Assembly (NCBI GenBank): GCA_963804165.1
Contig: CAWDPO010000038.1
Span: 1 to 64,000 of the forward strand
Reading direction: 5' to 3'
From: an uncultured delta proteobacterium
GTDB taxonomy: Bacteria; Desulfobacterota; Binatia; UBA9968
DNA: 64,000 bases
A model generated the notes under the pieces. The model had not been told where the DNA came from. It searched no databases and saw only the letters and a program-made list of their open reading frames with translations. Both the position numbers and the translations under genes were made by a program. Position 1 is the first letter of the stretch, and each line of letters starts with the position of its first letter. This document shows positions 1 through 64,000 of this stretch, one piece after another.

Positions 1-181
1 TTGCGTTTGCTGCTGCGCGTCGAGTCCTCAGCCCCAGCACACCGCGAACGCGACGAAAGCGATTGCCAAAAGCCCACGCCAATTTTCGATTTTGGATCCT
101 TCGGCGCGGCTCAGGACAGGTTTTAGATTTTAGATTGTCGGAGCAAGAATTCAGAACTCGGAGCCAAGACTTTTCATTCAT
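1..181 (-). CDS. 5' end of a probable further array SBP gene (runs off the window; signal-peptide region appears frameshifted)
   Basis: Leader MNEKSWLRVLNSCSDNLKSKTCPEPRRRIQNRKL matches the leaders of 2369..3442 and 5621..6741. An AQQQ motif follows in another frame. Confidence 0.55.
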   Translation of the reverse strand, partial: MNEKSWLRVLNSCSDNLKSKTCPEPRRRIQNRKLAWAFGNRFRRVRGVLGLRTRRAAANA

Positions 182-224
182 GCGTTTTCTCTCCCTCAAT
201 CCAAAATCTAAAATCGAAAATCCA
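82..224. repeat. AATCYAA-heptamer imperfect inverted repeat (array leader) with an embedded 23-nt REP-like insert
   Basis: ttttagattttagatt (121-136) faces aatccaaaatctaaaatcgaaaat (198-221). Insert ccttcggcgcggctcaggacagg at 98-120. Confidence 0.8.
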
Positions 225-238
225 CAATTACTTGTACT

Positions 239-1216
239 TCAGATAACGATGTTATCGAACGATTGCCTCACATCGAACTGCTTGGCTTTTGGATGTTCGA
301 CGGACTTAGTGCGTTGGTCATCGCTTTCTCCACGATGAACTGTGAAGCCAGAACTCGGGAAGGCCTCTTTGTAGAAATCGAAGGTGCCTTGCAGCAACGC
401 GTCATCGTCGGTTCGGGTAAATTTTCGCAGCGCGCGCTTGGTCGTCCGCGGCATTTTCCCTGGCGTATCTGTTGTCCTTCGTGGAGAGCGCGCAAGAAAA
501 ACTCATGGACCTTGGCGATTTTTGGGTTCCTTGAGCCAGGACTCGCGCGCTCCGATGACGGCTTTGGAAAGAGGCCGTATTCAGTCTGCGAAGGGCGGAA
601 CAGCAGATTGAATCCCGCGTTCTTGGCGCTGAGCCCGAAAGGGTACCCGATCATGCAGACATCGACGCGGCCGCCGACGAGGGCGGCATAGGATTCGCCA
701 ACGCCGCCATTCTGGATGAACGTGACTTCGGTCGGCTTCACCCCGCCCGACTCAACATGGACAGCGCCGAGAAGTAGCTGGAAGCGCCGAAGCGGGTTAC
801 ACCGCATTCTCTTGAGTCTCTCACGACGGATCGTACTCGATTCGGGCTTCGACCAACCATCGATTGTGAGGACGGGCAAGGGCGAGGCGATGGTCGATCA
901 GACTGCATTCACCGCTGAAGCCTGCTGGCGATGATCGCGCCGCCGCCGGTGTAGCCGATGGGAAATTCTCCGGCGAATATTGCCGAAATGAATTAGTGTG
1001 GAGCCGCCCATAAATACAGGGAAAAATATCGTAGCCGTGTTTCTGAAAAATTTTCTCTTCAACGCCAATGTACAGCGGGATCGCCGCGCCCCCGATGGGC
1101 GTGTAGCCGACGGTGAATTTTTGTAAATCCTTTTGCGCTGCTTGTGCGTAGACGCTTAGAAATGATGCAATGACGAGGAAGGTTGCAAACCACCAATGTG
1201 GATCTCTCGCTTTCAT
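239..1216 (-). pseudogene. NMT1/THI5-like (NitT/TauT) ABC substrate-binding protein, frameshifted (or sequencing indels); array cargo
   Basis: Signal peptide plus VGYTPIGGAAIPLYIGVEEKIFQKHG, then ESYAALVGGRVD and ALRKFTRTDDDALLQGTFDFY in different frames (ORFs 821..1216, 268..879, 239..454). Confidence 0.7.
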
Positions 1217-1237
1217 GGTAATCCTCCCGTGCCTAAA

Positions 1238-1334
1238 ATTTTGGATTTGCGGACGAAGATTTCGAACGAAATAGCTTCATAGAGTCGGGTCTCCTGGCTT
1301 TCAATCCAAAATCTAAAATCGAGAATCTAAAATA
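1238..1334. repeat. AATCYAA-heptamer leader element
   Basis: aatccaaaatctaaaatcgagaatctaaaat directly after the SBP stop at 1335, with a weak opposite arm attttggattt at about 1239. Confidence 0.7.
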
Positions 1335-2321
1335 TCATCTGATGACTTTGTCTGCTCTGGCCAGCACGTTCGGCGGGATCCGTGAGACCGATTTGCTTGG
1401 CTGTCTTCAGATTGATCATGAATTCAAACTTGGTCGGCTGCTCGACGGGCAGCTCGGCCGGTTTCGTACCCTTAAGTATCCTGTCAACGTAGAGGCGGCT
1501 CGGCGGAAACTTCAATATCATCGGCTGAATAAAATATCAGACCCCGGCCTGTACAAAATCACTGGGTTCGCACATTGATGGCAGTCTATTCTTGATGGCA
1601 AGGTCTGCAATTCGCCGCATGTTTCGAATGAGTACGAAACTCCTAATCGGAATGATCGCACCGGCACGCTCCTTAGCCGCGGTGTGAAATGCGCGTTCGA
1701 AATCAAGGTTCAGGGCGCGCAGCTCCAGGGATTGAAGATTTATCTTCAGCAACCGGGCAGTAGCCTCATACTCTTTAAAAGCAATAGTCGGCCCTGGTCC
1801 GTTCGCATCCCAGAGGACTCCGACGCGCGATACTTTCGGAACCACCTCCTTGAGCAGTTCCATCGTTTTCCGATTAGGTCGCGGGTGAGTCTGGTGAGCC
1901 CCGTGATATTTCCCCCAGGTCGCGCCAGGCTATCGATGAGCCCAGTCGCGACCGGATCCTGAACTGTCACCATGACAACAGGAATCGTCTTGGTCGCTTG
2001 CTTGGCTGCGAGGATCCCTCCTGTAGCTTGGGAGACAAGGATATCTACCTTGAGTTGCACCAGTTCGGTCACAAGGCTTGGGATACGGTCCGGCTTTCCT
2101 TCAGCAGAGCGAAACTCAATCACGATGTTTTTCCCCTCAACATAACCGAGATTCCGCAACCCCTGCCGGAATGCCTCAAGGTTCGGTGAGGGAGAAGAGA
2201 GATCGCCAGTTACTGTTACGTATCCTATCCGCGGAGCTTTCGTTGGCTGTTGCGCCTCGACAGAAAAGCAGAGCGCAAAGAGCATGGCGCAAAGAGTAAG
2301 GGCCGTGATTTTTTTCTTCAT
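1335..2321 (-). pseudogene. ABC_sub_bind-family SBP, array copy, 2 frameshifts
   Basis: ORFs 1746..2321, 1537..1863 and 1327..1521 together give signal-AQQ, DPVATGLIDSLARPGGNITG and [10 protein letters not shown]. Confidence 0.85.
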
Positions 2322-2368
2322 GTCTTTTTTCTGTCTCGATTGACTTGCGACGTGACACTAACCCCGTC

Positions 2369-3442
2369 TCACTTGATCACCTTATCCGCCCGGTACAGCA
2401 CGTTCGGCGGAACTGTCAGGCGGATCTGCTTGGCCGCCTTAAGGTTGATCACGAGCTCGAACTTTATCGGTGCTTCCACCGGCAGGTCAGCCGGCTTCGT
2501 GCCCCTTAGGATCTTGTCAACGTACGTCGCGGCCCGCCTGTGCATGCCCGAGTAGCTTGGCCCATAGGACATCAAGCCACCCGCCTCGACCAACTCCACA
2601 TAAGCATGCACGCCTGGTAAGTGGTTTTGGGTGGCGAAGTCCATGATGCGCACGCGGTGGTGCAGGAACAGTCGGTCTGCTAACACGAGGAGCGCACCTG
2701 GTCGTTCTCTGAGAATTGTCGCAAATGCATTGTCGAACTGCTCCTCGGCTTGCACCCCCAGCGACAGCACTTTTATTTTCATTGCATGAGCAGCCGCCTG
2801 TGTCTCCTTTTCCCCCGCCACCTGCAAGGGGCTGGTGGGATTCCAGAGCACCGCAACGTGCGAGATTTTAGGGACCACTTCCCTGAGCAACTCCAACCGC
2901 TTCCCGTCTAGCTCCGGTGAGATCGAGGTCAACCCGGTGAGGTTTCCACCAGGGTGGGCGAGACTCGCGATGAGGCCCGACCCCACGGGGTCCCCGACGG
3001 CGATCATGACAAGGGGCAGCGTCGTTGTCGCCTGCTTGAGAGCGATCGTGGCGGGTGTGCCGGCGGTAACGATCAGTTCGACCTTCGAGGCGATCAGCTC
3101 CGCGATGAGGGCAGGAAAGCGCTCGTACTTTCCTTCCGCCCATCGCCACTCAATGACGATGTTTTTACCCTCGACATAGCCAACGTCATGCAACCCTTCG
3201 CGAAAGGGCCCGATCAGATTTGCCTCCAGGGCAGCGGTAGAGTTTCCCAGGAAACCGATCCGGGGGACCTTCCCTTTCTGCTGCGCCTCAGCCGTTCCCA
3301 CACACCCCACGAGCAGGACGAGGATTAGAAGAAACCCCACCCATTTTAGATTTTGGATACTTCGACTCAGCTCAGTACAGGTTTTAGATTTCCGATTATC
3401 AGAGCGAGAATTTGGAGATCGCATCCAGGTTTTCTCATACAT
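2369..3442 (-). CDS. ABC_sub_bind-family SBP, array copy
   Basis: Signal peptide-AEAQQ, DPVGSGLIASLAHPGGNLTG, GGLMSYG, PPNVLYRADKVIK. Confidence 0.92.
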   Translation of the reverse strand: MYEKTWMRSPNSRSDNRKSKTCTELSRSIQNLKWVGFLLILVLLVGCVGTAEAQQKGKVPRIGFLGNSTAALEANLIGPFREGLHDVGYVEGKNIVIEWRWAEGKYERFPALIAELIASKVELIVTAGTPATIALKQATTTLPLVMIAVGDPVGSGLIASLAHPGGNLTGLTSISPELDGKRLELLREVVPKISHVAVLWNPTSPLQVAGEKETQAAAHAMKIKVLSLGVQAEEQFDNAFATILRERPGALLVLADRLFLHHRVRIMDFATQNHLPGVHAYVELVEAGGLMSYGPSYSGMHRRAATYVDKILRGTKPADLPVEAPIKFELVINLKAAKQIRLTVPPNVLYRADKVIK

Positions 3443-3488
3443 TTGTTTTTCTCCTCAATCTAAAATCGGCAATCGAAAATCTAAAATA
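3342..3488. repeat. AATCYAA-heptamer inverted repeat leader with REP-like insert (3360-3381)
   Basis: attttagattttggat[acttcgactcagctcagtacagg]ttttagatttccgatt faces aatctaaaatcggcaatcgaaaatctaaaat. Confidence 0.8.
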
Positions 3489-4472
3489 TCATCTGATGAC
3501 TTTGTCCGCTCTGGCCAGCACATTCGGCGGAATCGTCAGTCCGATCTGCTTGGCGGTTTTGAGATTGATGATCAGGTCGAATTTTACGGGCCGCTCGACA
3601 GGCAGATCGGCCGGCTTGGTACCCTTGAGGATTTTATCGACAAAGGTCGCGGCGCGCCTATACATATCCGCATCATTTGGTCCGTAAACCATCAGGCCGC
3701 CGGCTTCGGCAAATGGAATTTGCCCATGGATTGTTGCGAAGCGGTTCTTGATGGCGAGGTCTGCCACTCGCGTTCGGTGCGTGAAAGTGACCGGATCACC
3801 GATAGTCATGAGGGCTCCGACGCTGTTCTTTTTTGCTGCCTGAAATATATTGTCTAGATCGTTGGGTCCACGTATTTCCAAAACTTGAATTTTTAACGCT
3901 AGCGACTGCGCCGCAAGTTCGGCATCTTTCAATGCGTCCGCGGTGCCCAACATGCCGGGGTTGCGAAGAACCGCGACGCGGGAGAGCCTGGGAATCGCTT
4001 CTTTGAGCAGCTCCAGACGTTTGCCATTTAACTCTTCGGCGTTGGAAGTGAGGCCCGTAATGTTGCCCCCTGGCCGGGCCAAACTTGCGACCAACCCGGT
4101 TCGAACTGGGTCGGCTTCATACGCGAGAACAATGGGAATTGTTCCAGCAGCTTCTTTTGCTGGACGCGTCGCAAGGGGACCTCCCGTAACGATGACATCG
4201 ACTCTGAGCCGAGCCAGTTCTTTGGCGAATTCACGAAGTCGGTCGAGGTTGTCTTCAGCATAGCGATACTCTACGAGGATGTTTTGGCCTTCAGTGTAGC
4301 CTTGCTCGCGCAAACCTTGCCGAAACGCTTCGACTCGACCTAACATGGAAGCGGCCGAACCCACTGACAGAAAACCTATTCGTGGAACTTTTTTTCGCTG
4401 CTGCGCCTCAACTGCAAAGCAAAGCGCCAAGAGCACAGCGTTGAGAGTCAACCCAAAAATCTTTTTCTTCAT
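3489..4472 (-). CDS. ABC_sub_bind-family SBP, array copy
   Basis: Family motifs SLARPGGNITG and PADLPVERP...[13 protein letters not shown]. Confidence 0.92.
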   Translation of the reverse strand: MKKKIFGLTLNAVLLALCFAVEAQQRKKVPRIGFLSVGSAASMLGRVEAFRQGLREQGYTEGQNILVEYRYAEDNLDRLREFAKELARLRVDVIVTGGPLATRPAKEAAGTIPIVLAYEADPVRTGLVASLARPGGNITGLTSNAEELNGKRLELLKEAIPRLSRVAVLRNPGMLGTADALKDAELAAQSLALKIQVLEIRGPNDLDNIFQAAKKNSVGALMTIGDPVTFTHRTRVADLAIKNRFATIHGQIPFAEAGGLMVYGPNDADMYRRAATFVDKILKGTKPADLPVERPVKFDLIINLKTAKQIGLTIPPNVLARADKVIR

Positions 4473-4509
4473 CCTTTTTCTCTCACGCCTTCCGCCTCAC
4501 TCATCACGC

Positions 4510-5544
4510 CTATCGAATCACCTTATCCGCTCTCGCCAGCACATTCGGCGGGATCGTAAGGCCGATCTGTTTGGCCGTCTTTAGGTTGATGACGAACTCA
4601 AACTTTGTCGGTTGCTCTACCGGCAAGTCCGCGGGCTTCGTCCCTTTGAGAATCTTGTCAACGTAAGTAGCGGCGCGCCGGTTCAAGTCGGTAAAGCTCA
4701 CGCCGTAGCTCATAAGCCCCGCGTCTTCCACCCATTCCGGCGCGTAGTATATCGCCGGGAGTCGACTCTTTATCGCGAGGCCCGCAATCTGCTTTCGCTG
4801 AGAATTGAGGACGAAGCTCTGGAGCAGGAGGACGGCGTCAGCACGCTCCTTGCTTGCGGCTCGGAATGCCGTTTCAATTTCCTTGGGGCCGAGTATGTCC
4901 AAAAATTGCAGCTTCGCACCGAACAGTCCTGCGGCGCGTTCCATCTCTCTTAACGCTTGCGCGGTGCCTGGCACGGTCGAAGTCCCGAGGACGGCCAAGC
5001 GCGAAAGCCTGGGAACGGTCTCCTTCAGAAGTTCCAGTCGTTTTCCGCTGATGTCCACAGAAAGGCTTGACAAGCCGGTAATGTTCCCGCCCGGTCGCGC
5101 CAGACTGGCGACGAACCCGCTTCCGACAGGATCAATATCCTGCGCCATGACAATCGGAATCGTATTCGTCGATTCCTTGGCCACACGGGTTGGTGACGCA
5201 CCAGTCGTCACGACGATATCTACCTTGAGACGCACCAGTTCGGCCGCGAGCGCAGGGAGACGATCGACTTTACCCTCAGCCGATTTCCATTCAATGACGA
5301 TGTTCTTGCCGTCGATGTAGCCAAGCTCGCGCAGGCCTTGACGGAACGCTTCGGTGCGATCTGTGATAGCGGAAATGGAGGAGCCAGTTAGGTATCCTAT
5401 CCGGGGAGTTTTTGCCGACTGCGCCTGAGCCACGTCCCCAGCCACCACGAGCACGAAAGCGATTGCAAAAAGTCCCAGCCATTTTGGATTTTGGATTGCC
5501 GGTTTTCGATCGTCGGAAAGAGACCTCGAAGGAAAAGCGTTCAT
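4510..5544 (-). CDS. ABC_sub_bind-family SBP, array copy
   Basis: Family motifs DPVGSGFVASLARPGGNITG and [18 protein letters not shown]. Confidence 0.92.
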   Translation of the reverse strand: MNAFPSRSLSDDRKPAIQNPKWLGLFAIAFVLVVAGDVAQAQSAKTPRIGYLTGSSISAITDRTEAFRQGLRELGYIDGKNIVIEWKSAEGKVDRLPALAAELVRLKVDIVVTTGASPTRVAKESTNTIPIVMAQDIDPVGSGFVASLARPGGNITGLSSLSVDISGKRLELLKETVPRLSRLAVLGTSTVPGTAQALREMERAAGLFGAKLQFLDILGPKEIETAFRAASKERADAVLLLQSFVLNSQRKQIAGLAIKSRLPAIYYAPEWVEDAGLMSYGVSFTDLNRRAATYVDKILKGTKPADLPVEQPTKFEFVINLKTAKQIGLTIPPNVLARADKVIR

Positions 5545-5620
5545 CGGTTTGTTCTGCTGGCTTTCAATCCAAAATCTAAAGCATGTCCTGAGCCATGCCG
5601 AAGGATCGAAAATCCAAATG
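5481..5620. repeat. AATCYAA-heptamer inverted repeat leader with reverse-oriented REP-like insert (5584-5604)
   Basis: attttggattttggatt faces aatccaaaatctaaa[gcatgtcctgagccatgccgaagg]atcgaaaatccaaat. Confidence 0.8.
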
Positions 5621-6741
5621 TTATTTGATCACCTTGTTCGCCCGGAAGAGGACCGATTGTGGAATGGTTAAGTTGAGCGCTTTTGCTGGTTTGAGATTGA
5701 TGACGAACTCGAACTTCGTCGGCTGCTCCACGGGAGATCGGCGGGCTTAGCGCCTTTCAGTATTTTATCCACGTACGTTGCGGCGCGGCGAAATATCTCA
5801 AGATCGTTGGCTGAATAGGACATCAGTCCGCCGTTCTCAACCCAGGTGCTGCCCTCGTACATCGAAGGCAGGCGGTTCTTTATCGCCAGATCCGCGATCC
5901 TCTTCGAATTACGAAAAAGCGGGGTATTCGTAATCGTGATCACCGCGTTCGCGCGCCCGTTGACCGCTTCTCTAAACGCGCCCTGCAAATCCGGATTCGG
6001 ACCGCGCACGTCTAGGGATTGAATCCGTATCTTGAGAGAGCGCGCCGCAGTTTCATACTCTTTGAATCCAATGGCCGATATCGACCTATTCGTATCCCGA
6101 AGGATTCCGACGCGCGCCAACCCCGGAACCACTTCCGCAAGCAACTCCAGCCGCTTGCCGCTCAAGTCGCGCTGCAGTGTGGCAAGCCCCGTGATATTTC
6201 CACCTGGATGCGCCAGGCTAGCGACTAGTCCAGTCGCGACTGGATCTACCTGAGTCACCATGACAATGGGGATCGTCTTGGTGACCTGTTTGGCAGCGAG
6301 GATCGCGGATACAAGCGGGAGCACGAGAACATCGACCTTGAGTTGGACGAGTTCGGCGACGATGCCTGGGATCGACTCCTCTTTTCCCTCAGCGCCGCGA
6401 AACTCGATCACGAAATGTTTCTCCTCGACGTAACCGAGATCTCGCAGCCCTTGCCGCAACGCCGCGACGTACGGTCCAGGATTGGAAGCGTTGCCGGTTC
6501 CTGACAAGTAACCTATCCGCGCGATCCTCGCCGGCTGTTGCGCCTGAGCCACAGCCCCGCACAGCGCGAATGTGAAACCGAGAGCAACGATCCCCACCAA
6601 TTTTCGATTTTGGATCCTTCGACGTCGCTCAGTACAGGTTTTGGATTTCCGATTATCGGAGTGAGAGAAATCAAGCCGAATTCCAAATTTCCCTTGCATT
6701 TGTTTTTCTCCGTAATCCAAAATCGGCAATCTAAAATCCAA
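5621..6741 (-). pseudogene. ABC_sub_bind-family SBP, array copy, one frameshift near the C-terminus
   Basis: ORF 5668..6741 is normal up to PADLP. The tail PQSVLFRANKVIK* continues in another frame to the stop at 5621-5623. Confidence 0.85.
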
Positions 6742-6743
6742 AA
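6600..6743. repeat. AATCYAA-heptamer inverted repeat leader with REP-like insert (6616-6638)
   Basis: ttttcgattttggat[ccttcgacgtcgctcagtacagg]ttttggatttccgatt faces aatccaaaatcggcaatctaaaatccaaaat. Confidence 0.8.
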
Positions 6744-6960
6744 TTATTTAATGACCCTGTCCGCTCTCGCCAGCACGTTGGGCGGAATCGTCAGTCCGAT
6801 TTGCTTTGCGGCTTTGAGATTAATTATAAATTCGAACCTCGTCGGCTGCTCGACGGGCAGGTCGGCGGGAGATCGGCGGGCTTGGCGCCTTTGAGAATCT
6901 TGTCCACATAGTACGCGACGCGCTGGTATTGATCGTCGTCCGCCGTGTAGGACATAAGCG
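6744..6960 (-). pseudogene. Orphan 3' tail of an SBP gene (no 5' part) after the TA-like cargo
   Basis: Translates as [29 protein letters not shown]...[38 protein letters not shown], with a short internal duplication near 6870. Confidence 0.85.
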
Positions 6961-6974
6961 AGGCAAGTTTTCAG

Positions 6975-7436
6975 CTAGGATTTAGTTTGATCTCGGTCTT
7001 TGCGCTTCAACGCTTCGACGTCCGCCAAGTCTTGCGTCCGCGCAGCGGCGAGTTTGTTCTTAATCAAGTGTTCTCTGGAGAGCACCGTGACCGGTTGATC
7101 GGCGAATTTCGAAATCACCCGCTCTACCCAGGCTTCGTCGAACTGGACACCGTCGATCGCGGTCAAGACATCGATGCGTATAGGTTCCACCCCGATCTGG
7201 AAAATGAGGCCGGGTGTCGAAAGGTCTTTTTCCGTTAGGTCATGCAACGGTGCGCCGAAGGTGCGTAGTGCTTCGATGACTCGCTTCGCGTTTTCTGCCG
7301 AAGGACGCACCCAAATGTCGAGGTCCTGGGTGGCGCGGACATGGCCGTGCGCGGCCAAGGCGTGAGCGCCGACCAAGAGAAATTCAACTTGTCGGGCGTT
7401 GAATTCTGCTAATAGATCTCTGAAGTCTTGGTTCAT
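6975..7436 (-). CDS. Nucleotidyltransferase-fold protein (DUF6036-like), putative TA component
   Basis: FLLVGAHALAAHGHVRATQDLD (G..A...HG..R.T.DLD motif) and C-terminal NKLAAARTQDLADVEAL. Confidence 0.8.
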   Translation of the reverse strand: MNQDFRDLLAEFNARQVEFLLVGAHALAAHGHVRATQDLDIWVRPSAENAKRVIEALRTFGAPLHDLTEKDLSTPGLIFQIGVEPIRIDVLTAIDGVQFDEAWVERVISKFADQPVTVLSREHLIKNKLAAARTQDLADVEALKRKDRDQTKS

Positions 7437-7599
7437 GGGCTTGGTTCGGTTGCCAAGCTAGGCAGAGCAGGGTCAATTCCCAAACAGCGTTCAGCCGCTC
7501 TTCGGGCGTAGCGGTGTCCCAATATTGCTGGTCGGGAACGGGGTCCCCGGGTCGGATAATGCGGCTAGTGATATGCTTGCGTTCGGCCGGATGGTCCAT
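7384..7599 (-). CDS. Small partner protein of the nucleotidyltransferase (antitoxin-like)
   Basis: 71 aa with YWDTATPEERLNAVWEL...EPRLQR, overlapping the downstream gene in a typical two-gene module arrangement. Confidence 0.65.
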   Translation of the reverse strand: MDHPAERKHITSRIIRPGDPVPDQQYWDTATPEERLNAVWELTLLCLAWQPNQAHEPRLQRSISRIQRPTS

Positions 7600-7618
7600 A
7601 CAGTGACTTTATAACACA
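7600..7618 (-). promoter_or_regulatory. Extended -10 (TGnTATAAA), probably leaderless promoter
   Basis: Minus strand GTGTTATAAA-GTCACTGT-ATG. The -10 box is 8 nt from the ATG and there is no RBS. Confidence 0.45.
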
Positions 7619-7661
7619 TTCCAAAGAACACTTCTGCTTGTCGTTTTCGCTCCCGCTTCTG

Positions 7662-8792
7662 TCATCGGATGACCCGATCCGCTCGCATCAGCACATTCGG
7701 CGGAATCGTCAGGCCGATCTGCTTGGCGGTTTTGAGATTGATGACGAACTCGAACTTCGTGGGACGCTCGACAGGCAGCTCGCCGGCGTTTGCTCCTTTG
7801 AGGATCTTGTCTACCAGGCGCGCGGCCTCGTGGGCGATCTGTGCGTCGCTCGCGCCGTAGCTGGCGAGCGCGTCCACGGTGCTGCCCATTCGCGCATGAA
7901 ATATTGCCGGGACGCGCTTTGCGTTGGTCAATCGGGTGATTTCGTCGTAGAAGCCGGTGGCAAAACCACCCGGAATGGAAAGATACGCGTCGACCTCCGC
8001 CATCACCTCTAGTCCTCGCAGCAACTCTTCTCGTCCGCGCGCCTCACGCTCGACAAGCGTTATCCCGAGACTCGGCGCCGCCTGGCGCGCTGCCATGATT
8101 CCTTGTCGGGGTGAAGGATCTCTCGGATCGTAGATGGCGAGGACGCGGCGCACCTTGGGCGCGATCTCTTTGATGAGCTCAAGGCGTTTGCCCGAAAGCT
8201 CAGGATATTCGAATGTCATGGCGGTTGTGTTGCCGCCCGGACGGGCGAGGCTTTGGACTAAACCGGCGGCAACCGGATCGCCCGGCGTGAGGAAAACAAC
8301 CGGCACCTCAGCCGATGCCTCTCGGACCGGCTTGAGGAGTCTAGAGCCGATCAAGAACAGGACCTGTGCTTGCTGCCGCAGCAACCCTTCCACGATGGAC
8401 TTCGCGCTTTTTTCTTCCGATCTCGCGATCTTTACTTCCTGAACGACAAGCGACGGTGTGGCGTAACCGAGCTCGCCAAGACCGTTTTTGAGACCCGCCC
8501 CGATCTCTGAGAATCTCGGCTCCTCGGGAGCGCCGATGATTGCGATCCGGCGCTCCTTCGCTTGCTGCGCATGCACGAGATCGCAAAGGGCAAAGAGCAT
8601 GGCGCATAACATGATCGCGGATTTCACATTGCGGAGTGCGGATTTCAGTTGAATGCTGAAGTAAGATGGAAATTGATCGGAAGATATTTTGCTCATGACT
8701 CTTGCTCTATTTGCAAAATCCGGAAGCAACCCACGTTTTCCCTCGGTCCGGTTCTTACAATCCGAAATCCGCATTCCCCAATCCGAATTCAT
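7662..8792 (-). CDS. ABC_sub_bind-family SBP, divergent array copy
   Basis: DPVAAGLVQSLARPGGNTT and PVERPTKFEF...PPNVLMRADRVIR. The start overlaps the upstream stop (ATGA); the true start may be further in. Confidence 0.9.
   Translation of the reverse strand: MNSDWGMRISDCKNRTEGKRGLLPDFANRARVMSKISSDQFPSYFSIQLKSALRNVKSAIMLCAMLFALCDLVHAQQAKERRIAIIGAPEEPRFSEIGAGLKNGLGELGYATPSLVVQEVKIARSEEKSAKSIVEGLLRQQAQVLFLIGSRLLKPVREASAEVPVVFLTPGDPVAAGLVQSLARPGGNTTAMTFEYPELSGKRLELIKEIAPKVRRVLAIYDPRDPSPRQGIMAARQAAPSLGITLVEREARGREELLRGLEVMAEVDAYLSIPGGFATGFYDEITRLTNAKRVPAIFHARMGSTVDALASYGASDAQIAHEAARLVDKILKGANAGELPVERPTKFEFVINLKTAKQIGLTIPPNVLMRADRVIR
8629..8790. repeat. AATCCGM-heptamer inverted repeat leader
   Basis: ttgcggagtgcggattt faces aatccgaaatccgcattccccaatccgaat. 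Confidence 0.7.
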
Positions 8793-9838
8793 TTGATGAC
8801 GCGGTCCGCCCGGAACAGCACCGACTGTGGTATCGTCACGCCGATCTGCTTGGCGCTCTTGAGATTGATCACGAACTCGAACTTCTTCGGCTGCTCCACC
8901 GGTAAATCAGCTGGCTTGGTACCTTTTAGAATTTTATCAACGTAAACAGCGGCGCGGCGGTGCAAGTCGACGTAGTCTGTCCCATAGGACATAAGCCCAC
9001 CTGCTTCCGTCCACTCGCTGTCTCCATACATCGCCGGCAGCCGGCTCTTTGCCGTGAGATCTACAAAACGCTTTCTGTGGAGGATTAGAGCAGGGCCTGG
9101 CGGGATAATCAGAGCACTAGCACGTTCACCCTTTGCGGTTCTGAATACGCCGTCTAAATCCGGATTGGGACCTCGTATCTCAAGAGACACAACTTTGACG
9201 CCTAAACCATCTGCCGCCAGCTTTGTTTCTTGCAAAACCTCAGACATCTGTTGTTGAGCTGCAAGCGCCCCATCGATAAACACTGCCACTCGCGAAATCT
9301 TGGGAACCGACTCCTTCAAGAGTTCTAGTCTTTTGCCGCTTAGCTGTGGTGAAATTTGCGTCAATCCAGTGATGTTTCCACCTGGCTTCGCCAGACTGGC
9401 AGCAAACCTTGGAACAGCATCACCAACAAGCGTCATGACCAGGGGGATTGTCCTGGTGGCTTGCTGCGCAGCTTGAGTACCTGGGCTTCCCCCTGTCACA
9501 ATGACATCGACCTTGAGCCGGACCAGCTCGGCCGCAAGGTCGGGGAACCGATCAAGCTTTCCTTCCGCAAATCGAGACTCAATGACAATGGTTTTTCCGT
9601 CCACGTATCCCAAGTCGCGCAGACCTTGTCGGAATCCGTCGAAACGAGATGATTCAGCAGAAGGGGAGACGGCTGATAAATAACCTATCCGGGGAACTTT
9701 TCCTTGCTGCTGTGCCTCGGCGAGAGAAATAGTTGCCAGAAAGAAAGCTGTCAGTAGCCAGATAAAGATTTTTCCGCTCATCGGTTTCGCTCCCATCATT
9801 TTGCTGACGACTGATAACTGACCACTGACAACTGTCAT
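8789..9838 (-). CDS. ABC_sub_bind-family SBP, array copy
   Basis: Family motifs and tail PQSVLFRADRVIK. N-terminus MTVVSGQLSVVS is read from ACTGA-heptamer repeats. Confidence 0.92.
   Translation of the reverse strand: MTVVSGQLSVVSKMMGAKPMSGKIFIWLLTAFFLATISLAEAQQQGKVPRIGYLSAVSPSAESSRFDGFRQGLRDLGYVDGKTIVIESRFAEGKLDRFPDLAAELVRLKVDVIVTGGSPGTQAAQQATRTIPLVMTLVGDAVPRFAASLAKPGGNITGLTQISPQLSGKRLELLKESVPKISRVAVFIDGALAAQQQMSEVLQETKLAADGLGVKVVSLEIRGPNPDLDGVFRTAKGERASALIIPPGPALILHRKRFVDLTAKSRLPAMYGDSEWTEAGGLMSYGTDYVDLHRRAAVYVDKILKGTKPADLPVEQPKKFEFVINLKSAKQIGVTIPQSVLFRADRVIK
9804..9838. repeat. ACTGAYA-type heptamer repeat leader (also at 25019-25051 and 28145-28179)
   Basis: ctgacgactgataactgaccactgacaactgtcat. 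Confidence 0.75.
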
Positions 9839-9995
9839 CTGATCACTCTGGGTCCGCCCTTGCCAGCACGTTCGGCGGAATCGTGAGGCTGATCTGTTTG
9901 GCGGTTTTTAGATTGACGATGAATTCGAATTTCATGGGTTGCTCGACGGGCAGATCGGCGGGCTTGTCACCTTTTGGAATTTTGTGCATATAGTC
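9835..9995 (-). pseudogene. Orphan SBP 3' tail after TenA cargo
   Basis: Translates as [47 protein letters not shown](frameshift)RVIR*. Confidence 0.85.
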
Positions 9996-10027
9996 GTAAA
10001 CGGCTCGTACCGTTCCGGCCGCTCGCG

Positions 10028-10696
10028 TTAAGAACTAGAGGTCCTGTAGAGCGTATCCCAGTACATGAGCTCGTAGGCCTGGAGTAACCGGGCCGCGCGT
10101 TGGATCAGCCGCGGCTCGGTGCCGCGATCGAGCCCTTGCTGAATAACGCTCAGGGCGTTGGCTTCAAACGTAGCTGGAGGGGAGGCAAAGAGATCGAAAA
10201 AAGCGACCTCCTTCTCGGCCAGACCGAAACGCTCTTTCAAGATACGGCTTAGCCGGCCACAGTTTTGACCCCACGCGGGAAAATTGATCAGGTAGGCAGC
10301 GGCAATCTCGGTGTCAGAGGCATAAAGCGCAAGCGACGCCATGTAGCAGGTGTAGGCGTGAGCGCCGGGCAGTGGCTCGTGCTCGCGCAGTTGAGTTTCG
10401 CTTAGGCCGAGGGCATGGGCGAGCGTTAGCAGGGCATCCCAGGCAGCTCTTTCACCCTGTAGGATGCCAAGAAAAAAATCACGGCTCGGCGCGCTACCGA
10501 AACGGCTAACCAGATACGCGACGCTTTTGAGATCACTGGCTATAGTGTTGTACTGCTCGCCGACGAAAAGACGGAGATTCTCCCGCCCGATCTTCCCTTC
10601 CTCCAGTGCCTGCACGTACGGATGGCGAAGAAGCTGTTCGGTGACGATCTGCAAATCTTGCCGGATCTCCTCTGACAGAGCCTTGGCATCGACCAT
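10028..10696 (-). CDS. TenA/thiaminase II-like (heme-oxygenase fold) protein; array cargo
   Basis: [26 protein letters not shown]-terminal YELMYW. RBS overlaps the upstream SBP stop. Confidence 0.8.
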
Positions 10697-10706
10697 GGCA
10701 CCCTCC

Positions 10707-11681
10707 TTACTTGATCACTTTATCCGCTCTCGCCAGCACGTTCGGCGAAATCGTCACGCCGATTTGCTGAGCCGTTTTAAGGTTGATAACTAACTCAAAT
10801 CTTATAGGAAGCTCGACTGGGAGATCAGCGGGCTTTGTGCCCTTTAGGATCTTGTCCACGTACACCGCAATTCGCCTGTATGATTCATCTCGGTTCGGCC
10901 CATAGGCCATGAGGCCACCGGCTTCCACAAACTCTTTCCAGCCGAGCATGCTCGGAAGTCGGCGCTTGGTGGCGAAGTCGATGATCCCCAGTCGATTAGC
11001 CAACGTTACGCCTTCGGGGAAAACTAGGAGACCATTGACGCTTTGCTTGCTTATGGCATCGTAGGCGGCGTCGAATTCGGCGCGCGTTCTTGTTTGATAG
11101 TAGTCGAGGGTCATTCCCATGGCTCGCGCGCTGCTTTGCGTTTCCCTCAATTCCCGTTGTTCACCTGGATGCTGGGGATTTGATAGAATGGCCACACGGG
11201 AGACCCGAGGCACGGCCTCTTTGAGAAGCTCCAGCCGTTTGCCGACAAGTTCAAATGACAGCCAGCTCATGCCCGTCATGTTTCCTCCCGGCCGCGCGAT
11301 GCTGTCGACAAAGCCGCTCTCAACCGGCTCGCCGCTCGTAGCGAAAACAATCGGAATCGTCTTGGTTGCGTCTTTAGCAGATCGAGCTGCTGGCCCGCCA
11401 CTCGCTACGATCACTTCAACCTTCTCTCGGACTAGCTCATTGGCGAGCTCAAGCAGCCGTGGTCTACCCTCGGCGGACCGGTACTCAATGACAATGTCAT
11501 GCCCCTCCGCATAGCCAAGCTCACGCAGACTTCGCCGGATTACCTCATGGGCCCCCGTGGGGCCGCCTGACGCGCCGAGAAACCCTATCTTTCGAACTGT
11601 CGGTGACTTTTGGGCTTCGGCCGGATGAAATGAAAACAGCACCAACGTTGCGAAGAGAGAAACGATGGGCATCATTTTCAT
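10707..11681 (-). CDS. ABC_sub_bind-family SBP, array copy
   Basis: [31 protein letters not shown]. Confidence 0.92.
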   Translation of the reverse strand: MKMMPIVSLFATLVLFSFHPAEAQKSPTVRKIGFLGASGGPTGAHEVIRRSLRELGYAEGHDIVIEYRSAEGRPRLLELANELVREKVEVIVASGGPAARSAKDATKTIPIVFATSGEPVESGFVDSIARPGGNMTGMSWLSFELVGKRLELLKEAVPRVSRVAILSNPQHPGEQRELRETQSSARAMGMTLDYYQTRTRAEFDAAYDAISKQSVNGLLVFPEGVTLANRLGIIDFATKRRLPSMLGWKEFVEAGGLMAYGPNRDESYRRIAVYVDKILKGTKPADLPVELPIRFELVINLKTAQQIGVTISPNVLARADKVIK

Positions 11682-11727
11682 GGCTTCCTCTCCCTAAATC
11701 TGAAATCGAAAATCGGAAATCCAAAAT

Positions 11728-12714
11728 TCACTTTATGACTTTATCCGCCCGCATCAGCACGTTGGGCGGGACTGTCAGACCGATCTGCTTGGCAGTTTTG
11801 AGATTAACGATGAAATCGAATTTTTTCGGCTGCTCGACGGGAAGATCGGCGGGCTTGGCGCCTTTCAGGATTTTGTCGACATAAGTGGCGGCGCGATGAA
11901 ACAAGGCGGGGAGGGATACGCCATAGGACATGAGTCCCCCCGCCTCTGCGGATTCGCTGTCATTGTACATCGTGGGCAGCCGCTTCTTCTCCGCGAATTC
12001 AATGATGCGCTTCCGGTACACACTCGCCAGCCCAGCCGGTACAAAAACAGCCCCAGCGCGGCTCTTGATCGCTAACTCCAGGGCATTATCGACGTCGGTG
12101 GAATTTCGAACCTCGAGCGATTGAATCTGCAGGCGTAATGTTTGGCCGACAGCTTCCAAGTTTTTCAATCGACTGGCCATGCCCGCATTATCCGGATCCC
12201 AAAGGAATGCGACGCGCGTGAGCTTGGGCAGCGCTTCCTGGAGAATTTCCAACGCCTTTCCGTCTGAGTCGGGTCCAAGCATAGACAGACCTGTGACCGT
12301 ACCACCGGGCCGTGCCAGGCTAGCGACCAATCCTGTGCCAACGGGATCGGCGCTGGCGGCCATGACAATCGGGATCGTTCTGGTTGCTCGGAGCACTGCT
12401 TCAGCCACCGGCGTGGTCGATGTCACGATGATGTCCACTTTCAACCGTACTAAATCAGCGGCGAGATCTGGGAGACGATCGCTCTTGCCGTCGGCGAAGC
12501 GCCATTCAATCGCAATGTTTTGTCCCTCGGTATAACCGAGGTCACGTAGTCCATTTTGAAATGCCTCAATGCGGACCGCGTAGGTGGCCCGGGAGCCGGG
12601 CATCAAAAAGCCAATCCGCGGAGCCTTTTTCGGCTGCTGCGCGCGAACGGCAAAACCAGTAAGCAGAAGGACAGTAGGTAGTAGGCAGATAGAGACAAAA
12701 AACTTTCTGGTCAT
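11728..12714 (-). CDS. ABC_sub_bind-family SBP, array copy
   Basis: DPVGTGLVASLARPGGTVTG, PPNVLMRADKVIK. Confidence 0.92.
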   Translation of the reverse strand: MTRKFFVSICLLPTVLLLTGFAVRAQQPKKAPRIGFLMPGSRATYAVRIEAFQNGLRDLGYTEGQNIAIEWRFADGKSDRLPDLAADLVRLKVDIIVTSTTPVAEAVLRATRTIPIVMAASADPVGTGLVASLARPGGTVTGLSMLGPDSDGKALEILQEALPKLTRVAFLWDPDNAGMASRLKNLEAVGQTLRLQIQSLEVRNSTDVDNALELAIKSRAGAVFVPAGLASVYRKRIIEFAEKKRLPTMYNDSESAEAGGLMSYGVSLPALFHRAATYVDKILKGAKPADLPVEQPKKFDFIVNLKTAKQIGLTVPPNVLMRADKVIK

Positions 12715-12747
12715 CGTCTTCCCCCTTTCTCTTGCTGCTACTTCCCT

Positions 12748-12860
12748 TCACTAATGATTTTATCCGCTCGCCAGAAACATTCGGCGGCGGGGGATCCTCA
12801 TCGCGAGCGCTTAGAGGCATTCAGAGTGATTGAAAAGTCGAAGTTCGTAGGCTCTGTTGT
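12748..12860 (-). pseudogene. Highly decayed orphan SBP 3' tail after hydrolase cargo
   Basis: Minus strand reads EPTNFDFSITLNASK (compare [16 protein letters not shown]), then CCGCCGAATGTTTCTGGCGAGCGGATAAAATCATTAGTGA. Confidence 0.7.
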
Positions 12861-12905
12861 TTCAAGATCGTCTGCGGAATTACTTGGCGGTCGAGCGGCT
12901 ATGAA

Positions 12906-13949
12906 TCAGAGATTTGGCTCGTCGAGAAACAATTGAACTTCGCGAAAAAGCTGCATGCGATTCCTTTCCATGAACAGCAGATGAGTGCCCTCACCGATCT
13001 GAACCAGACGCTTGTGACTGGTGTTGCTGAGCTTGCCGAAAACGGTTTGCGCTGTTGCAACGTTGGCGTCCCATTCTCCGAGGACAATTAGCGTGGGAGC
13101 CTTGCTTTCGGACGGTTCCCATAAAGGCTTTCCGGCAAACCAGTAATCCGCTGTGTCCTGAACAGTGCCGGTGGGAGTGCGCACGACCGGCGGCGTCTGC
13201 TTGGCGCCGATCGGATCGGTGGCAAGCACGGCCGCAGACCACGCTTCGTACCATGTTGCCGGCATCAAATCCTTTTTCTTGGCTTCCGGAGCGCCGGCTT
13301 GGAGCCGAGTTTTCGCTTGCTCCATCGTCCATGCTTGATAAGCTCCCAGCTTGGCCGGGCTGCTGGTCGTTGGCGCTTTACGTACCCAAGGGGGCGCGTA
13401 GAGGACTAGGCGATTCACCTTGTCGCTATTTTGCGCGGCGTACCGGCCAATAATTGCGGTACCCCAAGACCAGCCCATTAAGTTGAGTTTCGTCACTCCG
13501 CGCCGCGTCATTATATGATCGACCGCAGCCGCTACATCCCTTGCGGCGACATCGGTCCTGACGATCGGTGGGTTTTCCGCGGCCGGCTTAGCCATTTCCG
13601 GGGGCCGCGTGGAACGGCCATACCCTCGTAGATCGACAAGATAAACGTCGTAGCCATGGCGCGCGATGTGATCCATCCACGAGAGACCGTCCAACGGTAA
13701 ATCGAAGGTAGTGCTTGCCGCCTGAGTCGTGCCGTGCACATAAAGTAGCGTTTTGTCGCCGCTGAATTGGGTCATGCTCTCAGGGCGTTTGTTTCTCACG
13801 TACAATTGAATTCCCGGATCGCGCGATTGGATCATATAACTTTCTGTAACGAGCTTGAATTCCTCTGGAGGGGAAATTCCGGCGCAACCCACTGTAGTTA
13901 TGAAACACAAGATAGCCAGCAGACTTGTATGAAGGTGAATCATTTTCAT
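12906..13949 (-). CDS. Alpha/beta hydrolase, probably an exported lipoprotein; array cargo
   Basis: LLYVHG, DLRGYGRS, GWSWG nucleophile elbow, GEGTH, and N-terminal hydrophobic stretch ending TVGC. Confidence 0.88.
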   Translation of the reverse strand: MKMIHLHTSLLAILCFITTVGCAGISPPEEFKLVTESYMIQSRDPGIQLYVRNKRPESMTQFSGDKTLLYVHGTTQAASTTFDLPLDGLSWMDHIARHGYDVYLVDLRGYGRSTRPPEMAKPAAENPPIVRTDVAARDVAAAVDHIMTRRGVTKLNLMGWSWGTAIIGRYAAQNSDKVNRLVLYAPPWVRKAPTTSSPAKLGAYQAWTMEQAKTRLQAGAPEAKKKDLMPATWYEAWSAAVLATDPIGAKQTPPVVRTPTGTVQDTADYWFAGKPLWEPSESKAPTLIVLGEWDANVATAQTVFGKLSNTSHKRLVQIGEGTHLLFMERNRMQLFREVQLFLDEPNL

Positions 13950-14006
13950 TTCTCCTTTTACCTACGGCTCATTGCTTTTCTCATCTCACACTCACATTCC
14001 TCACGG

Positions 14007-14990
14007 TTATCTGATGACCCGATCTGCTCTAGCCAAAACATTCGGCGGGATCGTCACTCCGATTTGCTTGGCGGTCTTGAGATTGATCACCAACTCGAAC
14101 TTAGTCGGCTGCTCGACGGGCAAATCAGCCGGTTTCGCGCCTTTGAGGATCTTGTCAACGTAAATTGCGGCACGCCGGGCCAAATCCATTCCGTTCGGGC
14201 CGTACACAATGAGAGCGCCGGCTTCCGCAAATCTGGCGGTAGAGTAAATCGCCGGAAGCTTGATCTTGGCTATTAGGTCGACAGTACTCGGAGGGATAAC
14301 GGAGCAGTCGGCAACGAATATCGCTTCGGCGCGCTCGCGCGTCGCTACTCGGAGGGCGCTCTCGACCTTTTCTGGACCGCCCACCTCGACGGTCTGCAGA
14401 CGTATCTTCAGAGCTCGTGCCGCAGCTTCCATTTCGGACGCCCGCTTGTCTGAAACGGTTCCACCAGATGACGGGCAGGAGAGGACAGCCACGCGCGAAA
14501 TTTTCGGAAAAGCTTCTTTGAGAAGCTCGAGCTGCTTGCCCGCAATATCGGGGCTGATGTTGGTCAAACCTGTGACGTTCCCACCGGGTCGGGCGAGACT
14601 GGCGACAATTCCCTGACTTACCGCATCGGCGGAAGTCATCATCACGACCGGGATAGTAAGGGTGACCTTCTTTACGGCCAATGCGGCCGATCCAGAACTG
14701 GTAACGATAACGTCTACCTTGAGACGAACTAATTCGTCTGCAACGCTAGGCAGTCGATCGGCGCGATTCTCCCAGTACTTTCGCTCGACCGTAAGATTCT
14801 GGCCCTCGATCCACCCCTGATCACGAAGTCCCTTAAAAAGGGCTTGTTCTCGTGGTGTGGCCGGAGTCGTTCGTTCATTTCCAAGATATCCAATGCGAGC
14901 GATCTTTCCTGTCGGCTGCTGGGCCAAAGCGAGAGAGGTACACAACAAGAGGATGGTGTACAGACTGGAATGCGCGAACCTTCTGTTCAT
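14007..14990 (-). CDS. ABC_sub_bind-family SBP, array copy
   Basis: [48 protein letters not shown]. Confidence 0.92.
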   Translation of the reverse strand: MNRRFAHSSLYTILLLCTSLALAQQPTGKIARIGYLGNERTTPATPREQALFKGLRDQGWIEGQNLTVERKYWENRADRLPSVADELVRLKVDVIVTSSGSAALAVKKVTLTIPVVMMTSADAVSQGIVASLARPGGNVTGLTNISPDIAGKQLELLKEAFPKISRVAVLSCPSSGGTVSDKRASEMEAAARALKIRLQTVEVGGPEKVESALRVATRERAEAIFVADCSVIPPSTVDLIAKIKLPAIYSTARFAEAGALIVYGPNGMDLARRAAIYVDKILKGAKPADLPVEQPTKFELVINLKTAKQIGVTIPPNVLARADRVIR

Positions 14991-15044
14991 GGATGTCTTT
15001 TTCCCTGCTCGCTATGTTCCGACTTGCCCAAGTCAGCGATGGAC

Positions 15045-16316
15045 TTACTTGCTTATGCCGACCTTGCGGATAGACACGTCAGGCTGTGCTGCCAGATTGG
15101 TGGTCGGTTTTAAAAAGTTTTGTACCGTGTATTCGCCGATCTTGCGGCCCATCGCCGCGCCGGCTTCGCCGGATGTGCGGTAGTGTACGCCGTCGTATAC
15201 GCGGGCGTTGACGACTTCGGCAATGTAGTCGGAGAGTTTGTTAAAGCTCCGCGTCACTCCCTGCGCCGTGGTGCTGGTCAATTTAAAAGTGGCGGCGTCG
15301 CTGCCAAAGAATGTGCGCAGAACACTGGCAGCGGTAGACTGAAAGGTGCAGTGAGCGCATGGGTACTCCGGATGCATTGGCGTTCTAATAAACGGTTCCC
15401 AACTTGGATCGCGATCGGTGGCGTTATTGCCGTCCAGATCACCATTGCGGATCGCCGTGACCGGGCGCCAGAAATTGTATTTGTACTTGGCGTCGAAGAT
15501 CGCGACGCCCGCGTCTGACGCGGCCATCGAAAAAAGCGCGAAGAGGCGGGCATTGTCCAACAGATCAAGCCCTATTGCCGCTGAGAGCTGGCGCGCGATA
15601 GGGTTATACGTAGCCGGTCCCACCAACTCCCAAAAGCGCGCGATCTCGGTCTGCTCCCCGGTACGCGCCGAGCCGGTCTTCGCGCCCATCTTCTTAACTT
15701 CGGCGTAATCCTTTGCCCATTGCATGCTGGTGAGCGTATAGGGGGCTGTCGGGCGGAACTGGTTTCCGCTCCTAAGTCCGAACGGTCGAACCATTCCCCA
15801 ACTCGACATCACGGGAAACTCAGTGGGGACGTACTTGCCGGCGGTAGTGAATGGGCGATAGGTATTGGGCGCGTCGGCGCCGTCCGCGCGACGTTCGTCG
15901 AGTATCGCGTGGGCGGCTCGGTCGCCGAGTCGCAATCCTTCCGCCTTGGGCGAACCGTCGGCTACGGCAGCGAGCGATGTCTCTAACGCTTTATCGAAGT
16001 CCTTTGCTTGTTCGGGGTAGGCCAGCACTAGGACGTGGTGTGCCGCGACTGCGGCTGCAGCCTCACGTGACACGTCGGGCTCCACCGAAAATCGCGTCCG
16101 ATAAGGCGTGTAGCGCGGCTCGATGGAATTAACCGCTTCGAACATGGCGATATGAACCATGGCGATGTTGCGTGAACTCATGCCGGGCGTGACCCGCGCC
16201 GCGTAGCCCGCACTCACCGCCTTTTCATTCCAGTCAGTTATGACATCTGCTCTCGCCAAGCTGATCGATCCAAGCAGCAATGACGCCACCAAAATGATCC
16301 ATGCTAAGTACTTCAT
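15045..16316 (-). CDS. Vanadium-dependent haloperoxidase-like PAP2-superfamily protein, secreted; array cargo
   Basis: Signal peptide-ARA-DVITDWN. PAP2 motifs KYKYNFWRP, HPEYPCAH and ARVYDGVHY. Confidence 0.85.
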   Translation of the reverse strand: MKYLAWIILVASLLLGSISLARADVITDWNEKAVSAGYAARVTPGMSSRNIAMVHIAMFEAVNSIEPRYTPYRTRFSVEPDVSREAAAAVAAHHVLVLAYPEQAKDFDKALETSLAAVADGSPKAEGLRLGDRAAHAILDERRADGADAPNTYRPFTTAGKYVPTEFPVMSSWGMVRPFGLRSGNQFRPTAPYTLTSMQWAKDYAEVKKMGAKTGSARTGEQTEIARFWELVGPATYNPIARQLSAAIGLDLLDNARLFALFSMAASDAGVAIFDAKYKYNFWRPVTAIRNGDLDGNNATDRDPSWEPFIRTPMHPEYPCAHCTFQSTAASVLRTFFGSDAATFKLTSTTAQGVTRSFNKLSDYIAEVVNARVYDGVHYRTSGEAGAAMGRKIGEYTVQNFLKPTTNLAAQPDVSIRKVGISK

Positions 16317-16372
16317 GGCTTCCTCCTTGCGAAAGGTTAGAGGTCAGTATTTGCTCCAGGAGCGATGGGTGC

Positions 16373-16387
16373 GCAACGATTGTGCCA
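16373..16387 (-). promoter_or_regulatory. Sigma54 (-24/-12) promoter of the haloperoxidase-like gene
   Basis: Minus strand TGGCAC-AATCG-TTGC with exact GG-N10-GC spacing, 57 nt upstream of the ATG. RBS AAGGAGG at 16322-16328. Confidence 0.75.
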
Positions 16388-16638
16388 ACGATTCAAACCC
16401 CGTCTCAGGAAAAGACATAAGGTTCATAAGGCATTTATTCTTACGGTGATTCAGATCGCGCGAGCAAAGAGCAACTGCGGTTCACACAAACCTTCTCTTG
16501 GTTTACAGGGCATCCCACACAAGCGAAGAAGGGGACTACTGGTGGAGCGATACGTCATAAAAACCTTTCAGAGTCGTTCTGCGGTTGCTCGACAGCAATC
16601 AACTGACTATTTACTGCTCTCCTCGAATCTCCTCACGC

Positions 16639-16680
16639 CTAACGAATCACTCTGTCCGCCCTTGCCAGCACATTCGGCGG
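16639..16680 (-). other. Minimal orphan SBP tail (42 bp, [13 protein letters not shown]) forming an 'empty' array unit
   Basis: CCGCCGAATGTGCTGGCAAGGGCGGACAGAGTGATTCGTTAG, preceded only by a heptamer leader arm (16690-16714). Confidence 0.85.
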
Positions 16681-16718
16681 ACTCTTCACATTTTAGATTT
16701 TGGATTTTTGATTGTCGG

Positions 16719-17750
16719 TCACCGGATTACTTTGTCTGCTCTGGCTAAAACGTTCGGCGGGATCGTGAGTCCGATCTGCTTCGCTGCTTTCAGATTGATC
16801 ACGAACTCGAACTTCATCGGCTGCTCGACGGGGAGATCGGCGGGCTTGGCGCCTTTGAGAATTTTGTCGACGTAAACGGCCGCGCGGCGATAGTTCTCAA
16901 GTTGATCTGCTGCATAGGACATCAGGCCGCCAGCGTTCACCCATGGGCTGAAGGGATAGATGGTAGGTAACCGTTTCTTCACAGTAAGCGTAACGATCCG
17001 TTGCCGGTTCGCATCGAAAAGCCCGGTCGGATCTGGTGTTAGTGTGAGAGCACCGACACGCGCATTGGCTGCTGTTTCGAATGCCCTTTCCAAATCGTCG
17101 GCAACCCGCACCTCCATGATGTGAAGCTGGATCTGCAGAGAAGGGGCCGCTGCCTGTATCTCCTTCAAGACCCGCGCGGAGCGTGGACTCGGGAGTACGG
17201 CTACGCGAGCGAGCTTGGGAAAGATCTCTTTGAGCAGCTCCAATCGTTTCACACCCAAATCCGTCGCAGCGTTGGTTAATCCGGTCACGTTCCCGCCCGG
17301 CCGCGCTAGACTGGCGACAAGGCCATTACTGACCGGATCGGCTCCATCGGCCATGACGATAGGGATTGTCTTCGTCGTGTTCGAGGCAGCACGCGCTACG
17401 CTATTATTTTGCACGACAATGATATCGACCTTGAGTCGAACCAACTCGGCTGCTAACTCCGGAAGGCGATCCGGATTGCCGTCCGCGTATCTATGCTCGA
17501 TTATGATGTTCTGCTCCTCGATGTAGCCCAGTTCGCGCAGCCCTCGGCGGAACGAATCGGTACGGTTCGATTGAGCGTCAGCGGTAGACGCCACAAGAAA
17601 TCCGATCCGCGGGACCTTTGTTGACTGCTGCGCCTGGGCGGATATGCAAAGCGTCGAGAGCAGAGCGCCAAGCGCGAGACCAAAGAATTTTCTTCTCATG
17701 GATGTACTCGAGTGTTCTTGCCGCTCCCTGCTCCTTGCCCTTTGCTCCAT
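16719..17750 (-). CDS. ABC_sub_bind-family SBP, array copy
   Basis: Family motifs. Leader MEQRARSRERQEH is read from TGCTCY repeats. Confidence 0.92.
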   Translation of the reverse strand: MEQRARSRERQEHSSTSMRRKFFGLALGALLSTLCISAQAQQSTKVPRIGFLVASTADAQSNRTDSFRRGLRELGYIEEQNIIIEHRYADGNPDRLPELAAELVRLKVDIIVVQNNSVARAASNTTKTIPIVMADGADPVSNGLVASLARPGGNVTGLTNAATDLGVKRLELLKEIFPKLARVAVLPSPRSARVLKEIQAAAPSLQIQLHIMEVRVADDLERAFETAANARVGALTLTPDPTGLFDANRQRIVTLTVKKRLPTIYPFSPWVNAGGLMSYAADQLENYRRAAVYVDKILKGAKPADLPVEQPMKFEFVINLKAAKQIGLTIPPNVLARADKVIR

Positions 17751-17760
17751 GCTCCCTGCT
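17718..17760. repeat. TGCTCY-type heptamer leader (also at 26066-26100 and 27113-27140)
   Basis: ttgccgctccctgctccttgccctttgctccatgctccctgct. Confidence 0.7.
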
Positions 17761-18748
17761 ATTTGATCACTTTATTCGCCCGCTCAAGCACACGGACCGG
17801 AATTGTCAGTCCGATTTGTTTTGCCGCCTTAAGGTTAATGACGAATTCAAACTTCGCTGCCTGCTGCACCGGCAAATCAGCCGGTTTGGCGCCTTTCAAG
17901 ATCTTGTCCACGTAAACAGCCGCACGCCGATAGAGGTCAGTTGAGTCGATCCCGTAGTAGATGAGTCCGCCCTCATCGACATACTCCTTTTGCGGGTAAA
18001 TAGCCGGCAAGCGGTATTTGCCGGCCAGGTCAACGATCCGTTTTCTTTCGGCGAAATAGATGGGGTCGGCGACTATAATTGCATTGACCTGTTTCTGCTT
18101 TGCGGTTTGAAAGAAGCTCATTAAACTTTTGGGGGCGAGTTGAGTCTCGATCTCCTCCAATCTTAACTTCAGTGCCACACTCGCAGCCCTGAGTTCTTTC
18201 ATTTGGAGGCCTATTGCTATTGATGTGTCGGATAACTGCGGCCGCGGAAGTCCAACTCGAGCGAGCTTGGGAACCGCGTCCTTGAGTACCTCCAGCCTTT
18301 TGGTATTTAGCTCGACTACTAAACTCGAAACGCCCGTGACATTGCCTCCCGGCCGCGACAGACTAGCAACCAAACCTGCGCCCACGGGGTCCGAAGAGCT
18401 CGTCATCAGGATGGGGATCGTACTAGTTGCTCTCTTCGCCGCTAACGTAGCTCCTGTCCCTGTGACCAGAATTAGATCGACTTTGAGACGAACCAGGTCC
18501 GCGGCAAGCTCGTGTAGACGGTCAGGTTTCCTCTCCGTTGACCGATACTCGATGGTAATATTCTTTCCCTCGATCCAGCCGAGGTTGCGTACCTCCTGCC
18601 AGAACGGCTGTAGGCGAACCGCGATACCGGAAGCAGTGGTATTATCCAGGACACCTATGTGGAAGATTTTCCCTGTCTGCTGCGCCACTGAAGCAGCAGG
18701 CAGAAAAACGGCAGACAGTAGGAAGATAAAAACAAAGATCACTTTCAT
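17759..18748 (-). CDS. ABC_sub_bind-family SBP, array copy
   Basis: True start is MKVIFVFIFLL at 18748, with RBS AAGGAGG. Tail PVRVLERANKVIK. Confidence 0.9.
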   Translation of the reverse strand: MKVIFVFIFLLSAVFLPAASVAQQTGKIFHIGVLDNTTASGIAVRLQPFWQEVRNLGWIEGKNITIEYRSTERKPDRLHELAADLVRLKVDLILVTGTGATLAAKRATSTIPILMTSSSDPVGAGLVASLSRPGGNVTGVSSLVVELNTKRLEVLKDAVPKLARVGLPRPQLSDTSIAIGLQMKELRAASVALKLRLEEIETQLAPKSLMSFFQTAKQKQVNAIIVADPIYFAERKRIVDLAGKYRLPAIYPQKEYVDEGGLIYYGIDSTDLYRRAAVYVDKILKGAKPADLPVQQAAKFEFVINLKAAKQIGLTIPVRVLERANKVIK

Positions 18749-18786
18749 CCTCCTTATCTCCAATTCTCTTATGCTACTGTCCGCTA

Positions 18787-19803
18787 TCACCGTATGACCC
18801 GATCCGCTCTCACCAGCACATTCGGCGGAATCGTCAGTCCGATCTGCTTCGCTGTCTTCGAGATTGATGATGAATTCAAACTTCGTCGCCTGCTCGACCG
18901 GAATGTCGGCTGGTTTGGCGCCTTTCAGGATCTTGTCCACGTAAACGGCGGCGCGGCGGAATAGATCAGTCGGGTTCGTCTCCGTAGGACATGAGACCGC
19001 CCTCAGCCGACATAATCCTTCGAAAGTAGATAGCCGGCAGCCGGTATTGGCTGGCGAGCTCGACGATCCGTTTTCGTTCGAGGCAGAGCGGCACCGGGGC
19101 TCGTCATGAGCGCGCCGACCTGCTGTCTGCTTTGCCGCTTTAAATGCGCTCTCGAAATCTGGGTTGGCACAGTGTTACCAGCAAAGGTTCGAGCTTCAAA
19201 TCCTAGAATCAGTGCCGCCAGTCCGCGTGTCTTTGCTCATTTAGCTGGAGATTCGATGCCTCCACCGGTCGATGCGTCAGGATGCCGACTCGGGCTGATC
19301 TTCGGCACAGCCTCCTTGAGTAGTCTAAGCGTTGCCTAGCAGTTCCGGTGATTAGGCTGGTAAACTCCCGTGACATTGCCGCCCGGCCGCGGCGAGACTG
19401 GCAACCAGCCCGGACGCGACGGGGTCGCACGGAGTTCGTCATCACGATGGGAATTGTACTGGTTGCTTTCTTGGCGGCTAACGGGCGGTACCGCGTCGGA
19501 GGTCACGATCAGATCAACCTTGAGACGAACCAATTCCGCTGCAAGCTCGGGCAGACGCTCGGACTTTCCCTCGGCAAACCGATACTCGATGGTGATGTTT
19601 TTTCCTTCAACCCAGCCAAGCTCGCGCAGCTCTTGCCGGAACGCATCCAAGACGAGGAGTTTCTGTGCAACATTGCTGGTCGAGAGAAACCCGAGCCGGG
19701 GACTTTCCTGCATTGCTGCGCCTGGACGGAATGCAGAGCGCAAAGAGCGTGGCGCATAAGCGCAAGGTGATCGAGGATTTTCTTCATCAGTTTTCTCCGG
19801 CAT
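18787..19803 (-). pseudogene. ABC_sub_bind-family SBP, array copy with many frameshifts
   Basis: Fragments DAFRQELRELGWVEGKNITIEYRFAEGK, RPGGNVTG and [22 protein letters not shown] lie in shifting frames. Stop at 18787-18789. Confidence 0.8.
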
Positions 19804-19882
19804 CTTTTCTGCGCTGTATTACCTCTTCAGCCTGAGGCGATCCGACCTCTGCGGACTCCAACGCTATGTACTTTGCCCGCTG

Positions 19883-20869
19883 TCACTTGATCACCTTATC
19901 TGCTCTCGCCAACACATTCGGCGGAATTGTCAATCCGATCTGTTTTGCTGCTTTCAGATTGATGACGAACTCAAACTTCGTCGGCTGCTCGACGGGCAGG
20001 TCGGCGGGCTTGGCACCTTTCAAAATCTTGTCCACGTAAGTCGCGGCGCGTCGGAATAGATCGGCAGTTCTCACGCCATAGCTCATGAGCCCTCCTCCGT
20101 CTACAAATGCCGGGCTAAAGGATATGTCTGGGAGTCGGTTTTTTACCGCGAACTCTGTCATCTGTGTTCGGTGAGGAGGGAAGATGGGGCTATTCAGCAC
20201 GAGCAGTGCATCAGCACGCTCCTTGCGCGCGGCTCGGAATGCAGTCTCAATATCCTTCGGAGCTTTTACGTCTAAATATTGTATCTTCACGCCGAATGCG
20301 CCTGCGGCGAGCTCCGTCTCTTTTAACGCTTGTGCATTGCCCGGGTTGGTCGAAGTGCCGAGCACGGCAACGCGCGAGAGCCTCGGAACAGTCTCCTTCA
20401 GAAGCTCCAGTCGCTTGCCGTTTAATTCCGCAGAGATGGAGGACAGTCCTGTAATGTTTCCTCCAGGGTGCGCTAGACTGGCGACAAACCCTGAGCCAAC
20501 AGGATCGCTATCGAACGCCATCACTATGGGAATCTTGGTAGTCGCCTCCTTGGCGGGACGGGTTGCGGTGGGACCAGCCGTAACGATGACATCTACTTTG
20601 AGACCCACGAGTTCGGCTGCAAGGGCGGGGAGGCGATCGAGTTTTCCCTCTGCATATCGAGGTTCAATAATAATGTTTTTCCCCTCGATGTACCTAAGCT
20701 CTCGCAGGCCCTGACGGAGTTCTTCGAGTTGAGAGGCTTGCGAGGAAGCCGTACCGGCGGCCAAATAAGCTACCCGTGGAACTTCCTTCAGCTGCTGGGC
20801 GTCGGCGAGAGAAACAGTTGTCAGAAAAAAAGTTGCCAGTAGGCAGATAAGAATTTTTGCTATCATCAA
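19883..20869 (-). CDS. ABC_sub_bind-family SBP, array copy
   Basis: Complete family motifs. Confidence 0.92.
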   Translation of the reverse strand: MMIAKILICLLATFFLTTVSLADAQQLKEVPRVAYLAAGTASSQASQLEELRQGLRELRYIEGKNIIIEPRYAEGKLDRLPALAAELVGLKVDVIVTAGPTATRPAKEATTKIPIVMAFDSDPVGSGFVASLAHPGGNITGLSSISAELNGKRLELLKETVPRLSRVAVLGTSTNPGNAQALKETELAAGAFGVKIQYLDVKAPKDIETAFRAARKERADALLVLNSPIFPPHRTQMTEFAVKNRLPDISFSPAFVDGGGLMSYGVRTADLFRRAATYVDKILKGAKPADLPVEQPTKFEFVINLKAAKQIGLTIPPNVLARADKVIK

Positions 20870-20908
20870 TTGTCACTCCTACTGTTGCCTAGTGCCTGTA
20901 GCCTTTTT

Positions 20909-21894
20909 TCATTTGATCACTTTATCCGCGCGAAACAGCACCGACTGCGGAATCGTCAGATTGAGCGCTTTCGCCGTCTTGAGATTGATTGCAAATTCAA
21001 ACTTCTTAGGCTGCTCCACTGGGAGGTCGGCGGGCTTCGCGCCTTTGACAATCTTATCCACGAAGATCGCTGCGCGCCGGTGCAAGTCGGGCAAGTTGAC
21101 ACCATAGGACATGAGCCCTCCAGCTGAGACATAATTTTGCCCCTGGTAGATTGTGGGGAGCCGGCGCTTCACTGCCAATTCGGCAATCTTTGCTTGATAC
21201 CCGCTGCCGACCGAGCCCGACACTAGCCAGAGTGCCCCGTTAGCCCGCGCTTTGACTGCGGCTTGGAAGGCAGTCTCAAAATCCTTGGGGCTTAGTACAT
21301 CTAGGTTTTGAACGCTTACCCCTAGCGCTACGGCAGCGAGTTTCGTTTCGTTCAACACTGGAGCGTTGCCGGGGCTGCTTGAGGTCCCGAACACCGCCAC
21401 ACGTGAGAGTTTGGGTACGACCTCTTTCAAAAGTTCCAGCCGTTTGCCGCTAGTCTCCGGGGAAAGAGTGGACAGTCCGGTGATGTTTCCACCGGGCCGC
21501 GGCAGGCTGGCCACGAATCCACTCGCGACGGGATCGTCAGTCTGCGCCATGACAATGGGGATCGTGGCGGTCGCTTCCTTTGCTGCGAGCGTATCTCCGC
21601 CGCTACTGGCAACGATGACGTCGACTTTCAGACCCGCTAGCTCCGCTGCTAGGGTACGCTGGCGATGGCGATTTCCCTCTGCAGCTCGCCACTCGATCAC
21701 GATGGTTTTCCCCTCTTGGTACCCAAGGTCGCGCAGCCCCTGCCGGAATGCTTCGGTGTTTGCCGACACAGAGGAAAGGGATGCACCAGTTAGGTATCCT
21801 ATCCGCGGGACTCTTACCGGCTGCTGCGCCTCGGCGGGTGGGAAAGTTCTCAGTAGGGTAGCTACGGTAGCCAGACTAGAATTTTTCCAAGCAT
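20909..21894 (-). pseudogene. ABC_sub_bind-family SBP, array copy, frameshift in the signal peptide
   Basis: MLGKILVWL at 21894 is out of frame with ATVATLLRTFPPAEAQQ and the body ORF 20909..21769. Confidence 0.8.
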
Positions 21895-21948
21895 CGAGTT
21901 TATTCCGTATGACCTCCTCTCAAACATCATTCTTTACATTTCATCCCT

Positions 21949-22943
21949 TCACCGAATCACCCTGTCCGCCCGCGCCAGCACATTGGGTGGTATCATGAGG
22001 CCGATTTGCTTGGCCGTCTTTAAGTTGATCACCAGTTCGAACTTCGTCGGCTGCTCCACCGGGAGGTCGGCGGGCTTCGTGCCTTTGAGAATCTTGTCGA
22101 CGTAATAGGCGACACGCCGGTAGCATCTGCGCAAGGTCCGCTCCGTAGGACATCAGCCCACCGGCCTCTAGAGCTGTTGTTTCGTCGTACAACGAGGCAA
22201 CCGGCTCTTTAATGCAAAGGTCGTAATCCGTTTTCTGTTAGCACGAAGCACGCTTCCCGCGAGGGGCACGTAGAGCCCATCCGGGTGATCCTTGTTTATG
22301 GCAGCGAATACCCTGTCAAAATCCTCCACAGCGCGTACCTCCCAATTCCGAAGAGTCAGCCCCAGCGCACGCGCTGCGGGAGGGAGATCCTCTTTGACTT
22401 CGCGCGAAGCGCTCGGATTGGCCGGATTATGCAGAATCGCGACGCGGGCAAGTTTGGGAATGGCCTCTTTGAGTATCTCCAGTCGCTTCCCGCCCAACTC
22501 ACTGTTAAGAGTTGTAAGGCCGGTAACGTTGCCTCCCGGACGGGCAAGGCTCACAACGAATCCTGCCTTGACCGGGTCGAGCCCAGTGCCGGTCATAACG
22601 ATGGGAATCGTCTTGGTCGCATTCTTTGCCGCACGGATCGGTGTGGTTCCGCCTGCTACCAGGATGAGTTCCACCTTGAGACCCACCAACTCGGCCGCAA
22701 GCGCGGGGTAACGATCCGACTTCCCCTCCGTATGTCGGTACTCAATGATGACGTTCTGTCCTTCTATGTAACCAAGCTCGCGCAGCGCCTTTCGAATTCC
22801 TTCCGCGCGCGGCGAGTCAGTAGCCGTGTCGGTCCCGATAGATACCCAATTCGCGGCACTTTCCCCGATTGCTGCGCTTCGGCGGAAACCCAGAGCGCAG
22901 AGAGCGCGGCGCAAAGAGTAAGGACCGTGTTTTTTTTCTTCAT
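21949..22943 (-). pseudogene. ABC_sub_bind-family SBP, array copy, frameshifted
   Basis: ORFs 22168..22914, 21941..22192 and 21949..22134. Start MKKK at 22943. Confidence 0.82.
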
Positions 22944-22983
22944 CTCTGTTCTCTATCTCGATTCACTTGATGCTCGCACCTTC

Positions 22984-23959
22984 TCACTTGATCACCTTCT
23001 GCGCGCGGGCGAGAATTTGTGGCGAAATCGTGACGCCGATTTGTTTTGGCGGTCTTGAGATTGATAACGAGTTCGAACTTCATCGCTTGCTCTACGGGAA
23101 GCTCAGCCGGTTTGGCGCCTTTGAGAATCTTATCGACGTAAAGCGCGGCGCGGTGAAATCTGTCGGCGTCGTTGGCCGCGTACGAGATCAGTCCCCCTTC
23201 CTCAACGAAGTTGCCCTGTTCAACCATCAATGGCACCCGTTTCTGAATCGCAAAATCAGCGATCCTTTTTATATGCTGATTGAGCACGACGTTGGTCACC
23301 GAGATGAGCGCATTCATCCGTTCCTTGTCGGCGGCGTGGAGCAATCCCTCGATATCAGGCTTCGGACGGTGCGCTTGGAGCGAGGTAAGCTTTAATTTAA
23401 ACGCGCCGGCGGCAGCTTCATAATTCTGAAAAGCGTTTCCTGCGCCGAGAGAGGTGGGACTCGCCCATATCACTCCCACGCGCGATATCTTCGGTACAGC
23501 TTCCTTTAGAAGTTCGAGCCGCTTTCCGCTGAGATCTCGGGTGAGACTAACAACTCCGGTTAGATTTCCGCCTGGACGCGCCAGGCTTTCGACGAGTCCG
23601 ATGGCAACCGGATCCTGATTGGTCATCATGACGATAGGAATTGTTTTGGTGGCGTGCTGAGCGGCCCGAATGGCCGTCGTACTTGAAACGATTAGAACAT
23701 CGACTTTGCTCTCTAAAAGCTCGGCGACCAAGCTAGGCATTCGGTCCGTGTTCCCCTGAGCGTAACGGTGGACTAATTCGATATTTTTACCTTCGACATA
23801 ACCGCGCTCGCGCAAGCCTTCTCGGAGTAACTCCAAGCCACGTTCAGCCGTGACCATGAAGCCTATCCGCGGGATCTTCGCTGGTTGCTGTGCGTCGGCG
23901 TGTGAGCAAAGTGCAATGAGCAGAACGCCAAGCGCAAGAGCAAAATTCTTTTGGATCAT
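22984..23959 (-). pseudogene. ABC_sub_bind-family SBP, array copy, one C-terminal frameshift
   Basis: Intact to INLKTAK. Tail SPQILARAQKVIK* is in another frame. Confidence 0.85.
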
Positions 23960-24006
23960 CGTTCTCTCCTCAACGCCTTACACCCCTAACCATTCGCGTC
24001 TCACGC

Positions 24007-25051
24007 CTATCGAATGACTTTGTCTGCTCTCGCCAGCACATTCGAGCGAAATCATGAGACCTGATCCGCTTTGCGGTTTTCAGATTGATGATCAGCTCGA
24101 ACTTTGTTGGTTGCTCCACTGGTAGATCAGCAGGCTTCGCACCCTTTAGAATCTTGTCCACATACACGACCGCGCGTCGGTATTGATCAGCATCATTCGC
24201 TCCATAAAACATGAGACAACCCGTCTCTACATACACACTTCCCTCGCACATTGAGGGCAGTCTGTTCTGTATGGCAAGATCGCCGATGCGCTTTGAGTGA
24301 CGATTGAGCGCACCAGCGCTAACTGTAATGAGCGCGCTCACGCCCCCCTTAGTCGCAGCTTGGACTGCTCCCTCGAAATCAAGGCTCGGGCTGCGCACCT
24401 CTAGGGATTGAAGCGGTATCTTCAGTGTACGCGCCGCAGCCTCGTATTCTTTAAAAGAAATGGCCGCCGCTGGTGCGTCCGCAACCCAAAGGACTCCAAC
24501 GCGTGATAGCCGCGGAACCGCCTCCTTGAATAATTCCAAACGTTTCCCGCTTAGGTCTCGGCCAAGTGTGGTGAGCCCGGTGATATTTCCGCCCGGGCGC
24601 GCCAAACTATCGACGATCCCAGTCGCGACTGGATCCACACTTGCCACCATGACAATGGGAATCGTCTTGGTCGCCTGCTTGGCTGCGCGAATCCCCGGTA
24701 AGACTTGAACGACAAGCACATCGACGTTTAATTGCACGAGTTCGGCCACCAGACTTGGCGCTTGGTCCAGTTTTCCCTCAAGATACCGGTACTCAATGAC
24801 GAAGTTCTTTCCCTCAACATAACCCAGATCTCGCAGTCCTTGCCGGAATGCCTCCGGAACGGATGGAATCAGTAGCTCGGTCGGTCGGCGATATATACCC
24901 GATCCGAGAGACTTTCTTCGACTGCTGGGTCGCCACGGAGGGAGAAGGCGCAAAGAGCATGGCCAAAAGTACGAAACAAAAGATTTCTCTCACGCATTAG
25001 AGTTCCTCCTCGTTATCGCTGACGACTGATAACTGACACTGAATCTGTCAT
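24007..25051 (-). pseudogene. ABC_sub_bind-family SBP, array copy, frameshifts at both ends
   Basis: Core ORF 23970..24953 has family motifs. Signal peptide and tail are out of frame. Confidence 0.82.
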
Positions 25052-26106
25052 CTGATAACTTTATCCGCTCGCGCCAGCACATTCGGTGGAATCGTCAGGC
25101 CGATCTGTTTGGCGGTTATGAGGTTGATGACAAATTCAAACTTCGTCGGCTGTTCTACGGGAAGGTCCGCGGGCTTAGTGCCTTTGAGAATCTTATCGAC
25201 GTAGTAAGCGGACCGGCGATGCATATCGGGAAGGCTCGGAGCATAAACCATGAGGCCACCTTCCTCGACGTAAAACCTCCAAGGATATATGGCTGGCAGC
25301 CGGTACTTGTGTGCCAGGGCGATGATCCTTTGCCGGGATCTCTCAAGCACAGATGGATCCGAGAAGACGAGAAGGGCCTTAGGACGGGCCTTGCCCATGG
25401 CTGAGAATGCGGTCTCAATTTCCTGTGGACTTCGTACCTTCCAGGCTTGCAGTTGAACTCCTAGCGATTTGCCTGCCGCTTGTGCGTCTCTCCACCGATT
25501 TGTTGCTTCTGGAAAGTCTGGATTCTGGAGGACAGCTACCTGCCCGAGTCCGGGAACAACTTCTTTGAGTAACTCAAGTCTCTTTCCATCGAGCGCCGCG
25601 GAAAGAAGGCTCAGTCCAGTAATGTTCGCGCCAGGCTGGGCGAGACTAGCGACGAAGCCCGCCGTCACTGGATCAGCTCCAGTCGCCGCCATGACGATCG
25701 GGATAGTGGTCGTTGCCTCTTTCGCTGCCTGGACCATCGGACCGCCGTTGGCAACGATCACGTCGACCCGCAGCCAAACGAGATCCGCCGCCAGTTCGCG
25801 CAAGCTCTGCGGTTTCTCTCCGGTCCAGCGACGCTCGAAGACGACGTTTTGGCCTTCTATCCATCCCAGGTCGTGCAAGCCTTGCCGGAAAGCCTCGAAG
25901 TTTTCCTTGCTGAGCGGATCAGTCGGAGATCCTCCAGTTAATCGCCCAACTCTGTAGACTCTTGCTGCCTTCTGTGCCAGAGCAGAACTGCAAAGCGCAA
26001 GGAGCGCGGCGCAAACCGTAAAAGCAAACACAATTTTCCTCACGAGTTTTCTCTGTTTCTTTTTCTGCCCACTGCTCTTTGCCCGCTGTTCTTTGCTGAC
26101 GTTCAT
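25048..26106 (-). CDS. ABC_sub_bind-family SBP, array copy
   Basis: Complete family motifs, with ATGA overlaps at both ends. Confidence 0.92.
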   Translation of the reverse strand: MNVSKEQRAKSSGQKKKQRKLVRKIVFAFTVCAALLALCSSALAQKAARVYRVGRLTGGSPTDPLSKENFEAFRQGLHDLGWIEGQNVVFERRWTGEKPQSLRELAADLVWLRVDVIVANGGPMVQAAKEATTTIPIVMAATGADPVTAGFVASLAQPGANITGLSLLSAALDGKRLELLKEVVPGLGQVAVLQNPDFPEATNRWRDAQAAGKSLGVQLQAWKVRSPQEIETAFSAMGKARPKALLVFSDPSVLERSRQRIIALAHKYRLPAIYPWRFYVEEGGLMVYAPSLPDMHRRSAYYVDKILKGTKPADLPVEQPTKFEFVINLITAKQIGLTIPPNVLARADKVIR

Positions 26107-27136
26107 CTGATTATCCGATCCGCTCTCGCCAACACATTCGGTGGTATCGTCAGCCCGATCTGCTTCGCGGCTTTTAGGTTGACGATGAATTCAAATTTCG
26201 TCGGTTGCTCGGCGGGAATGTCGCCGGGCTTGGTGCCTTTGAGGATTTTATCGACATACGTGGCGGCGCGGCGGTCCAAGTCGGTCAGGTTGACGCCATA
26301 GGATATAAGCCCACCAGCTTCCACGTCGAGTCGATTGCGGTAAATGACAGGCAGCCGGTTCTTTAGCCGCGAGTTCCAATAGCTGTGTTCGATTAGGATT
26401 TAGAATGATTCCCGGAGCGGCATAGACGGGCGCGTCAGCGCGCTCTTTGGTAGCGGCTCGGAATGCACGCTCAATGTCCTTGGGTCCGTAGGGCATCCAG
26501 CACTTGAAGCTTTACCCCTAGCGCTCGTCGCGCGTTCGATCTCTTTTAACGCTTGGTGTTGCCAGGCGTGGTTGATCCCCCGAACACGGCCAGGCGAAAG
26601 AACTTCGGAACGATTTCTTTGAGCAGCTCCAGTTGTTTTCCGCTTAGCTCCGGCGCAACGCGGGAAAGTCCCGTGATATTCCCGCCTGGGCGCGCCAGGC
26701 TGGCGACGAAACCGTTTCAACGGGATCGGAATCCTGCGTCATAACGACTGGAATCGTATTGAAGCTTGCTTCGCTTGGCGGAACGCGTCGCGCCTGCGCC
26801 CGCCGTGACGATGACATCAACCTTCAGACGCACCAGATTCGCAGCAGCGGCGCGATCTTGTTTTCCTTCGTAACGAAACTCGATGACAATGTTTTTCCCG
26901 TCCATCATAGCCGAGCTCTCGCAGACCCTGCCGGAATGCCTCGGCGCGGAGCTTTGCAGGGTGACTAGAGAGCTATCGTTCAAGTATCCTATTCGCGGGA
27001 CTTTCCTTGGCTGCTGCGCCCCAACGGGAAAGCAAAGCGTAAAGAGCACGGTGCTAAGCGCAAGACCAAAGAATTGTCTTCTCATGAATCTACTTCTGTG
27101 TTCTTGCAACTCCCTGCTCCTTGCCCTTTGCTCCAT
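26103..27136 (-). pseudogene. ABC_sub_bind-family SBP, array copy with many frameshifts
   Basis: ORFs 26717..27136, 26248..26496 and 26103..26324 carry successive family segments. Confidence 0.82.
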
Positions 27137-27137
27137 G

Positions 27138-28179
27138 CTATTTGATCACCTTATCCGCCCGCGCCAGCACATTCGGTGGTATCGTGAGACCGATTTGTTT
27201 CGCGGTTTTCAGGTTGATCACGAGTTCGAACTTGGCCGATTGCTCGACTGGAATCTCGGCCGGCTTCGTGCCCTTAAGAATCTTGTCGACATCCACGCAG
27301 CGCGCCTGTAACTCTCAGCATCGTTGGACGAGTAAGAAATGAGCCCGCCAGGTTCTATCCAAAAACTCGACTCATACATTGAAGGCAGGCGGTGCTTTAT
27401 GGAAAGCTGAGCAATTTCCTTTCGGTGGCGATCTAACATGTTATTGCCAACCGTAATCAGAGCGCGCACGCGGCCTTTGACAGCGGATTGAAATGCACCG
27501 TGCAGATCGGGGCTTGGCCCTCGCACTTCTAAGGATTGCAGTTGAAGCTTTAATGCGATCGGCCGCAGCCTGGTACTCTTTAAAACTAAGCTTGGGTCCT
27601 TCTGCACCTGCATCCCACAGGACACCAACGCGAGAAATTCCTGGAATGATCTCTGTAACCAATTCTAACCGCTTACCGCTTAGTTCTCGGTTGAGCCTGC
27701 TAATCCCTGGTAAGGTTTCCACCTGGGCGGGCCAAGCTATCGACAAGGCCAGTCGCAACCGGATCCTGGTTGGTAACCATAACAATGGGAATCGTCTTGG
27801 TAGCCTGCTTCGCTGCGCGGATTGCCTGCGGATCTGGAGATACAAGGAGATCGACCCTGAGTTGTATAAGATCGGCTACAAGGCTTGGGATACGGTCGCG
27901 CTTTCCTTCAGCGTAGCGAAACTCAATCAGGATGGTTTTTCCGTCGACATAGCCGAGATCTTTCAGCCCTTGAAGAAACGCCTCAACGTTACGCCCTGGA
28001 ATAGAGGGCTCGCCAACCACCCTCACGTATCCTATCCGCGGGATTTTCCCCGGCTGTTGCGCCTGGGCGAACGAACCAGTTGTCAGGAGAACCGTTGCCA
28101 GTATCCACAAGAGAATTCGCCATGGGTTTTCTCCGATGTCTTTGCTGACAACTGACCACGGTCGACTGACAACTGTCAT
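27138..28179 (-). pseudogene. ABC_sub_bind-family SBP, array copy, frameshifted
   Basis: ORFs 27700..28179, 27441..27845 and 27218..27628, plus a tail ending at the stop 27138-27140. Confidence 0.82.
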
Positions 28180-29174
28180 CGAATCACCTTATCTGCCCGC
28201 ACCAGCACATTCGGCGGAATCGTCAGGCCGATCTGTTTCGCCGTCTTGAGGTTAATCACTAACTCGAACTTCGTCGGCTGCTCGACGGGTATGTCAGCGG
28301 GTTTTGTGCCTTTGAGAATCTTATCCATGAGAGTGGCAGCGCGCCGGAACATATCGGTATAGTTCGGCCCGTACGATATAAGACCGCCAGCTTCTACAAA
28401 AGCGCGATTTTCGAATATCGCCGGCAACCGATTTTTCGCTACAAAATCTAGAATCTGCTTCTGATAAGAATTGAGGACTGGATCCATTAACGCGAGAAAA
28501 CCATCAGGTCGATCTTTAGACACCACGCCAAAAATCACTTCGAGCTCATTAGGGTCTTTCACCCCTCGATCTTGCAACGTTATGCCCAACGGTCCTGCGA
28601 CGTCTTGGGTTGCTTTCGCTTCGAGCGCCATGCCGGCATTGCCCTTATTCCAAACCATGGCCACCCTCGAGAGCTTGGGAAAGATTTCTTTTAGCAGCTC
28701 TAGCCGCTTGGGCCATAGGTCCGAAGCGAGGACGGAGATGCCCGTGATATTACCGCCCGGGTGCGCGAGACTAGCGACAACGCCCATTCCAATCGGATCG
28801 CTAGTGCTGAAGAAAACGATAGGAATCGTTTTAGTCACTTCTCTAAGAGCGAAGATAGCGGGCGTACCCGCTGTGAAAATCGCGTCCACCTTTAGCAGGA
28901 CCAGTTCCCTTGCGAGTTCAGGAAGGCGCTCTGCCTTTCCCTCTGCAAAACGATACTCAATAAGAATATTTTTCCCCTCGACGTAGCGGAGTTCGCGAAG
29001 CCCCTGAATGAATGCATCGACGTTGGCGTTGGGAGCCGCACCGAGGTATAAAACACCAATCCGTGGCGTCGTCGCTTGTTTCTGCGCGTGGGCCGGATAT
29101 ACCGAAGCCAGAATAAGTGTGGCCAAGATGAATAGTGTGGAAGTGGTTTTTTTCATGGATTTTTCTCCTTCCAT
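28176..29174 (-). CDS. ABC_sub_bind-family SBP, array copy (alternative start 29156)
   Basis: Complete family motifs. Confidence 0.92.
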   Translation of the reverse strand: MEGEKSMKKTTSTLFILATLILASVYPAHAQKQATTPRIGVLYLGAAPNANVDAFIQGLRELRYVEGKNILIEYRFAEGKAERLPELARELVLLKVDAIFTAGTPAIFALREVTKTIPIVFFSTSDPIGMGVVASLAHPGGNITGISVLASDLWPKRLELLKEIFPKLSRVAMVWNKGNAGMALEAKATQDVAGPLGITLQDRGVKDPNELEVIFGVVSKDRPDGFLALMDPVLNSYQKQILDFVAKNRLPAIFENRAFVEAGGLISYGPNYTDMFRRAATLMDKILKGTKPADIPVEQPTKFELVINLKTAKQIGLTIPPNVLVRADKVIR

Positions 29175-29204
29175 TACATGACGCCTCGTACGCCGTGCAG
29201 GGTT

Positions 29205-30179
29205 TTACTTGATTACCTTCTGCGCCCGCGCCAGAACTTGCGGCGGGATAGTCACGCCGAGTTGCTTCGCGGTTTGTAAATTGATCGCCAGCTCAACGCT
29301 GTCGACGGTTTCGATCTTTAACTCCTTCGGCGGCGTGCCGCTTAGCACTCGCTGCACGTACTTGGCGGAAATCCGACCGATCTCAAAATAATTCTGACCG
29401 TAGCTCGCCAGTCCGCCTTTGGCGACCAGGCTTTGATCCTGCAACATGGTCGGCAACTTTTTCGCCTTGGCGGTGTCGATGATCAGCTGTGCCTGGCTGA
29501 CAACCGTGGCATCCGCGAGATAAAAGAACGCGTCGGCCTCCTTGCTTTTGATTTCCTGCAGCGCTTTGCGCAGCTCGTCGACCGAGTTCACATGACGCTC
29601 GATGAGCTTGAGCCCCAGCCGTTTCGCTTCTTGCCGCGCCAATGCGGCGCCGTCCGCGGCGACTTGATTTTTCGGATCGTAAATGGTCAGTACTCGACCG
29701 ACTTTTGGCAATATCTCTTTGAGAATCTCCAAACGCTTGGCCGTGAGGTCCTTCACCGGATAATGAACCCCCGTCAGCCTGCCGCCGGGCGTCGCGAAGT
29801 CGTTCACCAATCCGAAGGTCACTGGATTGCTGCCAATGCAGAATACAATCGGCGTATGCACCGTCGCTGCCTTCGCCGCGGCGATTACGGTGCTCGTCAT
29901 TACGTAGAGCAGGTTGACTTTTTCCCGCTCGAAGTCTCGCGCCGCTTCTTCAGCTATTTTCAGATCGCCCTTAGTGTCGCGAATGGCAAGCGAGATTTGC
30001 TTTCCTTCTTGCAGGCCGAGTTCCTTCAGGCCGTGACGCAGCCCCTCAACGATATCGTATAAGGGCCCTCCAGGGAGGATGACGCCGATACGTGGCGGCT
30101 TTGGCTGTTGTGCCTGTGCGGGTGCGGCGAGCGCAACGAGCAACGTGCTCAGCGCAAGGCAAAAAAAGTTTTTAAACAT
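29205..30179 (-). CDS. ABC_sub_bind-family SBP, first (promoter-proximal) and most divergent array member
   Basis: NPVTFGLVNDFATPGGRLTG, GGLASYG, PPQVLARAQKVIK. Confidence 0.9.
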   Translation of the reverse strand: MFKNFFCLALSTLLVALAAPAQAQQPKPPRIGVILPGGPLYDIVEGLRHGLKELGLQEGKQISLAIRDTKGDLKIAEEAARDFEREKVNLLYVMTSTVIAAAKAATVHTPIVFCIGSNPVTFGLVNDFATPGGRLTGVHYPVKDLTAKRLEILKEILPKVGRVLTIYDPKNQVAADGAALARQEAKRLGLKLIERHVNSVDELRKALQEIKSKEADAFFYLADATVVSQAQLIIDTAKAKKLPTMLQDQSLVAKGGLASYGQNYFEIGRISAKYVQRVLSGTPPKELKIETVDSVELAINLQTAKQLGVTIPPQVLARAQKVIK

Positions 30180-30259
30180 GGTTCCCCCGATCCAGCATCA
30201 ATCCGTGCTGGTTATTTATGGCCATCTGACTGGAATCTCGCACCCGGCGCGTTGCTTGC

Positions 30260-30274
30260 GCAAGGGTTATACCA
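30260..30274 (-). promoter_or_regulatory. Sigma54-type promoter at the head of the SBP array
   Basis: Minus strand TGGTAT-AACCC-TTGC (GG-N10-GC), about 80 nt upstream of the ATG at 30179. Confidence 0.6.
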
Positions 30275-30498
30275 GATTTGAACGACGTCGTGGGGACGAA
30301 CTAAGTTAGCGAAAGTGCGGAGAACTATAATGCGAGGAATGATCGGCGGCGGCGTGCCGGCGGGAGCAGGAGTATCAAGCTTGATACAGCAGGAGTATCA
30401 AATTTGCGGCACCACAGAGAGCGCGCGAGTTTTCAGCGAATCCTTGCAGGGGCACTACCTTCTACGTAGAGTTGGGCCTTTGACAGGGAGGCAAGACA

Positions 30499-31560
30499 GT
30501 GAATCGAAACTGGCTCGTGACGGGGTTTTTCTTCGCACTGCTGCTGCTCATTCTATACGGCGCCTTTTTGGTCCTCACTCCGTTTCTCAGGGCGATCACC
30601 TGGGCGCTGATTCTCGCCATTCTCTTTTATCCGTTGTACGCGTGGCTGCTGCGATTGTTACGCGGGCGCGCGACGCTGGCTGCGCTTTTGGTCATTGTGA
30701 TCATCACGACTTTAGTCATCGTGCCCGGCATTCAGCTCGCGTGGTTTCTGTCCGACGAGACGGTGTCGCTGGTCCAAACGGTTCGCGCGCTCCTGGATGA
30801 GGAAGGCAAGCAACAATGGCTGGCGCAGCCGTGGGTCCAGCACGTGCTGAGCTGGTGGAACATGGTGACGTTCCGATTGGTGGACTTTAAGATCAACTGG
30901 AAAGATCTACTGATTCAAGGGGCACAGTCATCATCGACGGTGATCGTCGCGCAAGTCAAAGGGATCGCCCAGAACGTGCTACTTTTCGCGGTCAACTTTT
31001 TCCTCGCCCTTTTCACGCTGTTTTTCTTTTTGCGCGATGGCGCGGCTTTCGTCGGCTGGGCGCAACGGCTGCTGCCGATGGACCGTGAAGATCAAGCGCG
31101 GCTGTTTAGAAACATCGAGGACGCGGTCACCGCGGTGGTGCACGGAGCGTTGGTCGTGGCGATGATCCAGGGCTTGCTCGCGGGATTGGGCTACTGGGTT
31201 TTGGGCGTGCCTTTTTCGGTCCTGTGGGGCGTGATCACGGCCTTTGCCGCGCTGGTGCCGTTCGGCGGTACGACGCTGGTCACGATTCCCGTGTCGCTTT
31301 ATCTATTTTTCCAAGGGGAGAACGCCAGAGGGATTTTCATGCTCATCTGGGGCCTTGGGGTGGTCGTGACCATCGATAACGTTTTGAAGCCGTTGTTCAT
31401 CGGTACTCGAATCAAACTTCCCATGTTGGTACTCTTCTTTGGCATTCTCGGCGGTCTGAGTGTATTTGGTGCGCTAGGCCTGATCCTTGGACCGGTGCTG
31501 TTCGCGCTGCTTGCCGTATTACTCGATCTCTACGCGGAAGAGTACGGCGCCAACGAGTAG
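30499..31560 (+). CDS. AI-2E family transporter
   Basis: Multi-TM protein with LFFFLRDG, IDNVLKPLFIG and GILGGLSVFGALGLILGP motifs. Confidence 0.92.
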   Translation: MNRNWLVTGFFFALLLLILYGAFLVLTPFLRAITWALILAILFYPLYAWLLRLLRGRATLAALLVIVIITTLVIVPGIQLAWFLSDETVSLVQTVRALLDEEGKQQWLAQPWVQHVLSWWNMVTFRLVDFKINWKDLLIQGAQSSSTVIVAQVKGIAQNVLLFAVNFFLALFTLFFFLRDGAAFVGWAQRLLPMDREDQARLFRNIEDAVTAVVHGALVVAMIQGLLAGLGYWVLGVPFSVLWGVITAFAALVPFGGTTLVTIPVSLYLFFQGENARGIFMLIWGLGVVVTIDNVLKPLFIGTRIKLPMLVLFFGILGGLSVFGALGLILGPVLFALLAVLLDLYAEEYGANE

Positions 31561-31634
31561 GACGAGCCAACGGTGATTGCGTATAAATCCAGTCTCGGTT
31601 ATGAAACCGTTAGAAGACGTTTTCGGGAGGGATC

Positions 31635-32132
31635 ATGGCTGACGATCTGCAAATCAAACGCGAAATTGTCCTTGAAGCGGACGCTGAGACCTTGGAGCGC
31701 ATGCGCAAGGAAGGGCACGCCCGCGGCTTCACGGTTTTTTGCGATGAAGGAGAGCGCATCGGCGGTGATAACACCGCGCCGCCGCCATTGGCGTATTTTG
31801 GTTTGTCGGTGGGGTTTTGACTGCTGACGCAAATTTCCCGGTACGGGGAAATGCTCAAGACTCATATCGATAAAGCCAAGGTCTACGTCACGGCGCGTTT
31901 CAAGAACGAGGGCTCAGTGTTACGTGAAACCGTGCAGGCAGAAGGTCTGGGAGTCGAAACGCGCTGTGAAATCACATCCAGCGAGTCGCCGGAAAAAGTC
32001 GCCAAGGTTGTACGAAACGCCGAGGCGGGTTGCTATGTGATCCAGACGATCCGCAAGCCGACAGAAGTGAAGAGCGAATATTCACTGAACGGCGCGGCGT
32101 TCGATCCGGCCGCTTTTGCAAAGAAAACATAG
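31635..32132 (+). CDS. OsmC/Ohr-like protein, probable selenoprotein (in-frame TGA at 31818-31820)
   Basis: ORFs 31635..31820 and 31851..32132 are in frame. DEGERIGGDNTAPPPLAYF..SVGF-U-LLTQ places TGA at the catalytic Cys site; second Cys is in AEAGCYV; a hairpin follows. Confidence 0.8.
31829..31854 (+). promoter_or_regulatory. SECIS-like stem-loop
   Basis: ATTTCCC-GGTACG-GGGAAAT, with the stem starting 12 nt after the TGA and G residues in the apical loop. Confidence 0.65.
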
Positions 32133-32168
32133 GCGGGTGCGATCGACTTTTAGGAAGGAGATACGGTA

Positions 32169-32414
32169 ATGGCGAAGGAAACAGAATTTTTCGATATTCG
32201 GTACAAGGAAGGCTCTTTGGATCCCAAGACCGCGGAGTTCATCAAATTCGCGGTCAATCTCGCCATCGGCCACGAGCACGGCGCGAAGCTCCATTTAGAC
32301 CGGGCGCGCAAATGTGGCGCCAGCGAAGACGAAGTGACGGAAGCCGTGGTTTACGCCGTACGGCCGGTGGCGGCTAAAGTGCGCAATTTTGCCAAGGCGA
32401 TCATCGCGAAATAG
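32169..32414 (+). CDS. Carboxymuconolactone decarboxylase/AhpD-like protein
   Basis: LDPKTAEFIKFAV...HLDRARKCGASEDEVTEAV. Strong RBS AGGAG. Confidence 0.75.
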   Translation: MAKETEFFDIRYKEGSLDPKTAEFIKFAVNLAIGHEHGAKLHLDRARKCGASEDEVTEAVVYAVRPVAAKVRNFAKAIIAK

Positions 32415-32450
32415 CGTGGTAAAGGCGCAACGAAAGTAAAACAGACGCCT

Positions 32451-32623
32451 CACCACGAAGGTCACGAAGAGCACGAAGGGTTCGGATGGTTCACCGTGGA
32501 GACGCTGAGGACGCGGAGAGTTTGAAGATTCATAACTTCTGTACACTGTGTGTCGCTGCGGTGAAAACTGATTTTGATGTATGCAGGCTCCTAACCTTCG
32601 TGTCCTTCGTGCGCTTCGTGGTG
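32451..32623. repeat. Nested 9-mer inverted repeat element
   Basis: caccacgaaggtcacgaagagcacgaag faces cttcgtgtccttcgtgcgcttcgtggtg. An inner pair runs from caccgtggagacgctgag to cgctgcggtg. Confidence 0.8.
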
Positions 32624-32656
32624 AATAATATTTAGGACGAATCGAGTAGAGCAATT

Positions 32657-33511
32657 ATGAACCCGTGGACGATCGACGTTAACGAAGAAAATTTCGAAGC
32701 GGAAGTGTTGGAGCGCTCAACTCAAGTTCCAGTTCTGGTGGATTTCTGGGCTGAGTGGTGCGGGCCGTGCAAAGTTCTGGGGCCCGTGCTCGAGAAACTC
32801 GCCGGCGAATACGCCGGCGAATTCATTATTGCAAAGGTCAATGTCGATGAAAACCAGGGCTTGGCGGGCGCCTTCGGCATCCAAGGCATCCCGGCGGTGA
32901 AACTGTTCAAGGACGGTGAGCTGGCGTCGGAATTTACCGGCGCGTTGCCGGAGCCGATGCTGCGCGAGTTCTTGTCAAAGTTTTTACCGACGGCGGCGGA
33001 TAAACAGGTGCAGGAAGCTCAGGCTCTCGAAAATGACGGCAAGACCGATGAAGCGAAAGCGCTTTACCAGGAGATTCTCGCCGCCGATCCAAACCACGTC
33101 AAAGCGCTGCTCGGGCTCGGACGTCTGGCGCTGAACGAAGGCGACGCCGCTGCCGCAATGGAGTATCTTGACAAAATACCGATCGTCGCCGACGAGCGTA
33201 AAGAAGCCGATCGGCTGATCGCGCGGCTCAGTCTCCAGAGCGGCGCGGCCGAAAATGAAGCGGCGTTGCGCGAAAAGGTAAAAGCGGAACCGAACAATAT
33301 TGCGGCGCGATTCGAGTTGGCCCAGGCGCTGGCGGCCACGGAAAAATACGATGAGGCGCTAAAAGAGTTTCTCACTGTCGTCAAGACCGATCGCGCGTTC
33401 CAAGACGACGGCGCGCGCAAAGCGATGATTCAGATCTTCGAAGTGCTCGGTTCTGAGGATCCTCTGACCGACAAATATCGCTCGGAGCTTGCGGCGGCGC
33501 TGTTTCGTTAA
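32657..33511 (+). CDS. Thioredoxin-TPR chaperedoxin (YbbN/CnoX-like)
   Basis: DFWAEWCGPCK followed by TPR helices and C-terminal YRSELAAALF. Confidence 0.92.
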   Translation: MNPWTIDVNEENFEAEVLERSTQVPVLVDFWAEWCGPCKVLGPVLEKLAGEYAGEFIIAKVNVDENQGLAGAFGIQGIPAVKLFKDGELASEFTGALPEPMLREFLSKFLPTAADKQVQEAQALENDGKTDEAKALYQEILAADPNHVKALLGLGRLALNEGDAAAAMEYLDKIPIVADERKEADRLIARLSLQSGAAENEAALREKVKAEPNNIAARFELAQALAATEKYDEALKEFLTVVKTDRAFQDDGARKAMIQIFEVLGSEDPLTDKYRSELAAALFR

Positions 33512-33528
33512 CCGGATCGGAGAGTATG

Positions 33529-33611
33529 CACCGCAGAGGCGCTGAGGACGCAGAGTAAAGAGTTTTGACTAGAATTACTCCGAACTCTGCGAACTCCGTA
33601 CCTCTGCGGTG
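33529..33611. repeat. 9-mer inverted repeat element
   Basis: caccgcagaggcgctgaggacgcagag faces ctctgcgaactccgtacctctgcggtg. Confidence 0.75.
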
Positions 33612-33633
33612 GGAGCCTGGCGCAGAAGGCAGA

Positions 33634-34101
33634 ATGAGTATGATCACTTTGGCACAATCGAATCGCATCATCGAGGCGATCTTCGCCCGCGGTCGCGAAT
33701 TGAGCTGTCGTCCGCTCAGCGTCATCGTCGTCGAGCCCGGAGCAAAAGTTAAAGCATTTCAGAAAGAAGACGACTCGGCCATGATGCGATTCGAGATGGC
33801 CTACGGTAAAGCGTACGCCGCGCTGGCCCTGGGACGTTCGTCATCACTCGTGCGCATGCGCACGGAAGAGCGACCGCTGTTTATGCAGTATTTGATCCGT
33901 GCCTCCGACGACCAGATTTTTCCCGAAGGCGGCGGCATGCTGATCCGGGACCAGCACGGCGAGTTGCTCGGCGCCGTCGGGGTCACCGGCGATACCCAGG
34001 AACGTGACGAGGAGCTTGCCGCTCACGGCATCCGCGCCGCCGGACTCAAGACCGACGAAGACTGCGCGAATCTGGGAACGAAAGTGCGGTTGGAGAATTA
34101 A
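33634..34101 (+). CDS. GlcG/HbpS family heme-binding protein
   Basis: AYGKAYAALALG, GGGMLIRD..G.LLGAVGVTGD. Confidence 0.88.
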   Translation: MSMITLAQSNRIIEAIFARGRELSCRPLSVIVVEPGAKVKAFQKEDDSAMMRFEMAYGKAYAALALGRSSSLVRMRTEERPLFMQYLIRASDDQIFPEGGGMLIRDQHGELLGAVGVTGDTQERDEELAAHGIRAAGLKTDEDCANLGTKVRLEN

Positions 34102-34119
34102 AACTTCAAACCCGGGGGA

Positions 34120-34180
34120 TTGGAGTAGTGGAGTAATGCTTCCGGCCAATACTCCAGCATTCCAGTACTCCAGCACTCCA
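34120..34180. repeat. 8-mer inverted repeat between convergent genes
   Basis: tggagtagtggagtaatg faces caatactccagcattccagtactccagcactcca. Confidence 0.75.
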
Positions 34181-34187
34181 TTCTCTC

Positions 34188-35898
34188 TCACGCAATCCAT
34201 TCCGACACCGGCGCTTTGGCTTCGTGCAGCGGCTGGCATACGATGTCGACCAGACTCGGTCCGCCGTGCGCGAGCGCTTCATTCAATGCCTTACCCAATT
34301 CGCTCGGCTCGGTGACGCGCCAGCTTTTGACGCCGAACGCCGCAGCGACGGCGGCGTGATCCGTAACGGCGAAATCCACGGCGAAATAGCGCTGGCCGTA
34401 ACCTGAGCTTTTGTCCCGCTTTGATCCAGCCGTAGCTCGCGTTCGAAATCACAATAAAAGTAATCGGCAGCGCGATAGCGCGCCGCGGTCTCCAGCTCGC
34501 CGCAGGTAAAACCGAAACTGCCGTCGCCCATGACCGACACGCACTTGACTTCCGGCTGCGCGAAATGCGCGCCCATCGCCGCCGCCATCGAGTAACCGAG
34601 CGCGCCGTGAGCGCGGTTGGAGAATAACCCGCTGCCGGTGCCGCGCACTTGATAATAAGCGGAAAAATACGGGCAGGGCGTGCCGGCGTCGGCGACCACG
34701 ATGGCGTCGGCATCGAGGCGTGCGTGCAAGCTCCGCGACCACGCGCTCCGGTTTGATCGGCGGCTCGGTCGGACTCGGCGAGGGCTTGGAACTTGGCGAA
34801 TTTCTGTTCTTTGGCGATTCCACTCGCGACGCGTCCAGCGGCCGGTGCGTGCCTGCCAGCGCTTCATTCAACATTCTCAGTCCGACCTTGGCATCGCCGA
34901 TCAGCGGCACAGTCCACCGGATAATTGGCCCCGGGCACCGCCGGGTCGACGTCGAGATGAATTACTTTGATTCTTCCCCGGTACAGGATGGCGCCAGCGT
35001 TCGGTGGTTACGGAGCCGGCACGGCAGCCGATGAAGAAGACCACATCGGCCTGATCGACCATCGCGCGCGTTTCCGGCGTGCCGCCATTGGAGCCGACAA
35101 CGCCGATCGCCAGCGGGTGGTCTTCGCCGATCGAACCTTTGCCGCTGATCGTCGTCGCCACCGATGCCGAGAGCCGCTCCGCGAGCTCGAGGAGCTCGCC
35201 CTCGGCCTCGGAAAGCATCACGCCCGCCGCCGCAGATGAAAACCGCGCTGGCGGCATCACGCAGCACGGCGGCGGCGCGCTCGACGAAATCACGCATCGG
35301 GCGCGACGCGTTCGGCCGGATAGCGGCCGAATCTCGCATCGCCCCAGATTTCGGATTTATTGACCGAACCGTTTTGCACGTCGAAGGGCAGGGCGATATG
35401 CGCGGCGCCGGGCCGGCCGGTGGTGATTTGTTTGAACGCGGCGCGAAAAATGCGCGGCAGATCCTCGGCGCGGTCGAGCACCGCGTTCCACTTCGTTACC
35501 GGACGCATGAGCGCGCCTTGATCGAGCTCGGTGAGCGTGTAGCGGCCGCGCGCGGCGACGGAAATGTCGGAGTTGATGCAAAGCAGTGGTACTGAAGACT
35601 CGTTGGCTTCAGCAAGACCCGGCAGAATATAAGTCACGCCGCCGCCGCTCGGGCCTTCGCACACGCCGACCTTGCCGGAGACGCGCGCGTAGCCGTCCGC
35701 CATGTAAGCGGCCGAGCGCTCGTCGCGCGCGAGGATGTGGCGCATGCCGTGCGGCAGCCGCGCCAGCGCGTCGTAAAACGGCAGGCTGGTATCGCCGCAA
35801 AGTCCGAAGAGGATCTCGACGCCGTGGGCTTTGAACATTTCCACCGCGGCTTCGGCGCCGGTGAGTGTCGAGAGTTTCGATTCAGCAGCTTCACTCAT
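34188..35898 (-). pseudogene. Thiamine-pyrophosphate enzyme (acetolactate synthase large subunit-like), multiply frameshifted (possibly sequencing indels)
   Basis: FGLCGD, RDERSAAYMADGYAR, GRPGAAHIALP and the TPP motif GDGSF, spread over 5 ORFs. Confidence 0.8.
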
Positions 35899-36032
35899 GA
35901 TTCTTTTCGGCCTCTCTGCCCGGGGTCGCAGCGACCAAACGACAATCGCCGCCGAGGGCTTCAGCAATTTTCTCGATCGTATTATGATGAAGGCGGTGAA
36001 TACAATCTGATCGTTCGCTTCGATGGTCTTCT

Positions 36033-39000
36033 ATGATGACTCCGTCCGCCGATTCCACTGAACAAGCCGTGCAGGCCCTGGCGCGCGCGCTTTACCGGAA
36101 AGCGGCCGAGCATAAGCCGTCCCTTTTCGAGGCCAAGGACTTGCTCGGCCGGATGATCGACTGGTCGTCTCGAGGACGAGTCGCTGCGCGTCGCCTTGTT
36201 TCGTTTCGTCGACGTGCTGCCGAGCCTGGAATCGTCGGCCGAGATCGGCCGTCACCTGGAAGAATACTTCGCACGCGTCGACCATGCCCTGAGCGGTCTG
36301 GCTTTTCTCGCTCAGGCGCTGCACGCTGGAACCCTCGTTGCACCCGTCGTACGGCGCAATGTCGTGAAGCTGGCGCGCCGCTTCATCGCCGAAGAAAGCG
36401 GCGATCATCTAATCACAGTGCTGACCGGCCTAAGAAAGGAACCCGCCGCGTTCACGCTGGATGTCGTCGGCGAAGCGACCGTGAGCGACGCGGAAGCGAG
36501 CGCAATGCAACAGCGCTATCTCGAGCTCTTGCGCCGGCTGGCGAAAGCCAGTGCGGCCTGGCCGCCGTGCGCCCAGATCGATGACTCCCCTAACGGCAGC
36601 ATCCCACGGATCAATCTTTCGGTGAAGCTATCTTCACTGTGCGCGCGCTTCGATCCGCTGGATCCAAATACGGAAAGGGTCGTGCGCGAAAGATTGCGCG
36701 AGCTGTTTCGCGAAGCCGCCAAACTCGGCGCGGCCGTGACCGTCGACATGGAACAGTACGCCTTCAAGGATTTAACCCTGGAAATATTCCGCGGCGTATT
36801 GGCAGAAGAAGAATTTCACGCCGCGCCGCACGCCGCGGTTGCCCTGCAAGCGTATCTGAGAGACGCCGCGAGCGACGTTAGCGACTTGATTCGCTGGGCG
36901 CGCCGGCAAAAGCGGCGCATCGGCGTGCGCCTCGTGAAAGGCGCCTATTGGGACAGCGAGATCGCCTGGGCCCAACAAAAAGGCTGGCCGATACCGGTTT
37001 TCTTGGAGAAAGCGGAGACCGACGCGAGCTACGAGCGATTATCGAAGCTGTTGCTCCAGGGCCACGACGTGATCGATGCCGCATTCGGCAGCCACAACCT
37101 GCGCAGCCTGGCCCATGCCGTTGTCGCGGCGAAAGCGCTGGGCATTCCGCCCAACGGCTATGAAATCCAAATGCTCTACGGCATGGCCGAGCCGGTGCGC
37201 CAGGCGATGATTCAAAACGGCCAGCGAGTGCGCGTCTACTTGCCGGTGGGCGAGTTGCTGCCGGGGATTTCCTATCTCATCCGCCGGCTCATGGAAAACA
37301 CTTCCAATACTTCGTTTCTTCGGCAGACCTATGCCGACAAAAAAGACATCGCAAGTTTGATCAAGGCGCCGTCGGCGGCAATTGGACCGACGACAAATGC
37401 AGCCGTGCCTACGCCGTTGCAATCGAGTCAGTCGAACCCCTTCCGCAACGAACCGCCGATCGATTTTTCGCGGCGGGAAAACCGCGAGCGCTTCGCCGAG
37501 ACCCTCGAAAAAGTGCGCGCCGAATTCAAGCATAACGGCAAAAGGCGCAGCAGCGGTCAATGGCTCGAATCGGTCAATCCGGCAAACCCCAAAGAGATCG
37601 TCGGGCGAGTTCCCGTCGCGGGCATCGAAGAAACGGAAGAAGCGATCGAAACGGCGACGCGTTTCTTTCCCAAGTGGCGCGACACGCCGGTGCCGGAGCG
37701 CGCCAAGATTCTTTTCCACGCGGCTGAAGTCATGCGCCAAAAACGTTGGGAGCTTGCGGCGTGGGAAGTTTTCGAAGTCGGCAAGGGATGGCGCGAGGCG
37801 GACGCCGATGTCATCGAAGCGATCGATTATCTGGAATACTACGCGCGTGAGATGCTGCGTTTGGGTGAGACGCGCGAAACCCAGACTTTGGCCAGTGAAG
37901 CCAACACCTATTTCTACGAGCCGCGCGGCATCGCTGCGATCATCGCGCCGTGGAATTTTCCATTGGCCATCCTTACCGGCATGACGGCCGCGGCGCTCGT
38001 CACCGGAAATTGCGCGCTGATGAAGCCGGCGGAGCAGTCGCCGATCATGGCGGTGCATCTGCTCGACATCCTGCGCGAGGCGGGGTTGCCTAACGACGCC
38101 TGCCAGCTGCTCCAAGGCGGCGGCGAGATCGGCGCGCATCTCGTGCGCTCACCGCGGATTCATTTGATTGCGTTCACCGGCTCGCGGGACGTGGGTTTGG
38201 AAATTCTGCGCGAAGCCTATACCCACCGACCCGGGCAGCGGCACGTGAAACGGGTGGTGTGCGAGATGGGCGGAAAGAACGCCGTGATCGTCGACAACGA
38301 CGCCGATCTCGACGAAGCCGTATTTTATATCATCGACTCCGCCTTCGGTTACCAGGGGCAAAAATGCTCGGCGGCATCGCGGCTCATTTTGCTCGACGAG
38401 GTGCACGATCGTTTGCTCGCCCGCCTCGCGGAGGCGGTGCGCAGCCTGAAGGTCGGCCCGCCTGAAGATCCCCGCAATGCCGTCGGCCCAGTGATCGACG
38501 GCGAAGCCAAAGCGCGGGTCGCCGAATACATTCTGCTGGGCAAGCAAGAAGGGAAATGCGTTGTAGCCATGAACGCGCCGAAGGAGGGGTTTTTCATCGG
38601 TCCGGTGATTTTCAGCGAAGTCGATCCTAAGAGTCGGCTCGCCCAAGAGGAGATTTTCGGGCCCGTGCTCGCGGTCATGCGCGCGCATGATTTCGAACAT
38701 GCCCTGGAGATCGCAAACGACTCCGCCTTCGCCTTGACCGGCGGAATTTTTTCCCGCTCGCCGGCGCATATCGAAAAAGCGCGCAAGGAGTTTCGCGTCG
38801 GCAACCTCTATATTAATCGCGGCATCACCGGCGCGGTCGTAGAACGCCAGCCGTTCGGTGGGCTCAAACTCTCCGGGATCGGATCGAAAGCGGGCGGCCC
38901 AGATTATTTGCTGCAATTTATCGAGCCGCGCACCGTTTCCGAAAACACTCTGCGCCATGGATTCGTGCCGCCGGAGGGCTTAAAAAATTCGGGGAAGTAG
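36033..39000 (+). CDS. putA: Bifunctional proline dehydrogenase/P5C dehydrogenase; one frameshift near 36170
   Basis: LFRFVDVLP, RLVKGAYWD, EMGGKN, GQKCSA, QEEIFGP. Confidence 0.9.
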
Positions 39001-39001
39001 G

Positions 39002-39039
39002 CGTTCAAATCGTTCAAGCCGTTCAAAACGTTCAAATCG
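39002..39039. repeat. Tandem 9-mer repeat (CGTTCAAnn)x4
   Basis: cgttcaaat cgttcaagc cgttcaaaa cgttcaaat. Confidence 0.8.
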
Positions 39040-40035
39040 ATGAACCGAGACTCGAATGCAAAACCGCGCTGCGTTGTTTCGGAATCGACCTACCACGCGC
39101 CGTGGTGGTTGCCGGGTAGACATCTGCAAACGATTTACGCACGCGCCCTGGGACGAAACTATTCGGTTCGCTACCGCCGGGAGCGCTGGGAAACGCCTGA
39201 TGGCGACTTCATCGATCTCGATTGGCTTGACGACGTTCCGCAGAGCTCAGCCTTAGTGGTACTTTTTCATGGCTTGGAAGGCTGCTCGCAAAGCCATTAC
39301 GCGATCAGCCTGATGGCGGCGCTTGCCCGGGAAGGATGGGCCGGCGTGGTGCCGCATTTTCGCGGCTGCAGCGGCGAAGCAAATCGACTCAGGCGCTCGT
39401 ATCATTCGGGTGATTCGCGCGAGATTGATTGGATTCTCCGGCGCACCAAACGCGCGAACCCGCGGCAGCCAATTTACGTCGTCGGCGTATCGCTCGGCGG
39501 CAACATGCTTTTGAAATGGCTCGGCGAAGAAGGCGAGGCCGCATTGGCTATCGTCGAACGCGCGGTTGCGGTGTCGACGCCGATGGATCTTGGGGCCGCC
39601 GCCGCGGGACTCGATTGCGGTCTTAAGAGACTTATTTACACGAGTCACTTTCTTAGATACCTAAAACCGATGGCGCTGGCAAAGATCGCGCTGCACGGAT
39701 TAGCGATCGATGCGCGCGCGATACGCGCCAGTCTGACGTTCCGTCAGTTCGATGATCTCTTCACGGCGCCGATTCATGGTTTCAAAGACGCCAGTGATTA
39801 CTGGACGCGCGCAAGCAGCAAGCCCTGGCTAAAAAAAATCACCGTGCCGACGTTGCTCATCAACGCGCGGAACGATCCGTTTTTGCCGAGCGATGCCTTG
39901 CCCGATTCAACTGAAGTTTCCAGTTCCGTCATTTTGGATTTCCCCGCGACCGGCGGCCATGTCGGTTTCGTCTCGGGAAGATTTCCCGGCAACTTTGATT
40001 GGCTGCCGAATCGGATCGTGAAGTTCTTTCGGTAG
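39040..40035 (+). CDS. YheT-family alpha/beta hydrolase
   Basis: HLQTI, FHGLEG, GVSLGGN, NDPF, GGHVGF. Confidence 0.9.
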   Translation: MNRDSNAKPRCVVSESTYHAPWWLPGRHLQTIYARALGRNYSVRYRRERWETPDGDFIDLDWLDDVPQSSALVVLFHGLEGCSQSHYAISLMAALAREGWAGVVPHFRGCSGEANRLRRSYHSGDSREIDWILRRTKRANPRQPIYVVGVSLGGNMLLKWLGEEGEAALAIVERAVAVSTPMDLGAAAAGLDCGLKRLIYTSHFLRYLKPMALAKIALHGLAIDARAIRASLTFRQFDDLFTAPIHGFKDASDYWTRASSKPWLKKITVPTLLINARNDPFLPSDALPDSTEVSSSVILDFPATGGHVGFVSGRFPGNFDWLPNRIVKFFR

Positions 40036-40042
40036 CGAGGTT

Positions 40043-40981
40043 TTACGGCGTGAAAACTTCGTTCACCGACGAGAACGTCGCACCGGGTTGAGGGCCGCCG
40101 GCGATGACGTAGATCGACTGGCCGAGAACGGCGGCGCCGAGGCCGTGGCGCGCCGTCGGCATCGCTGCCCAGCGTTGCCATTTGTCGCTCGCTGGATCGT
40201 AAGATTCGACATCCCGGCGCGTGGCGCGATTGGACTCGCCGCCAAAAACGAAAACTTTGCCGTCCAGCACGGCGGCGGCGACGCCGCTGCGCACGGTGGG
40301 GATGGCGGCGCGCGACTGCCAGCGGTTCGTCTTGGGGTCGTATTCTTCGTTGTTTGGGATGCTGCGGTCATGATTGCCGTCGATGCGGCCGGCGATGGCG
40401 TAGAGCTTGCCGTTGACCCCACCGATCGCATGATGGTCTCGCGGTGTCGGCAAGGGCGCGCGCTTGGTCCAACGGTCCAGAGCGGGATCATACTCCTCGT
40501 TAGCGTCGGTATTCTTGCCGTTGATGCCGACGCCGCCGATTGCGTAGATCTTTCCGTCAACGATTCCGACCGCGAGCGCGCCGCGCGCAGTCGGCATGGA
40601 TTGTTTCGCGCTCCAGCGATCCACTGCTGGATCGTATTCATAGATCGTGGACACCGAACCAACGCCGGTCATGTAGCCGCCAATCAGGTAAATCCTGCCA
40701 TTGACGGCGGCGGCACCGATGTGATGCAGGGGTTTGGGCAAGGAAGCACGACGGCGCCAGGAGTTTTTTGCCGCTTCGTATTCCTCAAGCAAGTCACCGT
40801 TCTTGACATAACCGCCCATGAGATAGATTTTGCCGTTTAGCTCCGTGGCTGCCACTTCACTGCGCGGTGCTGACGCGGCCGCCCGACCTTGCCATTTGCC
40901 CGGCAATTCCGCCCCGGTGCCAGATCCGACGAGGAAGAGGCCCTGCAAAGTGAGAACAACGGTCAGGATTTTCGCTCGCAT
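40043..40981 (-). CDS. Secreted Kelch-repeat beta-propeller protein
   Basis: Six repeats of GKIYxxGG...YDPxxxxW and a signal peptide. Confidence 0.9.
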   Translation of the reverse strand: MRAKILTVVLTLQGLFLVGSGTGAELPGKWQGRAAASAPRSEVAATELNGKIYLMGGYVKNGDLLEEYEAAKNSWRRRASLPKPLHHIGAAAVNGRIYLIGGYMTGVGSVSTIYEYDPAVDRWSAKQSMPTARGALAVGIVDGKIYAIGGVGINGKNTDANEEYDPALDRWTKRAPLPTPRDHHAIGGVNGKLYAIAGRIDGNHDRSIPNNEEYDPKTNRWQSRAAIPTVRSGVAAAVLDGKVFVFGGESNRATRRDVESYDPASDKWQRWAAMPTARHGLGAAVLGQSIYVIAGGPQPGATFSSVNEVFTP

Positions 40982-41068
40982 GAAGGCTCTCGGTAAAGAC
41001 GGGCGCTGATCAGTTAGCAGCGTATGGCAGAGATCTGGCTAGCGAACGCTGTCAAGCGCTCACGAAAC

Positions 41069-41812
41069 TCATGACGGATAGGGGTCTTCCAGCGCGTTCT
41101 GTTCCATGAGGGCATGCAGGTCGACCATTGTGTAGGCGCAATATTTGGGATCGTAGCCGAGCTTTTTGGCGGTTTTGCCTTGCTCGATGATACGCTGCAG
41201 GATCATGCGATTGAGCGGGCCGTGGCCCATGCGGTCTTCATGCTGCACCAAATCGGCTTCGGCATGGGCGGTGAAGTAAATCGCTTTTTGCTTGCTCATG
41301 CCATAATGATTGACGAGTGCTTCGCCCCATTGCTTCGCCCAATGGCCGAGAGTTTCTTCGTAAACATGCGCTCCCCAGAGCTCAATGATGGATCCATCTT
41401 GAAAAACCCGCCGGCAATAGTCGCTGATCGCCCGGCCGGGGGCGGAAGCGGGTTGCTCGAAGAGTTCTTCTTTGGAAAGGCCCAGCGCATTCGCCGTCTC
41501 GAGCAAAATTAAAATGTGACCGGGCGGCTTTGGCGCGATCAACTCTTCGGCAATCTTGTCGGAAAACGCCGGTAATAAATCATAATTATCGACGAAGAAG
41601 GGCAGATGAACATAATAGGAGACCGCGTTGAGCGCCACGACTTCGATGGAAAACAGGCCCCAGTCCTTGAAGAAACGGCGCACGCAGGGCAGCGGCAACG
41701 TGCCGGCGCGCAATTGCGTCATAAAGGCGCCGTGATTGATCTTTTTATTCCAGTGCGCGTAGACGTCTCGGTATAGATTATCGACGAATGCTTTGGCGTC
41801 GGCTGATTCCAT
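41069..41812 (-). CDS. Heme-oxygenase-like (PqqC/CADD/TenA) iron-containing redox enzyme
   Basis: EE...PPGH, YEE and YFTAHAEADLVQH metal-ligand pattern. Start MESADAK is inferred. Confidence 0.7.
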   Translation of the reverse strand: MESADAKAFVDNLYRDVYAHWNKKINHGAFMTQLRAGTLPLPCVRRFFKDWGLFSIEVVALNAVSYYVHLPFFVDNYDLLPAFSDKIAEELIAPKPPGHILILLETANALGLSKEELFEQPASAPGRAISDYCRRVFQDGSIIELWGAHVYEETLGHWAKQWGEALVNHYGMSKQKAIYFTAHAEADLVQHEDRMGHGPLNRMILQRIIEQGKTAKKLGYDPKYCAYTMVDLHALMEQNALEDPYPS

Positions 41813-41951
41813 TGAGTGCTTCGTTTTCGTGGAGTTGCTCGCGGCTGGATCGCTTTTCTCAGCTTTTACGCGGAGTGATTTTCCTGTATTGTTAATACCT
41901 AAAATAATCTTGGTGTCAATCATATGGCATTTGGCGTCAGCGGAGGAACCG

Positions 41952-42609
41952 ATGGATGCTCTGAAACCGGATGAATTTTTGAACCGATTGATCGCGACTC
42001 GAGAGGCGTTCTGGGAACAAATGAACGCCGAGCGCAGGAGCTACGGCGCCGAAAAGCCCCTGAGCTCGGCCGTGGTCTTGCGTCGCTTGCAGTTCGGCGT
42101 CGTCATGGAGCGCAAGGCTGCTGAGGTCACCGCGCCGTGGGTCGGCAAAATCCCCGATATCGACCTGCAACAGCCGATGTCGGAATACGTGGTTAACGAG
42201 CTTAAACACGCTTCGATCTTACGCAAGAGGATCAGTGAGCTTAATGGCGATCCCGACATGTTGTGGAATCATCCATTGAAGGAACTCAAGGAGCTTTGGG
42301 ATTTTCACGCATCGCTTGGGATCGCTGTGCGAGCTGATCGCCAGCGTTCAGTTCGGCCATGAAGAGTTCTTCCCGAGAACCTCGAAATCATTCATCGAGC
42401 GGGTCACGCCCGTCGATCCGCAGACCGCTGCGATTTATCGCGATACCCTGCTCGCCGATGAAGAGGGTCATGAGTGGATCGCTCCGGAAATACTTACGCG
42501 CTACGCCAACGATATGGCGACGCAGCAAAAATGTTTGGACGCCTTGAAAAAAGGTTGCGAGCTGTTTGGCAAGGCAATTCAGAGCTTTAATCAGAGTCTG
42601 CCAGCGTAG
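41952..42609 (+). pseudogene. Ferritin-like diiron protein, one frameshift near 42316
   Basis: E...NELKH in ORF 41793..42362, and HEE...DEEGH in ORF 42316..42609. Confidence 0.6.
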
Positions 42610-42694
42610 AATTTGGGCGTGGAGTCCGGCAGTTCTGGGCTATTGGATTGCAGCGGGTGAAGCTGAGGATGTCTAGCAGCGCGCGATCGGCGCC

Positions 42695-42877
42695 TCAGTG
42701 CTTTGGCTCGATCCTTTTCCCGTAAGTCACCTCGCCCTTGTCGATGCGGATGGAGAATCCACAGTCTGGGTTGGTGCACGCCCACGCCTTATACATCACT
42801 GATGCTCCCTCCTGACCGTAATCCGATAGAGGAATCAACAGGCCATTGTTGCATTTCTGGCATTTCGGCAGGTCCAT
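42695..42877 (-). CDS. Small zinc-ribbon protein
   Basis: 60 aa with CQKC...CTNPDC and a good RBS (AGGAG). Confidence 0.75.
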   Translation of the reverse strand: MDLPKCQKCNNGLLIPLSDYGQEGASVMYKAWACTNPDCGFSIRIDKGEVTYGKRIEPKH

Positions 42878-42988
42878 CTCCGCTCCTCCTTACCGCTTGG
42901 TCACCCAAGAGCGGCACCAAGCACCATATAAATTTTAGTCGAGCGGGTGGGCTAAATCAAGCAAGCATTTCAAACGTATTCGATAAAT

Positions 42989-43027
42989 AAAAAGGGATAA
43001 CCGAGTTGGGCCGGTCACCCCTTTTTT
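42989..43027. terminator. Intrinsic terminator (A- and T-tracts on both sides)
   Basis: aaaaagggataaccg...ccggtcacccctttttt, downstream of the amidohydrolase. Confidence 0.55.
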
Positions 43028-43083
43028 GCGCAGGAGGTCAGGGAGGACTACTGAGCTTGTTTTTCAATCAGAGCGCCAATCGG

Positions 43084-44178
43084 CTAGAGCCCGTAAAATT
43101 TTCGTGCGTTTTCATCGAGTAGCTTCCTTCGCGCAGTGGCCGGAAGGTCATCGCGATCGCGCAAGAATTTCGCAGTTCCTTCGGTGCGATCGGCGTGCGG
43201 GTAGTCGGAAGAGAAAATGAACAAATCTTCGCCGACCTCCTCGACCACTCGGCCGAGGAAAGACTCATTGCCTTCACAACCGAAGAAAATACGGCCCGAT
43301 TTAAGATAATCGCTTGGCGGATGGCTGAGTAAATCCTTGGCGCCGTAGCGCGGGTTTTCAAAGTGATCGTCCATGCGCTCGACATGCGCGGGCACCCAAC
43401 TGATACCGCCTTCGAGAAAAGCAAATCTGAGATTCTCATAACGGTCCAGCAATCCCGAGCACAGGACGCTCGTCAGGCCGGCCATGATTGGCAGGATGCC
43501 GGCCAATACACGGTTTGGAAAGTGGTGCTCGAAAAGTTTATCGACGACCGGAAACTGCAGGCTGAAATGAACCGCGATGGGCATCTTCAAACGGTCAGCG
43601 GCGGCAAAGAAAACTTCATGATCAGGATGGTCGAGGCGCTTGGCGCCGACCGTGCCATTGATCATAACCGCGTTAACCCCCAGTTCACGCAACCGCGTAA
43701 GTTCCGTAGCGGCCCCCTGGGCATCTTGCAGCGATACCACGCCTACGGCCTTGAGCCGGTCCGGCGCACGATTACAAGCTTCGGCCAGCCAGGTGTTGTA
43801 AGCGCGACATACTCCCATCGCCAGGATGCCGTCGAGCCAAGCATTGACGTGCAAAAGAAAGCTCGGGTAAATGAACTGCAGGTCGATACCCTCTCTGTCG
43901 AGGTCTTCCAAGCGCTCTTTTACATTCGTTAACGTCTGACTTCCCGATGAAGCACGCCGCGCGGATTGCAGCGCTTGGCCCGGAGGAGCGGCTGTGCCTG
44001 GGGCTCCGGCGCCCTTGATCGAGGGTCTTTTGTAGGGCGTCTGCCCATCGACGACCCAAAAGTTATGGCCCTGGTCGTCCTTTAGCAATCTCGGCCGGTA
44101 GTTTCTGAGCGACGGCTCCATATGATTCTCAAACATTTCTTCGGTCTCAAAAAAGTGCCCGTCACCGTCGATAATCAT
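43084..44178 (-). CDS. Amidohydrolase_2 family protein
   Basis: IIDGDGH, IAVH, FLEGG..W, FSSDYPH. Confidence 0.9.
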   Translation of the reverse strand: MIIDGDGHFFETEEMFENHMEPSLRNYRPRLLKDDQGHNFWVVDGQTPYKRPSIKGAGAPGTAAPPGQALQSARRASSGSQTLTNVKERLEDLDREGIDLQFIYPSFLLHVNAWLDGILAMGVCRAYNTWLAEACNRAPDRLKAVGVVSLQDAQGAATELTRLRELGVNAVMINGTVGAKRLDHPDHEVFFAAADRLKMPIAVHFSLQFPVVDKLFEHHFPNRVLAGILPIMAGLTSVLCSGLLDRYENLRFAFLEGGISWVPAHVERMDDHFENPRYGAKDLLSHPPSDYLKSGRIFFGCEGNESFLGRVVEEVGEDLFIFSSDYPHADRTEGTAKFLRDRDDLPATARRKLLDENARKFYGL

Positions 44179-44292
44179 AGCTCAATCCTTTTTGCCAAAA
44201 TTACTGTTCGATTGGATGTGAAAATAAATGTATCGACATATATTTTGACGATTTCCGGTTTTGATCTTCAACCGGCTCAGCGCGCTCCCCGC

Positions 44293-45066
44293 TCATTTCG
44301 AACGCTGGGAAACGGCCTCGGGGTTCAGCCCCGTGGGACACGGATAAGCTTTGATACTGTGCTTGATCCGGTTGCGCGCCATCAGTTCGGCGTAACTCAC
44401 TCCGACCGCTTTGGTATTAACGACCGGCACGCCCAGCTGCGGCTCCAGTTCTTCGGGCGTGACGACGTAAGGATAGATTTTCCCGCCGAGCGGAATGATC
44501 GCCTCGGCGCCCTGCCGAACTAATTCTTTGCCGACCTCGAGAGTGCGCTCGACGACGACGTCATGGTAGCCCGAAAGATCGCCGGTGTCGTACAGACCCA
44601 CCGTGCGAATGCCGCTGACAAACGGCGTCATGCCGTAAGTCTGGACGATTCTCATGGTGTGGGGCATGTGGGTTTCGAGCGGGACGATGAGACCGAAGCG
44701 GTCGCAAATACACGCCGCGAAATGCAGCGACGCGCGCAGTAAACCGATCACGGGAATGCGCACGGCTAACCGGCTCGCTTCGACGCCAGGGTCGAAGGTG
44801 TTGCTCTGGATTACGGCGTCAAATCCTTGTTGTTCGGCTTCGATAGCTTTTTTCACCAACGCCGGTGTTTCGAGGATATGATGCAATCCCGACAACGCCT
44901 TCCGTTCTTCGAGCAGGCTCAACACTGCGCCGCCGCCAAGGTCCTCCGGATAGGCCAACTCGAAGGTCGTGTCCGGCGAAGCATAGCTCTTGAGCAGCTT
45001 AACGATATGGCTTTCGAGTTCGGCCGAGTGGCGCTTGTAGGAATGGTTTAAAAACATGAAGCGCAT
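44293..45066 (-). CDS. Asp/Glu/hydantoin racemase-family protein
   Basis: AEQQGFDAVI...DPG..ASR...IPVIG and GAEAII...LGVPVV. Confidence 0.8.
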   Translation of the reverse strand: MRFMFLNHSYKRHSAELESHIVKLLKSYASPDTTFELAYPEDLGGGAVLSLLEERKALSGLHHILETPALVKKAIEAEQQGFDAVIQSNTFDPGVEASRLAVRIPVIGLLRASLHFAACICDRFGLIVPLETHMPHTMRIVQTYGMTPFVSGIRTVGLYDTGDLSGYHDVVVERTLEVGKELVRQGAEAIIPLGGKIYPYVVTPEELEPQLGVPVVNTKAVGVSYAELMARNRIKHSIKAYPCPTGLNPEAVSQRSK

Positions 45067-45131
45067 GGTTTACCTCCTTCGGGGATTCAACAATAAGGCA
45101 AAAACGTCGAATACGACGTGGACTAAAAATT

Positions 45132-46166
45132 TCACTGTCGCGCACCAAAAATCGCCCGTAGTTGTTTGGCGTATTCGTCCAGTTTTTCCGCCAGCGCGGG
45201 ATTGACCGGGACAATTTTCAATCCTTTCAGCATGACTGCTTGTTCATTGGCAAGGTCGCCGCGCGCGACCAGCCGCCCTGGAGTCTGCATCAGCTTTTGC
45301 CCTTCGCGTGAAAGCGCAAAATCGAGAAAAACTTTGGCGGCGTTCGGATGCGGCGCTTGCGCGGCGATACCGATGCCGACCATGACCGCCGGCGCGTCGC
45401 CCAGCGCTGTCCAATCGATCGGCGCGCCCCGTTCCTTCATGCGCTCCACGGAAGCGGCGGGAATATTGACATCAATGACGCCTTCGCCGGCGGCGACGAG
45501 CTGAGCCAGTAGTTCATGGCCCTCGCGCGGGCTTGGCTGTTGCTTGGCGAGCTCGCGCATGTACTTCAAGCCGCGTTCCTGTCCCATGATTTGCAGCATG
45601 CCGGCAAACCACTCCGCCTTGGTTCCCTCCATCATCAACTTGCCTTTCCAGGTGGGATCGAGCAGGTCGTTATAAGTTTTCGGCAGCGAGCGCGCGGCGA
45701 CGAGTCTAGTGTTGTACCCGGTCACGTACGTATTGTAGTAAACCGTGGTCCAAAATCCCTCTTCCTTGAACTCTTTGCGATAGAACACATTGGCCTGTGG
45801 CGTGTAACGCGCCAATACGCCGCTGCGGTTGAATAGGTGCATGCTGAATTCGACGGTCTGAATGACGTCCGCAAGAGTTTTCTTTGCGCGCGCTTCGGTG
45901 AGGACTCGCGTCAGGAGCTTTTCACTGCCGGTCCTGTTGAGTTTGACCTTGATGAACGGATAGCGCTTTTCAAATTCACTGATCACGGCGTTGGCTTCGC
46001 TGAGATTCATCGACGCGTAATAGACCACTTCGCCTTCACGTTTCGCTGCGTCGATGAGGCTGTCATTGCTCGCCGCTCTGATGAAAGCCGGTGGAACCGC
46101 GGCAAAGAGCAGAGCGGCAAGCCAAAAGTCCAGTCGAATTTTTCGTCCGGCCATGCGGGAAGGCAT
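45132..46166 (-). CDS. Extracellular solute-binding protein (Fe3+/polyamine-like cluster)
   Basis: AKREGEVVYY, DLLDPTWKGK, APHPNAAKVFLDF. Confidence 0.88.
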   Translation of the reverse strand: MPSRMAGRKIRLDFWLAALLFAAVPPAFIRAASNDSLIDAAKREGEVVYYASMNLSEANAVISEFEKRYPFIKVKLNRTGSEKLLTRVLTEARAKKTLADVIQTVEFSMHLFNRSGVLARYTPQANVFYRKEFKEEGFWTTVYYNTYVTGYNTRLVAARSLPKTYNDLLDPTWKGKLMMEGTKAEWFAGMLQIMGQERGLKYMRELAKQQPSPREGHELLAQLVAAGEGVIDVNIPAASVERMKERGAPIDWTALGDAPAVMVGIGIAAQAPHPNAAKVFLDFALSREGQKLMQTPGRLVARGDLANEQAVMLKGLKIVPVNPALAEKLDEYAKQLRAIFGARQ

Positions 46167-46169
46167 CTC

Positions 46170-47096
46170 CTATTTGGTCAACGAAGCGATAAAACCGTTG
46201 TCTTCAAGTTCGCGGATGAAGCGGTCGTCGACGAATCTTGCGGCGCTGGCACCGCGCGCCTCCGGCAACTCCTTGGCCATGAAATCGAGCAAAGTTTGCA
46301 GTGCAGCGATGACCGGGTAGGGTGCGCGCGGCATGCCGGGTTGCGTCAGGTCGTAGGTTTCTGCCGCGATGGTTCGATCGGCAATGCCGCTGTAATCGGC
46401 CTGAACGTCGACGGTAAATTCACGGTCGGTGCGGTAGCGGTGCATGCCTTCGACGTAAGCTTTGACGAACTTGCGCGTGACCTCGGGATTCTTTTCGATA
46501 TAATCGCGCCGCGCGGCGATGCCGCCAAGCGCGTAGTTAAGGCCGTACTCGGCGAAATCGATCAAATATTTGCAGCCATGCCGGATCGCGTCGATGCACT
46601 CCGGTGGCGTGCCGACGACGACATCGACTTTACCGCTGAGCAGGGCTTCGAGCTCGACCTCGGCGCCAGGGGATATCGGTTCTTCGCGCAGGCCCTTGAT
46701 CCCTGCTGCGTCCAATTTTGCGATGACGAATTTAACCAGCACATCGCCAATGCCGCCGTCGCCGACCGTGCCGATTCTTTTTCCCGCCAGTTCCTGGCGG
46801 CTATTTAGACCAGAACGGCCGACGATGAACTGCTGATTAATTCCACCGGTCAAGAAGACGACATCCGCCTCGCCCTTGAGATTTGCTCGTAGCGGCGCCG
46901 GTGCCGCCATGTTGCCGAACTGAATTTCGCCGGCCATCAAGCCGCGAACAACGCCCCTCGCGCCGCCCATGATGCGCGGTCGATCGATGGCCAATCCGTA
47001 CTTAGCGAACAACCCGGCTTTCCAAGTCACCATCATCGGCCCGGCTCCTTGGCCGATCGTGGCAAAACCGGCGTTGATGGGTATGAGATCGCTCAT
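46170..47096 (-). CDS. NMT1/THI5-like ABC substrate-binding protein (no obvious signal peptide)
   Basis: AGLFAKYGL, LAGKRIG, ALLSGKVD, FVDDRFIRELE. Confidence 0.82.
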   Translation of the reverse strand: MSDLIPINAGFATIGQGAGPMMVTWKAGLFAKYGLAIDRPRIMGGARGVVRGLMAGEIQFGNMAAPAPLRANLKGEADVVFLTGGINQQFIVGRSGLNSRQELAGKRIGTVGDGGIGDVLVKFVIAKLDAAGIKGLREEPISPGAEVELEALLSGKVDVVVGTPPECIDAIRHGCKYLIDFAEYGLNYALGGIAARRDYIEKNPEVTRKFVKAYVEGMHRYRTDREFTVDVQADYSGIADRTIAAETYDLTQPGMPRAPYPVIAALQTLLDFMAKELPEARGASAARFVDDRFIRELEDNGFIASLTK

Positions 47097-47564
47097 CAAG
47101 GCTCCGATACAATCCGTATTCGCTCGGGTTAATTCGAGCAACGCAACCCCGCTCAGGGGTTTTCTATCTCCTAACACGCGATAGTGATCTCAAGTCAAGT
47201 ATGCGCGATCTATCGAAAGGCAAATTCTGTCGACGAAATTTGCGAAACCAAGTCGCGTTGATGTAGTTTCGTCAGTCATTTTGCCTGCAAAATCTGCCGC
47301 TGGACGGACCCAGTTTCACTTCCGTTGACAAGTTCTAAATAGAGCAGATAATTGATTTTATAATTCACGCGCGGCGCTTGGATTTCTATCAGGTGGAGCA
47401 CAACTGATCGCATCGCGCTAGGGTAGCGCGTGTGGCGCGATACCATTGCGGGGCTCAACTCGGTGTCAATTTTTTGCCGCACCGATCGCAAGCGATCAGA
47501 ACACCTGAGACAATGTTGGACAGTCGTGTAAAGAATAAGATAAGTTTGCCGATTTTTGATTTGA

Positions 47565-50500
47565 ATGAATAGGTTTTTGACCAAACCGCCGCTGCGGTTG
47601 ATCGCGGAATGGTTCGTGATCGCCGGAATCTATATTGTCAGCGGGCAGATTACTCCCCATATCTCCATCCCGCAGGGCGGTGGATCCCCCTTATGGCCGC
47701 CGTCAGCGATTGCTCTGGCGGCTGGTTTAATTGTCGGTTACCGCGCCGGTGTCGGTGTCTGGTTGGGCGCCTTTCTGCTGAACTATTTATGGATCTTTAG
47801 TCCAACTGGACCGGTGGTTGCGGCGGCGTTGGCGACCGGCTCTACCGTTCAATTGCTTGTCGCCGTGTTGCTGATTCGAAAATTTGTCCCCGACCTTTGT
47901 GTTCAAAGCCAAGCAGGCGTTGATCTGCGATCGCCGAGCACCGGACGCGACATACTTTGCTTCATTGGATTTACCGCGGTCAGTTCGCTGCTATCGCCGT
48001 CCGTTGCCGTCGTGAGCCTCAAGCACGCTGGCTTCATTGCCTGGAACGATATGGCACCCGTGTGGGCGACTTGGTGGGTGAGCGATTACGCCGGCATTCT
48101 GACGTTGACGCCGTTGTTGATGGTGATCGTTTTGACGTGGCGCCAGCGAAACGTTTTCGAACCTATTGTATTTCCGCTCACCACGGTCTGGTTGGGACTT
48201 TCGCTCGTCGTTTCCTATATCGTCTGGCAAAATAAGACCCTTGGGGCGGTCGAGCGGCTGCGCCAGGACACGCAGGCAGTTGCAGGTCGGTTCGAGAGAG
48301 GTATCGAGCGCGCTGCGGAACAGATGCAGGCGGTCGAAGGGCTTCTGGTCGCTTCCGAGAATATTAGGCGGCAGGATTTTCAAAAGTTTGTTGCGCGGCT
48401 CGGTGCTGAGGATAAATCGCGACTCGTCTTTCAATGGGCGCCCCGAATCAAGCTCGAAGAGCGAAACAAATTTGAAGGTCAGGTTCGGCAGGCTGGGATG
48501 CCGGAATTTACAATTTTCGAGAGGACCGCCCTCGGTCACCGGGTCACGGCGGAGAGCCGGCCGGAATATTATCCGATTCTCTACACAGAGCCTCAGGGCG
48601 AAGCCAAAGACGATTTGGGACTGGACCTAGGTTCGATTCCAGACGCTTTGGCGGTGCTGAGCTCGATCCGCGACAGCGGTCGCTTGACTGGTGCGCTCTC
48701 CACGCCGTGGCCGCCCAAGAAGAACCAACCACCGCAATTTTTTCTCTACAATCCGGTCTACCAGAATCAGATGGACGACGGTTCTGTGACCGCGCGCCGG
48801 GACCATTTCCTCGGTTATATTCGAACCGAAATTCCGGTAACGACTTTTCTGACGACTTCCTTAGGCGCCGGCGCGGCGCGGCAACGCGAAGTTTATCTCT
48901 TTGATGTGACGGATGAAGACGAGCCGTTGTTCCTAGCCGCTTCCGTGGCTTGGGCCGTCCCGGCGAACGAGTCTTTACCGGCGCTAAGCGCGCACAAATT
49001 GGCGCAGCTGCAAACGTCCTCGAATCAGGCTTCGCAAACCGAGCTCGGTGGACGCCAGCTCCTGTTTGTGGTGCGGCCCGGATCCGGCCAATCTTGGATC
49101 GAGGGAATGTGGGATGTCATAGGGATCATGTTAATCGGCGGGCTGATCACCGCAGCGCTCATCGTTTATTTGAGAATGCGCGATCGCGCGTTGGGACAGA
49201 TGCAAAATGCGGAAAAGCATTATCGTGAGCTTTTTGATTCTGCGCCGGCGATGTACGTGATCACACGGGATGAAAAAGGCGTGCCGATCATTTCCGACTG
49301 TAATGCCCTATTCTTGAAGACGCTCAAGTACGAGCGCAAGGACGTGATCGGCCATTCGCTCGCCGAGTTTCACTCCCCCGAATCGCGGCTAAGATTGCTG
49401 AGCGAGGGTGGTTATCGCGGCGCCATGGCAGGCAGAATCGTCTCGGGTGAACGCGAACTTGTCAGGAGCGACGGACGGATCATACCGGTGTTGTTGCGCG
49501 GCGACCCGATCGCCGATGACGACGGCGCAGTCGTTGGCACGCGTGCCATGTATGTGGACAATCGCGAGCAGAAATCAGCCGAAGAACAGATGCGCTTGGT
49601 CGTCGAATCGGCGCCGAATGGCATGCTCATGATCGACTCGAAAGGGACCATCACATTAGTCAATACAAAAATCGAGCAACTGTTCGGTTATCGCCGGCAG
49701 GATCTGCTCGGCAAGTCCATCGAAATGTTGATTCCTCAACGCTTTCGCGGGTTCCTTCAGCAACTGCGCGAAGAATACTTCAGCGATCCCGATGCTCGCA
49801 CCGTGGGCCGCGGAGAGGAGATTCTCGCCCTGCGGATGGACGGCAGCGAATTTCCAGTCGAGATCGGCTTGAATCCGATCAATTCGTCCGGCGGGTTGCA
49901 AGTACTGGCCTCTGTCTTGGACATCAGCGAGCGCAAATTGGTGGAAGAGGAAATCCGCGCGCTTAACGTTACCCTCGAACGTCGGGTGAAGGAGCGGACC
50001 GAGGAAATTCAAGCGTTGAACGCTACTTTGGAACAGCGCGTTATTGAACGGACAAAAGAGCTTGAGACGGAAAACTCCCAGCGCCGATCCATCGAGAGCG
50101 AACTCCAACACGCCCATGACGAACTCCAGCGTTCGGTGCTGGAATTGGAACGCCACAACCAGGAGATGCGCCTCGTCGGCGAGATGGTCGAGCTGCTTGA
50201 GTCCTGCCGCAGCGTCGACGAAGCCTACGAAATCATCAGTCGGCGTCTCCCCCTCTTGCTGCACAGCACGAGCGGCGCTCTCTATATGATGAGGGCGTCG
50301 CGCAATTTCCTCGATTACGTGGGTTGCTGGGGTGGACCCACCGGCGATTTTGAAAAGACCGTCGATCCCGAAGACTGTTGGGCATTGCGGCGCAACAAGC
50401 CGCATGGAATGGAATCCGAGGCGTCCGATCTCATTTGCAAACATGTCGAGGATGCCGGGGGTCCGCCCCATCCGTATCTGTGCTTGCCCATGGTTGCCCA

Positions 50501-51191
50501 CGGCGAAATCATGGGATTACTCCACATTCGTTACACCGATGATAACGAAGTCGGAAGAAGCATCATCGCCAACTCTGCGAAGGGGATATCGGAACAACTG
50601 TCCCTGATATTGGCAAATTTGCGCTTGAGGGAAACCCTCAAGAACCAAAGCATCCGCGACCCGCAAACGGGCTTGTTCAACCGCCGCTATATGGAAGATT
50701 CATTGGATCGCGAATTGAACCGTGCCGAGCGTTCGGGAAAACCCCTGGTGGTGGCGATGCTGGACCTTGATCATTTCAAAAATCTCAATGACAGATTTGG
50801 CCACACCGCCGGCGATGCCGTGTTGCAGGAATGGAGCAATATTCTAAAATCCAAATTCCGTGGCAGCGATATTGTCTGTCGATACGGCGGTGAAGAATTC
50901 GTCATTATCTTGCCCGAGATCGCCCCCGACGCCGCGCACCAGCGTTTGGAGCAGCTCCGCGAAGACCTGCAACGGATGATCGTGCGCCAGGACGGCCAAT
51001 CGATTGAAAGCGTAACTGTGTCGATCGGCATCGCGTACTACCCGGTCCATGGTCGCACGATGCTTGATTTATTGCATTCAGCGGACCAAGCGCTCTATCG
51101 CGCCAAGGAAATGGGACGCAATTGCGCTGTGATGGCCGCTGAACAGCCACAAGAAGAAGCCCGCTCGGATTGGTCCTTACGGACTTCTTGA
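47565..51191 (+). CDS. Membrane diguanylate cyclase (MASE1-CHASE-PAS-PAS-GAF-GGDEF)
   Basis: N-terminal TMs with LWPPS, RPEYYPILYTEP (CHASE), two PAS domains, CWALRR GAF, RGSD I-site and GGEEF. Confidence 0.9.
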   Translation: MNRFLTKPPLRLIAEWFVIAGIYIVSGQITPHISIPQGGGSPLWPPSAIALAAGLIVGYRAGVGVWLGAFLLNYLWIFSPTGPVVAAALATGSTVQLLVAVLLIRKFVPDLCVQSQAGVDLRSPSTGRDILCFIGFTAVSSLLSPSVAVVSLKHAGFIAWNDMAPVWATWWVSDYAGILTLTPLLMVIVLTWRQRNVFEPIVFPLTTVWLGLSLVVSYIVWQNKTLGAVERLRQDTQAVAGRFERGIERAAEQMQAVEGLLVASENIRRQDFQKFVARLGAEDKSRLVFQWAPRIKLEERNKFEGQVRQAGMPEFTIFERTALGHRVTAESRPEYYPILYTEPQGEAKDDLGLDLGSIPDALAVLSSIRDSGRLTGALSTPWPPKKNQPPQFFLYNPVYQNQMDDGSVTARRDHFLGYIRTEIPVTTFLTTSLGAGAARQREVYLFDVTDEDEPLFLAASVAWAVPANESLPALSAHKLAQLQTSSNQASQTELGGRQLLFVVRPGSGQSWIEGMWDVIGIMLIGGLITAALIVYLRMRDRALGQMQNAEKHYRELFDSAPAMYVITRDEKGVPIISDCNALFLKTLKYERKDVIGHSLAEFHSPESRLRLLSEGGYRGAMAGRIVSGERELVRSDGRIIPVLLRGDPIADDDGAVVGTRAMYVDNREQKSAEEQMRLVVESAPNGMLMIDSKGTITLVNTKIEQLFGYRRQDLLGKSIEMLIPQRFRGFLQQLREEYFSDPDARTVGRGEEILALRMDGSEFPVEIGLNPINSSGGLQVLASVLDISERKLVEEEIRALNVTLERRVKERTEEIQALNATLEQRVIERTKELETENSQRRSIESELQHAHDELQRSVLELERHNQEMRLVGEMVELLESCRSVDEAYEIISRRLPLLLHSTSGALYMMRASRNFLDYVGCWGGPTGDFEKTVDPEDCWALRRNKPHGMESEASDLICKHVEDAGGPPHPYLCLPMVAHGEIMGLLHIRYTDDNEVGRSIIANSAKGISEQLSLILANLRLRETLKNQSIRDPQTGLFNRRYMEDSLDRELNRAERSGKPLVVAMLDLDHFKNLNDRFGHTAGDAVLQEWSNILKSKFRGSDIVCRYGGEEFVIILPEIAPDAAHQRLEQLREDLQRMIVRQDGQSIESVTVSIGIAYYPVHGRTMLDLLHSADQALYRAKEMGRNCAVMAAEQPQEEARSDWSLRTS

Positions 51192-51604
51192 AAATCGTCA
51201 TAAGAAGATTTTTGACGAAAGCACGCTCGGACAAATACCCGACCGAGCGCAATCCTCTCAATCCCGGTGCAGCCTTGAGGAGTTTTGACCGCGGGTTGAT
51301 CACCGTTTGTGAGTTCGGACGGTTGCTGTAATGCCGGCACGGGTCGCCTGATTCGCCTGACGGGCCATTGAGATATTGTTTTCTTACATTCCGAGAATCT
51401 GATCACGTAAGCTTTCAAAAAAAGCGTCCAGTGTTGATTTTGACGCGCGTCGCGAAAATCTCGTTGACACCTATTCCCGCTCCACGTATATTGAAATTCC
51501 GTGATGCGCTTTCCCCAAAAGCCATTGCGGTTTTTTATTTTTCGGCAAGACCGCGAGCTTGAACGATCGTTTCGTCGTCGTCGCACCTCTGAATTCAACA
51601 CCCG

Positions 51605-52378
51605 ATGAGCGTTGTGGCTATCATCCCGGCGCGCTATGGCTCGACCCGGCTGCCGGGAAAACCATTGGCTGCCATCGGCGGCAAACCGATGATCCAGCAT
51701 GTCTATGAAAGCGTATGCAAGGCGCGGGATTTGGATCGAGTCTTGGTTGCGACAGACGATCGTCGTATTGAACGAGCTGTAATGAGCTTTGGCGGTGAGG
51801 TGATGATGACATCGAAGCATCACGCCAGCGGCACCGACCGGTTGGCGGAAGTGGCGCGCAAGGTCAAGGCGGATTGGTTGGTGAACGTACAAGGTGACTT
51901 GCCGTTTATTCATGCGGAAACGATTGCACGAGCGGTGCGTCCCATGCGGCGAAATCGAGCGCTACCGATGGCGACCGTGTGCACGCCGATTTACGACTTC
52001 GCCGAATGGCGCGACCCCAATGTTGTCAAAGTCCTCAGTAACCGTGCTGGATTCGCGCTTTATTTTTCACGGGCGCCGATTCCTTACGTGCGGAACAGCG
52101 TGATTGACCCAGACGGGCAAGGATTGACGCGCCAACCGAAGCGGCGCTTGTGGGGTTATCGGCACTTGGGGCTATACGTCTATCGGCGCGACTTTCTATT
52201 TAAGTTTGCAGGACTACAGCGAACAGAGCTGGAAAGGATCGAGAGTTTGGAGCAGCTTCGGGCGCTCCAGAACGGTTACCTAATTTATGTCGCAAAGGTG
52301 GACGAGAGGTCGGTCGAAGTCGATACCCGGGAAGATTTAAAAAAGGCCGAGCGTTACTTGAAACTGCAGCTTAACTGA
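51605..52378 (+). CDS. kdsB: 3-deoxy-manno-octulosonate cytidylyltransferase
   Basis: IPARYGSTRLPGKPL, VNVQGD, LEQLRAL. Confidence 0.97.
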   Translation: MSVVAIIPARYGSTRLPGKPLAAIGGKPMIQHVYESVCKARDLDRVLVATDDRRIERAVMSFGGEVMMTSKHHASGTDRLAEVARKVKADWLVNVQGDLPFIHAETIARAVRPMRRNRALPMATVCTPIYDFAEWRDPNVVKVLSNRAGFALYFSRAPIPYVRNSVIDPDGQGLTRQPKRRLWGYRHLGLYVYRRDFLFKFAGLQRTELERIESLEQLRALQNGYLIYVAKVDERSVEVDTREDLKKAERYLKLQLN

Positions 52379-54034
<1,656 letters not shown>

Positions 54035-54048
54035 CGCCCGCTCGTTCG

Positions 54049-54885
54049 ATGACGCCCAAAATCATCACGATGGGGAAGTTTCAGATCGGTGGCGGATTGC
54101 CGCTTGTCGTGATCGCCGGCCCGTGCGTGATTGAAAGTAAAGAGTCGGCGTTGCGGCACGCCTCGGCGCTCAAAGAGAAGGCTGACCGCGTTGGGGTTCC
54201 TTACGTGTTTAAATCTTCCTATGACAAGGCGAACCGATCGTCGGTGAGCTCGTTTCGCGGACCCGGGCTGGAAAAAGGTCTGGAAATTCTCGCCGAGGTC
54301 AAAATTAAAGTCGGCGTGCCGATTCTTACCGACGTGCACGAAATCGACCAGGTCGAGCCAGTAAAAAAAGTTGCCGACATCCTGCAAATTCCCGCGTTTC
54401 TCTGCCGTCAGACGGATTTCGTCCTGGCAGTGGCCAATTCCGGCAAAATCATCAATGTAAAAAAAGGCCAATTTCTCGCGCCCTGGGACATGGGCAATAT
54501 CGTCGAGAAAATCCGCTCGACCGGCAACGACCAAATCCTGCTCACCGAGCGCGGCGCTTCCTTCGGTTACAACAACTTGGTTTCCGATATGCGCGCGCTC
54601 GTCGTGATGCGCGAGCTCGGTTACCCCGTGGTCTTCGACGCGACCCACAGTCTGCAATTGCCAGGTGGTCTGGGACACGCCTCCGGCGGCGAGCGCAAGT
54701 ATATTCCCGCATTGGCTCGCGCCGCTGTGGCAGCGGGCGTCGATGCGCTTTTTATGGAGGTTCATGACGACCCAGACCACGCCAAAAGCGACGGGCCGAA
54801 CTCGCTCGATCTAAAGGATTTCGAAGGTCTGCTTAGGGTCGTCAAACAACTCGACGATTTGGTGAAGGCCGGCGGTCAACGATGA
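54049..54885 (+). CDS. kdsA: KDO-8-phosphate synthase
   Basis: [24 protein letters not shown]. Confidence 0.98.
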
Positions 54886-55865
54886 AGGCCGGGGAAATCC
54901 TAAAGCGCGCGGCCGACGTGCTGCGGATTGAGTCCAACGGGATCCTGTCGCTTATTGACCAGCTCGACGAAAATTTCGTTCGTGCCGTCGAGCTCCTGCG
55001 CGAATGTCGCGGTAAAGTCGTGGTTACGGGGATGGGTAAGTCGGGATTGATCTGCCGGAAGATTGCCGCGACTTTAGCCAGCACAGGCACTCCGGCTTTC
55101 TTTCTTCATTCAGGCGACGGCATGCACGGTGATCTCGGCATGGTGATGAAGGGCGACGCGATTCTCGCCGTGTCCAATAGCGGTGAAACTGACGAGATCC
55201 TTAAGCTCCTGCCCCATTTCAAGCTGCATGGCCTTCAGGTGATCGTCATGACCGGCAATCCTGATTCGACTCTTGCCAAGGCAGGCGATGTGGTCCTTAA
55301 CGTTGCTGTTACAGACGAGGCTTGTCCGCTGGGATTGGCGCCGACCGCCAGTACGACCGCGGCGCTAGCGATGGGTGACGCTTTGGCAGTGGTCTTACTC
55401 GAAGAGAAGGGATTTAAGGAAGAGGACTTCGCGCTCAGGCATCCGGGGGGTATTTTGGGCCGCAAGCTGCTCTTAAGGGTCGAAGATTTGATGCATGGCG
55501 GCGAACAGCTTCCGCTTGTCAGGCAGGACACGCCCATGAAGGAAGCCCTTTTTGAAATTACCTCAAAACGGTTGGGCGTCACAGGTGTGACGGATGGGCA
55601 AGGTGATTTAATCGGCATTATAACCGACGGTGACTTGCGTCGCGGGTTGCAAACTCATGGCGACGGGATTTTTAGTAAAAGAGCCGTTGAAATCATGACC
55701 CGGCAGCCGCGCACCATCGAAAAAGATCTCTTGGCGGCTCAGGCGCTGGCGACGATGGAAGAAAATTCGCCGCGTCCCATTACCTCCTTGTTTGTTCTTG
55801 AACGCGGCGCCGCAAGACCCATCGGCATCATTCATCTGCACGATATTCTCAAAGCCGGGATCTGA
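54882..55865 (+). CDS. kdsD: Arabinose-5-phosphate isomerase (KpsF/GutQ)
   Basis: SIS domain GMGKSG...[15 protein letters not shown], and a CBS pair. Confidence 0.95.
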
Positions 55866-55872
55866 CCCCTCT

Positions 55873-56406
55873 GTGAAGCGTATTTCTGCCAACGTTCGCG
55901 CTAAAGCGAAAAAGATACAGCTGCTTCTTTTGGATGTCGACGGCGTGTTGACTGACGGGCGGATCATCATCGATGAGCGCGGTGTGGAGACGAAACAGTT
56001 CCACGTTCGCGACGGTCAAGGGATCGCCTTGCTGCTACGGTCAGGAATCGAAGTCGGTTTCATTACTTCGCGTACTTCTGCGAGCGTACGCCATCGGGCA
56101 AAGGAATTGGGAGTACGGCTCGTCCGTCAGGGCGTGCAAGACAAACTGCGGGCTTATAACGAAATCAAGCGCGCCCGCGGTCTTAAAGACGCTCAGATCG
56201 CATACGTTGGCGACGACCTCGTAGACCTGGCGATTTTACGGCAGACCGGACTTGCCGTTTGCGTGGCGGATAGCTCACGGGAGCTGGTAACAAATGTCGA
56301 TCTAGTAACTGCCGCGCGAGGTGGCAGGGGAGCTGTTAGAGAGACCGCCGACTTACTACTTCATGCCCAAAATAAGTGGCCTGGCCTAAGGAGGCTATTC
56401 TTGTAA
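55873..56406 (+). CDS. kdsC: KDO-8-phosphate phosphatase
   Basis: LDVDGVLTDG, YVGDDLVD, GGRGAVRE. Confidence 0.95.
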   Translation: MKRISANVRAKAKKIQLLLLDVDGVLTDGRIIIDERGVETKQFHVRDGQGIALLLRSGIEVGFITSRTSASVRHRAKELGVRLVRQGVQDKLRAYNEIKRARGLKDAQIAYVGDDLVDLAILRQTGLAVCVADSSRELVTNVDLVTAARGGRGAVRETADLLLHAQNKWPGLRRLFL

Positions 56407-56441
56407 CTTGCGATAACCTTACCCGTTTCATATTATTTTAA

Positions 56442-56457
56442 AGCAATTTTCGTGCCG
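56442..56457 (-). promoter_or_regulatory. Sigma54 consensus in antisense orientation upstream of lptC-lptA-lptB-rpoN
   Basis: Minus strand CGGCACG-AAAA-TTGCT (GG-N10-GC). Confidence 0.55.
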
Positions 56458-56513
56458 ATTCCTTTACAGAGCTGCGTAAGAGTGGTATTTTTGCACATAA
56501 CTAGTTGGTTCAA

Positions 56514-57140
56514 ATGCGTAGAGTCCGCCGCTCAATATTATTACTCGCCATAATTCTTTCCTTAGGCGGGGTAGCGTTTAAGGTCACGGAAATCGTTCGG
56601 CGCGTGCATAAGGAAACGAAAACAAACCCGATTAAGGTTTTGGATTACCTGCCGGAATCAGCCCTTAGCTTAAAAGACTTTCATCGTGCGAAAATCGAAA
56701 ACGGCCGCAAAGTGTGGGAGCTGTTTGGCGAGGAGGCGAATTATTTTAAGGAGCAAAGAGAAGCGGTCGTCAAGAAACCACGGTTTCACTATTACGATAA
56801 AAAGGGAGAGTTGGCGGAAACCACCGCCGATCAGGCTTTAATTTACCTCAACGAAAGGGAACTCGAAAAAATGGAGCTTCGTGGCGGGATACAAGTTACC
56901 TTTCAGGGTTATGTGCTTAAATCGGCAGAAGCCAACTACCTGCCGGCGAAGGACCAGATTGTCCTGCCGACCCACACGACCGTGGTCGGAGATGGGATTG
57001 AGGTGGAAGGTTCGCGTATGGAAGTAGACTTGGAGCCTAAGAAGATTCGTCTTGTGAACGCCGTGAAGACCAAGATCGAGCCGGAAAAGTTGGCCAAAAA
57101 AAAGAATGGTGCTGGCTCGAAGCCGCGGATCGGGGGATAA
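56514..57140 (+). CDS. lptC: LPS export ABC transporter periplasmic protein LptC
   Basis: Single N-terminal TM and beta-jellyroll-like sequence, in the syntenic position between kdsC and lptA. Confidence 0.8.
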   Translation: MRRVRRSILLLAIILSLGGVAFKVTEIVRRVHKETKTNPIKVLDYLPESALSLKDFHRAKIENGRKVWELFGEEANYFKEQREAVVKKPRFHYYDKKGELAETTADQALIYLNERELEKMELRGGIQVTFQGYVLKSAEANYLPAKDQIVLPTHTTVVGDGIEVEGSRMEVDLEPKKIRLVNAVKTKIEPEKLAKKKNGAGSKPRIGG

Positions 57141-57144
57141 TGTA

Positions 57145-57702
57145 ATGCGTGTGCCTGTGGGGCTCTTGTTGCTTGCGTTTTTGATTCTGACTGTTCCAGT
57201 TGGGGTGAGCGGGGGCGCCGCGCCGGCAAAGGATGAAAACAAAAAAGGCTCCTCGGCATTTGAATTCAACAAGAAGGACCCGATCTATATCACGTCGGAT
57301 TGGATGGAGTTCGATCAAACCAAAAATACCATCACGTATAAGGGACGCGTCGTTGCGATTCAAACTGACATGACCATGCGCAGCGAAACATTGACCGCCT
57401 TCTATGACGCCGAGACGAAGCAGATGAAACAGATTGTCGCCGAGGGAAAAGTGAACGCCACACAGGGCAATCGAATCGCTACGGGCGAAAAGGCTGTGTT
57501 TGACGACAAGACGAAGACCGTGACTCTCACCGGAAGCCCGGTCATGCGCCAAGGAAACAGTCAGATGAGCGGCGTGAAGGTCATCTTCTATACGGAACAA
57601 GAGAAGGCTGTTGTTGAAGGCGCTGGCGACGTCAGAGTCAAGGCCGTTATCTTTCCAGAAGAGTTGAAGAACAAGGAGCAGGGGGATGCTCAGCAGAAAT
57701 GA
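57145..57702 (+). CDS. lptA: LPS transport periplasmic protein LptA
   Basis: PIYITSD, ATGEKAVFD, LTGSP; synteny. Confidence 0.88.
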   Translation: MRVPVGLLLLAFLILTVPVGVSGGAAPAKDENKKGSSAFEFNKKDPIYITSDWMEFDQTKNTITYKGRVVAIQTDMTMRSETLTAFYDAETKQMKQIVAEGKVNATQGNRIATGEKAVFDDKTKTVTLTGSPVMRQGNSQMSGVKVIFYTEQEKAVVEGAGDVRVKAVIFPEELKNKEQGDAQQK

Positions 57703-58421
57703 GCGTCCTCAAAGCCGTGTCCGTGGCCAAGTCGTACGGCGGACGGCGGGTTGTAAACGGTATTCATTTGGAAGTGCGGGGGGGCGAGGTCGTCGGTTTG
57801 TTAGGTCCTAACGGTGCCGGCAAGACGACCACATTTCATATCCTTGTGGGTTTGGTTCAGCCCGATGAAGGTCGCGTTTTCATGAATGACGAAGATTTCA
57901 CTGAGGCGCCAATTTATCAAAGAGCGAGAGCCGGGATGAGCTACCTTCCCCAAGAATCGTCGGTCTTCCGCCAACTCTCGGTGGAAGATAATTTGCGGGC
58001 GATCCTTCAGACGCTTGATTTGAATGCTTCGGAGCAACAGGAACGCGCCGCGGCACTGATGAAGATGCTCGGTATCGACCACTTGGCTACACACAAGGCT
58101 TTCACGCTTTCGGGCGGAGAACGGCGCAGAGTCGAAATCGCTCGGGCACTGGTCCTTGCGCCGTTCTTTTTGCTCCTCGATGAGCCGTTTACGGGAATCG
58201 ACCCGATTGCCGTCGCTGAAATCCAAAAGATCGTCCGCCGCCTGATTAGCAGCGGCATCGGCATTTTGATCACGGACCACAATGTTCGGGAAACGTTGGG
58301 AATCTGCGACCGGGCTTATATCGTGAACGAAGGAACGATACTCGAAGAGGGCACGCCTGAGACGATTGCAGCGAGCGCAAAGGCGCGCAAATTTTATTTG
58401 GGAGAAGGCTTTAAGTTCTAA
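57699..58421 (+). CDS. lptB: LPS export ABC ATPase
   Basis: GPNGAGKTT, YLPQE, LSGGERRRVEIAR, ITDHNVRETL. Confidence 0.97.
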   Translation: MSVLKAVSVAKSYGGRRVVNGIHLEVRGGEVVGLLGPNGAGKTTTFHILVGLVQPDEGRVFMNDEDFTEAPIYQRARAGMSYLPQESSVFRQLSVEDNLRAILQTLDLNASEQQERAAALMKMLGIDHLATHKAFTLSGGERRRVEIARALVLAPFFLLLDEPFTGIDPIAVAEIQKIVRRLISSGIGILITDHNVRETLGICDRAYIVNEGTILEEGTPETIAASAKARKFYLGEGFKF

Positions 58422-58423
58422 AT

Positions 58424-59902
58424 ATGGCTCTTGAGATACGACAAGTTCAAAAGCTGACCCAGCAGCTCGTTATGACGCCGCAGTTGCAGCAAGCCATCAA
58501 GTTGCTGCAGCTGTCCCGGTTAGAACTGGAAGAGATGGTGGTCAAGGAGCTCCAGGAAAATCCCGCTCTGGAAGAAGGACCCGCAGAGGAAGCCGAGAGC
58601 GGGGGTGAGCCGCCGCGACCCGAAACAGCCTTAAGCGCGCCCGATGATTCTTCGGAACTGGTGCTTAACCGGGAGCTCTCCGCCGTAGATAAGATCGGCA
58701 CTTTGGATTGGCAGGAGTATCTTGATACCCACTCTAACTCGATTCACGGTTCCCTCACCGCCGAAGCCACTTCGGAAGACGGGGACTCGCCGCCGTCGTG
58801 GGAAAATAGCCTGACCAAAAAGACAACCTTGGAAGACCATTTGATCTGGCAGCTTCGACTTTCGAAGATCACCGAGGAGGAATCGAATATCGGCCTCTAT
58901 GTGATTCAGAATCTCGACGAGAACGGTTACCTGGTGCTGAGTCGAGAGGAGATTTGCAACGCTACGGGAAGGACCCCGGAGGAGGTCGAAGCGGTTCTCA
59001 CGCGCATCCACTTTTTCGATCCGGTCGGGGTGGCGGCGCAGGATCTACGCGAATGCCTCTTGATTCAGCTTGAAAACCTGCGTCTCAGCGATAGTCTGGC
59101 AGCAAAAATTATCGCCAATTATTTGCATTTTCTCGAATCCAAACGTTACGAAAAGCTGGCCAAGGATTTAGGTGTTACGATCGATGAAATCGCCGAGGCC
59201 TCTCATCTCATTGCCACCCTCGAGCCCAAGCCGTCGCGCGGCTTCGAGCAGGACGAGGTCAGGACGGTATTGCCTGATGTTTTCGTCGAGAAAGTCGGCG
59301 ACGAATATGTCATTTTTTTGAACGATGACGGCGTGCCGCGGTTGCGCGTCAATTCGCTCTATCGACGCCTGGCTGGCCAGGAAGGAGCGGCGGAAGAACA
59401 GGCGCGCCAATATCTCCAAGAAAAAGTTCGCGCCGCTCACTGGCTGATCAAGAGCATCCAACAGCGCCAGCAGACGCTATTTCGTGTCACCCAGAGCATC
59501 TTCAAGTTTCAACAGGAATTTCTCGACCATGGGGTGAGCACTCTCAAGCCGATGGTGCTGCGCGACGTCGCCGAAGATATCGATATGCACGAATCGACGG
59601 TGAGCCGCGCCACGGCCAATAAGTATGTCCATACGCCGCAGGGCCTCTACGAACTCAAGTTTTTTTTCCAGAGTGGTTTGCGCGGTGGCAACGGCGAAGA
59701 CGTCGCGAGCGAAAGCGTCAAGGAGAAAATCCGCGGAATTATCGCGGCGGAGGATCAACGCAAACCGTACAGCGATCAACATATCGCGGCGATGTTGTCG
59801 ACGGACTCAATTGAGATCGCCCGGCGTACTGTGGCCAAGTATCGCGAAGCCATGGGTATTCTCCCTTCCTCAAAACGCAGACAACCGTTCCTCCGCAAAT
59901 AA
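58424..59902 (+). CDS. rpoN: RNA polymerase sigma-54 factor
   Basis: TPQLQQAIKLLQL, HESTVSR, RpoN box ARRTVAKYR. Confidence 0.99.
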   Translation: MALEIRQVQKLTQQLVMTPQLQQAIKLLQLSRLELEEMVVKELQENPALEEGPAEEAESGGEPPRPETALSAPDDSSELVLNRELSAVDKIGTLDWQEYLDTHSNSIHGSLTAEATSEDGDSPPSWENSLTKKTTLEDHLIWQLRLSKITEEESNIGLYVIQNLDENGYLVLSREEICNATGRTPEEVEAVLTRIHFFDPVGVAAQDLRECLLIQLENLRLSDSLAAKIIANYLHFLESKRYEKLAKDLGVTIDEIAEASHLIATLEPKPSRGFEQDEVRTVLPDVFVEKVGDEYVIFLNDDGVPRLRVNSLYRRLAGQEGAAEEQARQYLQEKVRAAHWLIKSIQQRQQTLFRVTQSIFKFQQEFLDHGVSTLKPMVLRDVAEDIDMHESTVSRATANKYVHTPQGLYELKFFFQSGLRGGNGEDVASESVKEKIRGIIAAEDQRKPYSDQHIAAMLSTDSIEIARRTVAKYREAMGILPSSKRRQPFLRK

Positions 59903-59926
59903 TTTTCCAAGACATGGGTCGAGACG

Positions 59927-60244
59927 ATGAGCGAGATCAAGGTTTCGGTAACTTTTCGTCACACGCGGCCCACGGAGGCGTTGAAGCGCTACGCCGAGCA
60001 AAAAATTCACCGCATCGGAAAGTATTTTTCTCGTCCTCTGGATGCCCACGTGATCCTCGCGGTAGATGCGAAAGAACGTCAAATCGCGGAGGTCGAGCTG
60101 CACGCGCACGGCACGATGATCCTCGGCAAAGAACAGCATCAAGATCTATACGCCGCAATCGATCTGGCGATCGATAAAATTGAGCGTCAAATCAAAAAAC
60201 AAAAGGAAAAAACCAAGGTTCAGAGAAGAAGGTCACACGCGTGA
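59927..60244 (+). CDS. hpf: Ribosome hibernation promoting factor (short form)
   Basis: DLYAAIDLAIDKIERQ, downstream of rpoN. Confidence 0.92.
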   Translation: MSEIKVSVTFRHTRPTEALKRYAEQKIHRIGKYFSRPLDAHVILAVDAKERQIAEVELHAHGTMILGKEQHQDLYAAIDLAIDKIERQIKKQKEKTKVQRRRSHA

Positions 60245-60702
60245 AAATTACCGATTTCCTCAACGCCGAAGCGATCATTCCAGCCCTCGAAAGCAAGGAA
60301 AAAAATGCCGCCCTCGAAGAAATGGCCGGCTGGTTAGCGTCCAATCATCATCCCTTAGAAAAGAAACAGGTTCTCGACGTGCTCCTCGAGCGAGAAAGGA
60401 TCAGTACCACGGCGATCGGCGAAGGCGTCGCAATTCCCCACGGTAAGCTTCCCGGAGTGGAGCGAGTGCTGGGAGTTTTCGCGCGCAGTCCCGAGGGAGT
60501 CGATTTCGCTTCGTTAGACGGCGCGCCGACGCATTTGTTTTTCGTGCTGATCGCCCCTGAAAACGCCGCGGCAGACCACTTAAAGGCTTTGGCGCGGATT
60601 TCTCGGCTGCTCAAAGACGAAATCTTTCGACGCCGCCTCATGGCTGGACGGTCGAGCCAGGAACTTTACGCGATCATCTCAGAAGAGGACGACAAGTTTT
60701 GA
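60241..60702 (+). CDS. ptsN: PTS IIA nitrogen-regulatory protein
   Basis: RERISTTAIGEGVAIPHG, HLKALARISR. Confidence 0.92.
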   Translation: MKITDFLNAEAIIPALESKEKNAALEEMAGWLASNHHPLEKKQVLDVLLERERISTTAIGEGVAIPHGKLPGVERVLGVFARSPEGVDFASLDGAPTHLFFVLIAPENAAADHLKALARISRLLKDEIFRRRLMAGRSSQELYAIISEEDDKF

Positions 60703-60708
60703 TTGCCT

Positions 60709-61575
60709 ATGGCCGACGGCTTGGACATTATTATTATCACCGGCCTTTCGGGGTCAGGACGAAGCTTTGCGATCCGCGCTCTCGAAGATAACGGCTTTTT
60801 CTGCGTCGACAATCTTCCCGCGCTACTGATCCCGAGATTCATTGATCTCTGTCACGGCTACCAAGAGGAAATCAGGCGCATTGCGCTCGGCGTCGATCTA
60901 CGCGGCAGCCGGTTCCTGCAGGCGCTACCCCAGGTTCTTACCGACGTGCGCGCTGCGGGTCACCACGTTCAGGTTTTGTTTTTCGATGCATCGGACGAGG
61001 TGTTGTTGCGCCGCTTCAGTGAAACGCGCCGGCCGCATCCGCTGGCCGGCCAAGGTTCGATCTTGGACGGTATTTCGCGCGAACGAAAAGCGCTGGAACC
61101 GATCCGCGCCATGGCCGACAAAGTCATTGACACGAGCGATTTCAATGTGCACCAGCTCAAAACCGAAATGGAGCAGCATTTTTGCCAAGCGCCGCAGGCG
61201 CGCCGTATGGCGCTGTTCTTCACTTCCTTTGGTTACAAGTATGGCATTCCGCATGACACGGACATGATCCTCGACGTGCGATTTTTGCCGAATCCGTATT
61301 TCGTCAACGAGCTGCGTCCCAAGACTGGACTCGATCCGGAGGTCCGCGACTTCGTGCTGCGTGACCAAGAAACCCGAGCGTATCTTGATCGGTTGTACGC
61401 GTTGCTCGAGTTTACCTTGCCGCTCTACGAGCGCGAAGGCAAAAGCAGTCTCACTCTGGCTCTGGGATGCACCGGTGGCCGACATCGTTCCGTTGTCCTG
61501 GTGGAAGAATTACAACAAAGACTTGGCGATGGAGATTTTCGCGTTCACATCAAGCACCGTGACATCGACAAATGA
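60709..61575 (+). CDS. rapZ: RNase adapter RapZ
   Basis: TGLSGSGRS, CVDNLP, SFGYKYG, GCTGGRHRSV. Confidence 0.96.
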   Translation: MADGLDIIIITGLSGSGRSFAIRALEDNGFFCVDNLPALLIPRFIDLCHGYQEEIRRIALGVDLRGSRFLQALPQVLTDVRAAGHHVQVLFFDASDEVLLRRFSETRRPHPLAGQGSILDGISRERKALEPIRAMADKVIDTSDFNVHQLKTEMEQHFCQAPQARRMALFFTSFGYKYGIPHDTDMILDVRFLPNPYFVNELRPKTGLDPEVRDFVLRDQETRAYLDRLYALLEFTLPLYEREGKSSLTLALGCTGGRHRSVVLVEELQQRLGDGDFRVHIKHRDIDK

Positions 61576-61579
61576 CCCC

Positions 61580-61855
61580 ATGAGCAAAGTCGTCAAAAGA
61601 ATCGAAATCAAAAACAAGCTTGGGTTGCACGCGCGCGCGGCAGCATTGTTGGTACAAACGGTTAACAAGTTCTCTGCCCAGGTCAATTTTACCAAGGATG
61701 GCCAGACCACCGACGGAAGAAGTATCATGGGAGTGCTCACGTTGGCCGGCACTCAAGGCAGCAAAATTCAAGTAGAAGCGAACGGCGAGGACGCGGAGCG
61801 CGCCGTCAAGGCGATCGAAAAGCTCATCGATAATCGCTTCAACGAAAACGAGTAA
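61580..61855 (+). CDS. ptsH: HPr-family phosphocarrier
   Basis: GLHARAA (His15), DGRSIMG (Ser46). Confidence 0.92.
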   Translation: MSKVVKRIEIKNKLGLHARAAALLVQTVNKFSAQVNFTKDGQTTDGRSIMGVLTLAGTQGSKIQVEANGEDAERAVKAIEKLIDNRFNENE

Positions 61856-61931
61856 GGTTGATTACGCCCATCCTATTCGCTATACAAGATGGATTAAAAT
61901 TTCGTTTTCTTAACTCTCTGGAGGTCGTCTC

Positions 61932-64000
<2,069 letters not shown>

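Follow-up and report, generated by a model that had tools for sequence, protein, structure and literature searches.

Predicted orphan binding proteins in a long co-oriented array of a Binatia genome: a probable birth-and-death expansion with exchange at conserved 3' ends

Described systems with which the locus presented here can be compared are the TTT/Bug expansions and, as far as cassette-like arrays are concerned, the integron. The genes themselves belong to the ABC_sub_bind family (PF04392), whose C-terminal motif is also found in a Vibrio structure, with PDB 3LKV carrying the motif; through it, alignment A1 matched PDB 3LKV, 3LFT and 6HNI with E values from 1.4e-56 to 4.4e-42. Within the genus, a single-permease operon of this family is present in two genomes (G018 and G015), and its permease was found in only 5 of the 31 genomes.

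The window, that is, the whole stretch of 64,000 nucleotides analysed, opens at base 1 of contig C38, and the array therefore runs off its edge, as a first-pass annotation had claimed. By using an HMM scan, 25 merged units were found on the minus strand between positions 1 and 30179, comprising the 23 gene-length PF04392 genes already counted in that annotation and two tail-only remnants; a further 3' core at 16664-16686 brings the orphan 3'-end remnants to three. Fifteen of the 23 gene-length units lie in one frame and eight are broken (six split over 2-4 frames, two frameshifted within the 3' end). The four units run against Pfam matched PF04392 with E values of 1.7e-45 to 7.6e-60. All solute-binding protein (SBP) units and all five cargo loci share the minus strand, again as claimed, and the spacers between genes measure 40-60 nt. 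Some broken units may be assembly indel errors; the kinase that flanks the array is likewise in pieces, both in the present genome (G000) and in G018. The features of the window are as follows.

30499..31560, plus: AI-2E family transporter gene, pointing away from the array head (PF01594, E 1.2e-55)
30260..30274, minus: sigma54-like motif ~80 nt upstream of unit 1; weak, with 2 mismatches, and not above chance
29205..30179, minus: SBP unit 1, at the array head, intact; its orthologue is again the head copy in G015, G018 and G006, and the sixth copy in G012 (PF04392, E 7.6e-60; reciprocal best hits; tree)
28176..29174, minus: SBP unit 2, intact; 90% amino-acid identity with G012 unit 10533
27141..28116, minus: SBP unit 3, broken over 4 frames
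26106..27085, minus: SBP unit 4, broken over 3 frames
25048..26106, minus: SBP unit 5, intact
23970..24953, minus: SBP unit 6, frameshift within 3' end
22940..23959, minus: SBP unit 7, frameshift within 3' end
21952..22943, minus: SBP unit 8, broken over 3 frames
20909..21874, minus: SBP unit 9, one frame, start uncertain
19883..20869, minus: SBP unit 10, intact
18790..19713, minus: SBP unit 11, broken over 4 frames
17759..18742, minus: SBP unit 12, one frame (PF04392, E 2.4e-53)
16719..17750, minus: SBP unit 13, intact
16664..16686, minus: orphan 3' core, 33-55 nt past the unit 13 stop; 2 mismatches to the 23-nt core
16373..16387, minus: perfect sigma54 -24/-12 consensus match (0 mismatches), 57-71 nt upstream of the PAP2-like gene
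15045..16316, minus: cargo, PAP2-like protein with signal peptide (PF01569, E 2e-09)
14007..14990, minus: SBP unit 14, intact
12906..13949, minus: cargo, secreted alpha/beta hydrolase (PF00561, E 1.6e-22)
11728..12714, minus: SBP unit 15, intact
10707..11681, minus: SBP unit 16, intact
10028..10696, minus: cargo, TENA/THI-4 family gene (PF03070, E 1.1e-19)
9852..10013, minus: orphan SBP 3' remnant (HMM 271-324), immediately downstream of the TENA cargo
8789..9838, minus: SBP unit 17, intact (PF04392, E 1.7e-45)
7662..8792, minus: SBP unit 18, intact; ~90% amino-acid identity with G012 unit 9435
6975..7599, minus: cargo, DUF2204/DUF6036 nucleotidyltransferase (6975-7436; PF09970, E 9.1e-07) with overlapping upstream 71-aa ORF (7384-7599)
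6747..6964, minus: orphan SBP 3' remnant (HMM 259-328), immediately downstream of the nucleotidyltransferase cargo
5624..6606, minus: SBP unit 19, broken over 2 frames
4510..5544, minus: SBP unit 20, intact; right border of the C37/C38 segmental duplication in its last ~220 nt
3489..4472, minus: SBP unit 21, intact (PF04392, E 5.4e-47)
2369..3442, minus: SBP unit 22, intact; ~140-nt hairpin-forming leader at 3346-3492; three near-identical copies (C38, C37, C6)
1375..2321, minus: SBP unit 23, broken over 3 frames
230..1216, minus: cargo, NMT1/THI5-type binding-protein gene, broken (intact G018 homologue)

Synteny suggests that the array goes on at contig C37 and would reach ~44 units over at least 54 kb. 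The kinase at the far end of the array in G015, G018 and G004 has its orthologue at C37:124377-127320, directly beyond the C37 array, and the order of the whole locus across C38 and C37 reads AI-2E gene, ~44 co-oriented PF04392 units, dCache histidine kinase; the window holds the head half of one chromosomal locus. The AI-2E gene, with orthologues in 18 of the 30 other genus genomes, is the conserved anchor of this locus in the genus. At this position the number of units varies from 1 in G008 and 3-4 in G004 to 12 in G015, 22 in G018 and at least 19 in G012, against ~44 here. In the comparison of array order and content proposed in the first-pass annotation, size varies and the order in G012 differs; the head copy and 2-4 further anchor copies are for the most part in the same order in G015 and G018. 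Inheritance of the locus, and of several anchor copies, is vertical within the genus.

The family is abundant well beyond this locus. The genome, 81% complete with 5% contamination, holds 156 PF04392 matches and ~154 units, which include 69 gene-length units in one frame, 40 gene-length but broken and 45 partial; the 33 clusters of units occupy 196,569 of 7,498,433 bp (2.6%). The family is present in all 18 sampled same-genus genomes, and of 79 loci in other MAGs, from soil and groundwater, 50 have two or more full copies in co-oriented arrays, with an opposite-strand copy in only two loci.

As claimed, no permease or ATPase was found in 1-30274, and the recommended extension to the left, through the C37 continuation inferred by synteny, met neither these nor a recombinase. 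The permease of the family's single-permease operon was found neither in this genome, whose 81% completeness leaves room for an overlooked transporter, nor in G014 (99% complete, 86 SBP candidates). The five PF02653 loci of the genome are all LivHM-type pairs, and the two inspected (C18, C11) each have their own Peripla_BP_6 proteins. The N-terminus of the aligned copies is hydrophobic and leads into a near-invariant A-Q; the units are predicted to be secreted, transporter-less (“orphan”) solute-binding proteins. Their function may be that of a broad periplasmic ligand-receptor repertoire that supplies sensors or a few Liv-type ABC importers used in common.

Regarding the cargo, the Pfam search of the window gave no match for the broken NMT1/THI5-type gene, which was identified through an intact copy in the G018 array (L092:18622-19614; PF09084, E 5.5e-17). 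The nucleotidyltransferase and the 71-aa ORF, itself without a Pfam match, form a possible toxin-antitoxin pair, and a Phd/RelE-like pair was recognised by eye in the sequence of the C37 half. The PAP2-like cargo also matched VCPO_2nd with 26.2 bits, just below the 27-bit cut-off. The TENA cargo, which lies between an SBP 3' end on its upstream side and a 3' remnant on its downstream side, has a 96.8% identical copy in array C5 (C5:10491-11247). Motifs were scored with the sigma54 -24/-12 consensus, and the single sigma54 promoter reported at the head was not borne out: the head motif has two mismatches, a grade of match seen 70 times in the window against 62 +/- 8 expected, and the perfect match sits inside the array, so that transcription of the array from one promoter is not supported.

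The copies are, to judge from their divergence, old and not rapidly shuffled (50-56% nucleotide identity). Mean nucleotide identity over 2211 pairs was 0.56 in the N-terminal part, 0.51 in the middle and 0.70 at the 3' end. The dN/dS values of eight orthologue pairs range from 0.09 to 0.25; intact units are maintained by purifying selection, and many others have decayed. Orphan fragments clear of contig ends are not confined to 3' ends, which speaks against the recombination reading below: genome-wide they number 10 tail-only, 6 head-only and 7 middle-only, the tail being the part of the unit most easily detected. Among 67 intact copies no mosaic pairs were found (largest gene-half difference 0.16), so that recombination within genes is not supported.

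The few transfers that are recent involve entire units, and their junctions fall within or beside the 3' ends. A unit of the C6 array matches one of the window (2385-3554) at 99-100% identity, with both junctions at 3' cores, and homology blocks between G000 and G012 terminate exactly at stop codons, in different order. A 4.5-kb duplicate (C38:250-4731 and C37:145494-149960) is 95.6% identical, 3 kb of it at 99.2%, and fades within the 3' end of unit 20; its copies would lie ~2 kb apart if the contigs abut, as a recent multi-unit tandem duplication. From 54 non-redundant segments, 12 of at least 95% identity were selected, with the C5/C41 contig overlap set aside and the C6 unit entered once, without its second (C37) row; 13 of their 24 ends fall within 250 nt upstream of a stop, although BLAST segment ends are biased to points where conservation stops. 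The recombination argument rests on this handful of recent events. The earlier idea that units are inserted and excised through the conserved 3' end survives in part: the array is modular, 3' ends mark module borders (C6 unit, TENA cargo, G012 blocks) and neighbouring copies are rarely nearest relatives, but the copies are ancient and the remnant borders vary from HMM position 259 to ~316, which indicates no fixed site.

The locus is therefore best, and probably, explained by a birth-and-death expansion, specific to this lineage, of orphan binding-protein genes that ordinary homologous recombination reshuffles at their conserved 3' ends. Changes to the array would come from tandem duplication of several units at once, from deletions and IS insertions, and from ectopic homologous recombination with crossovers in the last ~60-220 nt of the gene, the only long DNA stretch common to all units. 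A leader with its ORF could thereby act as an exchangeable cassette, and unrelated genes between two such 3' ends would travel likewise, without a dedicated recombinase. Anatomy, copy numbers, synteny and selection were read from the sequences themselves, as were the junctions in a handful of recent events; RecA-type recombination is the inferred mechanism.

The conserved 3' end, mainly a family-wide protein motif, lends itself to another reading. Among the 67 full copies, amino-acid identity between pairs rises from 0.26-0.38 in alignment windows 165-255 to 0.69-0.78 in the last 55 codons, which agrees with the variable middles and conserved ends first described, and the 23-nt core occurs 14 times in the window at up to 3 mismatches, where 0 occurrences are expected, and each time on the minus strand. 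At identical residues the same codon is used in a fraction of 0.53-0.59 in the 3' end (0.57-0.59 in the core) and 0.40 in the gene body, a modest synonymous excess of the same size whether copies are compared inside G000, across G000 and other genomes, or among the latter; recombination thus does not explain it. A less probable alternative, compatible with the expansion and recombination proposed above, holds that a ~45-nt core is a cis-acting element (a DNA site or mRNA signal that the following gene needs for its expression, or a translation signal at codon level), which would explain the synonymous conservation and make the cassette-like borders a by-product. Codon choice in the core is position-specific, with different Ile codons (ATC, ATT) preferred at two positions and a change from C-ending to G-ending codons, and holds across differently labelled MAG groups; the spacers are so short that any signal serving the following gene would have to extend into the 3' end before it, and 3' remnants are retained beside cargo genes. 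However, the most frequent codon accounts for just 65-80% at each position, which would be loose for a binding site; codon identity could also be raised if accurate translation is selected for at conserved residues; no conserved RNA structure was found (consensus energy -0.09 kcal/mol, 0 of 4 pairs covarying), and neither sigma70-like sites (8 against 9.2 +/- 2.9 expected) nor terminator-like sites (23 against 22 +/- 4.1) are in excess. Less probable still is simple tandem duplication within the locus, the copies diverging where they arose and apparent shuffling being an effect of age and loss. It accords with the C37/C38 duplicate and with a locus fixed in the genus whose size varies in place, but neighbouring copies, whose mutual kinship the first-pass annotation had named as its mark, are nearest paralogues in only 2 of 80 cases (7 of 80 on the same contig) and nearest leaves in the tree for none of 18 window copies; identical units also lie in other arrays (C6, C5), and G012 orthologues stand in different order.

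The claimed undescribed, integron-like gene-capture system, in which a tyrosine recombinase, for example of multi-copy XerC-like elements, would act at the conserved 3' end or repeat leaders, is disfavoured and improbable. Co-oriented units with mixed cargo, including the Phd/RelE-like pair, and whole-unit transfers bordered by 3' cores would suit it, as would recombinases of 284-310 aa (Phage_integrase and Phage_int_SAM_4) within arrays on C5/C41, C18 and C23; such XerC-like elements, within 3-5 arrays of this genome, count against the preferred explanation, and in other genomes a recombinase adjoins an SBP gene in 3 of 92 loci. Nevertheless, these recombinases belong to repeated mobile units also found outside arrays, and none occurs in the 54-kb locus, extending what had been seen in the window, or in the syntenic arrays of G012, G015, G018 and G004. 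No integron-integrase match in the genome passed the cut-off: the best reached 162.6 bits against 265, in two stretches, and in the genome search the matches fell in separate stretches of the model (up to ~181 and from ~237, with ~182-236 unmatched). No attC-like hairpin, no conservation downstream of stop codons, no Rfam family match and, in the arrays, no reverse transcriptase were found; scattered remnant borders and the age of the units likewise speak against it, as do the family-wide nature of the 3' protein motif and the vertical inheritance of the locus and several anchor copies. An assembly or binning artefact, by collapsed or concatenated repeats or strain mixtures, is very improbable. 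Arrays do lie at contig ends (e.g., C5, C6, C14, C37, C38, C41), the starts of C5 and C41 overlap over 6 kb at 97%, and there is the noted contamination; but units differ by ~45-50% in nucleotides, so that most of the array assembles unambiguously, the independent genomes G004, G012, G015 and G018 have the same locus architecture, and arrays recur in the other MAGs.

In essence, the probable birth-and-death expansion of these binding proteins is analogous to the TTT/Bug expansions.

PF04392 (ABC_sub_bind) genes of the genome under study, G000, run head to tail on the minus strand across positions 1-30179 of the window, which begins at base 1 of contig C38. By scanning with an HMM built from 14 intact window copies, 25 units were resolved, comprising 23 of gene length (15 in a single frame and 8 broken) and two isolated 3' remnants. 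Five non-family loci are interspersed among the units, all sharing the array strand, and a third orphan 3' core is present as well:

about 230-1216, minus strand: broken NMT1-type binding-protein gene
6747-6964, minus strand: isolated 3' remnant (HMM)
6975-7599, minus strand: DUF2204 nucleotidyltransferase with a small upstream ORF
9852-10013, minus strand: isolated 3' remnant (HMM)
10028-10696, minus strand: TENA/THI-4 gene
12906-13949, minus strand: alpha/beta hydrolase gene
15045-16316, minus strand: PAP2-like gene
16664-16686, minus strand: third orphan 3' core

Both the co-oriented run of ABC_sub_bind genes and the five cargo loci of like orientation, as proposed in the first-pass annotation, are thus borne out. 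In the four units scanned, Pfam PF04392 scored 156-203 bits against a cut-off of 25.9 and was covered from positions 6-24 to 292-293 of 293, and intact aligned copies share 35-57% identity with the first copy. At their N-terminus a hydrophobic stretch precedes a near-invariant A-Q (A23 and Q24, read from the alignment of copies), as would be expected of secreted proteins. Spacers are mostly 40-60 nt long and carry a Shine-Dalgarno-like GGAG, read by eye. An AI-2E transporter gene diverges from the array head, and beyond it lie ordinary core genes (thioredoxin-TPR, PutA, CTP synthase and a CHASE-PAS-GGDEF protein). The 1208-aa MASE1-CHASE-PAS-GAF-GGDEF protein encoded at 47565-51191 on the plus strand is an ordinary signalling gene, unlinked to the array.

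That the array continues past the window edge, as had been suggested, could be confirmed from the relatives. In the same-genus genomes G004, G015 and G018 the locus reads AI-2E gene, array, dCache-HAMP-GAF histidine kinase, and the G000 orthologue of this bounding kinase was found at C37:124377-127320, just past a co-oriented array reaching the end of contig C37; C38 and C37 therefore represent two halves of one locus, which together carry about 44 units (25 + 19) and span no less than 54 kb. The C37 half also contains an IS, an NMT1-type gene, a pair of small ORFs resembling a Phd/RelE-type pair (judged by eye), and two more non-family ORFs of 231 and 241 aa. Positions C38:250-4731 and C37:145494-149960 are 95.6% identical, 3 kb of this at 99.2%, and the contig break probably falls at this 4.5-kb duplication of four units. 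The bounding kinase is itself split into 2-3 frames in G000 and in G018 (L093:9341-12326), through either real decay or assembly indel errors; this bears on how many SBP (substrate-binding protein) units are truly broken, as some of the frameshifts may be assembly errors. Elsewhere in G000, C5:111-6144 and C41:1-6091 are mutual reverse complements, 97% identical over 6 kb; their shared start, which includes a recombinase element and fragments of SBP genes, represents a repeat or else a double assembly of strain variants.

The window is part of a larger expansion. G000 has 156 PF04392 matches, and the census gave about 154 units (69 single-frame gene-length, 40 broken gene-length and 45 partial) in 33 clusters occupying 2.6% of the genome, with arrays frequently at contig ends and genes co-oriented inside each array. 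The family is present in all 18 sampled same-genus genomes, many of them with more than 50 matches, and the corresponding figures for sister families are 4 of 5 and 0 of 7; the unpublished genome G005, in which the AI-2E gene adjoins an SBP gene, is counted in genus tallies only. Two C-terminal peptide patterns, run against the sequence collection, matched at least 583 stretches, of which 581 were confirmed among the matches listed. The MAG labels among these listed matches include Binatia, Deltaproteobacteria/Syntrophobacteraceae, Rokubacteria, Methylomirabilota, Verrucomicrobia, Pyrinomonadaceae, Betaproteobacteria and others, and the labels of short contigs may stem from mis-binning. At one locus from a MAG labelled Candidatus Binatia (L019), the flank genes share 64-87% amino-acid identity with G000 contigs C30 and C46. 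Two or more full copies occur in 50 of the 79 loci fetched from other MAGs, with an opposite-strand copy in just 2 loci. The array architecture is therefore widespread and no artefact of the G000 assembly, which makes very unlikely the concatenation that the first-pass annotation had named as a possible refutation.

Plain tandem duplication, another such possibility, is at odds with the relationships of the copies, since the nearest paralogue is adjacent for just 2 of 80 copies and on the same contig for 7 of 80. In a FastTree tree of 129 copies (18 from the window, 62 from other G000 contigs and 49 from the syntenic arrays of six other genomes), the phylogeny that had been called for paired none of the 18 window copies with an adjacent copy. 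Their nearest leaf belonged to another genome in 7 cases, to another G000 contig in 10 and to a non-adjacent window copy in 1, figures biased by the representation of other genomes through syntenic arrays only. The units are old, with mean pairwise nucleotide identities of 0.56 in the N-terminal part, 0.51 in the middle and 0.70 at the 3' end, and dN/dS values of 0.09-0.25 for 8 orthologue pairs show purifying selection on the intact ones.

The comparison with relatives at the AI-2E-anchored locus, which had been proposed as a check, gave a divided answer. The array is variable, and against G012 three clear orthologues are differently ordered, with the "head" copy in sixth place; collinearity with G015 and G018 is mostly retained by the head copy and 2-4 further anchors. 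The locus has thus been vertically inherited, with large gains, losses and rearrangements. Against G012:C264, the units at 7662-8573 and 28172-29206 have dS values of 0.27-0.29, compared with 0.70 for the head unit, 1.37 for the AI-2E anchor and 0.67-1.50 for 5 flanking genes with usable alignment; such low values might stem from a later interspecies exchange of units or from a tighter constraint on codons.

Where recent events can be read, their borders lie at or near the 3' ends of units, in keeping with the earlier claim that the conserved 3' end marks exchangeable units. Unit 22 (2385-3554) is 99-100% identical to C6:10500-11667, the identity beginning within the 3' core of the upstream gene plus a heptamer spacer and ending about 15 nt short of the unit's own stop codon. 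The TENA cargo, 96.8% identical to C5:10491-11247, is bracketed by the 3' end of the upstream gene and an orphan 3' remnant. The C37/C38 duplicate fades within the 3' end of unit 20, and G012 homology blocks terminate at stop codons; the segments 29207-30114 and 28172-29206, adjacent in G000, lie 2.2 kb apart in G012. The probable mechanism is homologous recombination in the 3' ends, the sole long DNA stretch common to all units. The scatter of remnant boundaries, between HMM position 259 and about 316, does not agree with a fixed recombination site. The recombination argument is carried by few recent events. In contigs of four DNA sequencing runs, matches to window positions 6000-25999 are pieces of 150-900 nt, and the joints listed among them are single contigs of one run (X4) with short sides of 21-47 nt, which is what paralogues from other organisms would give. 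The idea that only 3' ends survive deletion was also considered; it fits the three window orphans and isolated fragments in G012, G015 and G018, but across the whole of G000 there is little such excess (10 tail-only against 6 head-only and 7 middle-only fragments, the tail being the most detectable part).

At the protein level, the conserved 3' end is the family hallmark and aligns position for position with the C-terminal end of Vibrio 3LKV. Its conservation, already recognized in the first pass, extends to synonymous sites. Third-codon-position identity is 0.33-0.39 over most of the gene, conserved blocks included, and climbs to 0.43-0.53 across the final 55 codons; where residues agree, so does the codon in 0.57-0.59 of cases in a 15-codon core versus 0.40 in the gene body. 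The core codons are position-specific (one Ile is ATC, another ATT) and switch from C-ending to G-ending at about HMM position 294, and the synonymous conservation of the core, of about 45 nt, spans genomes of several labelled phyla. Same-codon fractions are equal within G000, between G000 and other genomes, and among other genomes, an equality that disfavours concerted evolution as the cause and on which this candidate was rejected. Consensus folding of 15 unit ends with 40 nt downstream gave no RNA structure (-0.09 kcal/mol) and the same set no sequence conservation past the stop codon; promoter-like and terminator-like patterns showed no excess, and short spacers had no folding advantage over shuffled sequences (z -0.5 to +0.9).

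It would be bold, and we consider it unlikely, to read the core, which lies in the last 20 codons, as a portable selected cis element, acting as a recombination handle and possibly in regulation too, by which "leader + gene" cassettes, cargo included, are swapped, captured and lost within and between soil species. If true, such a system would function like an integron, with no integrase or with the help of Xer, and would be dedicated to a periplasmic receptor repertoire. More modestly, the modular borders at 3' ends may offer a testable route for reshuffling a receptor repertoire without a dedicated machine, and the synonymous conservation there would likewise be a testable lead on such a route.

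The first-pass annotation had favoured an integron-like capture system as the builder of the array. With sedentary chromosomal integrons (superintegrons) the locus shares short units in long co-oriented arrays, a mixed cargo with toxin-antitoxin-like pairs among it, and content that varies between relatives at a fixed chromosomal site. However, this reading is not supported. IntI, which is marked by a specific extra segment, is absent: TIGR02249 gave no match over its 265-bit cut-off in G000, and the matches below it fall in separate stretches that leave model positions of about 182-236 unmatched. The imperfect palindrome of attC, borne by every cassette at its 3' end, finds no counterpart in the consensus folding of unit ends, the scattered remnant boundaries also speak against it, and a XerC-like recombinase was found neither in the 54-kb locus nor in the syntenic arrays of relatives. 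Unlike superintegrons, moreover, the array consists mostly of one family's paralogues, which are ancient and have their own ribosome-binding sites, and includes at least one internal sigma54-type promoter (a sequence match). In the C37 half, no matches to permease PF02653, tyrosine-recombinase PF00589 or reverse-transcriptase PF00078 were obtained. A diversity-generating retroelement was not found at any array, the 3 RVT_1 genes of G000 (C9, C12 and C17) all lying elsewhere. Intragenic shuffling was hinted at by partial high-identity BLAST segments and was dropped, because none of the 2211 pairs among 67 intact copies had discordant halves (largest difference 0.16).

G000 does encode XerC/IntI-like tyrosine recombinases of 284-310 aa, which are multi-copy and lie within repeated units of 1.4-2.6 kb:

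C37:1344-2781: XerC/IntI-like recombinase copy
C5:3651-5093: XerC/IntI-like recombinase copy
C41:1062-2523: XerC/IntI-like recombinase copy
C10:35479-37033: XerC/IntI-like recombinase copy
C18:37335-38144: XerC/IntI-like recombinase copy
C23:251854-252663: XerC/IntI-like recombinase copy
C23:259745-260554: XerC/IntI-like recombinase copy

Three to five of about nine such copies are inside arrays (C5/C41, C18 and C23). The recombinase copies often adjoin a 1.2-kb IS (at least 9 copies) or another IS, IS elements also occur inside arrays, and a recombinase is present in just 3 of 92 loci from other genomes. The simpler reading is that of mobile elements accumulating in dispensable DNA.

The sigma54-type promoter that had been placed at the array head is a weak motif: with 2 mismatches at 30260-30274, it does not exceed chance expectation. 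Inside the array, at 16373-16387 on the minus strand and 57-71 nt upstream of the PAP2-like gene, the -24/-12 consensus is matched perfectly (TGGCAC-N5-TTGC), and several other arrays or single copies have a one-mismatch site 36-180 nt upstream. Recurrent in-array sites of the form TGGCAAC..TCTTGCT appeared on reading to fall in signal-peptide codons and were therefore not counted as promoters. Leaders of about 140 nt (3346-3492, 5484-5628 and 6604-6750) carry inverted GATTTTN heptamer tracts that fold into long hairpins (z -1.3 to -1.9) enclosing the ribosome-binding site. With 20 of the 23 matches to leader 3346-3492 within SBP arrays, these look like gene-associated 5' leaders rather than recombination sites. 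Tandem heptamer tracts of the GTCAGTN, GATTTTN, GGAGCAN and TTGAACN types, which resemble cyanobacterial STRR repeats, fill many spacers (e.g., 28116-28179, 11681-11731 and 3443-3488); of the 74 tracts in G000, 21 fall within the 2.6% of the genome occupied by arrays, and the TTGAACN type is mostly outside them.

The claim that the array lacks transporter genes stands for the whole 54-kb locus, where neither a BPD_transp_2 permease nor an ABC ATPase was found beside the units. The five PF02653 permease loci of G000 are all LivHM-type pairs, and those inspected near arrays (C18 and C11) are complete LivHMGF-type systems whose own Peripla_BP_6 proteins led us to set them aside as array partners; ATPases adjoining SBP genes in two fetched loci (L019 and L065) seem, from neighbouring ORFs and BLAST matches, to be part of other ABC systems. 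The family does have an operon of its own in G018 (L104:4653-11476) and G015 (L103:10134-18847), encoding a 655-661-aa double PF04392 protein (two stretches are shown for that of G018), a STAS-domain protein, a single BPD_transp_2 permease and an ATPase. In G018 the operon adjoins a GAF-SpoIIE-HATPase_c_2 phosphatase gene, the transporter there being paired with partner-switching signalling genes. Its permease was found in just 5 of 31 genus genomes, and neither in G000 (81% complete) nor in G014 (99% complete, with 86 SBP candidates and five permease pairs); the units are therefore true orphans. Binding-protein genes far outnumber membrane components, at about 109 gene-length units to 5 LivHM pairs, and G014 is alike. 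The units may thus form a periplasmic receptor repertoire for a few shared importers or sensors. Near-complete relatives devoid of an own-type transporter sharpen the question of whether such receptors supply shared Liv-type importers, act in signalling, or serve as ligand buffers.

Silent-cassette gene conversion systems are known from Neisseria pilS/pilE and Borrelia vls, and the arrays resemble these in their many partial or broken family copies and in conserved 3' sequences that might steer recombination. They differ in having no evident expression site with silent donors and no mosaics among the 67 intact copies, each of which carries a putative signal peptide; the intact copies are under purifying selection. 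Canonical PF04392/TrpX members adjoin a permease and an ATPase; the array units do not, whereas the G018/G015 operon has both. TrpX-type structures (3LKV, 3LFT and 6HNI) are of the same family and length, and the C-terminal motif aligns with 3LKV. The NCBIfam TrpX model matches with E values of 1.9e-35 and 3.9e-46, and scores of 122-158 bits are far under the equivalog cut-off of 390, so that unit specificity was not predicted; L-Trp, L-Tyr and L-Phe have been listed as ligands of the family (PMC10443332).

No description of PF04392 arrays was found in the literature searched, which covered articles without their supplements. The nearest known parallel is the excess of orphan TTT ("Bug", TctC, PF03401) SBPs in Rhodoplanes sp. 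Z2-YC6860, Bordetella and Cupriavidus, where tens to hundreds of secreted paralogues face a handful of membrane components after lineage-specific expansion, with shared transporters or sensing as proposed roles (PMC5994714). Tandem arrays described there reach 9 genes, with members mostly less than 50% identical and nearest relatives outside the array (PMC5994714). Orphan SBP expansion, known for TTT/Bug, is now seen in an ABC-type family of uncultured soil lineages. The two cases share the excess of paralogues over membrane components, the lineage expansion and array neighbours that are not nearest relatives. In contrast, the PF04392 arrays reach about 44 units rather than 9, are strictly uniform in orientation, and show many decayed copies, unit borders at 3' ends and co-travelling cargo. 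The units belong to PF04392, of the ABC type, and not to TctC/PF03401, and the transporter class differs as well; they are an analogue of the TTT/Bug expansion and not a member of it.

Follow-up and report, generated by a model that had tools for sequence, protein, structure and literature searches.

The orphan 3' ends of substrate-binding-protein (SBP) genes that lie behind unrelated genes in a large paralog array of an uncultured soil bacterium are read here, at a probability of roughly one in two, as scars left by recombination and deletion in the one patch of homology within the family, and not as a dedicated capture site. The last ~160 nt of the gene, called the tail in what follows, would alone be alike enough among SBP copies to permit RecA-type recombination, and crossovers and gene-conversion tracts would therefore begin and end there. 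SBP units would be copied from tail to tail, the tails turning into mosaics that stay near the family consensus, and a foreign ORF lying in a gutted SBP unit would be copied to other arrays via recombination in the flanking tails, as in the case of a TenA-family gene. On the 5' side, any piece of SBP coding sequence left between the cargo start and the leader or ribosome site ahead of it would be lost, probably because it would hinder expression of the cargo, a loss in which selection for expression may have played a part. The 3' remnant would be neutral, persisting for a while, being trimmed by deletions and at times vanishing altogether. Homologous recombination would be the agent in this scheme, and the first cargo-to-tail joints would have come from illegitimate joining or deletion.

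The SBP array and its orphan tails

The window, the whole stretch of 64,000 nucleotides that was analysed, belongs to contig C38 of genome G000, an assembly of 46 contigs with an estimated completeness of 81% and contamination of 5%. Window positions 1-30200 are filled with an array of SBP paralogs of family PF04392 (ABC_sub_bind); every gene there lies on the minus strand, as do all the window features described below, and complete neighbouring SBPs score 112-203 bits on the Pfam profile. The genome as a whole, at 7.5 Mb, holds ~150 diverged SBP paralogs, four in ten of them broken.

The original prediction had placed short SBP 3' ends behind a toxin-antitoxin (TA)-like gene pair, a TenA gene and a hydrolase, and all three are present, as judged by an nhmmer model of the last 162 nt of SBP genes and by reading of the sequence. 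Tail 1 (6744-6960; profile match at 6748-6918, model positions 2-161, E 3.8e-42; protein-level SBP match at 6747-6964) spans ~codon 255 to the stop, with its frame shifted by a ~10-nt insertion and its 5' limit at ~6960 judged by eye. It begins ~10 nt past the stop of a DUF2204 nucleotidyltransferase gene; a heptamer-repeat leader of type A and then the SBP gene at 5668-6741 come next. The nucleotidyltransferase (PF09970, 29.1 bits against a cut-off of 20.3) and a 71-aa ORF that has no Pfam match are two small adjacent genes making up the TA-like pair (6975-7599), a candidate type II/VII-like toxin-antitoxin system, and the complete SBP upstream of them (7662-8792, PF04392) is separated from the pair by a 62-nt spacer (7600-7661, 'gggagcgaaaacga...') that, compared by eye with other leaders, looks like the remnant of an SBP-unit leader and apparently includes the first ~4-5 codons of an SBP. 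Tail 2 (9835-9995; profile match at 9839-9993, model positions 9-161, E 3.8e-36; protein-level match at 9852-10013) runs from ~codon 272 to a decayed end; its normal end is lost, and the start codon of the next SBP (8789-9838) overlaps it. It lies behind the TenA-family gene (10028-10696; PF03070, TENA_THI-4, 71.5 bits), upstream of which stands a complete SBP (10707-11681). Tail 3 (12748-12880; profile match at 12751-12853, model positions 62-161, E 1.1e-6) is the most decayed copy, reaching from ~codon 281 to the end with an in-frame stop inside and a limit at ~12880 set by eye. The cargo before it is an alpha/beta hydrolase gene (12906-13949, identified by Pfam) that starts at the usual SBP start place, after a 57-nt leader of 'cgtgagg' heptamers read by eye, and whose closest homologues in 30 genomes of the genus are just 31-33% identical.

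All three tails are thus broken, and the spacing between each cargo start and the preceding SBP stop, 62, 10 and 57 nt for the TA-like pair, TenA and the hydrolase, agrees with that predicted. The claim that no 5' remnant is ever kept stands for coding heads, but the spacers before the TA-like pair and the hydrolase are, by eye, ordinary SBP-unit leaders, and the cargo sits within a gutted SBP unit made up of leader, cargo and tail in that order. It had also been proposed that the last ~40 bp are the best preserved part of the most decayed copy; tail 3 matches the consensus at 21/29, 22/36 and 26/38 positions in successive alignment segments, which does not bear this out.

A fourth orphan, a mini-tail consisting of the last 45 nt of an SBP gene (16644-16688; model positions 116-160, E 7.8e-6), lies behind a complete SBP (16719-17750) and an A-rich leader piece, upstream of a PAP2/VCPO-like, that is haloperoxidase-like, gene (15045-16316, identified by Pfam). 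It does not stand behind a cargo gene. The haloperoxidase-like gene has no tail of its own, as had been noted, with no profile match between 14990 and 15045, but the NMT1-family gene credited with the same lack was not found among the 13 window ORFs scanned with Pfam.

Asymmetry of SBP gene remnants

Six nucleotide profiles of 162 nt each, placed along the SBP gene and equally sensitive, gave 135, 136, 136, 136, 134 and 157 matches in G000. The loci so defined comprise 119 complete genes, 20 with the tail only, 2 with the head only, 1 matched by the second profile alone and 3 by the fourth alone. The original prediction would have been refuted by 5' and internal remnants as frequent genome-wide as 3' ones together with no synonymous excess in the tail; tail-only and head-only loci instead number 20 and 2, and a synonymous excess is present in the last 18 codons. 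Arrays sampled in two further genomes lean the same way, with 7 tail-only loci against 1 head-only in G004 and 4 against 1 in G003, although these regions were picked via tail matches, which favours tails. The 5' ends of the 20 orphans fall at model positions 1, 2, 2, 8, 9, 9, 38, 39, 62, 79, 83, 85, 87, 102, 108, 108, 116, 118, 118 and 120.

Plain decay offers a possible, though doubtful, account of this asymmetry: a tail would be the leftover of a once complete neighbouring SBP after random deletions, recombination in tails would play no part, and tails, being best conserved, would be the most recognisable and longest-lived remnants. Breakage is indeed widespread (49 of 118 full-span SBP loci), none of the indels between SBP duplicates lies in a homopolymer, and medium-length fragments are IS-split genes. 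Forms with internal deletions that keep both ends also exist (six-profile patterns 111001, three times, and 100001, 110011 and 111011, once each), a piece of leader stands before the mini-tails that follow complete SBPs, as it would if a whole body had been deleted, and behind a PBP1A gene two lineages, G000 and G024, retain different pieces of one tail, with none in 11 other relatives. The six profiles, however, recover complete genes equally (134-136 matches each), so that recognition bias is small at this length, and yet tail-only loci outnumber head-only loci as given above and exceed longer 3' fragments by about 20 to 12, where random end points predict only about 1 tail-only locus in 6 remnants. 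Plain decay is further opposed by the TenA unit, a copied block with both ends in tails.

Homology and recombination joints in the tail

The scar reading draws on where the SBP copies resemble one another. Pairs of paralogs have a mean nucleotide identity of 0.71-0.72 in the tail and 0.49-0.57 in the body, the longest exact run falls in the tail for 3756 of 7003 paralog pairs, and an identical run of at least 20 nt occurs in the tail of 17% of pairs, compared with 2-4% in each other segment of the gene. RecA-type pairing needs a minimal identity of about 20-30 nt, and the long identical runs concentrate where joints fall, as a RecA-type identity hotspot would require. Segments at least 96% identical link the 119 complete genes in 8 distinct pair relations. 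In all five pairs with a near-identical body, identity is lost at nt 816, 843, 855, 858 or 957 of 969, the tail starting at nt 809, while five mapped ends of recent shared segments fall in gene bodies (nt 663, 373/646 and 429/736); recombination joints thus prefer tails, but not exclusively. A block shared by contigs C21 and C23 likewise starts within a tail, and the tails themselves are mosaics, in which the nearest relative differs between the thirds of a single tail. The best whole-length identity of the orphans to any donor is 0.72-0.88, with no near-identical donor among them, and TenA is the only recombination event caught in the act.

The TenA unit at ~9985-10750 of C38 is at least 95% identical to ~10485-11250 of contig C5 over ~770 nt. 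One of its ends lies within the final ~45 nt of the upstream SBP and the other ~25 nt into the orphan tail, and it represents one recent intragenomic copy with both ends inside tails. The earlier suggestion that the tail acts as a homology handle is therefore right in part, given that the tail is where joints cluster and where most long identical runs lie, and that the TenA copy ends in tails. The last 22-45 nt of an SBP ORF, together with a ribosome site, precede all six TenA copies in four genomes, and TenA in G031 and G034 is flanked by direct repeats of the last ~30 nt.

Cargo units in related genomes

The TA unit (6968-7659) is common to G031, G007 and metagenome contigs, and the block shared with G031 takes in ~150 nt of the tail of the upstream SBP (7662-8792); in blastn, window positions 6968-7814 match L158 at 84.5%. 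The tail behind the TA-like pair is absent in the relatives G031 and G007, where the pair is directly followed by a full SBP and by non-SBP sequence, respectively, and in G031, G007 and the metagenome contigs alike the cargo homology stops 4-8 nt past the stop codon of the TA unit. The tail conserved along with the cargo from genome to genome is that of the complete SBP upstream and not the orphan behind the cargo, and orphan tails are dispensable and decaying; the PBP1A case, with different tail pieces or none among relatives, points the same way. The scar model does not account for cargo homology ending 4-8 nt past the stop codon in several lineages, nor for the origin of at least 8 different ORF-to-tail joints.

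The last 45 nucleotides

The original prediction held that the tail is kept as a DNA-level, attC-like site, and a related reading, which we consider unlikely, would make its last ~45 nt (the core, ATTCCGCCGAAYGTGCTGGCG...GCGGA) a DNA or RNA signal required at each gene boundary, perhaps a site for a recombinase or a regulator, perhaps a Chi-like hotspot or a signal for RNA processing, for the sake of which the cargo keeps its tail. The ratio of observed to expected synonymous codon identity is 1.66 in codons 307-324, the last 18 of the gene, against 1.23 in the body, whereas codons 271-306, equally conserved, give only 1.19-1.26; the synonymous conservation proposed for the tail is therefore found in its last 18 codons and not in the rest. 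Isoleucine 311 is encoded by ATT, where the family elsewhere prefers ATC, and the codon choices of the core are seen again in G003 and G004 and, in part, in another family. This confined excess and the recurring choices could equally reflect selection on the DNA or RNA itself. The core is also kept in every orphan, none of which starts past model position 120, although the resulting lower limit of ~41 nt may reflect the limit of detection. Behind each of four SBPs or tails whose own core is degenerate stands a mini-tail with a good one, but these four cases may have a single origin, and the ~30-nt direct repeats bracketing TenA in G031 and G034 would suit such a signal.

Against a signal of this kind, RNAalifold predicted no consensus fold, with no pairs on 226 tails under RNA parameters and a mean z of -0.47, a 5-bp stem motif is intact in just 77 of the 226, and the tails have no Rfam match. 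No integron integrase exceeds the cut-off in G000, where TIGR02249 reaches at best 104.9 bits and 265 would be needed; this profile also gives sub-cut-off matches in all 14 control genomes, and none of the 30 sub-cut-off matches lies on C38. Orphan identity to the consensus is 0.79, 0.76, 0.77 and 0.78 by segment, so that the core is no better kept than the rest, and no solitary cores were found elsewhere in G000. There is no fixed cassette boundary, the 5' ends of the 20 orphans being spread over model positions 1-120, and both the haloperoxidase-like cargo and the TA pair of G031 and G007 manage without a tail. The attC-like role finds no support in these results, and the view of orphan tails as a selected site is unsupported. 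In a rather improbable variant, the leader and the last ~160 nt would serve a cassette system without integrase as its portable homology arms: an ORF between leader and tail would be expressed from the signals of the unit and copied by homologous recombination between arrays or genomes of the genus, the over-conserved 45-nt core being kept by selection for exchange or as a hotspot. If true, the arrays would serve as a platform for gene capture, in the manner of an integron but with neither integrase nor attC.

Displacement of the 3' end by one-sided, homology-facilitated illegitimate recombination is very unlikely: an incoming tail with its cargo would anchor in the tail of a resident SBP, the far end would join illegitimately nearby, and the resident 3' end would be pushed downstream as an orphan, as proposed for analogous Rhs and T6SS arrays (PMC5361080). 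Such a model predicts 3' remnants only, and the cargo units shared across genomes do carry an upstream tail at the left and an abrupt end at the right, with the anchor visible on the upstream side of the module in the six TenA copies and in the ~150 nt of the TA block; the orphan, moreover, always reaches the stop and is then followed by an ordinary leader. The orphan should, however, equal the original end of the upstream gene, and yet the identities of the window tails to the upstream tails are 0.77, 0.73 and 0.68, with ranks of 67/139, 88/139 and 25/143, like those of random pairs. Later conversion could have erased this likeness. The leader remnants before the TA-like pair and the hydrolase also place the cargo in a separate unit. 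That the joints are chimeras created during assembly of a metagenome bin rich in repeats is barely credible despite the 5% estimated contamination, the partly redundant contig ends (C5/C41) and one contig with long homopolymer runs, since the joints lie in unique sequence and not in shared k-mers, tail-only loci also occur in G003 and G004, and the TenA-to-tail junction is present on two contigs of G000 and is bridged by contigs of two independent runs, X1 and X6, from different studies, which makes it no assembly artefact.

Comparison with known systems and significance

Arrays that grow and change by recombination, with a conserved piece of a repeated gene as the anchor, are described for Rhs 'C-terminal displacement' and for the orphan effector/immunity arrays of T6SS/CDI loci (PMC5361080). 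They share with the SBP genes a pile-up downstream of displaced 3' gene ends without 5' parts, for which no dedicated recombinase is needed, but there recombination is anchored in the 5' or core part and a 3' toxin tip varies, whereas in SBP genes the last 160 nt are conserved and the body varies. The SBP orphans differ in being the conserved part itself, with no visible function, and in being no closer to the gene upstream than random pairs are to each other. Integron cassettes offer another likeness, in the form of a co-oriented array of tightly packed, promoter-less foreign ORFs, TA genes included, with a repeat behind them. Unlike attC, the SBP repeat is the decaying coding end of a paralogous gene, with no integrase over the cut-off, no hairpin and no fixed boundary. 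When genomic islands integrate at tRNA or protein genes, the 3' end of the target gene is partially duplicated at the far side (attL/attR), which resembles the order seen here of complete gene, foreign DNA and orphan copy of a 3' end. The SBP case differs in that no integrase lies beside the window array, the repeats vary in length and start, and the orphan is no closer to the upstream end than random pairs of tails are; only TenA in G031 and G034 shows a direct repeat of ~30 nt. In Neisseria, 'minimal mobile elements' are genes exchanged between conserved flanks, and the silent pilS copies have a conserved 3' repeat. These cases, like concerted evolution and gene conversion in bacterial multigene families, resemble the SBP arrays in that recombination is limited to the most similar segments, mosaics arise and truncated copies keep a conserved 3' segment. 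Those systems, however, serve antigenic variation or act between housekeeping genes, while here ~150 periplasmic binding proteins of an uncultured soil genus are concerned, with no evident silent-cassette function.

The mechanism as it stands is an ordinary consequence of homologous recombination and deletion; should the 45-nt core be proven a selected signal, the case would be more interesting. For annotation, the tails carry a warning, as they pass for small ORFs or for N-terminal extensions of the gene that follows. For the biology of the family, the finding means that paralogs, when very numerous, can shape the genome around them: one short conserved stretch would channel recombination, shuffle units, move TenA, toxin-antitoxin and hydrolase genes between arrays and leave one-sided scars. 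Uncultured soil bacteria would thereby have a simple way of moving genes in cassette fashion without a recombinase.

An array of substrate-binding protein genes with embedded cargo

Window 1-30200 is a single co-oriented minus-strand array of about 25 paralogs of the PF04392 (ABC_sub_bind) substrate-binding protein (SBP), with a few unrelated genes, here called cargo, interspersed; broken SBP genes of full span lie at 1375-2327, 5624-6618, 18790-19713, 21952-22949, 22987-23965, 26106-27091 and 27141-28116. The cargo, likewise on the minus strand, consists of a TA-like pair made up of a 71-aa ORF and a DUF2204 nucleotidyltransferase (6975-7599), a TenA-family gene (10028-10696), an alpha/beta hydrolase gene (12906-13949) and a PAP2/VCPO-like gene (15045-16316). 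The first three start 62, 10 and 57 nt after the preceding SBP stop and are each followed by a broken SBP 3' end without a body, an orphan tail (6744-6960, 9835-9995 and 12748-12880; the start points of the first and third judged by eye), matching a nucleotide profile of the last 162 nt with E values of 3.8e-42, 3.8e-36 and 1.1e-6. A fourth tail copy, 45 nt long, lies between a complete SBP gene and the PAP2-like gene (16644-16688). The leaders, or spacers, in front of the TA-like pair and the hydrolase gene are by eye of the ordinary SBP-unit type, and both cargoes therefore appear to sit inside a gutted SBP unit of leader, cargo and tail. The spacers between the SBP genes of the array (e.g. 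3443-3488, 4473-4509, 6640-6743, 9780-9838) are made up of short heptamer-like units in tandem, of several types (gattttc/gattttag, cagtggt/cagttat, ggcgtga, gagcaaa). The 'gatttt' repeat has an inverted copy within the 5' end of the next ORF, which gives the ORF an odd extension at its N terminus ('...SDNRKSKTCTE...IQNLKW') and may form a stem around the ribosome site and start codon. No description of these arrays was found among the papers listed for PF04392 and substrate-binding paralogs, nor in a search on Binatota substrate-binding proteins, supplements aside.

Excess of 3' over 5' remnants

The original prediction, that SBP genes leave 3' remnants more often than 5' ones, holds across G000, the genome of the window, an incomplete bin of 46 contigs and 7.5 Mb (estimated 81% complete, some contig ends redundant). 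A first six-frame survey with a profile built on 13 window SBPs returned 158 loci. Of these, 118 span the full gene, 69 of them intact and 49 disrupted by frameshifts or stops, and the others comprise 23 3'-only, 14 5'-only and 3 internal loci. As a guard against recognition bias, a codon alignment of 66 intact genes was divided into six successive 162-nt intervals and the genome searched with each using nhmmer, which gave 135, 136, 136, 136, 134 and 157 matches; after chaining, these resolve into 119 complete loci and 20 tail-only versus 2 head-only loci, with one locus matching the second interval only and three the fourth only. The same search yields 12 longer 3' and 9 longer 5' pieces (four of the latter at contig ends) and seven loci in which both ends are kept on either side of an internal gap. 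The medium-sized 5' and 3' pieces on contigs C5, C10 and C37 come from genes that insertion sequences have cut in two. Because two pairs of tail-only loci are mutual copies (C5:10341 and C38:9839, C38 being the contig of the window; C5:12247 and C12:63033), independent ones number about 18, and all locus counts depend on a single profile family. In 20-kb pieces from two other species, tail-only loci outnumber head-only ones by 7 to 1 (G004) and 4 to 1 (G003), these pieces having been selected by tail-query matches and thus biased toward tails. Tails of the family are present in 11 of 12 same-genus genomes searched, a tally that includes the unpublished G005.

Eight of the 20 orphan tails in G000 closely follow a non-SBP ORF of the same strand, with at most 35 nt between its stop and the start of the tail; these ORFs are TenA (twice), the TA pair, the hydrolase, a BNR/sortilin-like protein, a DUF4440-like protein, a small ORF beside a TIR-methyltransferase gene and a class A penicillin-binding protein. 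A further four, each with an A-rich leader piece in front, are mini-tails that come after a complete SBP gene or a second tail, and the other eight have neither setting. The penicillin-binding-protein gene lies outside any array and carries its tail piece 20 nt after the stop (C25:142282-142349); this piece covers codons ~298-321 in G000 versus, by eye, ~270-283 in the closest relative, G024 (stretch L183), and no SBP sequence follows the gene in 11 other genomes with 58-1500 nt of downstream sequence available. As the two genomes retain different pieces of the same tail and the 11 none, the remnants are whittled down differently from lineage to lineage.

Conservation of the tail and its core

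Across 66 genes, mean pairwise nucleotide identity is 0.71-0.72 in the last 54 codons versus 0.49-0.57 in the body. Synonymous codon identity, measured against the expectation from codon usage within the family, gives observed/expected ratios of 1.23 (codons 1-270), 1.19 (271-288), 1.26 (289-306) and 1.66 (307-324). The synonymous excess proposed for the tail is therefore real but limited to its last ~50 nt, the core. The codon choices of the core are also dominant in G003 and G004 and partly so in two genomes from a different family of the same order. Special preservation of the core in orphans, originally noted for the most decayed copy, is not borne out: identity to the consensus over four successive segments is 0.79, 0.76, 0.77 and 0.78 in orphan tails, the core being no better kept, and 0.79, 0.82, 0.85 and 0.80 over the corresponding segments of complete genes.

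A 33-nt weight matrix of the core (at least 14 bits) finds 151 matches in G000 versus none in the reversed genome, and only four weak matches fall outside tails; a dispersed repeat was therefore rejected. An RNA hairpin (TCCGC...GCGGA) was likewise rejected, RNAalifold finding no consensus fold on 226 tails and the mean single-sequence z being -0.47, and the synonymous excess is thus not explained by a fold. There was no Rfam match in window 1-32000 at gathering scores, nor in C21 and C12:46-66 kb at E values up to 0.1. Public MAG records (L046-L125) contain an exact 21-nt core motif in at least 107 stretches, many on short contigs, under labels such as Candidatus Binatia, uncultured delta proteobacterium, Pyrinomonadaceae, Blastocatellia, Udaeobacter and Syntrophobacteraceae, among others; its presence in other phyla may reflect transfer but is judged uninformative, because in so large a family codons may match by chance, and mis-binned short contigs could also yield it. 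In contigs of four soil or sediment metagenome runs, a comparison in which uncovered stretches of the window carry no meaning, depth peaks on SBP tails (6847-7093, 7588-7834, 8823-9069 and 11787-12033), reaching hundreds to thousands versus less than 30 on bodies and cargo; those communities therefore contain a great number of related tails.

Recombination joints within the family

In the set of 119 complete genes, 11 pairs, which represent 8 distinct relations, have a segment of at least 96% identity in common. All five relations with near-identical bodies lose their identity at nt 816, 843, 855, 858 or 957 of 969, the tail beginning at 809; in three of the five the left end lies at nt 76-78, where the signal-peptide part aligns poorly, and in one such pair inspected on raw DNA identity continues into the leader. 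The three further relations consist of short patches inside the body or of tracts that end there (nt 663; 373-646; 429-736). Tails hold other joints as well. A 100% identical unit on C6, C37 and C38 starts in or beside the tail of the upstream gene, a 4.5-kb duplication between C38 and C37 starts ~218 nt before the stop of the SBP gene at 4510-5544, and a block shared by C21 and C23 starts within a tail. The longest identical run of a paralog pair lies in the tail in 3756 of 7003 pairs, and runs of at least 20 nt, mostly at tail positions 108-135, occur there in 17% of pairs versus 2-4% in any other interval. Single tails are mosaics, the nearest relative differing between thirds.

The 4.5-kb duplication (window 250-4728 and C37:145494-149957) has 95.7% identity overall and contains a 2.5-kb tract at 99.9% (C38 1863-4411) with ~88-90% on its flanks, which looks like a recent conversion within an older duplication; the copies differ by indels outside homopolymers. 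The poly-P/poly-F or poly-G ORFs at C12:63639-64121 stem from long homopolymer runs, which are probably an assembly or sequencing artefact.

Cargo units in relatives

TenA occurs twice in G000 (C38 ~9985-10750 and C5 ~10485-11250) in units at least 95% identical, extending from the last ~45 nt of the upstream SBP gene to ~25 nt into the orphan tail, with identity falling to the paralog level of 65-78% beyond both ends. Campbell-type integration of a circle of tail and TenA, with two crossover points, was rejected, the reciprocal C38/C5 tail identity that it predicts being absent. Homologues of TenA (84-87% protein identity) are present in only 4 of 31 genus genomes, and all six copies have the last 22-45 nt of an SBP ORF, a stop and a ribosome site in front, even with no SBP body near. 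In the two copies of G031 and that of G034, 2 nt separate the TenA stop from the last ~33 nt of an SBP ORF. These copies (L004, G031:C13; L006, G031:C11; L003, G034:C36) have the final ~30 nt of an SBP ORF on both sides as direct repeats, with the inverted-repeat element described below after the downstream repeat and, in L006, no SBP body nearby.

The TA-like pair has close homologues in G031, G007, G029 and G032. The block common to the window and G031 runs from 7 nt past the nucleotidyltransferase stop to ~150 nt into the upstream tail, and metagenome contigs of two runs also end their match to this unit at 6974. Downstream of the pair lie a leader and a complete SBP gene in G031 and unrelated sequence in G007, the orphan tail being absent in both. 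For the hydrolase, no close homologue was found in 30 genus genomes, the best being 31-33% identical, in two genomes. Contigs of two metagenome runs from different studies (X1 and X6) span the TenA-tail joint, so the cargo-tail joints are not assembly errors.

Inverted-repeat element and tyrosine recombinase

A ~70-nt inverted-repeat element ('type C'), with arms GGATTGAACTGAATTCTCC ... GTCGTTCAGTTCAATC and an outer inverted pair, occurs on C5, C12, C21, C23, C8, C18 and C43 of G000 and is absent from window 1-32000. Its 5' arm is matched 76 times, in 32 cases together with the other arm. On each contig the copies are clustered and share one orientation; 25 follow an SBP tail and the remainder other genes, and the element has no Rfam match. 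Its presence after opposite-strand genes on C21 and the failure to find IntI speak against an integron attC. G000 also carries a multi-copy tyrosine recombinase of 284-310 aa, scoring ~100 bits on the integron-integrase model, far below its cut-off (C5:4111-4908, C37:1802-2599, C18:37335-38144, C10:35735-36532, C41:60032-60838 and repeats on C23). The C23 copies lie in a 2.55-kb repeat (251678-254230 and 259569-262121), which disrupts one inverted-repeat element directly behind an SBP gene.

Origin and persistence of orphan tails

The simplest reading that covers these facts is recombination at the conserved 3' end with orphan tails as neutral scars. Tails would be homogenised by conversion, which would account for at least part of the synonymous excess; the codon-level conservation of the 45-nt core is accounted for only in part, and the core may itself be a selected site. 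The first ORF-tail joints could have arisen by an illegitimate joint, by deletion or by one-sided recombination of the kind proposed for Rhs and T6SS arrays (PMC5361080). Under the displacement variant of one-sided recombination, the orphan should be what was once the 3' end of the gene upstream, which is not seen, though conversion could hide the likeness. The lack of 5' coding remnants may reflect selection for cargo starting beside a leader or ribosome site. The original prediction of an attC-like selected site in the tail is unsupported, since boundaries vary, no fold or integron integrase was found and relatives do without the tail. Local duplication of the upstream tail, resembling a target-site duplication, was rejected, orphan and upstream tail not being specially alike.

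Under recombination at the conserved 3' end, that end would be the only effective substrate for homologous recombination in the SBP family. SBP units, together with the genes embedded in them, would therefore be swapped tail to tail, and orphan tails would persist for a time as neutral scars.

Follow-up and report, generated by a model that had tools for sequence, protein, structure and literature searches.

A probable deletion relic of a translationally coupled substrate-binding-protein gene recurs between tandem paralogs in related Binatia genomes

The window, the whole stretch of 64,000 nucleotides analyzed here, carries on its minus strand (1335-30179) a tandem array of about 26 paralogs of the PF04392 ABC substrate-binding-protein (SBP) family. 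It belongs to a metagenome-assembled draft genome of 7.5 Mb (80.9% complete, 5% contamination), in which about 150 such gene ends are present. An earlier note on this DNA counted 27 conserved gene ends, or tails, in the window; our count is 26, and all 26 belong to one protein family. Heptamer spacers follow nearly every stop codon, and period-7 arrays of several sequence types occupy most spacers of the array, while AATC-type heptamer arrays also precede unrelated genes (L136 and L029). Among the papers listed for Binatia SBPs, Binatota repeats, PF04392, and intergenic heptanucleotide or tandem repeats, none was seen to deal with these arrays or with the module considered below. One intact gene of the array is followed by a unit of short elements, whose features are listed here.

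16719..17750, minus strand: upstream SBP gene, intact, 343 aa, PF04392 ABC_sub_bind (open reading frame; Pfam E 2.7e-46)
16719..16763, minus strand: "tail1," the last 14 codons of the upstream gene and its TGA
16721..16719, minus strand: stop codon (TGA) of the upstream gene, marking the unit's left edge
16720..16722, minus strand: GTG overlapping the TGA (GTGA), putative relic start codon of a deleted downstream paralog
16690..16718, minus strand: putative relic 5' coding region, consisting of CCGAC, three AATCNAA heptamers, and AAT
16713..16690, minus strand: the heptamers, AATCAAAAATCCAAAATCTAAAAT (chance matches expected, 0)
16681..16689, minus strand: putative deletion junction, GTGAAGAGT, degenerate K-W/S-V-G codons joined to the Thr-Ile codons ahead of the tail
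16639..16680, minus strand: "mini-tail," a 42-mer corresponding to the last 13 codons and TAG of the putative deleted paralog, reading frame intact
16654..16682, minus strand: inverted repeat GTCCGCC-N15-GGCGGAC, arms at 16682..16676 and 16660..16654
16631..16638, minus strand: GCGTGAGG, start of a GTGAG-type spacer, directly after the mini-tail
Unit boundary sequence: CCGCCGAA

The upstream gene covers profile positions 9-293 of the 293 in PF04392. The unit itself lies as it had been described, with the stop at 16719 followed by a heptamer arm, 9 nt, a 42-nt tail, and the start of the next spacer; this order of parts stands, with the correction that five bases (CCGAC, 16718..16714) between the stop and the arm had been omitted. 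Two further near-matches to the arm occur in the window (198-221 and 1310-1333), both in the opposite orientation, and the 42-mer has no second match in the window at three or fewer mismatches. GTGAG-type spacers also follow the tails ending at 4510, 14007, and 24007. After the GCGTGAGG spacer at 16631..16638 there is no SBP gene, and no gene of any kind lies within about 320 nt after the unit; positions 16317-16638 have no match elsewhere in the genome and no SBP similarity by tblastn of the neighboring SBP (E up to 10). Because only 9 nt separate the arm from the tail, leaving no PF04392 ligand-binding body, and because no SBP similarity follows in 16317-16638, the unit is a remnant and not a gene.

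The mini-tail encodes the family-consensus C-terminus and is homologous to the C-terminal end of PF04392 proteins. In alignments, homology to real gene ends starts 9 nt to the left of the 42-mer, and GTGAAGAGT is a degenerate form of CTGACGATT, that is, of Leu-Thr-Ile codons. Among the copies of the module described below, the mini-tail varies in step with the tail reading frame, with an identity of 0.87 at codon positions 1 and 2 and of 0.57 at position 3, and some mini-tails (L130, L140, and L146) carry another tail flavor, PQSVLF. The mini-tail of the window is 5 of 42 nt away from its closest real tail in the genome; among real tails, the median distance to the nearest neighbor is 4. It shows no amino acid change even though the junction beside it is the most degraded of the set, a combination that counts against a relic.

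The inverted repeat in the mini-tail is real, and the earlier note had reported a similar TCCGCY-N15-GGCGGA pattern in many full copies. Its five core pairs (TCCGC/GCGGA) are indeed common, with standard pairs in 16, 22, 20, 20, and 25 of the 26 aligned tails; however, the outer G-C pair occurs in 1 of 26, and the innermost is a standard pair in 9 of 26. The full 7-bp hairpin is found in the unit's copy alone. The proposed check for covariation gave none: 63.2% of cells in the aligned window tails were paired, compared with 63.9% in shuffles, and pairs changed on both sides numbered 1, compared with 1.7 expected. In each stem pair, one side is fixed by an amino acid (Ser/Ile-Pro-Pro or Arg-Ala-Asp codons), and synonymous sites are equally conserved in loop and stem. 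Folding of 16620-16725 gave a z-score of +0.31 against shuffles, hence no excess stability; an Rfam search of 1-31000 with E up to 1 was negative, and no terminator-like site was detected in 16300-16900. A conserved structure was rejected on the lack of covariation and of excess stability and on the codon-fixed sides; judged from these alignments, the small hairpin is a by-product of codons. Codon preference had been named as a possible full explanation, but the bias, which spans a block of about 24 nt, exceeds plain codon preference.

The heptamers had been read as a leader arm, a reading that gives way on comparison with an intact gene at L138, a place in another genus of the same family. 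There, tail1-CGATGA-arm continues in frame into a signal peptide and then into an SBP body: an in-frame SBP precursor, MIEQSKIQNLKSVGLFAIVVALTVCGARAEAQETGKLPRIG, begins at the ATG within CGATGA, and a 141-aa part of it has a PF04392 match (E 3.1e-13). The arm in the window is nearly identical to that of the intact gene (TCGAACAATCAAAAATCCAAAATCTAAAAT) over the first 13 codons, and it encodes the Lys-rich n-region of the signal peptide; full genes in the window likewise carry this sequence within the part that codes for their N-terminus. Since the arm is the start of a coupled paralog that is intact in L138, the unit corresponds to that gene with its body deleted. Overlap of stop and start codons as ATGA is the arrangement of translational coupling between adjacent genes. 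The L138 gene conforms to it, its ATG in CGATGA overlapping the upstream stop, and the relic keeps the overlap, which reads ATGA in most other copies and GTGA in the window; the GTG of the window, we infer, was formerly a start codon. The relic differs from such coupled genes in that its predicted coupled frame enters the junction and, in the window, stops after 9 codons.

In the opa genes of Neisseria, CTCTT pentamers in the signal-peptide coding region shift the reading frame. The arrangement at L138 and at L111, a second copy in the same genome, is alike in that the repeat between the ATG and the hydrophobic core has a unit of 7 nt, a length not divisible by three; L138 has three units and its body is in frame, while L111 has four and its body is out of frame with the ATG. 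It differs in that L138 and L111 are two paralogs and not alleles, and the unit in the window has no body to switch.

Intergenic TAACTGA heptamer repeats have been reported in Beggiatoaceae, Cyanobacteria, and Bacteroidetes (MacGregor 2015, PMC4679880), and heptanucleotide elements in Geobacter metallireducens (PMC2700814). These elements resemble ours in comprising 2-6 tandem heptamers close upstream of starts at many places per genome, and differ from ours in that the unit here is AAAATCN and is translated in the coupled genes. Separately, one other spacer type in the window holds TCAGTTA, the reverse complement of TAACTGA.

Other empty units, for which a search in related genomes had been suggested, proved to be common: about 37 of 57 places share the junction. 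A search pattern for the module matched 10 of the 31 genomes of the genus, and a relaxed pattern matched 33 of 90 genomes of the family, in 14 of its 23 genera; reversed patterns, used as controls, matched none in either case. The 57 distinct places, whose classes were assigned by reading and eight of which come from the unpublished genomes G005 and G248, comprise 37 long-class relics with a GT(T/G)AGGCGATTCC junction, 9 short-class relics, 2 intact bodies, 5 arms that follow an SBP tail and run into other sequence, and 4 arms that do not follow an SBP tail. The left boundary is not uniform: about 15 codons are kept in the long class and about 9 in the short class, from which the conserved tail block is missing altogether, with 7, 8, about 21, and 23 codons left in further remnants of the source genome. 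The long-class junction, AAAAT(C/G)GT(T/G)AGGCGATTCC, shows single-base variants and small indels among copies, and conservation within the module is lowest here. Decay is plain to see in several copies (L013, L016, L132, L137, and L150). No orthologous locus was found in relatives, and the PAP2-like neighbor is absent from every locus retrieved. With left boundaries that vary and a hairpin that does not covary, the idea of a minimal functional site is left unsupported; both outcomes that the earlier note had set as refuting its inference are seen, or nearly so. The idea of a scar survives in one sense, as a paralog left after internal deletion of its body, but not as the footprint of cassette excision.

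Cassette excision would make the tails attC-like sites of an integron-like array and the unit an empty cassette left by site-specific recombination. The array does recall an integron, with tandem open reading frames that each end in a conserved element of about 45 nt bearing a short inverted repeat, with a unit that holds no reading frame, and with tyrosine recombinase genes near some other arrays (C18:37620, C5:4150, and C37:1841). In integrons, an attC site carries a core of consensus GTTRRRY at its 3' end and an inverse core at its 5' end; the unit's copy happens to carry GTTAGGC at 16643..16637 (from CGT-TAG-GC), which would fit the core consensus. The element here, however, is the coding C-terminus of a single protein family, the reading frames are paralogs of that family and not unrelated cassettes, covariation is lacking, and the 7-bp stem is confined to the unit's copy. 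By eye, GTTRRRY is absent from the stops of the other tail-plus-spacer sequences of the window, and no inverse core could be seen. The genome holds 21 PF00589 matches, all of them on contigs other than that of the window (C38), so that no integrase is found there, and none of 10 scanned array-flanking reading frames is a recombinase. Tail-to-tail excision, moreover, cannot leave an arm between two tails, and we regard an excised cassette as extremely improbable.

A false join of repeated gene ends in the draft metagenome assembly is hardly credible either. Arrays of similar paralogs are prone to misassembly, and no single public contig among those examined, which were short and mostly from other paralogs, spans the unit with both flanks; stretches that lack such cover carry no information either way. 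Against an artifact, a contig of 153 nt from one public run matches 16650-16802 exactly and spans the mini-tail, the arm, the stop, and the upstream gene, another matches 16200-16649 exactly, and many assemblies, covering 33 of the 90 family genomes, show the same architecture. Independent assembly support is partial, and either matching contig may come from the source sample.

Taken as a whole, the unit is probably a deletion relic of a coupled SBP paralog that has been spread by homologous recombination or gene conversion, and we assign it no function of its own. In the ancestral arrangement, the downstream gene would have started at an ATG overlapping the upstream TGA (ATGA), with the heptamers as its first codons. 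A deletion would then have removed the whole interior of this coupled gene between the K-W/S-V-G codons, where the hydrophobic core begins, and Thr-Ile-Pro-Pro, 15 codons before the stop, leaving the start, the n-region, the junction, and the last 13-15 codons. Homologous recombination or gene conversion would subsequently have carried the relic to other paralogs and maintained it throughout the family, with the conserved C-terminal block and tail1 serving as the left homology and the mini-tail as the right. In each transfer, the recipient's own functional tail would become the new mini-tail, which would explain why mini-tails look freshly coding. Two other origins were considered and set aside: two separate deletions (of the left arm with the N-terminus, and then of the body) are unnecessary, as the intact L138 gene shows that one suffices, and simple tail-to-tail recombination would leave one tail and not the order tail-arm-tail.

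Evidence for transfer comes from two loci of the source genome, C5 and C12, which have in common only a 242-nt patch of 94.6% identity. The right end of this patch falls inside the mini-tail, indicating that the module moves by homologous recombination. That this route applies beyond the one patch, and that the relic had a single origin, we infer; similarity of the junctions is what would point to a single origin. Upstream genes of the modules are scattered over a tree of gene ends and do not form one clade (450 nt; 120 of 150 gene ends kept by a tblastn filter; read without support values). In 12 modules, the gene bodies average 56% identity (0.32 at third codon positions), while the arm plus junction and the mini-tail each reach 77%. 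A mosaic with a patch bounded by family-wide homology, and gene ends homogenized relative to bodies, are likewise features of concerted evolution in tandem families. Tail1 also travels with the module. Its codon set is unusual (TTA GCC AGA ... ATC CGG TGA), and both of its signatures are present in 3 of 4 module tail1s and in 0 of 113 other unique tails (G000); by eye, most of the 53 after-tail arms, those of both intact coupled genes among them, have the signature in front of them. The odd codons were also considered as a guard against recombination between tail1 and the mini-tail, a role that found no support: by a hand count the two differ at 13 of 42 positions, near the typical distance between tails.

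A relic formed repeatedly, the same deletion recurring by slippage at short similarities or heptamers so that the copies are independent, would also place modules behind upstream genes that are not one clade and give mini-tails of different flavors. Candidate similarities are GGGGAT/C..., where the hydrophobic core begins, and ACGATTCC, ahead of the tail; core starts of the GGGATCTTCGCC type are visibly similar to CGATTCCGCC, and the second class, with its other right boundary, means that body deletions happened more than once. We nevertheless consider independent recurrence quite improbable for the long class, whose junctions differ by single bases or small indels around one sequence. The odd-codon tail1 accompanies the module, a conversion-type patch is directly seen, and the 2 intact coupled genes are the only possible substrates that were found.

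Further observations against a relic concern conservation. Columns of the arm and tail1 are mostly at least 90% conserved across copies from many genera, whereas a neutral scar should decay. The relics also number 46, compared with 2 intact coupled genes. In the tail, the block ACG ATT CCG CCG AAT GTG CTG has a top-codon frequency of 62-86%, compared with 25-44% in gene bodies, and a 20-mer of this block recurs in 11 of 13 other sampled family genomes; on these sequences, gene conversion alone does not obviously account for such conservation across genera. Selection might instead maintain the module (tail1, overlapping start, heptamers, and mini-tail) as a cis-acting element within the array, in which the heptamers could form a binding array for a putative RNA- or DNA-binding factor and the conserved block of about 22 nt could be a second site, or the coupled short reading frame could carry ribosomes to the next gene. 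The at least 90% conservation across 14 genera, the excess of relics over intact progenitors, and the tail block conserved at synonymous sites are in keeping with such an element, as are the period-7 arrays in most spacers and the AATC-type arrays before unrelated genes. The arm further contains a promoter-like CCGACA, 17 nt, and TAAAAT, matching at 9 of 12 positions (0.3 expected), a consensus match that by itself is no evidence.

Every copy has a short reading frame that opens with ATG or GTG, and its frame is common to 16 of 23 long-class copies. In the other 7 the frame differs. The short reading frame is 9 codons long in the window and usually 27-29 elsewhere, and mini-tail variation tracks the tail frame and not that of the short reading frame; a small reading frame as a selected feature was rejected on these grounds. 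Readthrough or frameshifting that would link tail1 to the mini-tail was likewise rejected, given a TAA just before the mini-tail frame and the TGA in the upstream frame. Selection on the module is also hard to reconcile with the complete lack of the conserved block in the short class, with the visibly decayed copies, with the empty stretch of about 320 nt after the unit in the window, and with the absence of an Rfam family or of excess folding stability. We consider a selected cis-acting element unlikely. A bolder version, in which tail1-ATGA-heptamer-mini-tail would be a maintained, portable adaptor of about 90 nt, with a gene-end repeat on either side, that hops between paralogs by homologous recombination alone, appears less likely still; such an adaptor would be kept because a factor binds the heptamers and the block of about 22 nt, or because its two tails let units be added, dropped, or swapped.

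As a deletion relic, the unit is comparable to pseudogene relics in tandem families, being a truncated copy between intact paralogs. It departs from them in that only about 80-90 nt remain, with the start and stop of the lost gene retained, and in that it occurs at many loci in 14 genera and is far more common than the intact form. Taken simply as a scar it matters little, being of an ordinary kind, yet it has been copied into many related genomes. For annotators, the heptamers are the first codons of a lost coupled paralog, and the conserved "tail" is the C-terminus of a protein. Because the relic is recognizable, it serves as a marker showing that SBP arrays exchange their 3' ends by homologous recombination. 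The comparison has also uncovered a gene arrangement in which a 7-nt repeat lies between an overlapping start codon and a signal peptide. Should the conservation prove selective, the module would be an undescribed cis element common to a family of uncultured soil bacteria; and if the adaptor were real, then together with heptamer-dependent frames, the SBP arrays of this soil lineage (Binatia/Deltaproteobacteria) would constitute a recombinase-free shuffling and switching system.

Within the window, the unit sits in a head-to-tail array of ~26 SBP-family copies (1335-30179, minus strand) at ~1-kb spacing, in which a few unrelated genes (alpha/beta hydrolase, TENA-like, and PAP2-like) are scattered. 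All of the parts described in the earlier note were found in order behind the TGA at 16719, including the inverted repeat GTCCGCC-N15-GGCGGAC. The arm, said to follow the stop immediately, is present but separated from it by five bases, and 26 tails (C-terminal gene ends of PF04392 SBP paralogs) were counted in the window where 27 had been claimed.

Layout of the unit in the window
17750..16719, minus strand: upstream SBP gene, 343-aa ORF (PF04392 match, E 2.7e-46)
16718..16714, minus strand: CCGAC, between the TGA and the arm
16713..16690, minus strand: heptamer arm AATCAAAAATCCAAAATCTAAAAT
16689..16681, minus strand: GTGAAGAGT, between the arm and the 42-mer
16680..16639, minus strand: 42-mer CCGCCG...CGTTAG (mini-tail)
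16638..16631, minus strand: GCGTGAGG, directly after the mini-tail

Nearly all spacers carry 4 to 5 tandem heptamers directly behind the stop, of ATTTTNG, GTCAGNN, GGAGCAN, or GTGAG-like types; the types are also written AATCNAA/ATTTTNG, CTGACNA, GCTCCNT, and others. One of them includes TCAGTTA, which is TAACTGA, a repeat of Beggiatoaceae, in reverse complement.

Heptamer spacers in the window
121-228
1303-1333
3457-3487
6714-6744
8759-8787
9804-9847
11696-11727
17723-17765
26066-26096
27110-27144
28145-28175

The home genome (G000; a draft of 7.5 Mb in 46 contigs, 80.9% complete) has ~150 SBP gene ends, 78 of them with <250 open codons upstream, and many copies are therefore broken or fragmentary. 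The copy at 24007 (24007-24160), with three lesions within 40 nt, looks truly decayed. A palindromic element of ~75 nt (AGGATTGAACTGAATTCTCC ... GTTCAGTTCAATCCT) occurs in 48 copies in G000 (≤3 mismatches, first arm), frequently just behind stop codons, including those of SBP tails that are truncated or come last in an array (e.g., C12:63096; C5 (rc) 34992; C21:3948; C23 (rc) 18431); none was found on the window's contig, C38.

The tail is the protein's coding C-terminus. Translated, the mini-tail gives the C-terminal consensus of the SBP family, and it differs from the nearest real tail at 5 of 42 nt, the median nearest distance between real tails being 4. The small hairpin within it, for which the earlier note proposed a covariation test, is a by-product of codons. 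Across the 26 aligned window tails, 63.2% of cells pair compared with 63.9% in column shuffles, with no excess of double changes; the outermost stem pair occurs in 1 tail, and in 9 tails the innermost forms a standard pair. One partner of each pair is set by the amino acid (Pro, Ala, or Asp), which leaves no room for real covariation. Among 120 unique tails of G000, the free partners have the pairing base in 77 to 88% of copies, and loop codons are equally biased (GTG in 99 and CTG in 85, and likewise G at the third position of the second Pro codon), while the same codons reach only 25 to 36% in gene bodies. The bias is thus stronger than plain codon preference. The fold of 16620-16725 is not more stable than shuffles (z +0.31), and Rfam gave no match in 1-31000. 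Synonymous sites are kept well above family codon usage in the block ACG ATT CCG CCG AAT GTG CTG, 10 to 16 codons ahead of the stop (e.g., window 3489-3539). A 20-mer of this block (≤2 mismatches) occurs 71 times in G000, and 11 of the 13 further family genomes sampled contain it. The same nucleotides recur in other genera of the family. Of 187 class genomes sampled from beyond the family, 10 have 1 or 2 matches each and the others none. Reading the hairpin as a codon by-product does not account for synonymous conservation spanning the whole block.

As judged from sequence, the "leader arm" represents the opening twelve or so codons of a downstream paralog whose translation would be coupled to that of the gene before it, because a locus in another genus of the family (L138, genome G194) has a near-identical arm with an in-frame SBP body. 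There, the upstream gene ends in ...GTAATCCGATGA, as in the window, followed by the arm TCGAACAATCAAAAATCCAAAATCTAAAAT and then by MIEQSKIQNLKSVGLFAIVVALTVCGARAEAQETGKLPRIGLLDNS..., in frame with the stop-overlapping ATG and reading as a normal SBP precursor (PF04392 match, E 3.1e-13). A second copy in the same genome, L111, has 4 heptamers compared with 3 in L138, and its body is out of frame with the ATG. At both loci, AATCNAA heptamers form the first codons of SBP genes starting at an ATG that overlaps the TGA. ATGA stop/start overlaps are a textbook feature; the overlap in the window is GTGA. In Neisseria opa, the number of coding repeats sets the frame, and the coupled genes here combine the ATGA overlap with a frame-setting coding repeat of that sort; such a 7-nt repeat, lying where the signal peptide is encoded, could switch the gene on and off. 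Full window genes with these heptamers likewise have AATC-oriented repeats inside the ORF, just ahead of the signal-peptide hydrophobic core (e.g., MYEKTWMRSPNSRSDNRKSKTCTELSRSIQNLKWVGFLLILVLL...). Complementary ATTTT-oriented repeats behind the preceding stop can base-pair with these so as to enclose the ribosome-binding site and ATG, over 17 to 18 bp at 3325-3491 (minus strand) and similarly at 6590-6744 and 5480-5620 (one leader type), with no significant extra stability over shuffles (z -0.78).

Tail-stop-arm junctions occur 6 times in G000. Within the genus, 10 of 31 genomes have the junction pattern, at 18 places in total; across the family, a relaxed pattern was found in 33 of 90 genomes, belonging to 14 of 23 genera. 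Searching with the reversed pattern as a control gave 0 both times. We classed 57 distinct places by eye; 8 of these, 7 of the long class and 1 of the short, belong to the unpublished genomes G005 and G248, and the conclusions are unchanged without them. Relics (empty units) make up 46 of the 57 places. In the long class (37 places), the arm is followed by the junction AAAAT(C/G)GT(T/G)AGGCGATTCC and ~15 final codons; in the short class (9 places), by TGGAATGCGGGCGGAC... and ~9 final codons. A full gene body stands behind the arm at 2 places and other sequence at 5, and at 4 the arm is not behind an SBP gene. At L114 and L117, in two other genera, the mini-tail ends in ...ATCCGATGA or ...ATTCGATGA before another arm-like AATC sequence, so the module can be nested or in tandem.

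The observed unit would result if the coupled gene lost, in a single internal deletion, what lies between its K-W/S-V-G codons and the Thr-Ile-Pro-Pro codons located 15 codons ahead of its stop. Since long-class junctions differ by single bases or small indels around one sequence, they can be read as one ancestral deletion; the short class would then be a second deletion with another right boundary. Further remnants in G000 retain 7, 8, ~21, and 23 codons, so that left boundaries vary, an outcome which the earlier note had named as refuting its reading. These variable boundaries, together with a hairpin lacking covariation, speak against a minimal functional site. The excision scar proposed as the alternative survives as a deletion scar, not as a recombinase footprint: the array genes are paralogs, covariation is missing, and no tyrosine recombinase is present on C38, all 21 PF00589 matches in G000 lying elsewhere. 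The likeness to an integron array is superficial, as integron cassettes are unrelated genes, whereas here the genes are paralogs, the repeat is coding, and the hairpin does not covary. The integron core consensus is GTTRRRY; GTTAGGC at 16637-16643 (minus strand) fits it, but arises where the CGT-TAG codons meet the GC that opens the next spacer, does not recur in the other window tails read, and probably fits by chance. Tail-to-tail excision was rejected as an origin, as it would not leave the arm. PF00589 genes lie close to other SBP arrays (C18:37620-38105, C5:4150-4629, C37:1841-2320, and C10:36014-36493), three with nearly identical scores, as expected of copies of one mobile element; that on C18 is ~1.6 kb downstream of a tail-ATGA-arm junction with non-SBP sequence behind. 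On balance, we take the unit to be probably a deletion scar, neither site nor recombinase footprint; among known kinds, it comes closest to the pseudogene relics of multigene families that undergo concerted evolution.

By the branching order of a tree of 120 of the 150 gene ends, genes upstream of relics are not mutual closest relatives. In 12 modules (14 parsed, less one with a short flank and one near-duplicate), mean pairwise identity was 56% in the upstream gene body, with third codon positions saturated at 0.32, 78% in the conserved C-terminal block, 82% in tail1 (the last 14 codons plus TGA of the upstream gene), 77% in arm plus junction, 77% in the mini-tail, and 52% in the 60 nt downstream. 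Tail1 has an odd codon signature, TTR GCY AGA ... ATC CGR TGA, both parts of which occur in 3 of 4 module tail1s versus 0 of 113 other G000 tails; both intact coupled genes have it too, and tail1 may serve for initiation at the coupled start. The most direct evidence of movement comes from contigs C5 and C12, whose similarity is confined to a 242-nt patch (94.6% identity), running from the C-terminal block through tail1 and arm to end inside the mini-tail, past which C12 resembles a different C5 tail ~1.9 kb further on. This suggests that homologous recombination moves the module and changes its downstream partner, with the mini-tail as homology. In such an exchange, the recipient would contribute its own, recently functional tail as the 3' part of the mini-tail, which would explain the freshly coding look of mini-tails: codon positions 1 and 2 have an identity of 0.87 versus 0.57 for position 3, the frame is intact in most of the long-class copies read, and some show the PQSVLF tail flavor. 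Certain mini-tails have private changes in common that are not tail-like (Asn to Glu at L026, L083, and L016), showing that they also decay as a lineage.

We retain, as an unlikely alternative, that a cis element is being maintained here, made up of the whole module or just of its heptamer array and block. Three observations misfit a plain scar: among copies from many genera, conservation reaches ≥90% in most columns of the arm and tail1, relics outnumber intact coupled genes 46 to 2, and the block keeps its synonymous sites above codon usage. However, the frame of the short ORF that begins at the overlapping start is not preserved (of 23 copies, 16, 5, and 2 fall in the three frames; the ORF of the window's unit has 9 codons), short-class copies are without the conserved block, several module copies are plainly decayed, and nothing follows the window's unit for ~320 nt.

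The window's heptamer spacers resemble the TAACTGA repeats described by MacGregor (PMC4679880) and the heptanucleotide elements of Geobacter metallireducens (PMC2700814). A literature search, without supplementary files, found no description of these SBP arrays or of the module. The main value of the relic, as a deletion scar, lies in what it reveals about recombination and about coupled, heptamer-started genes in SBP arrays.
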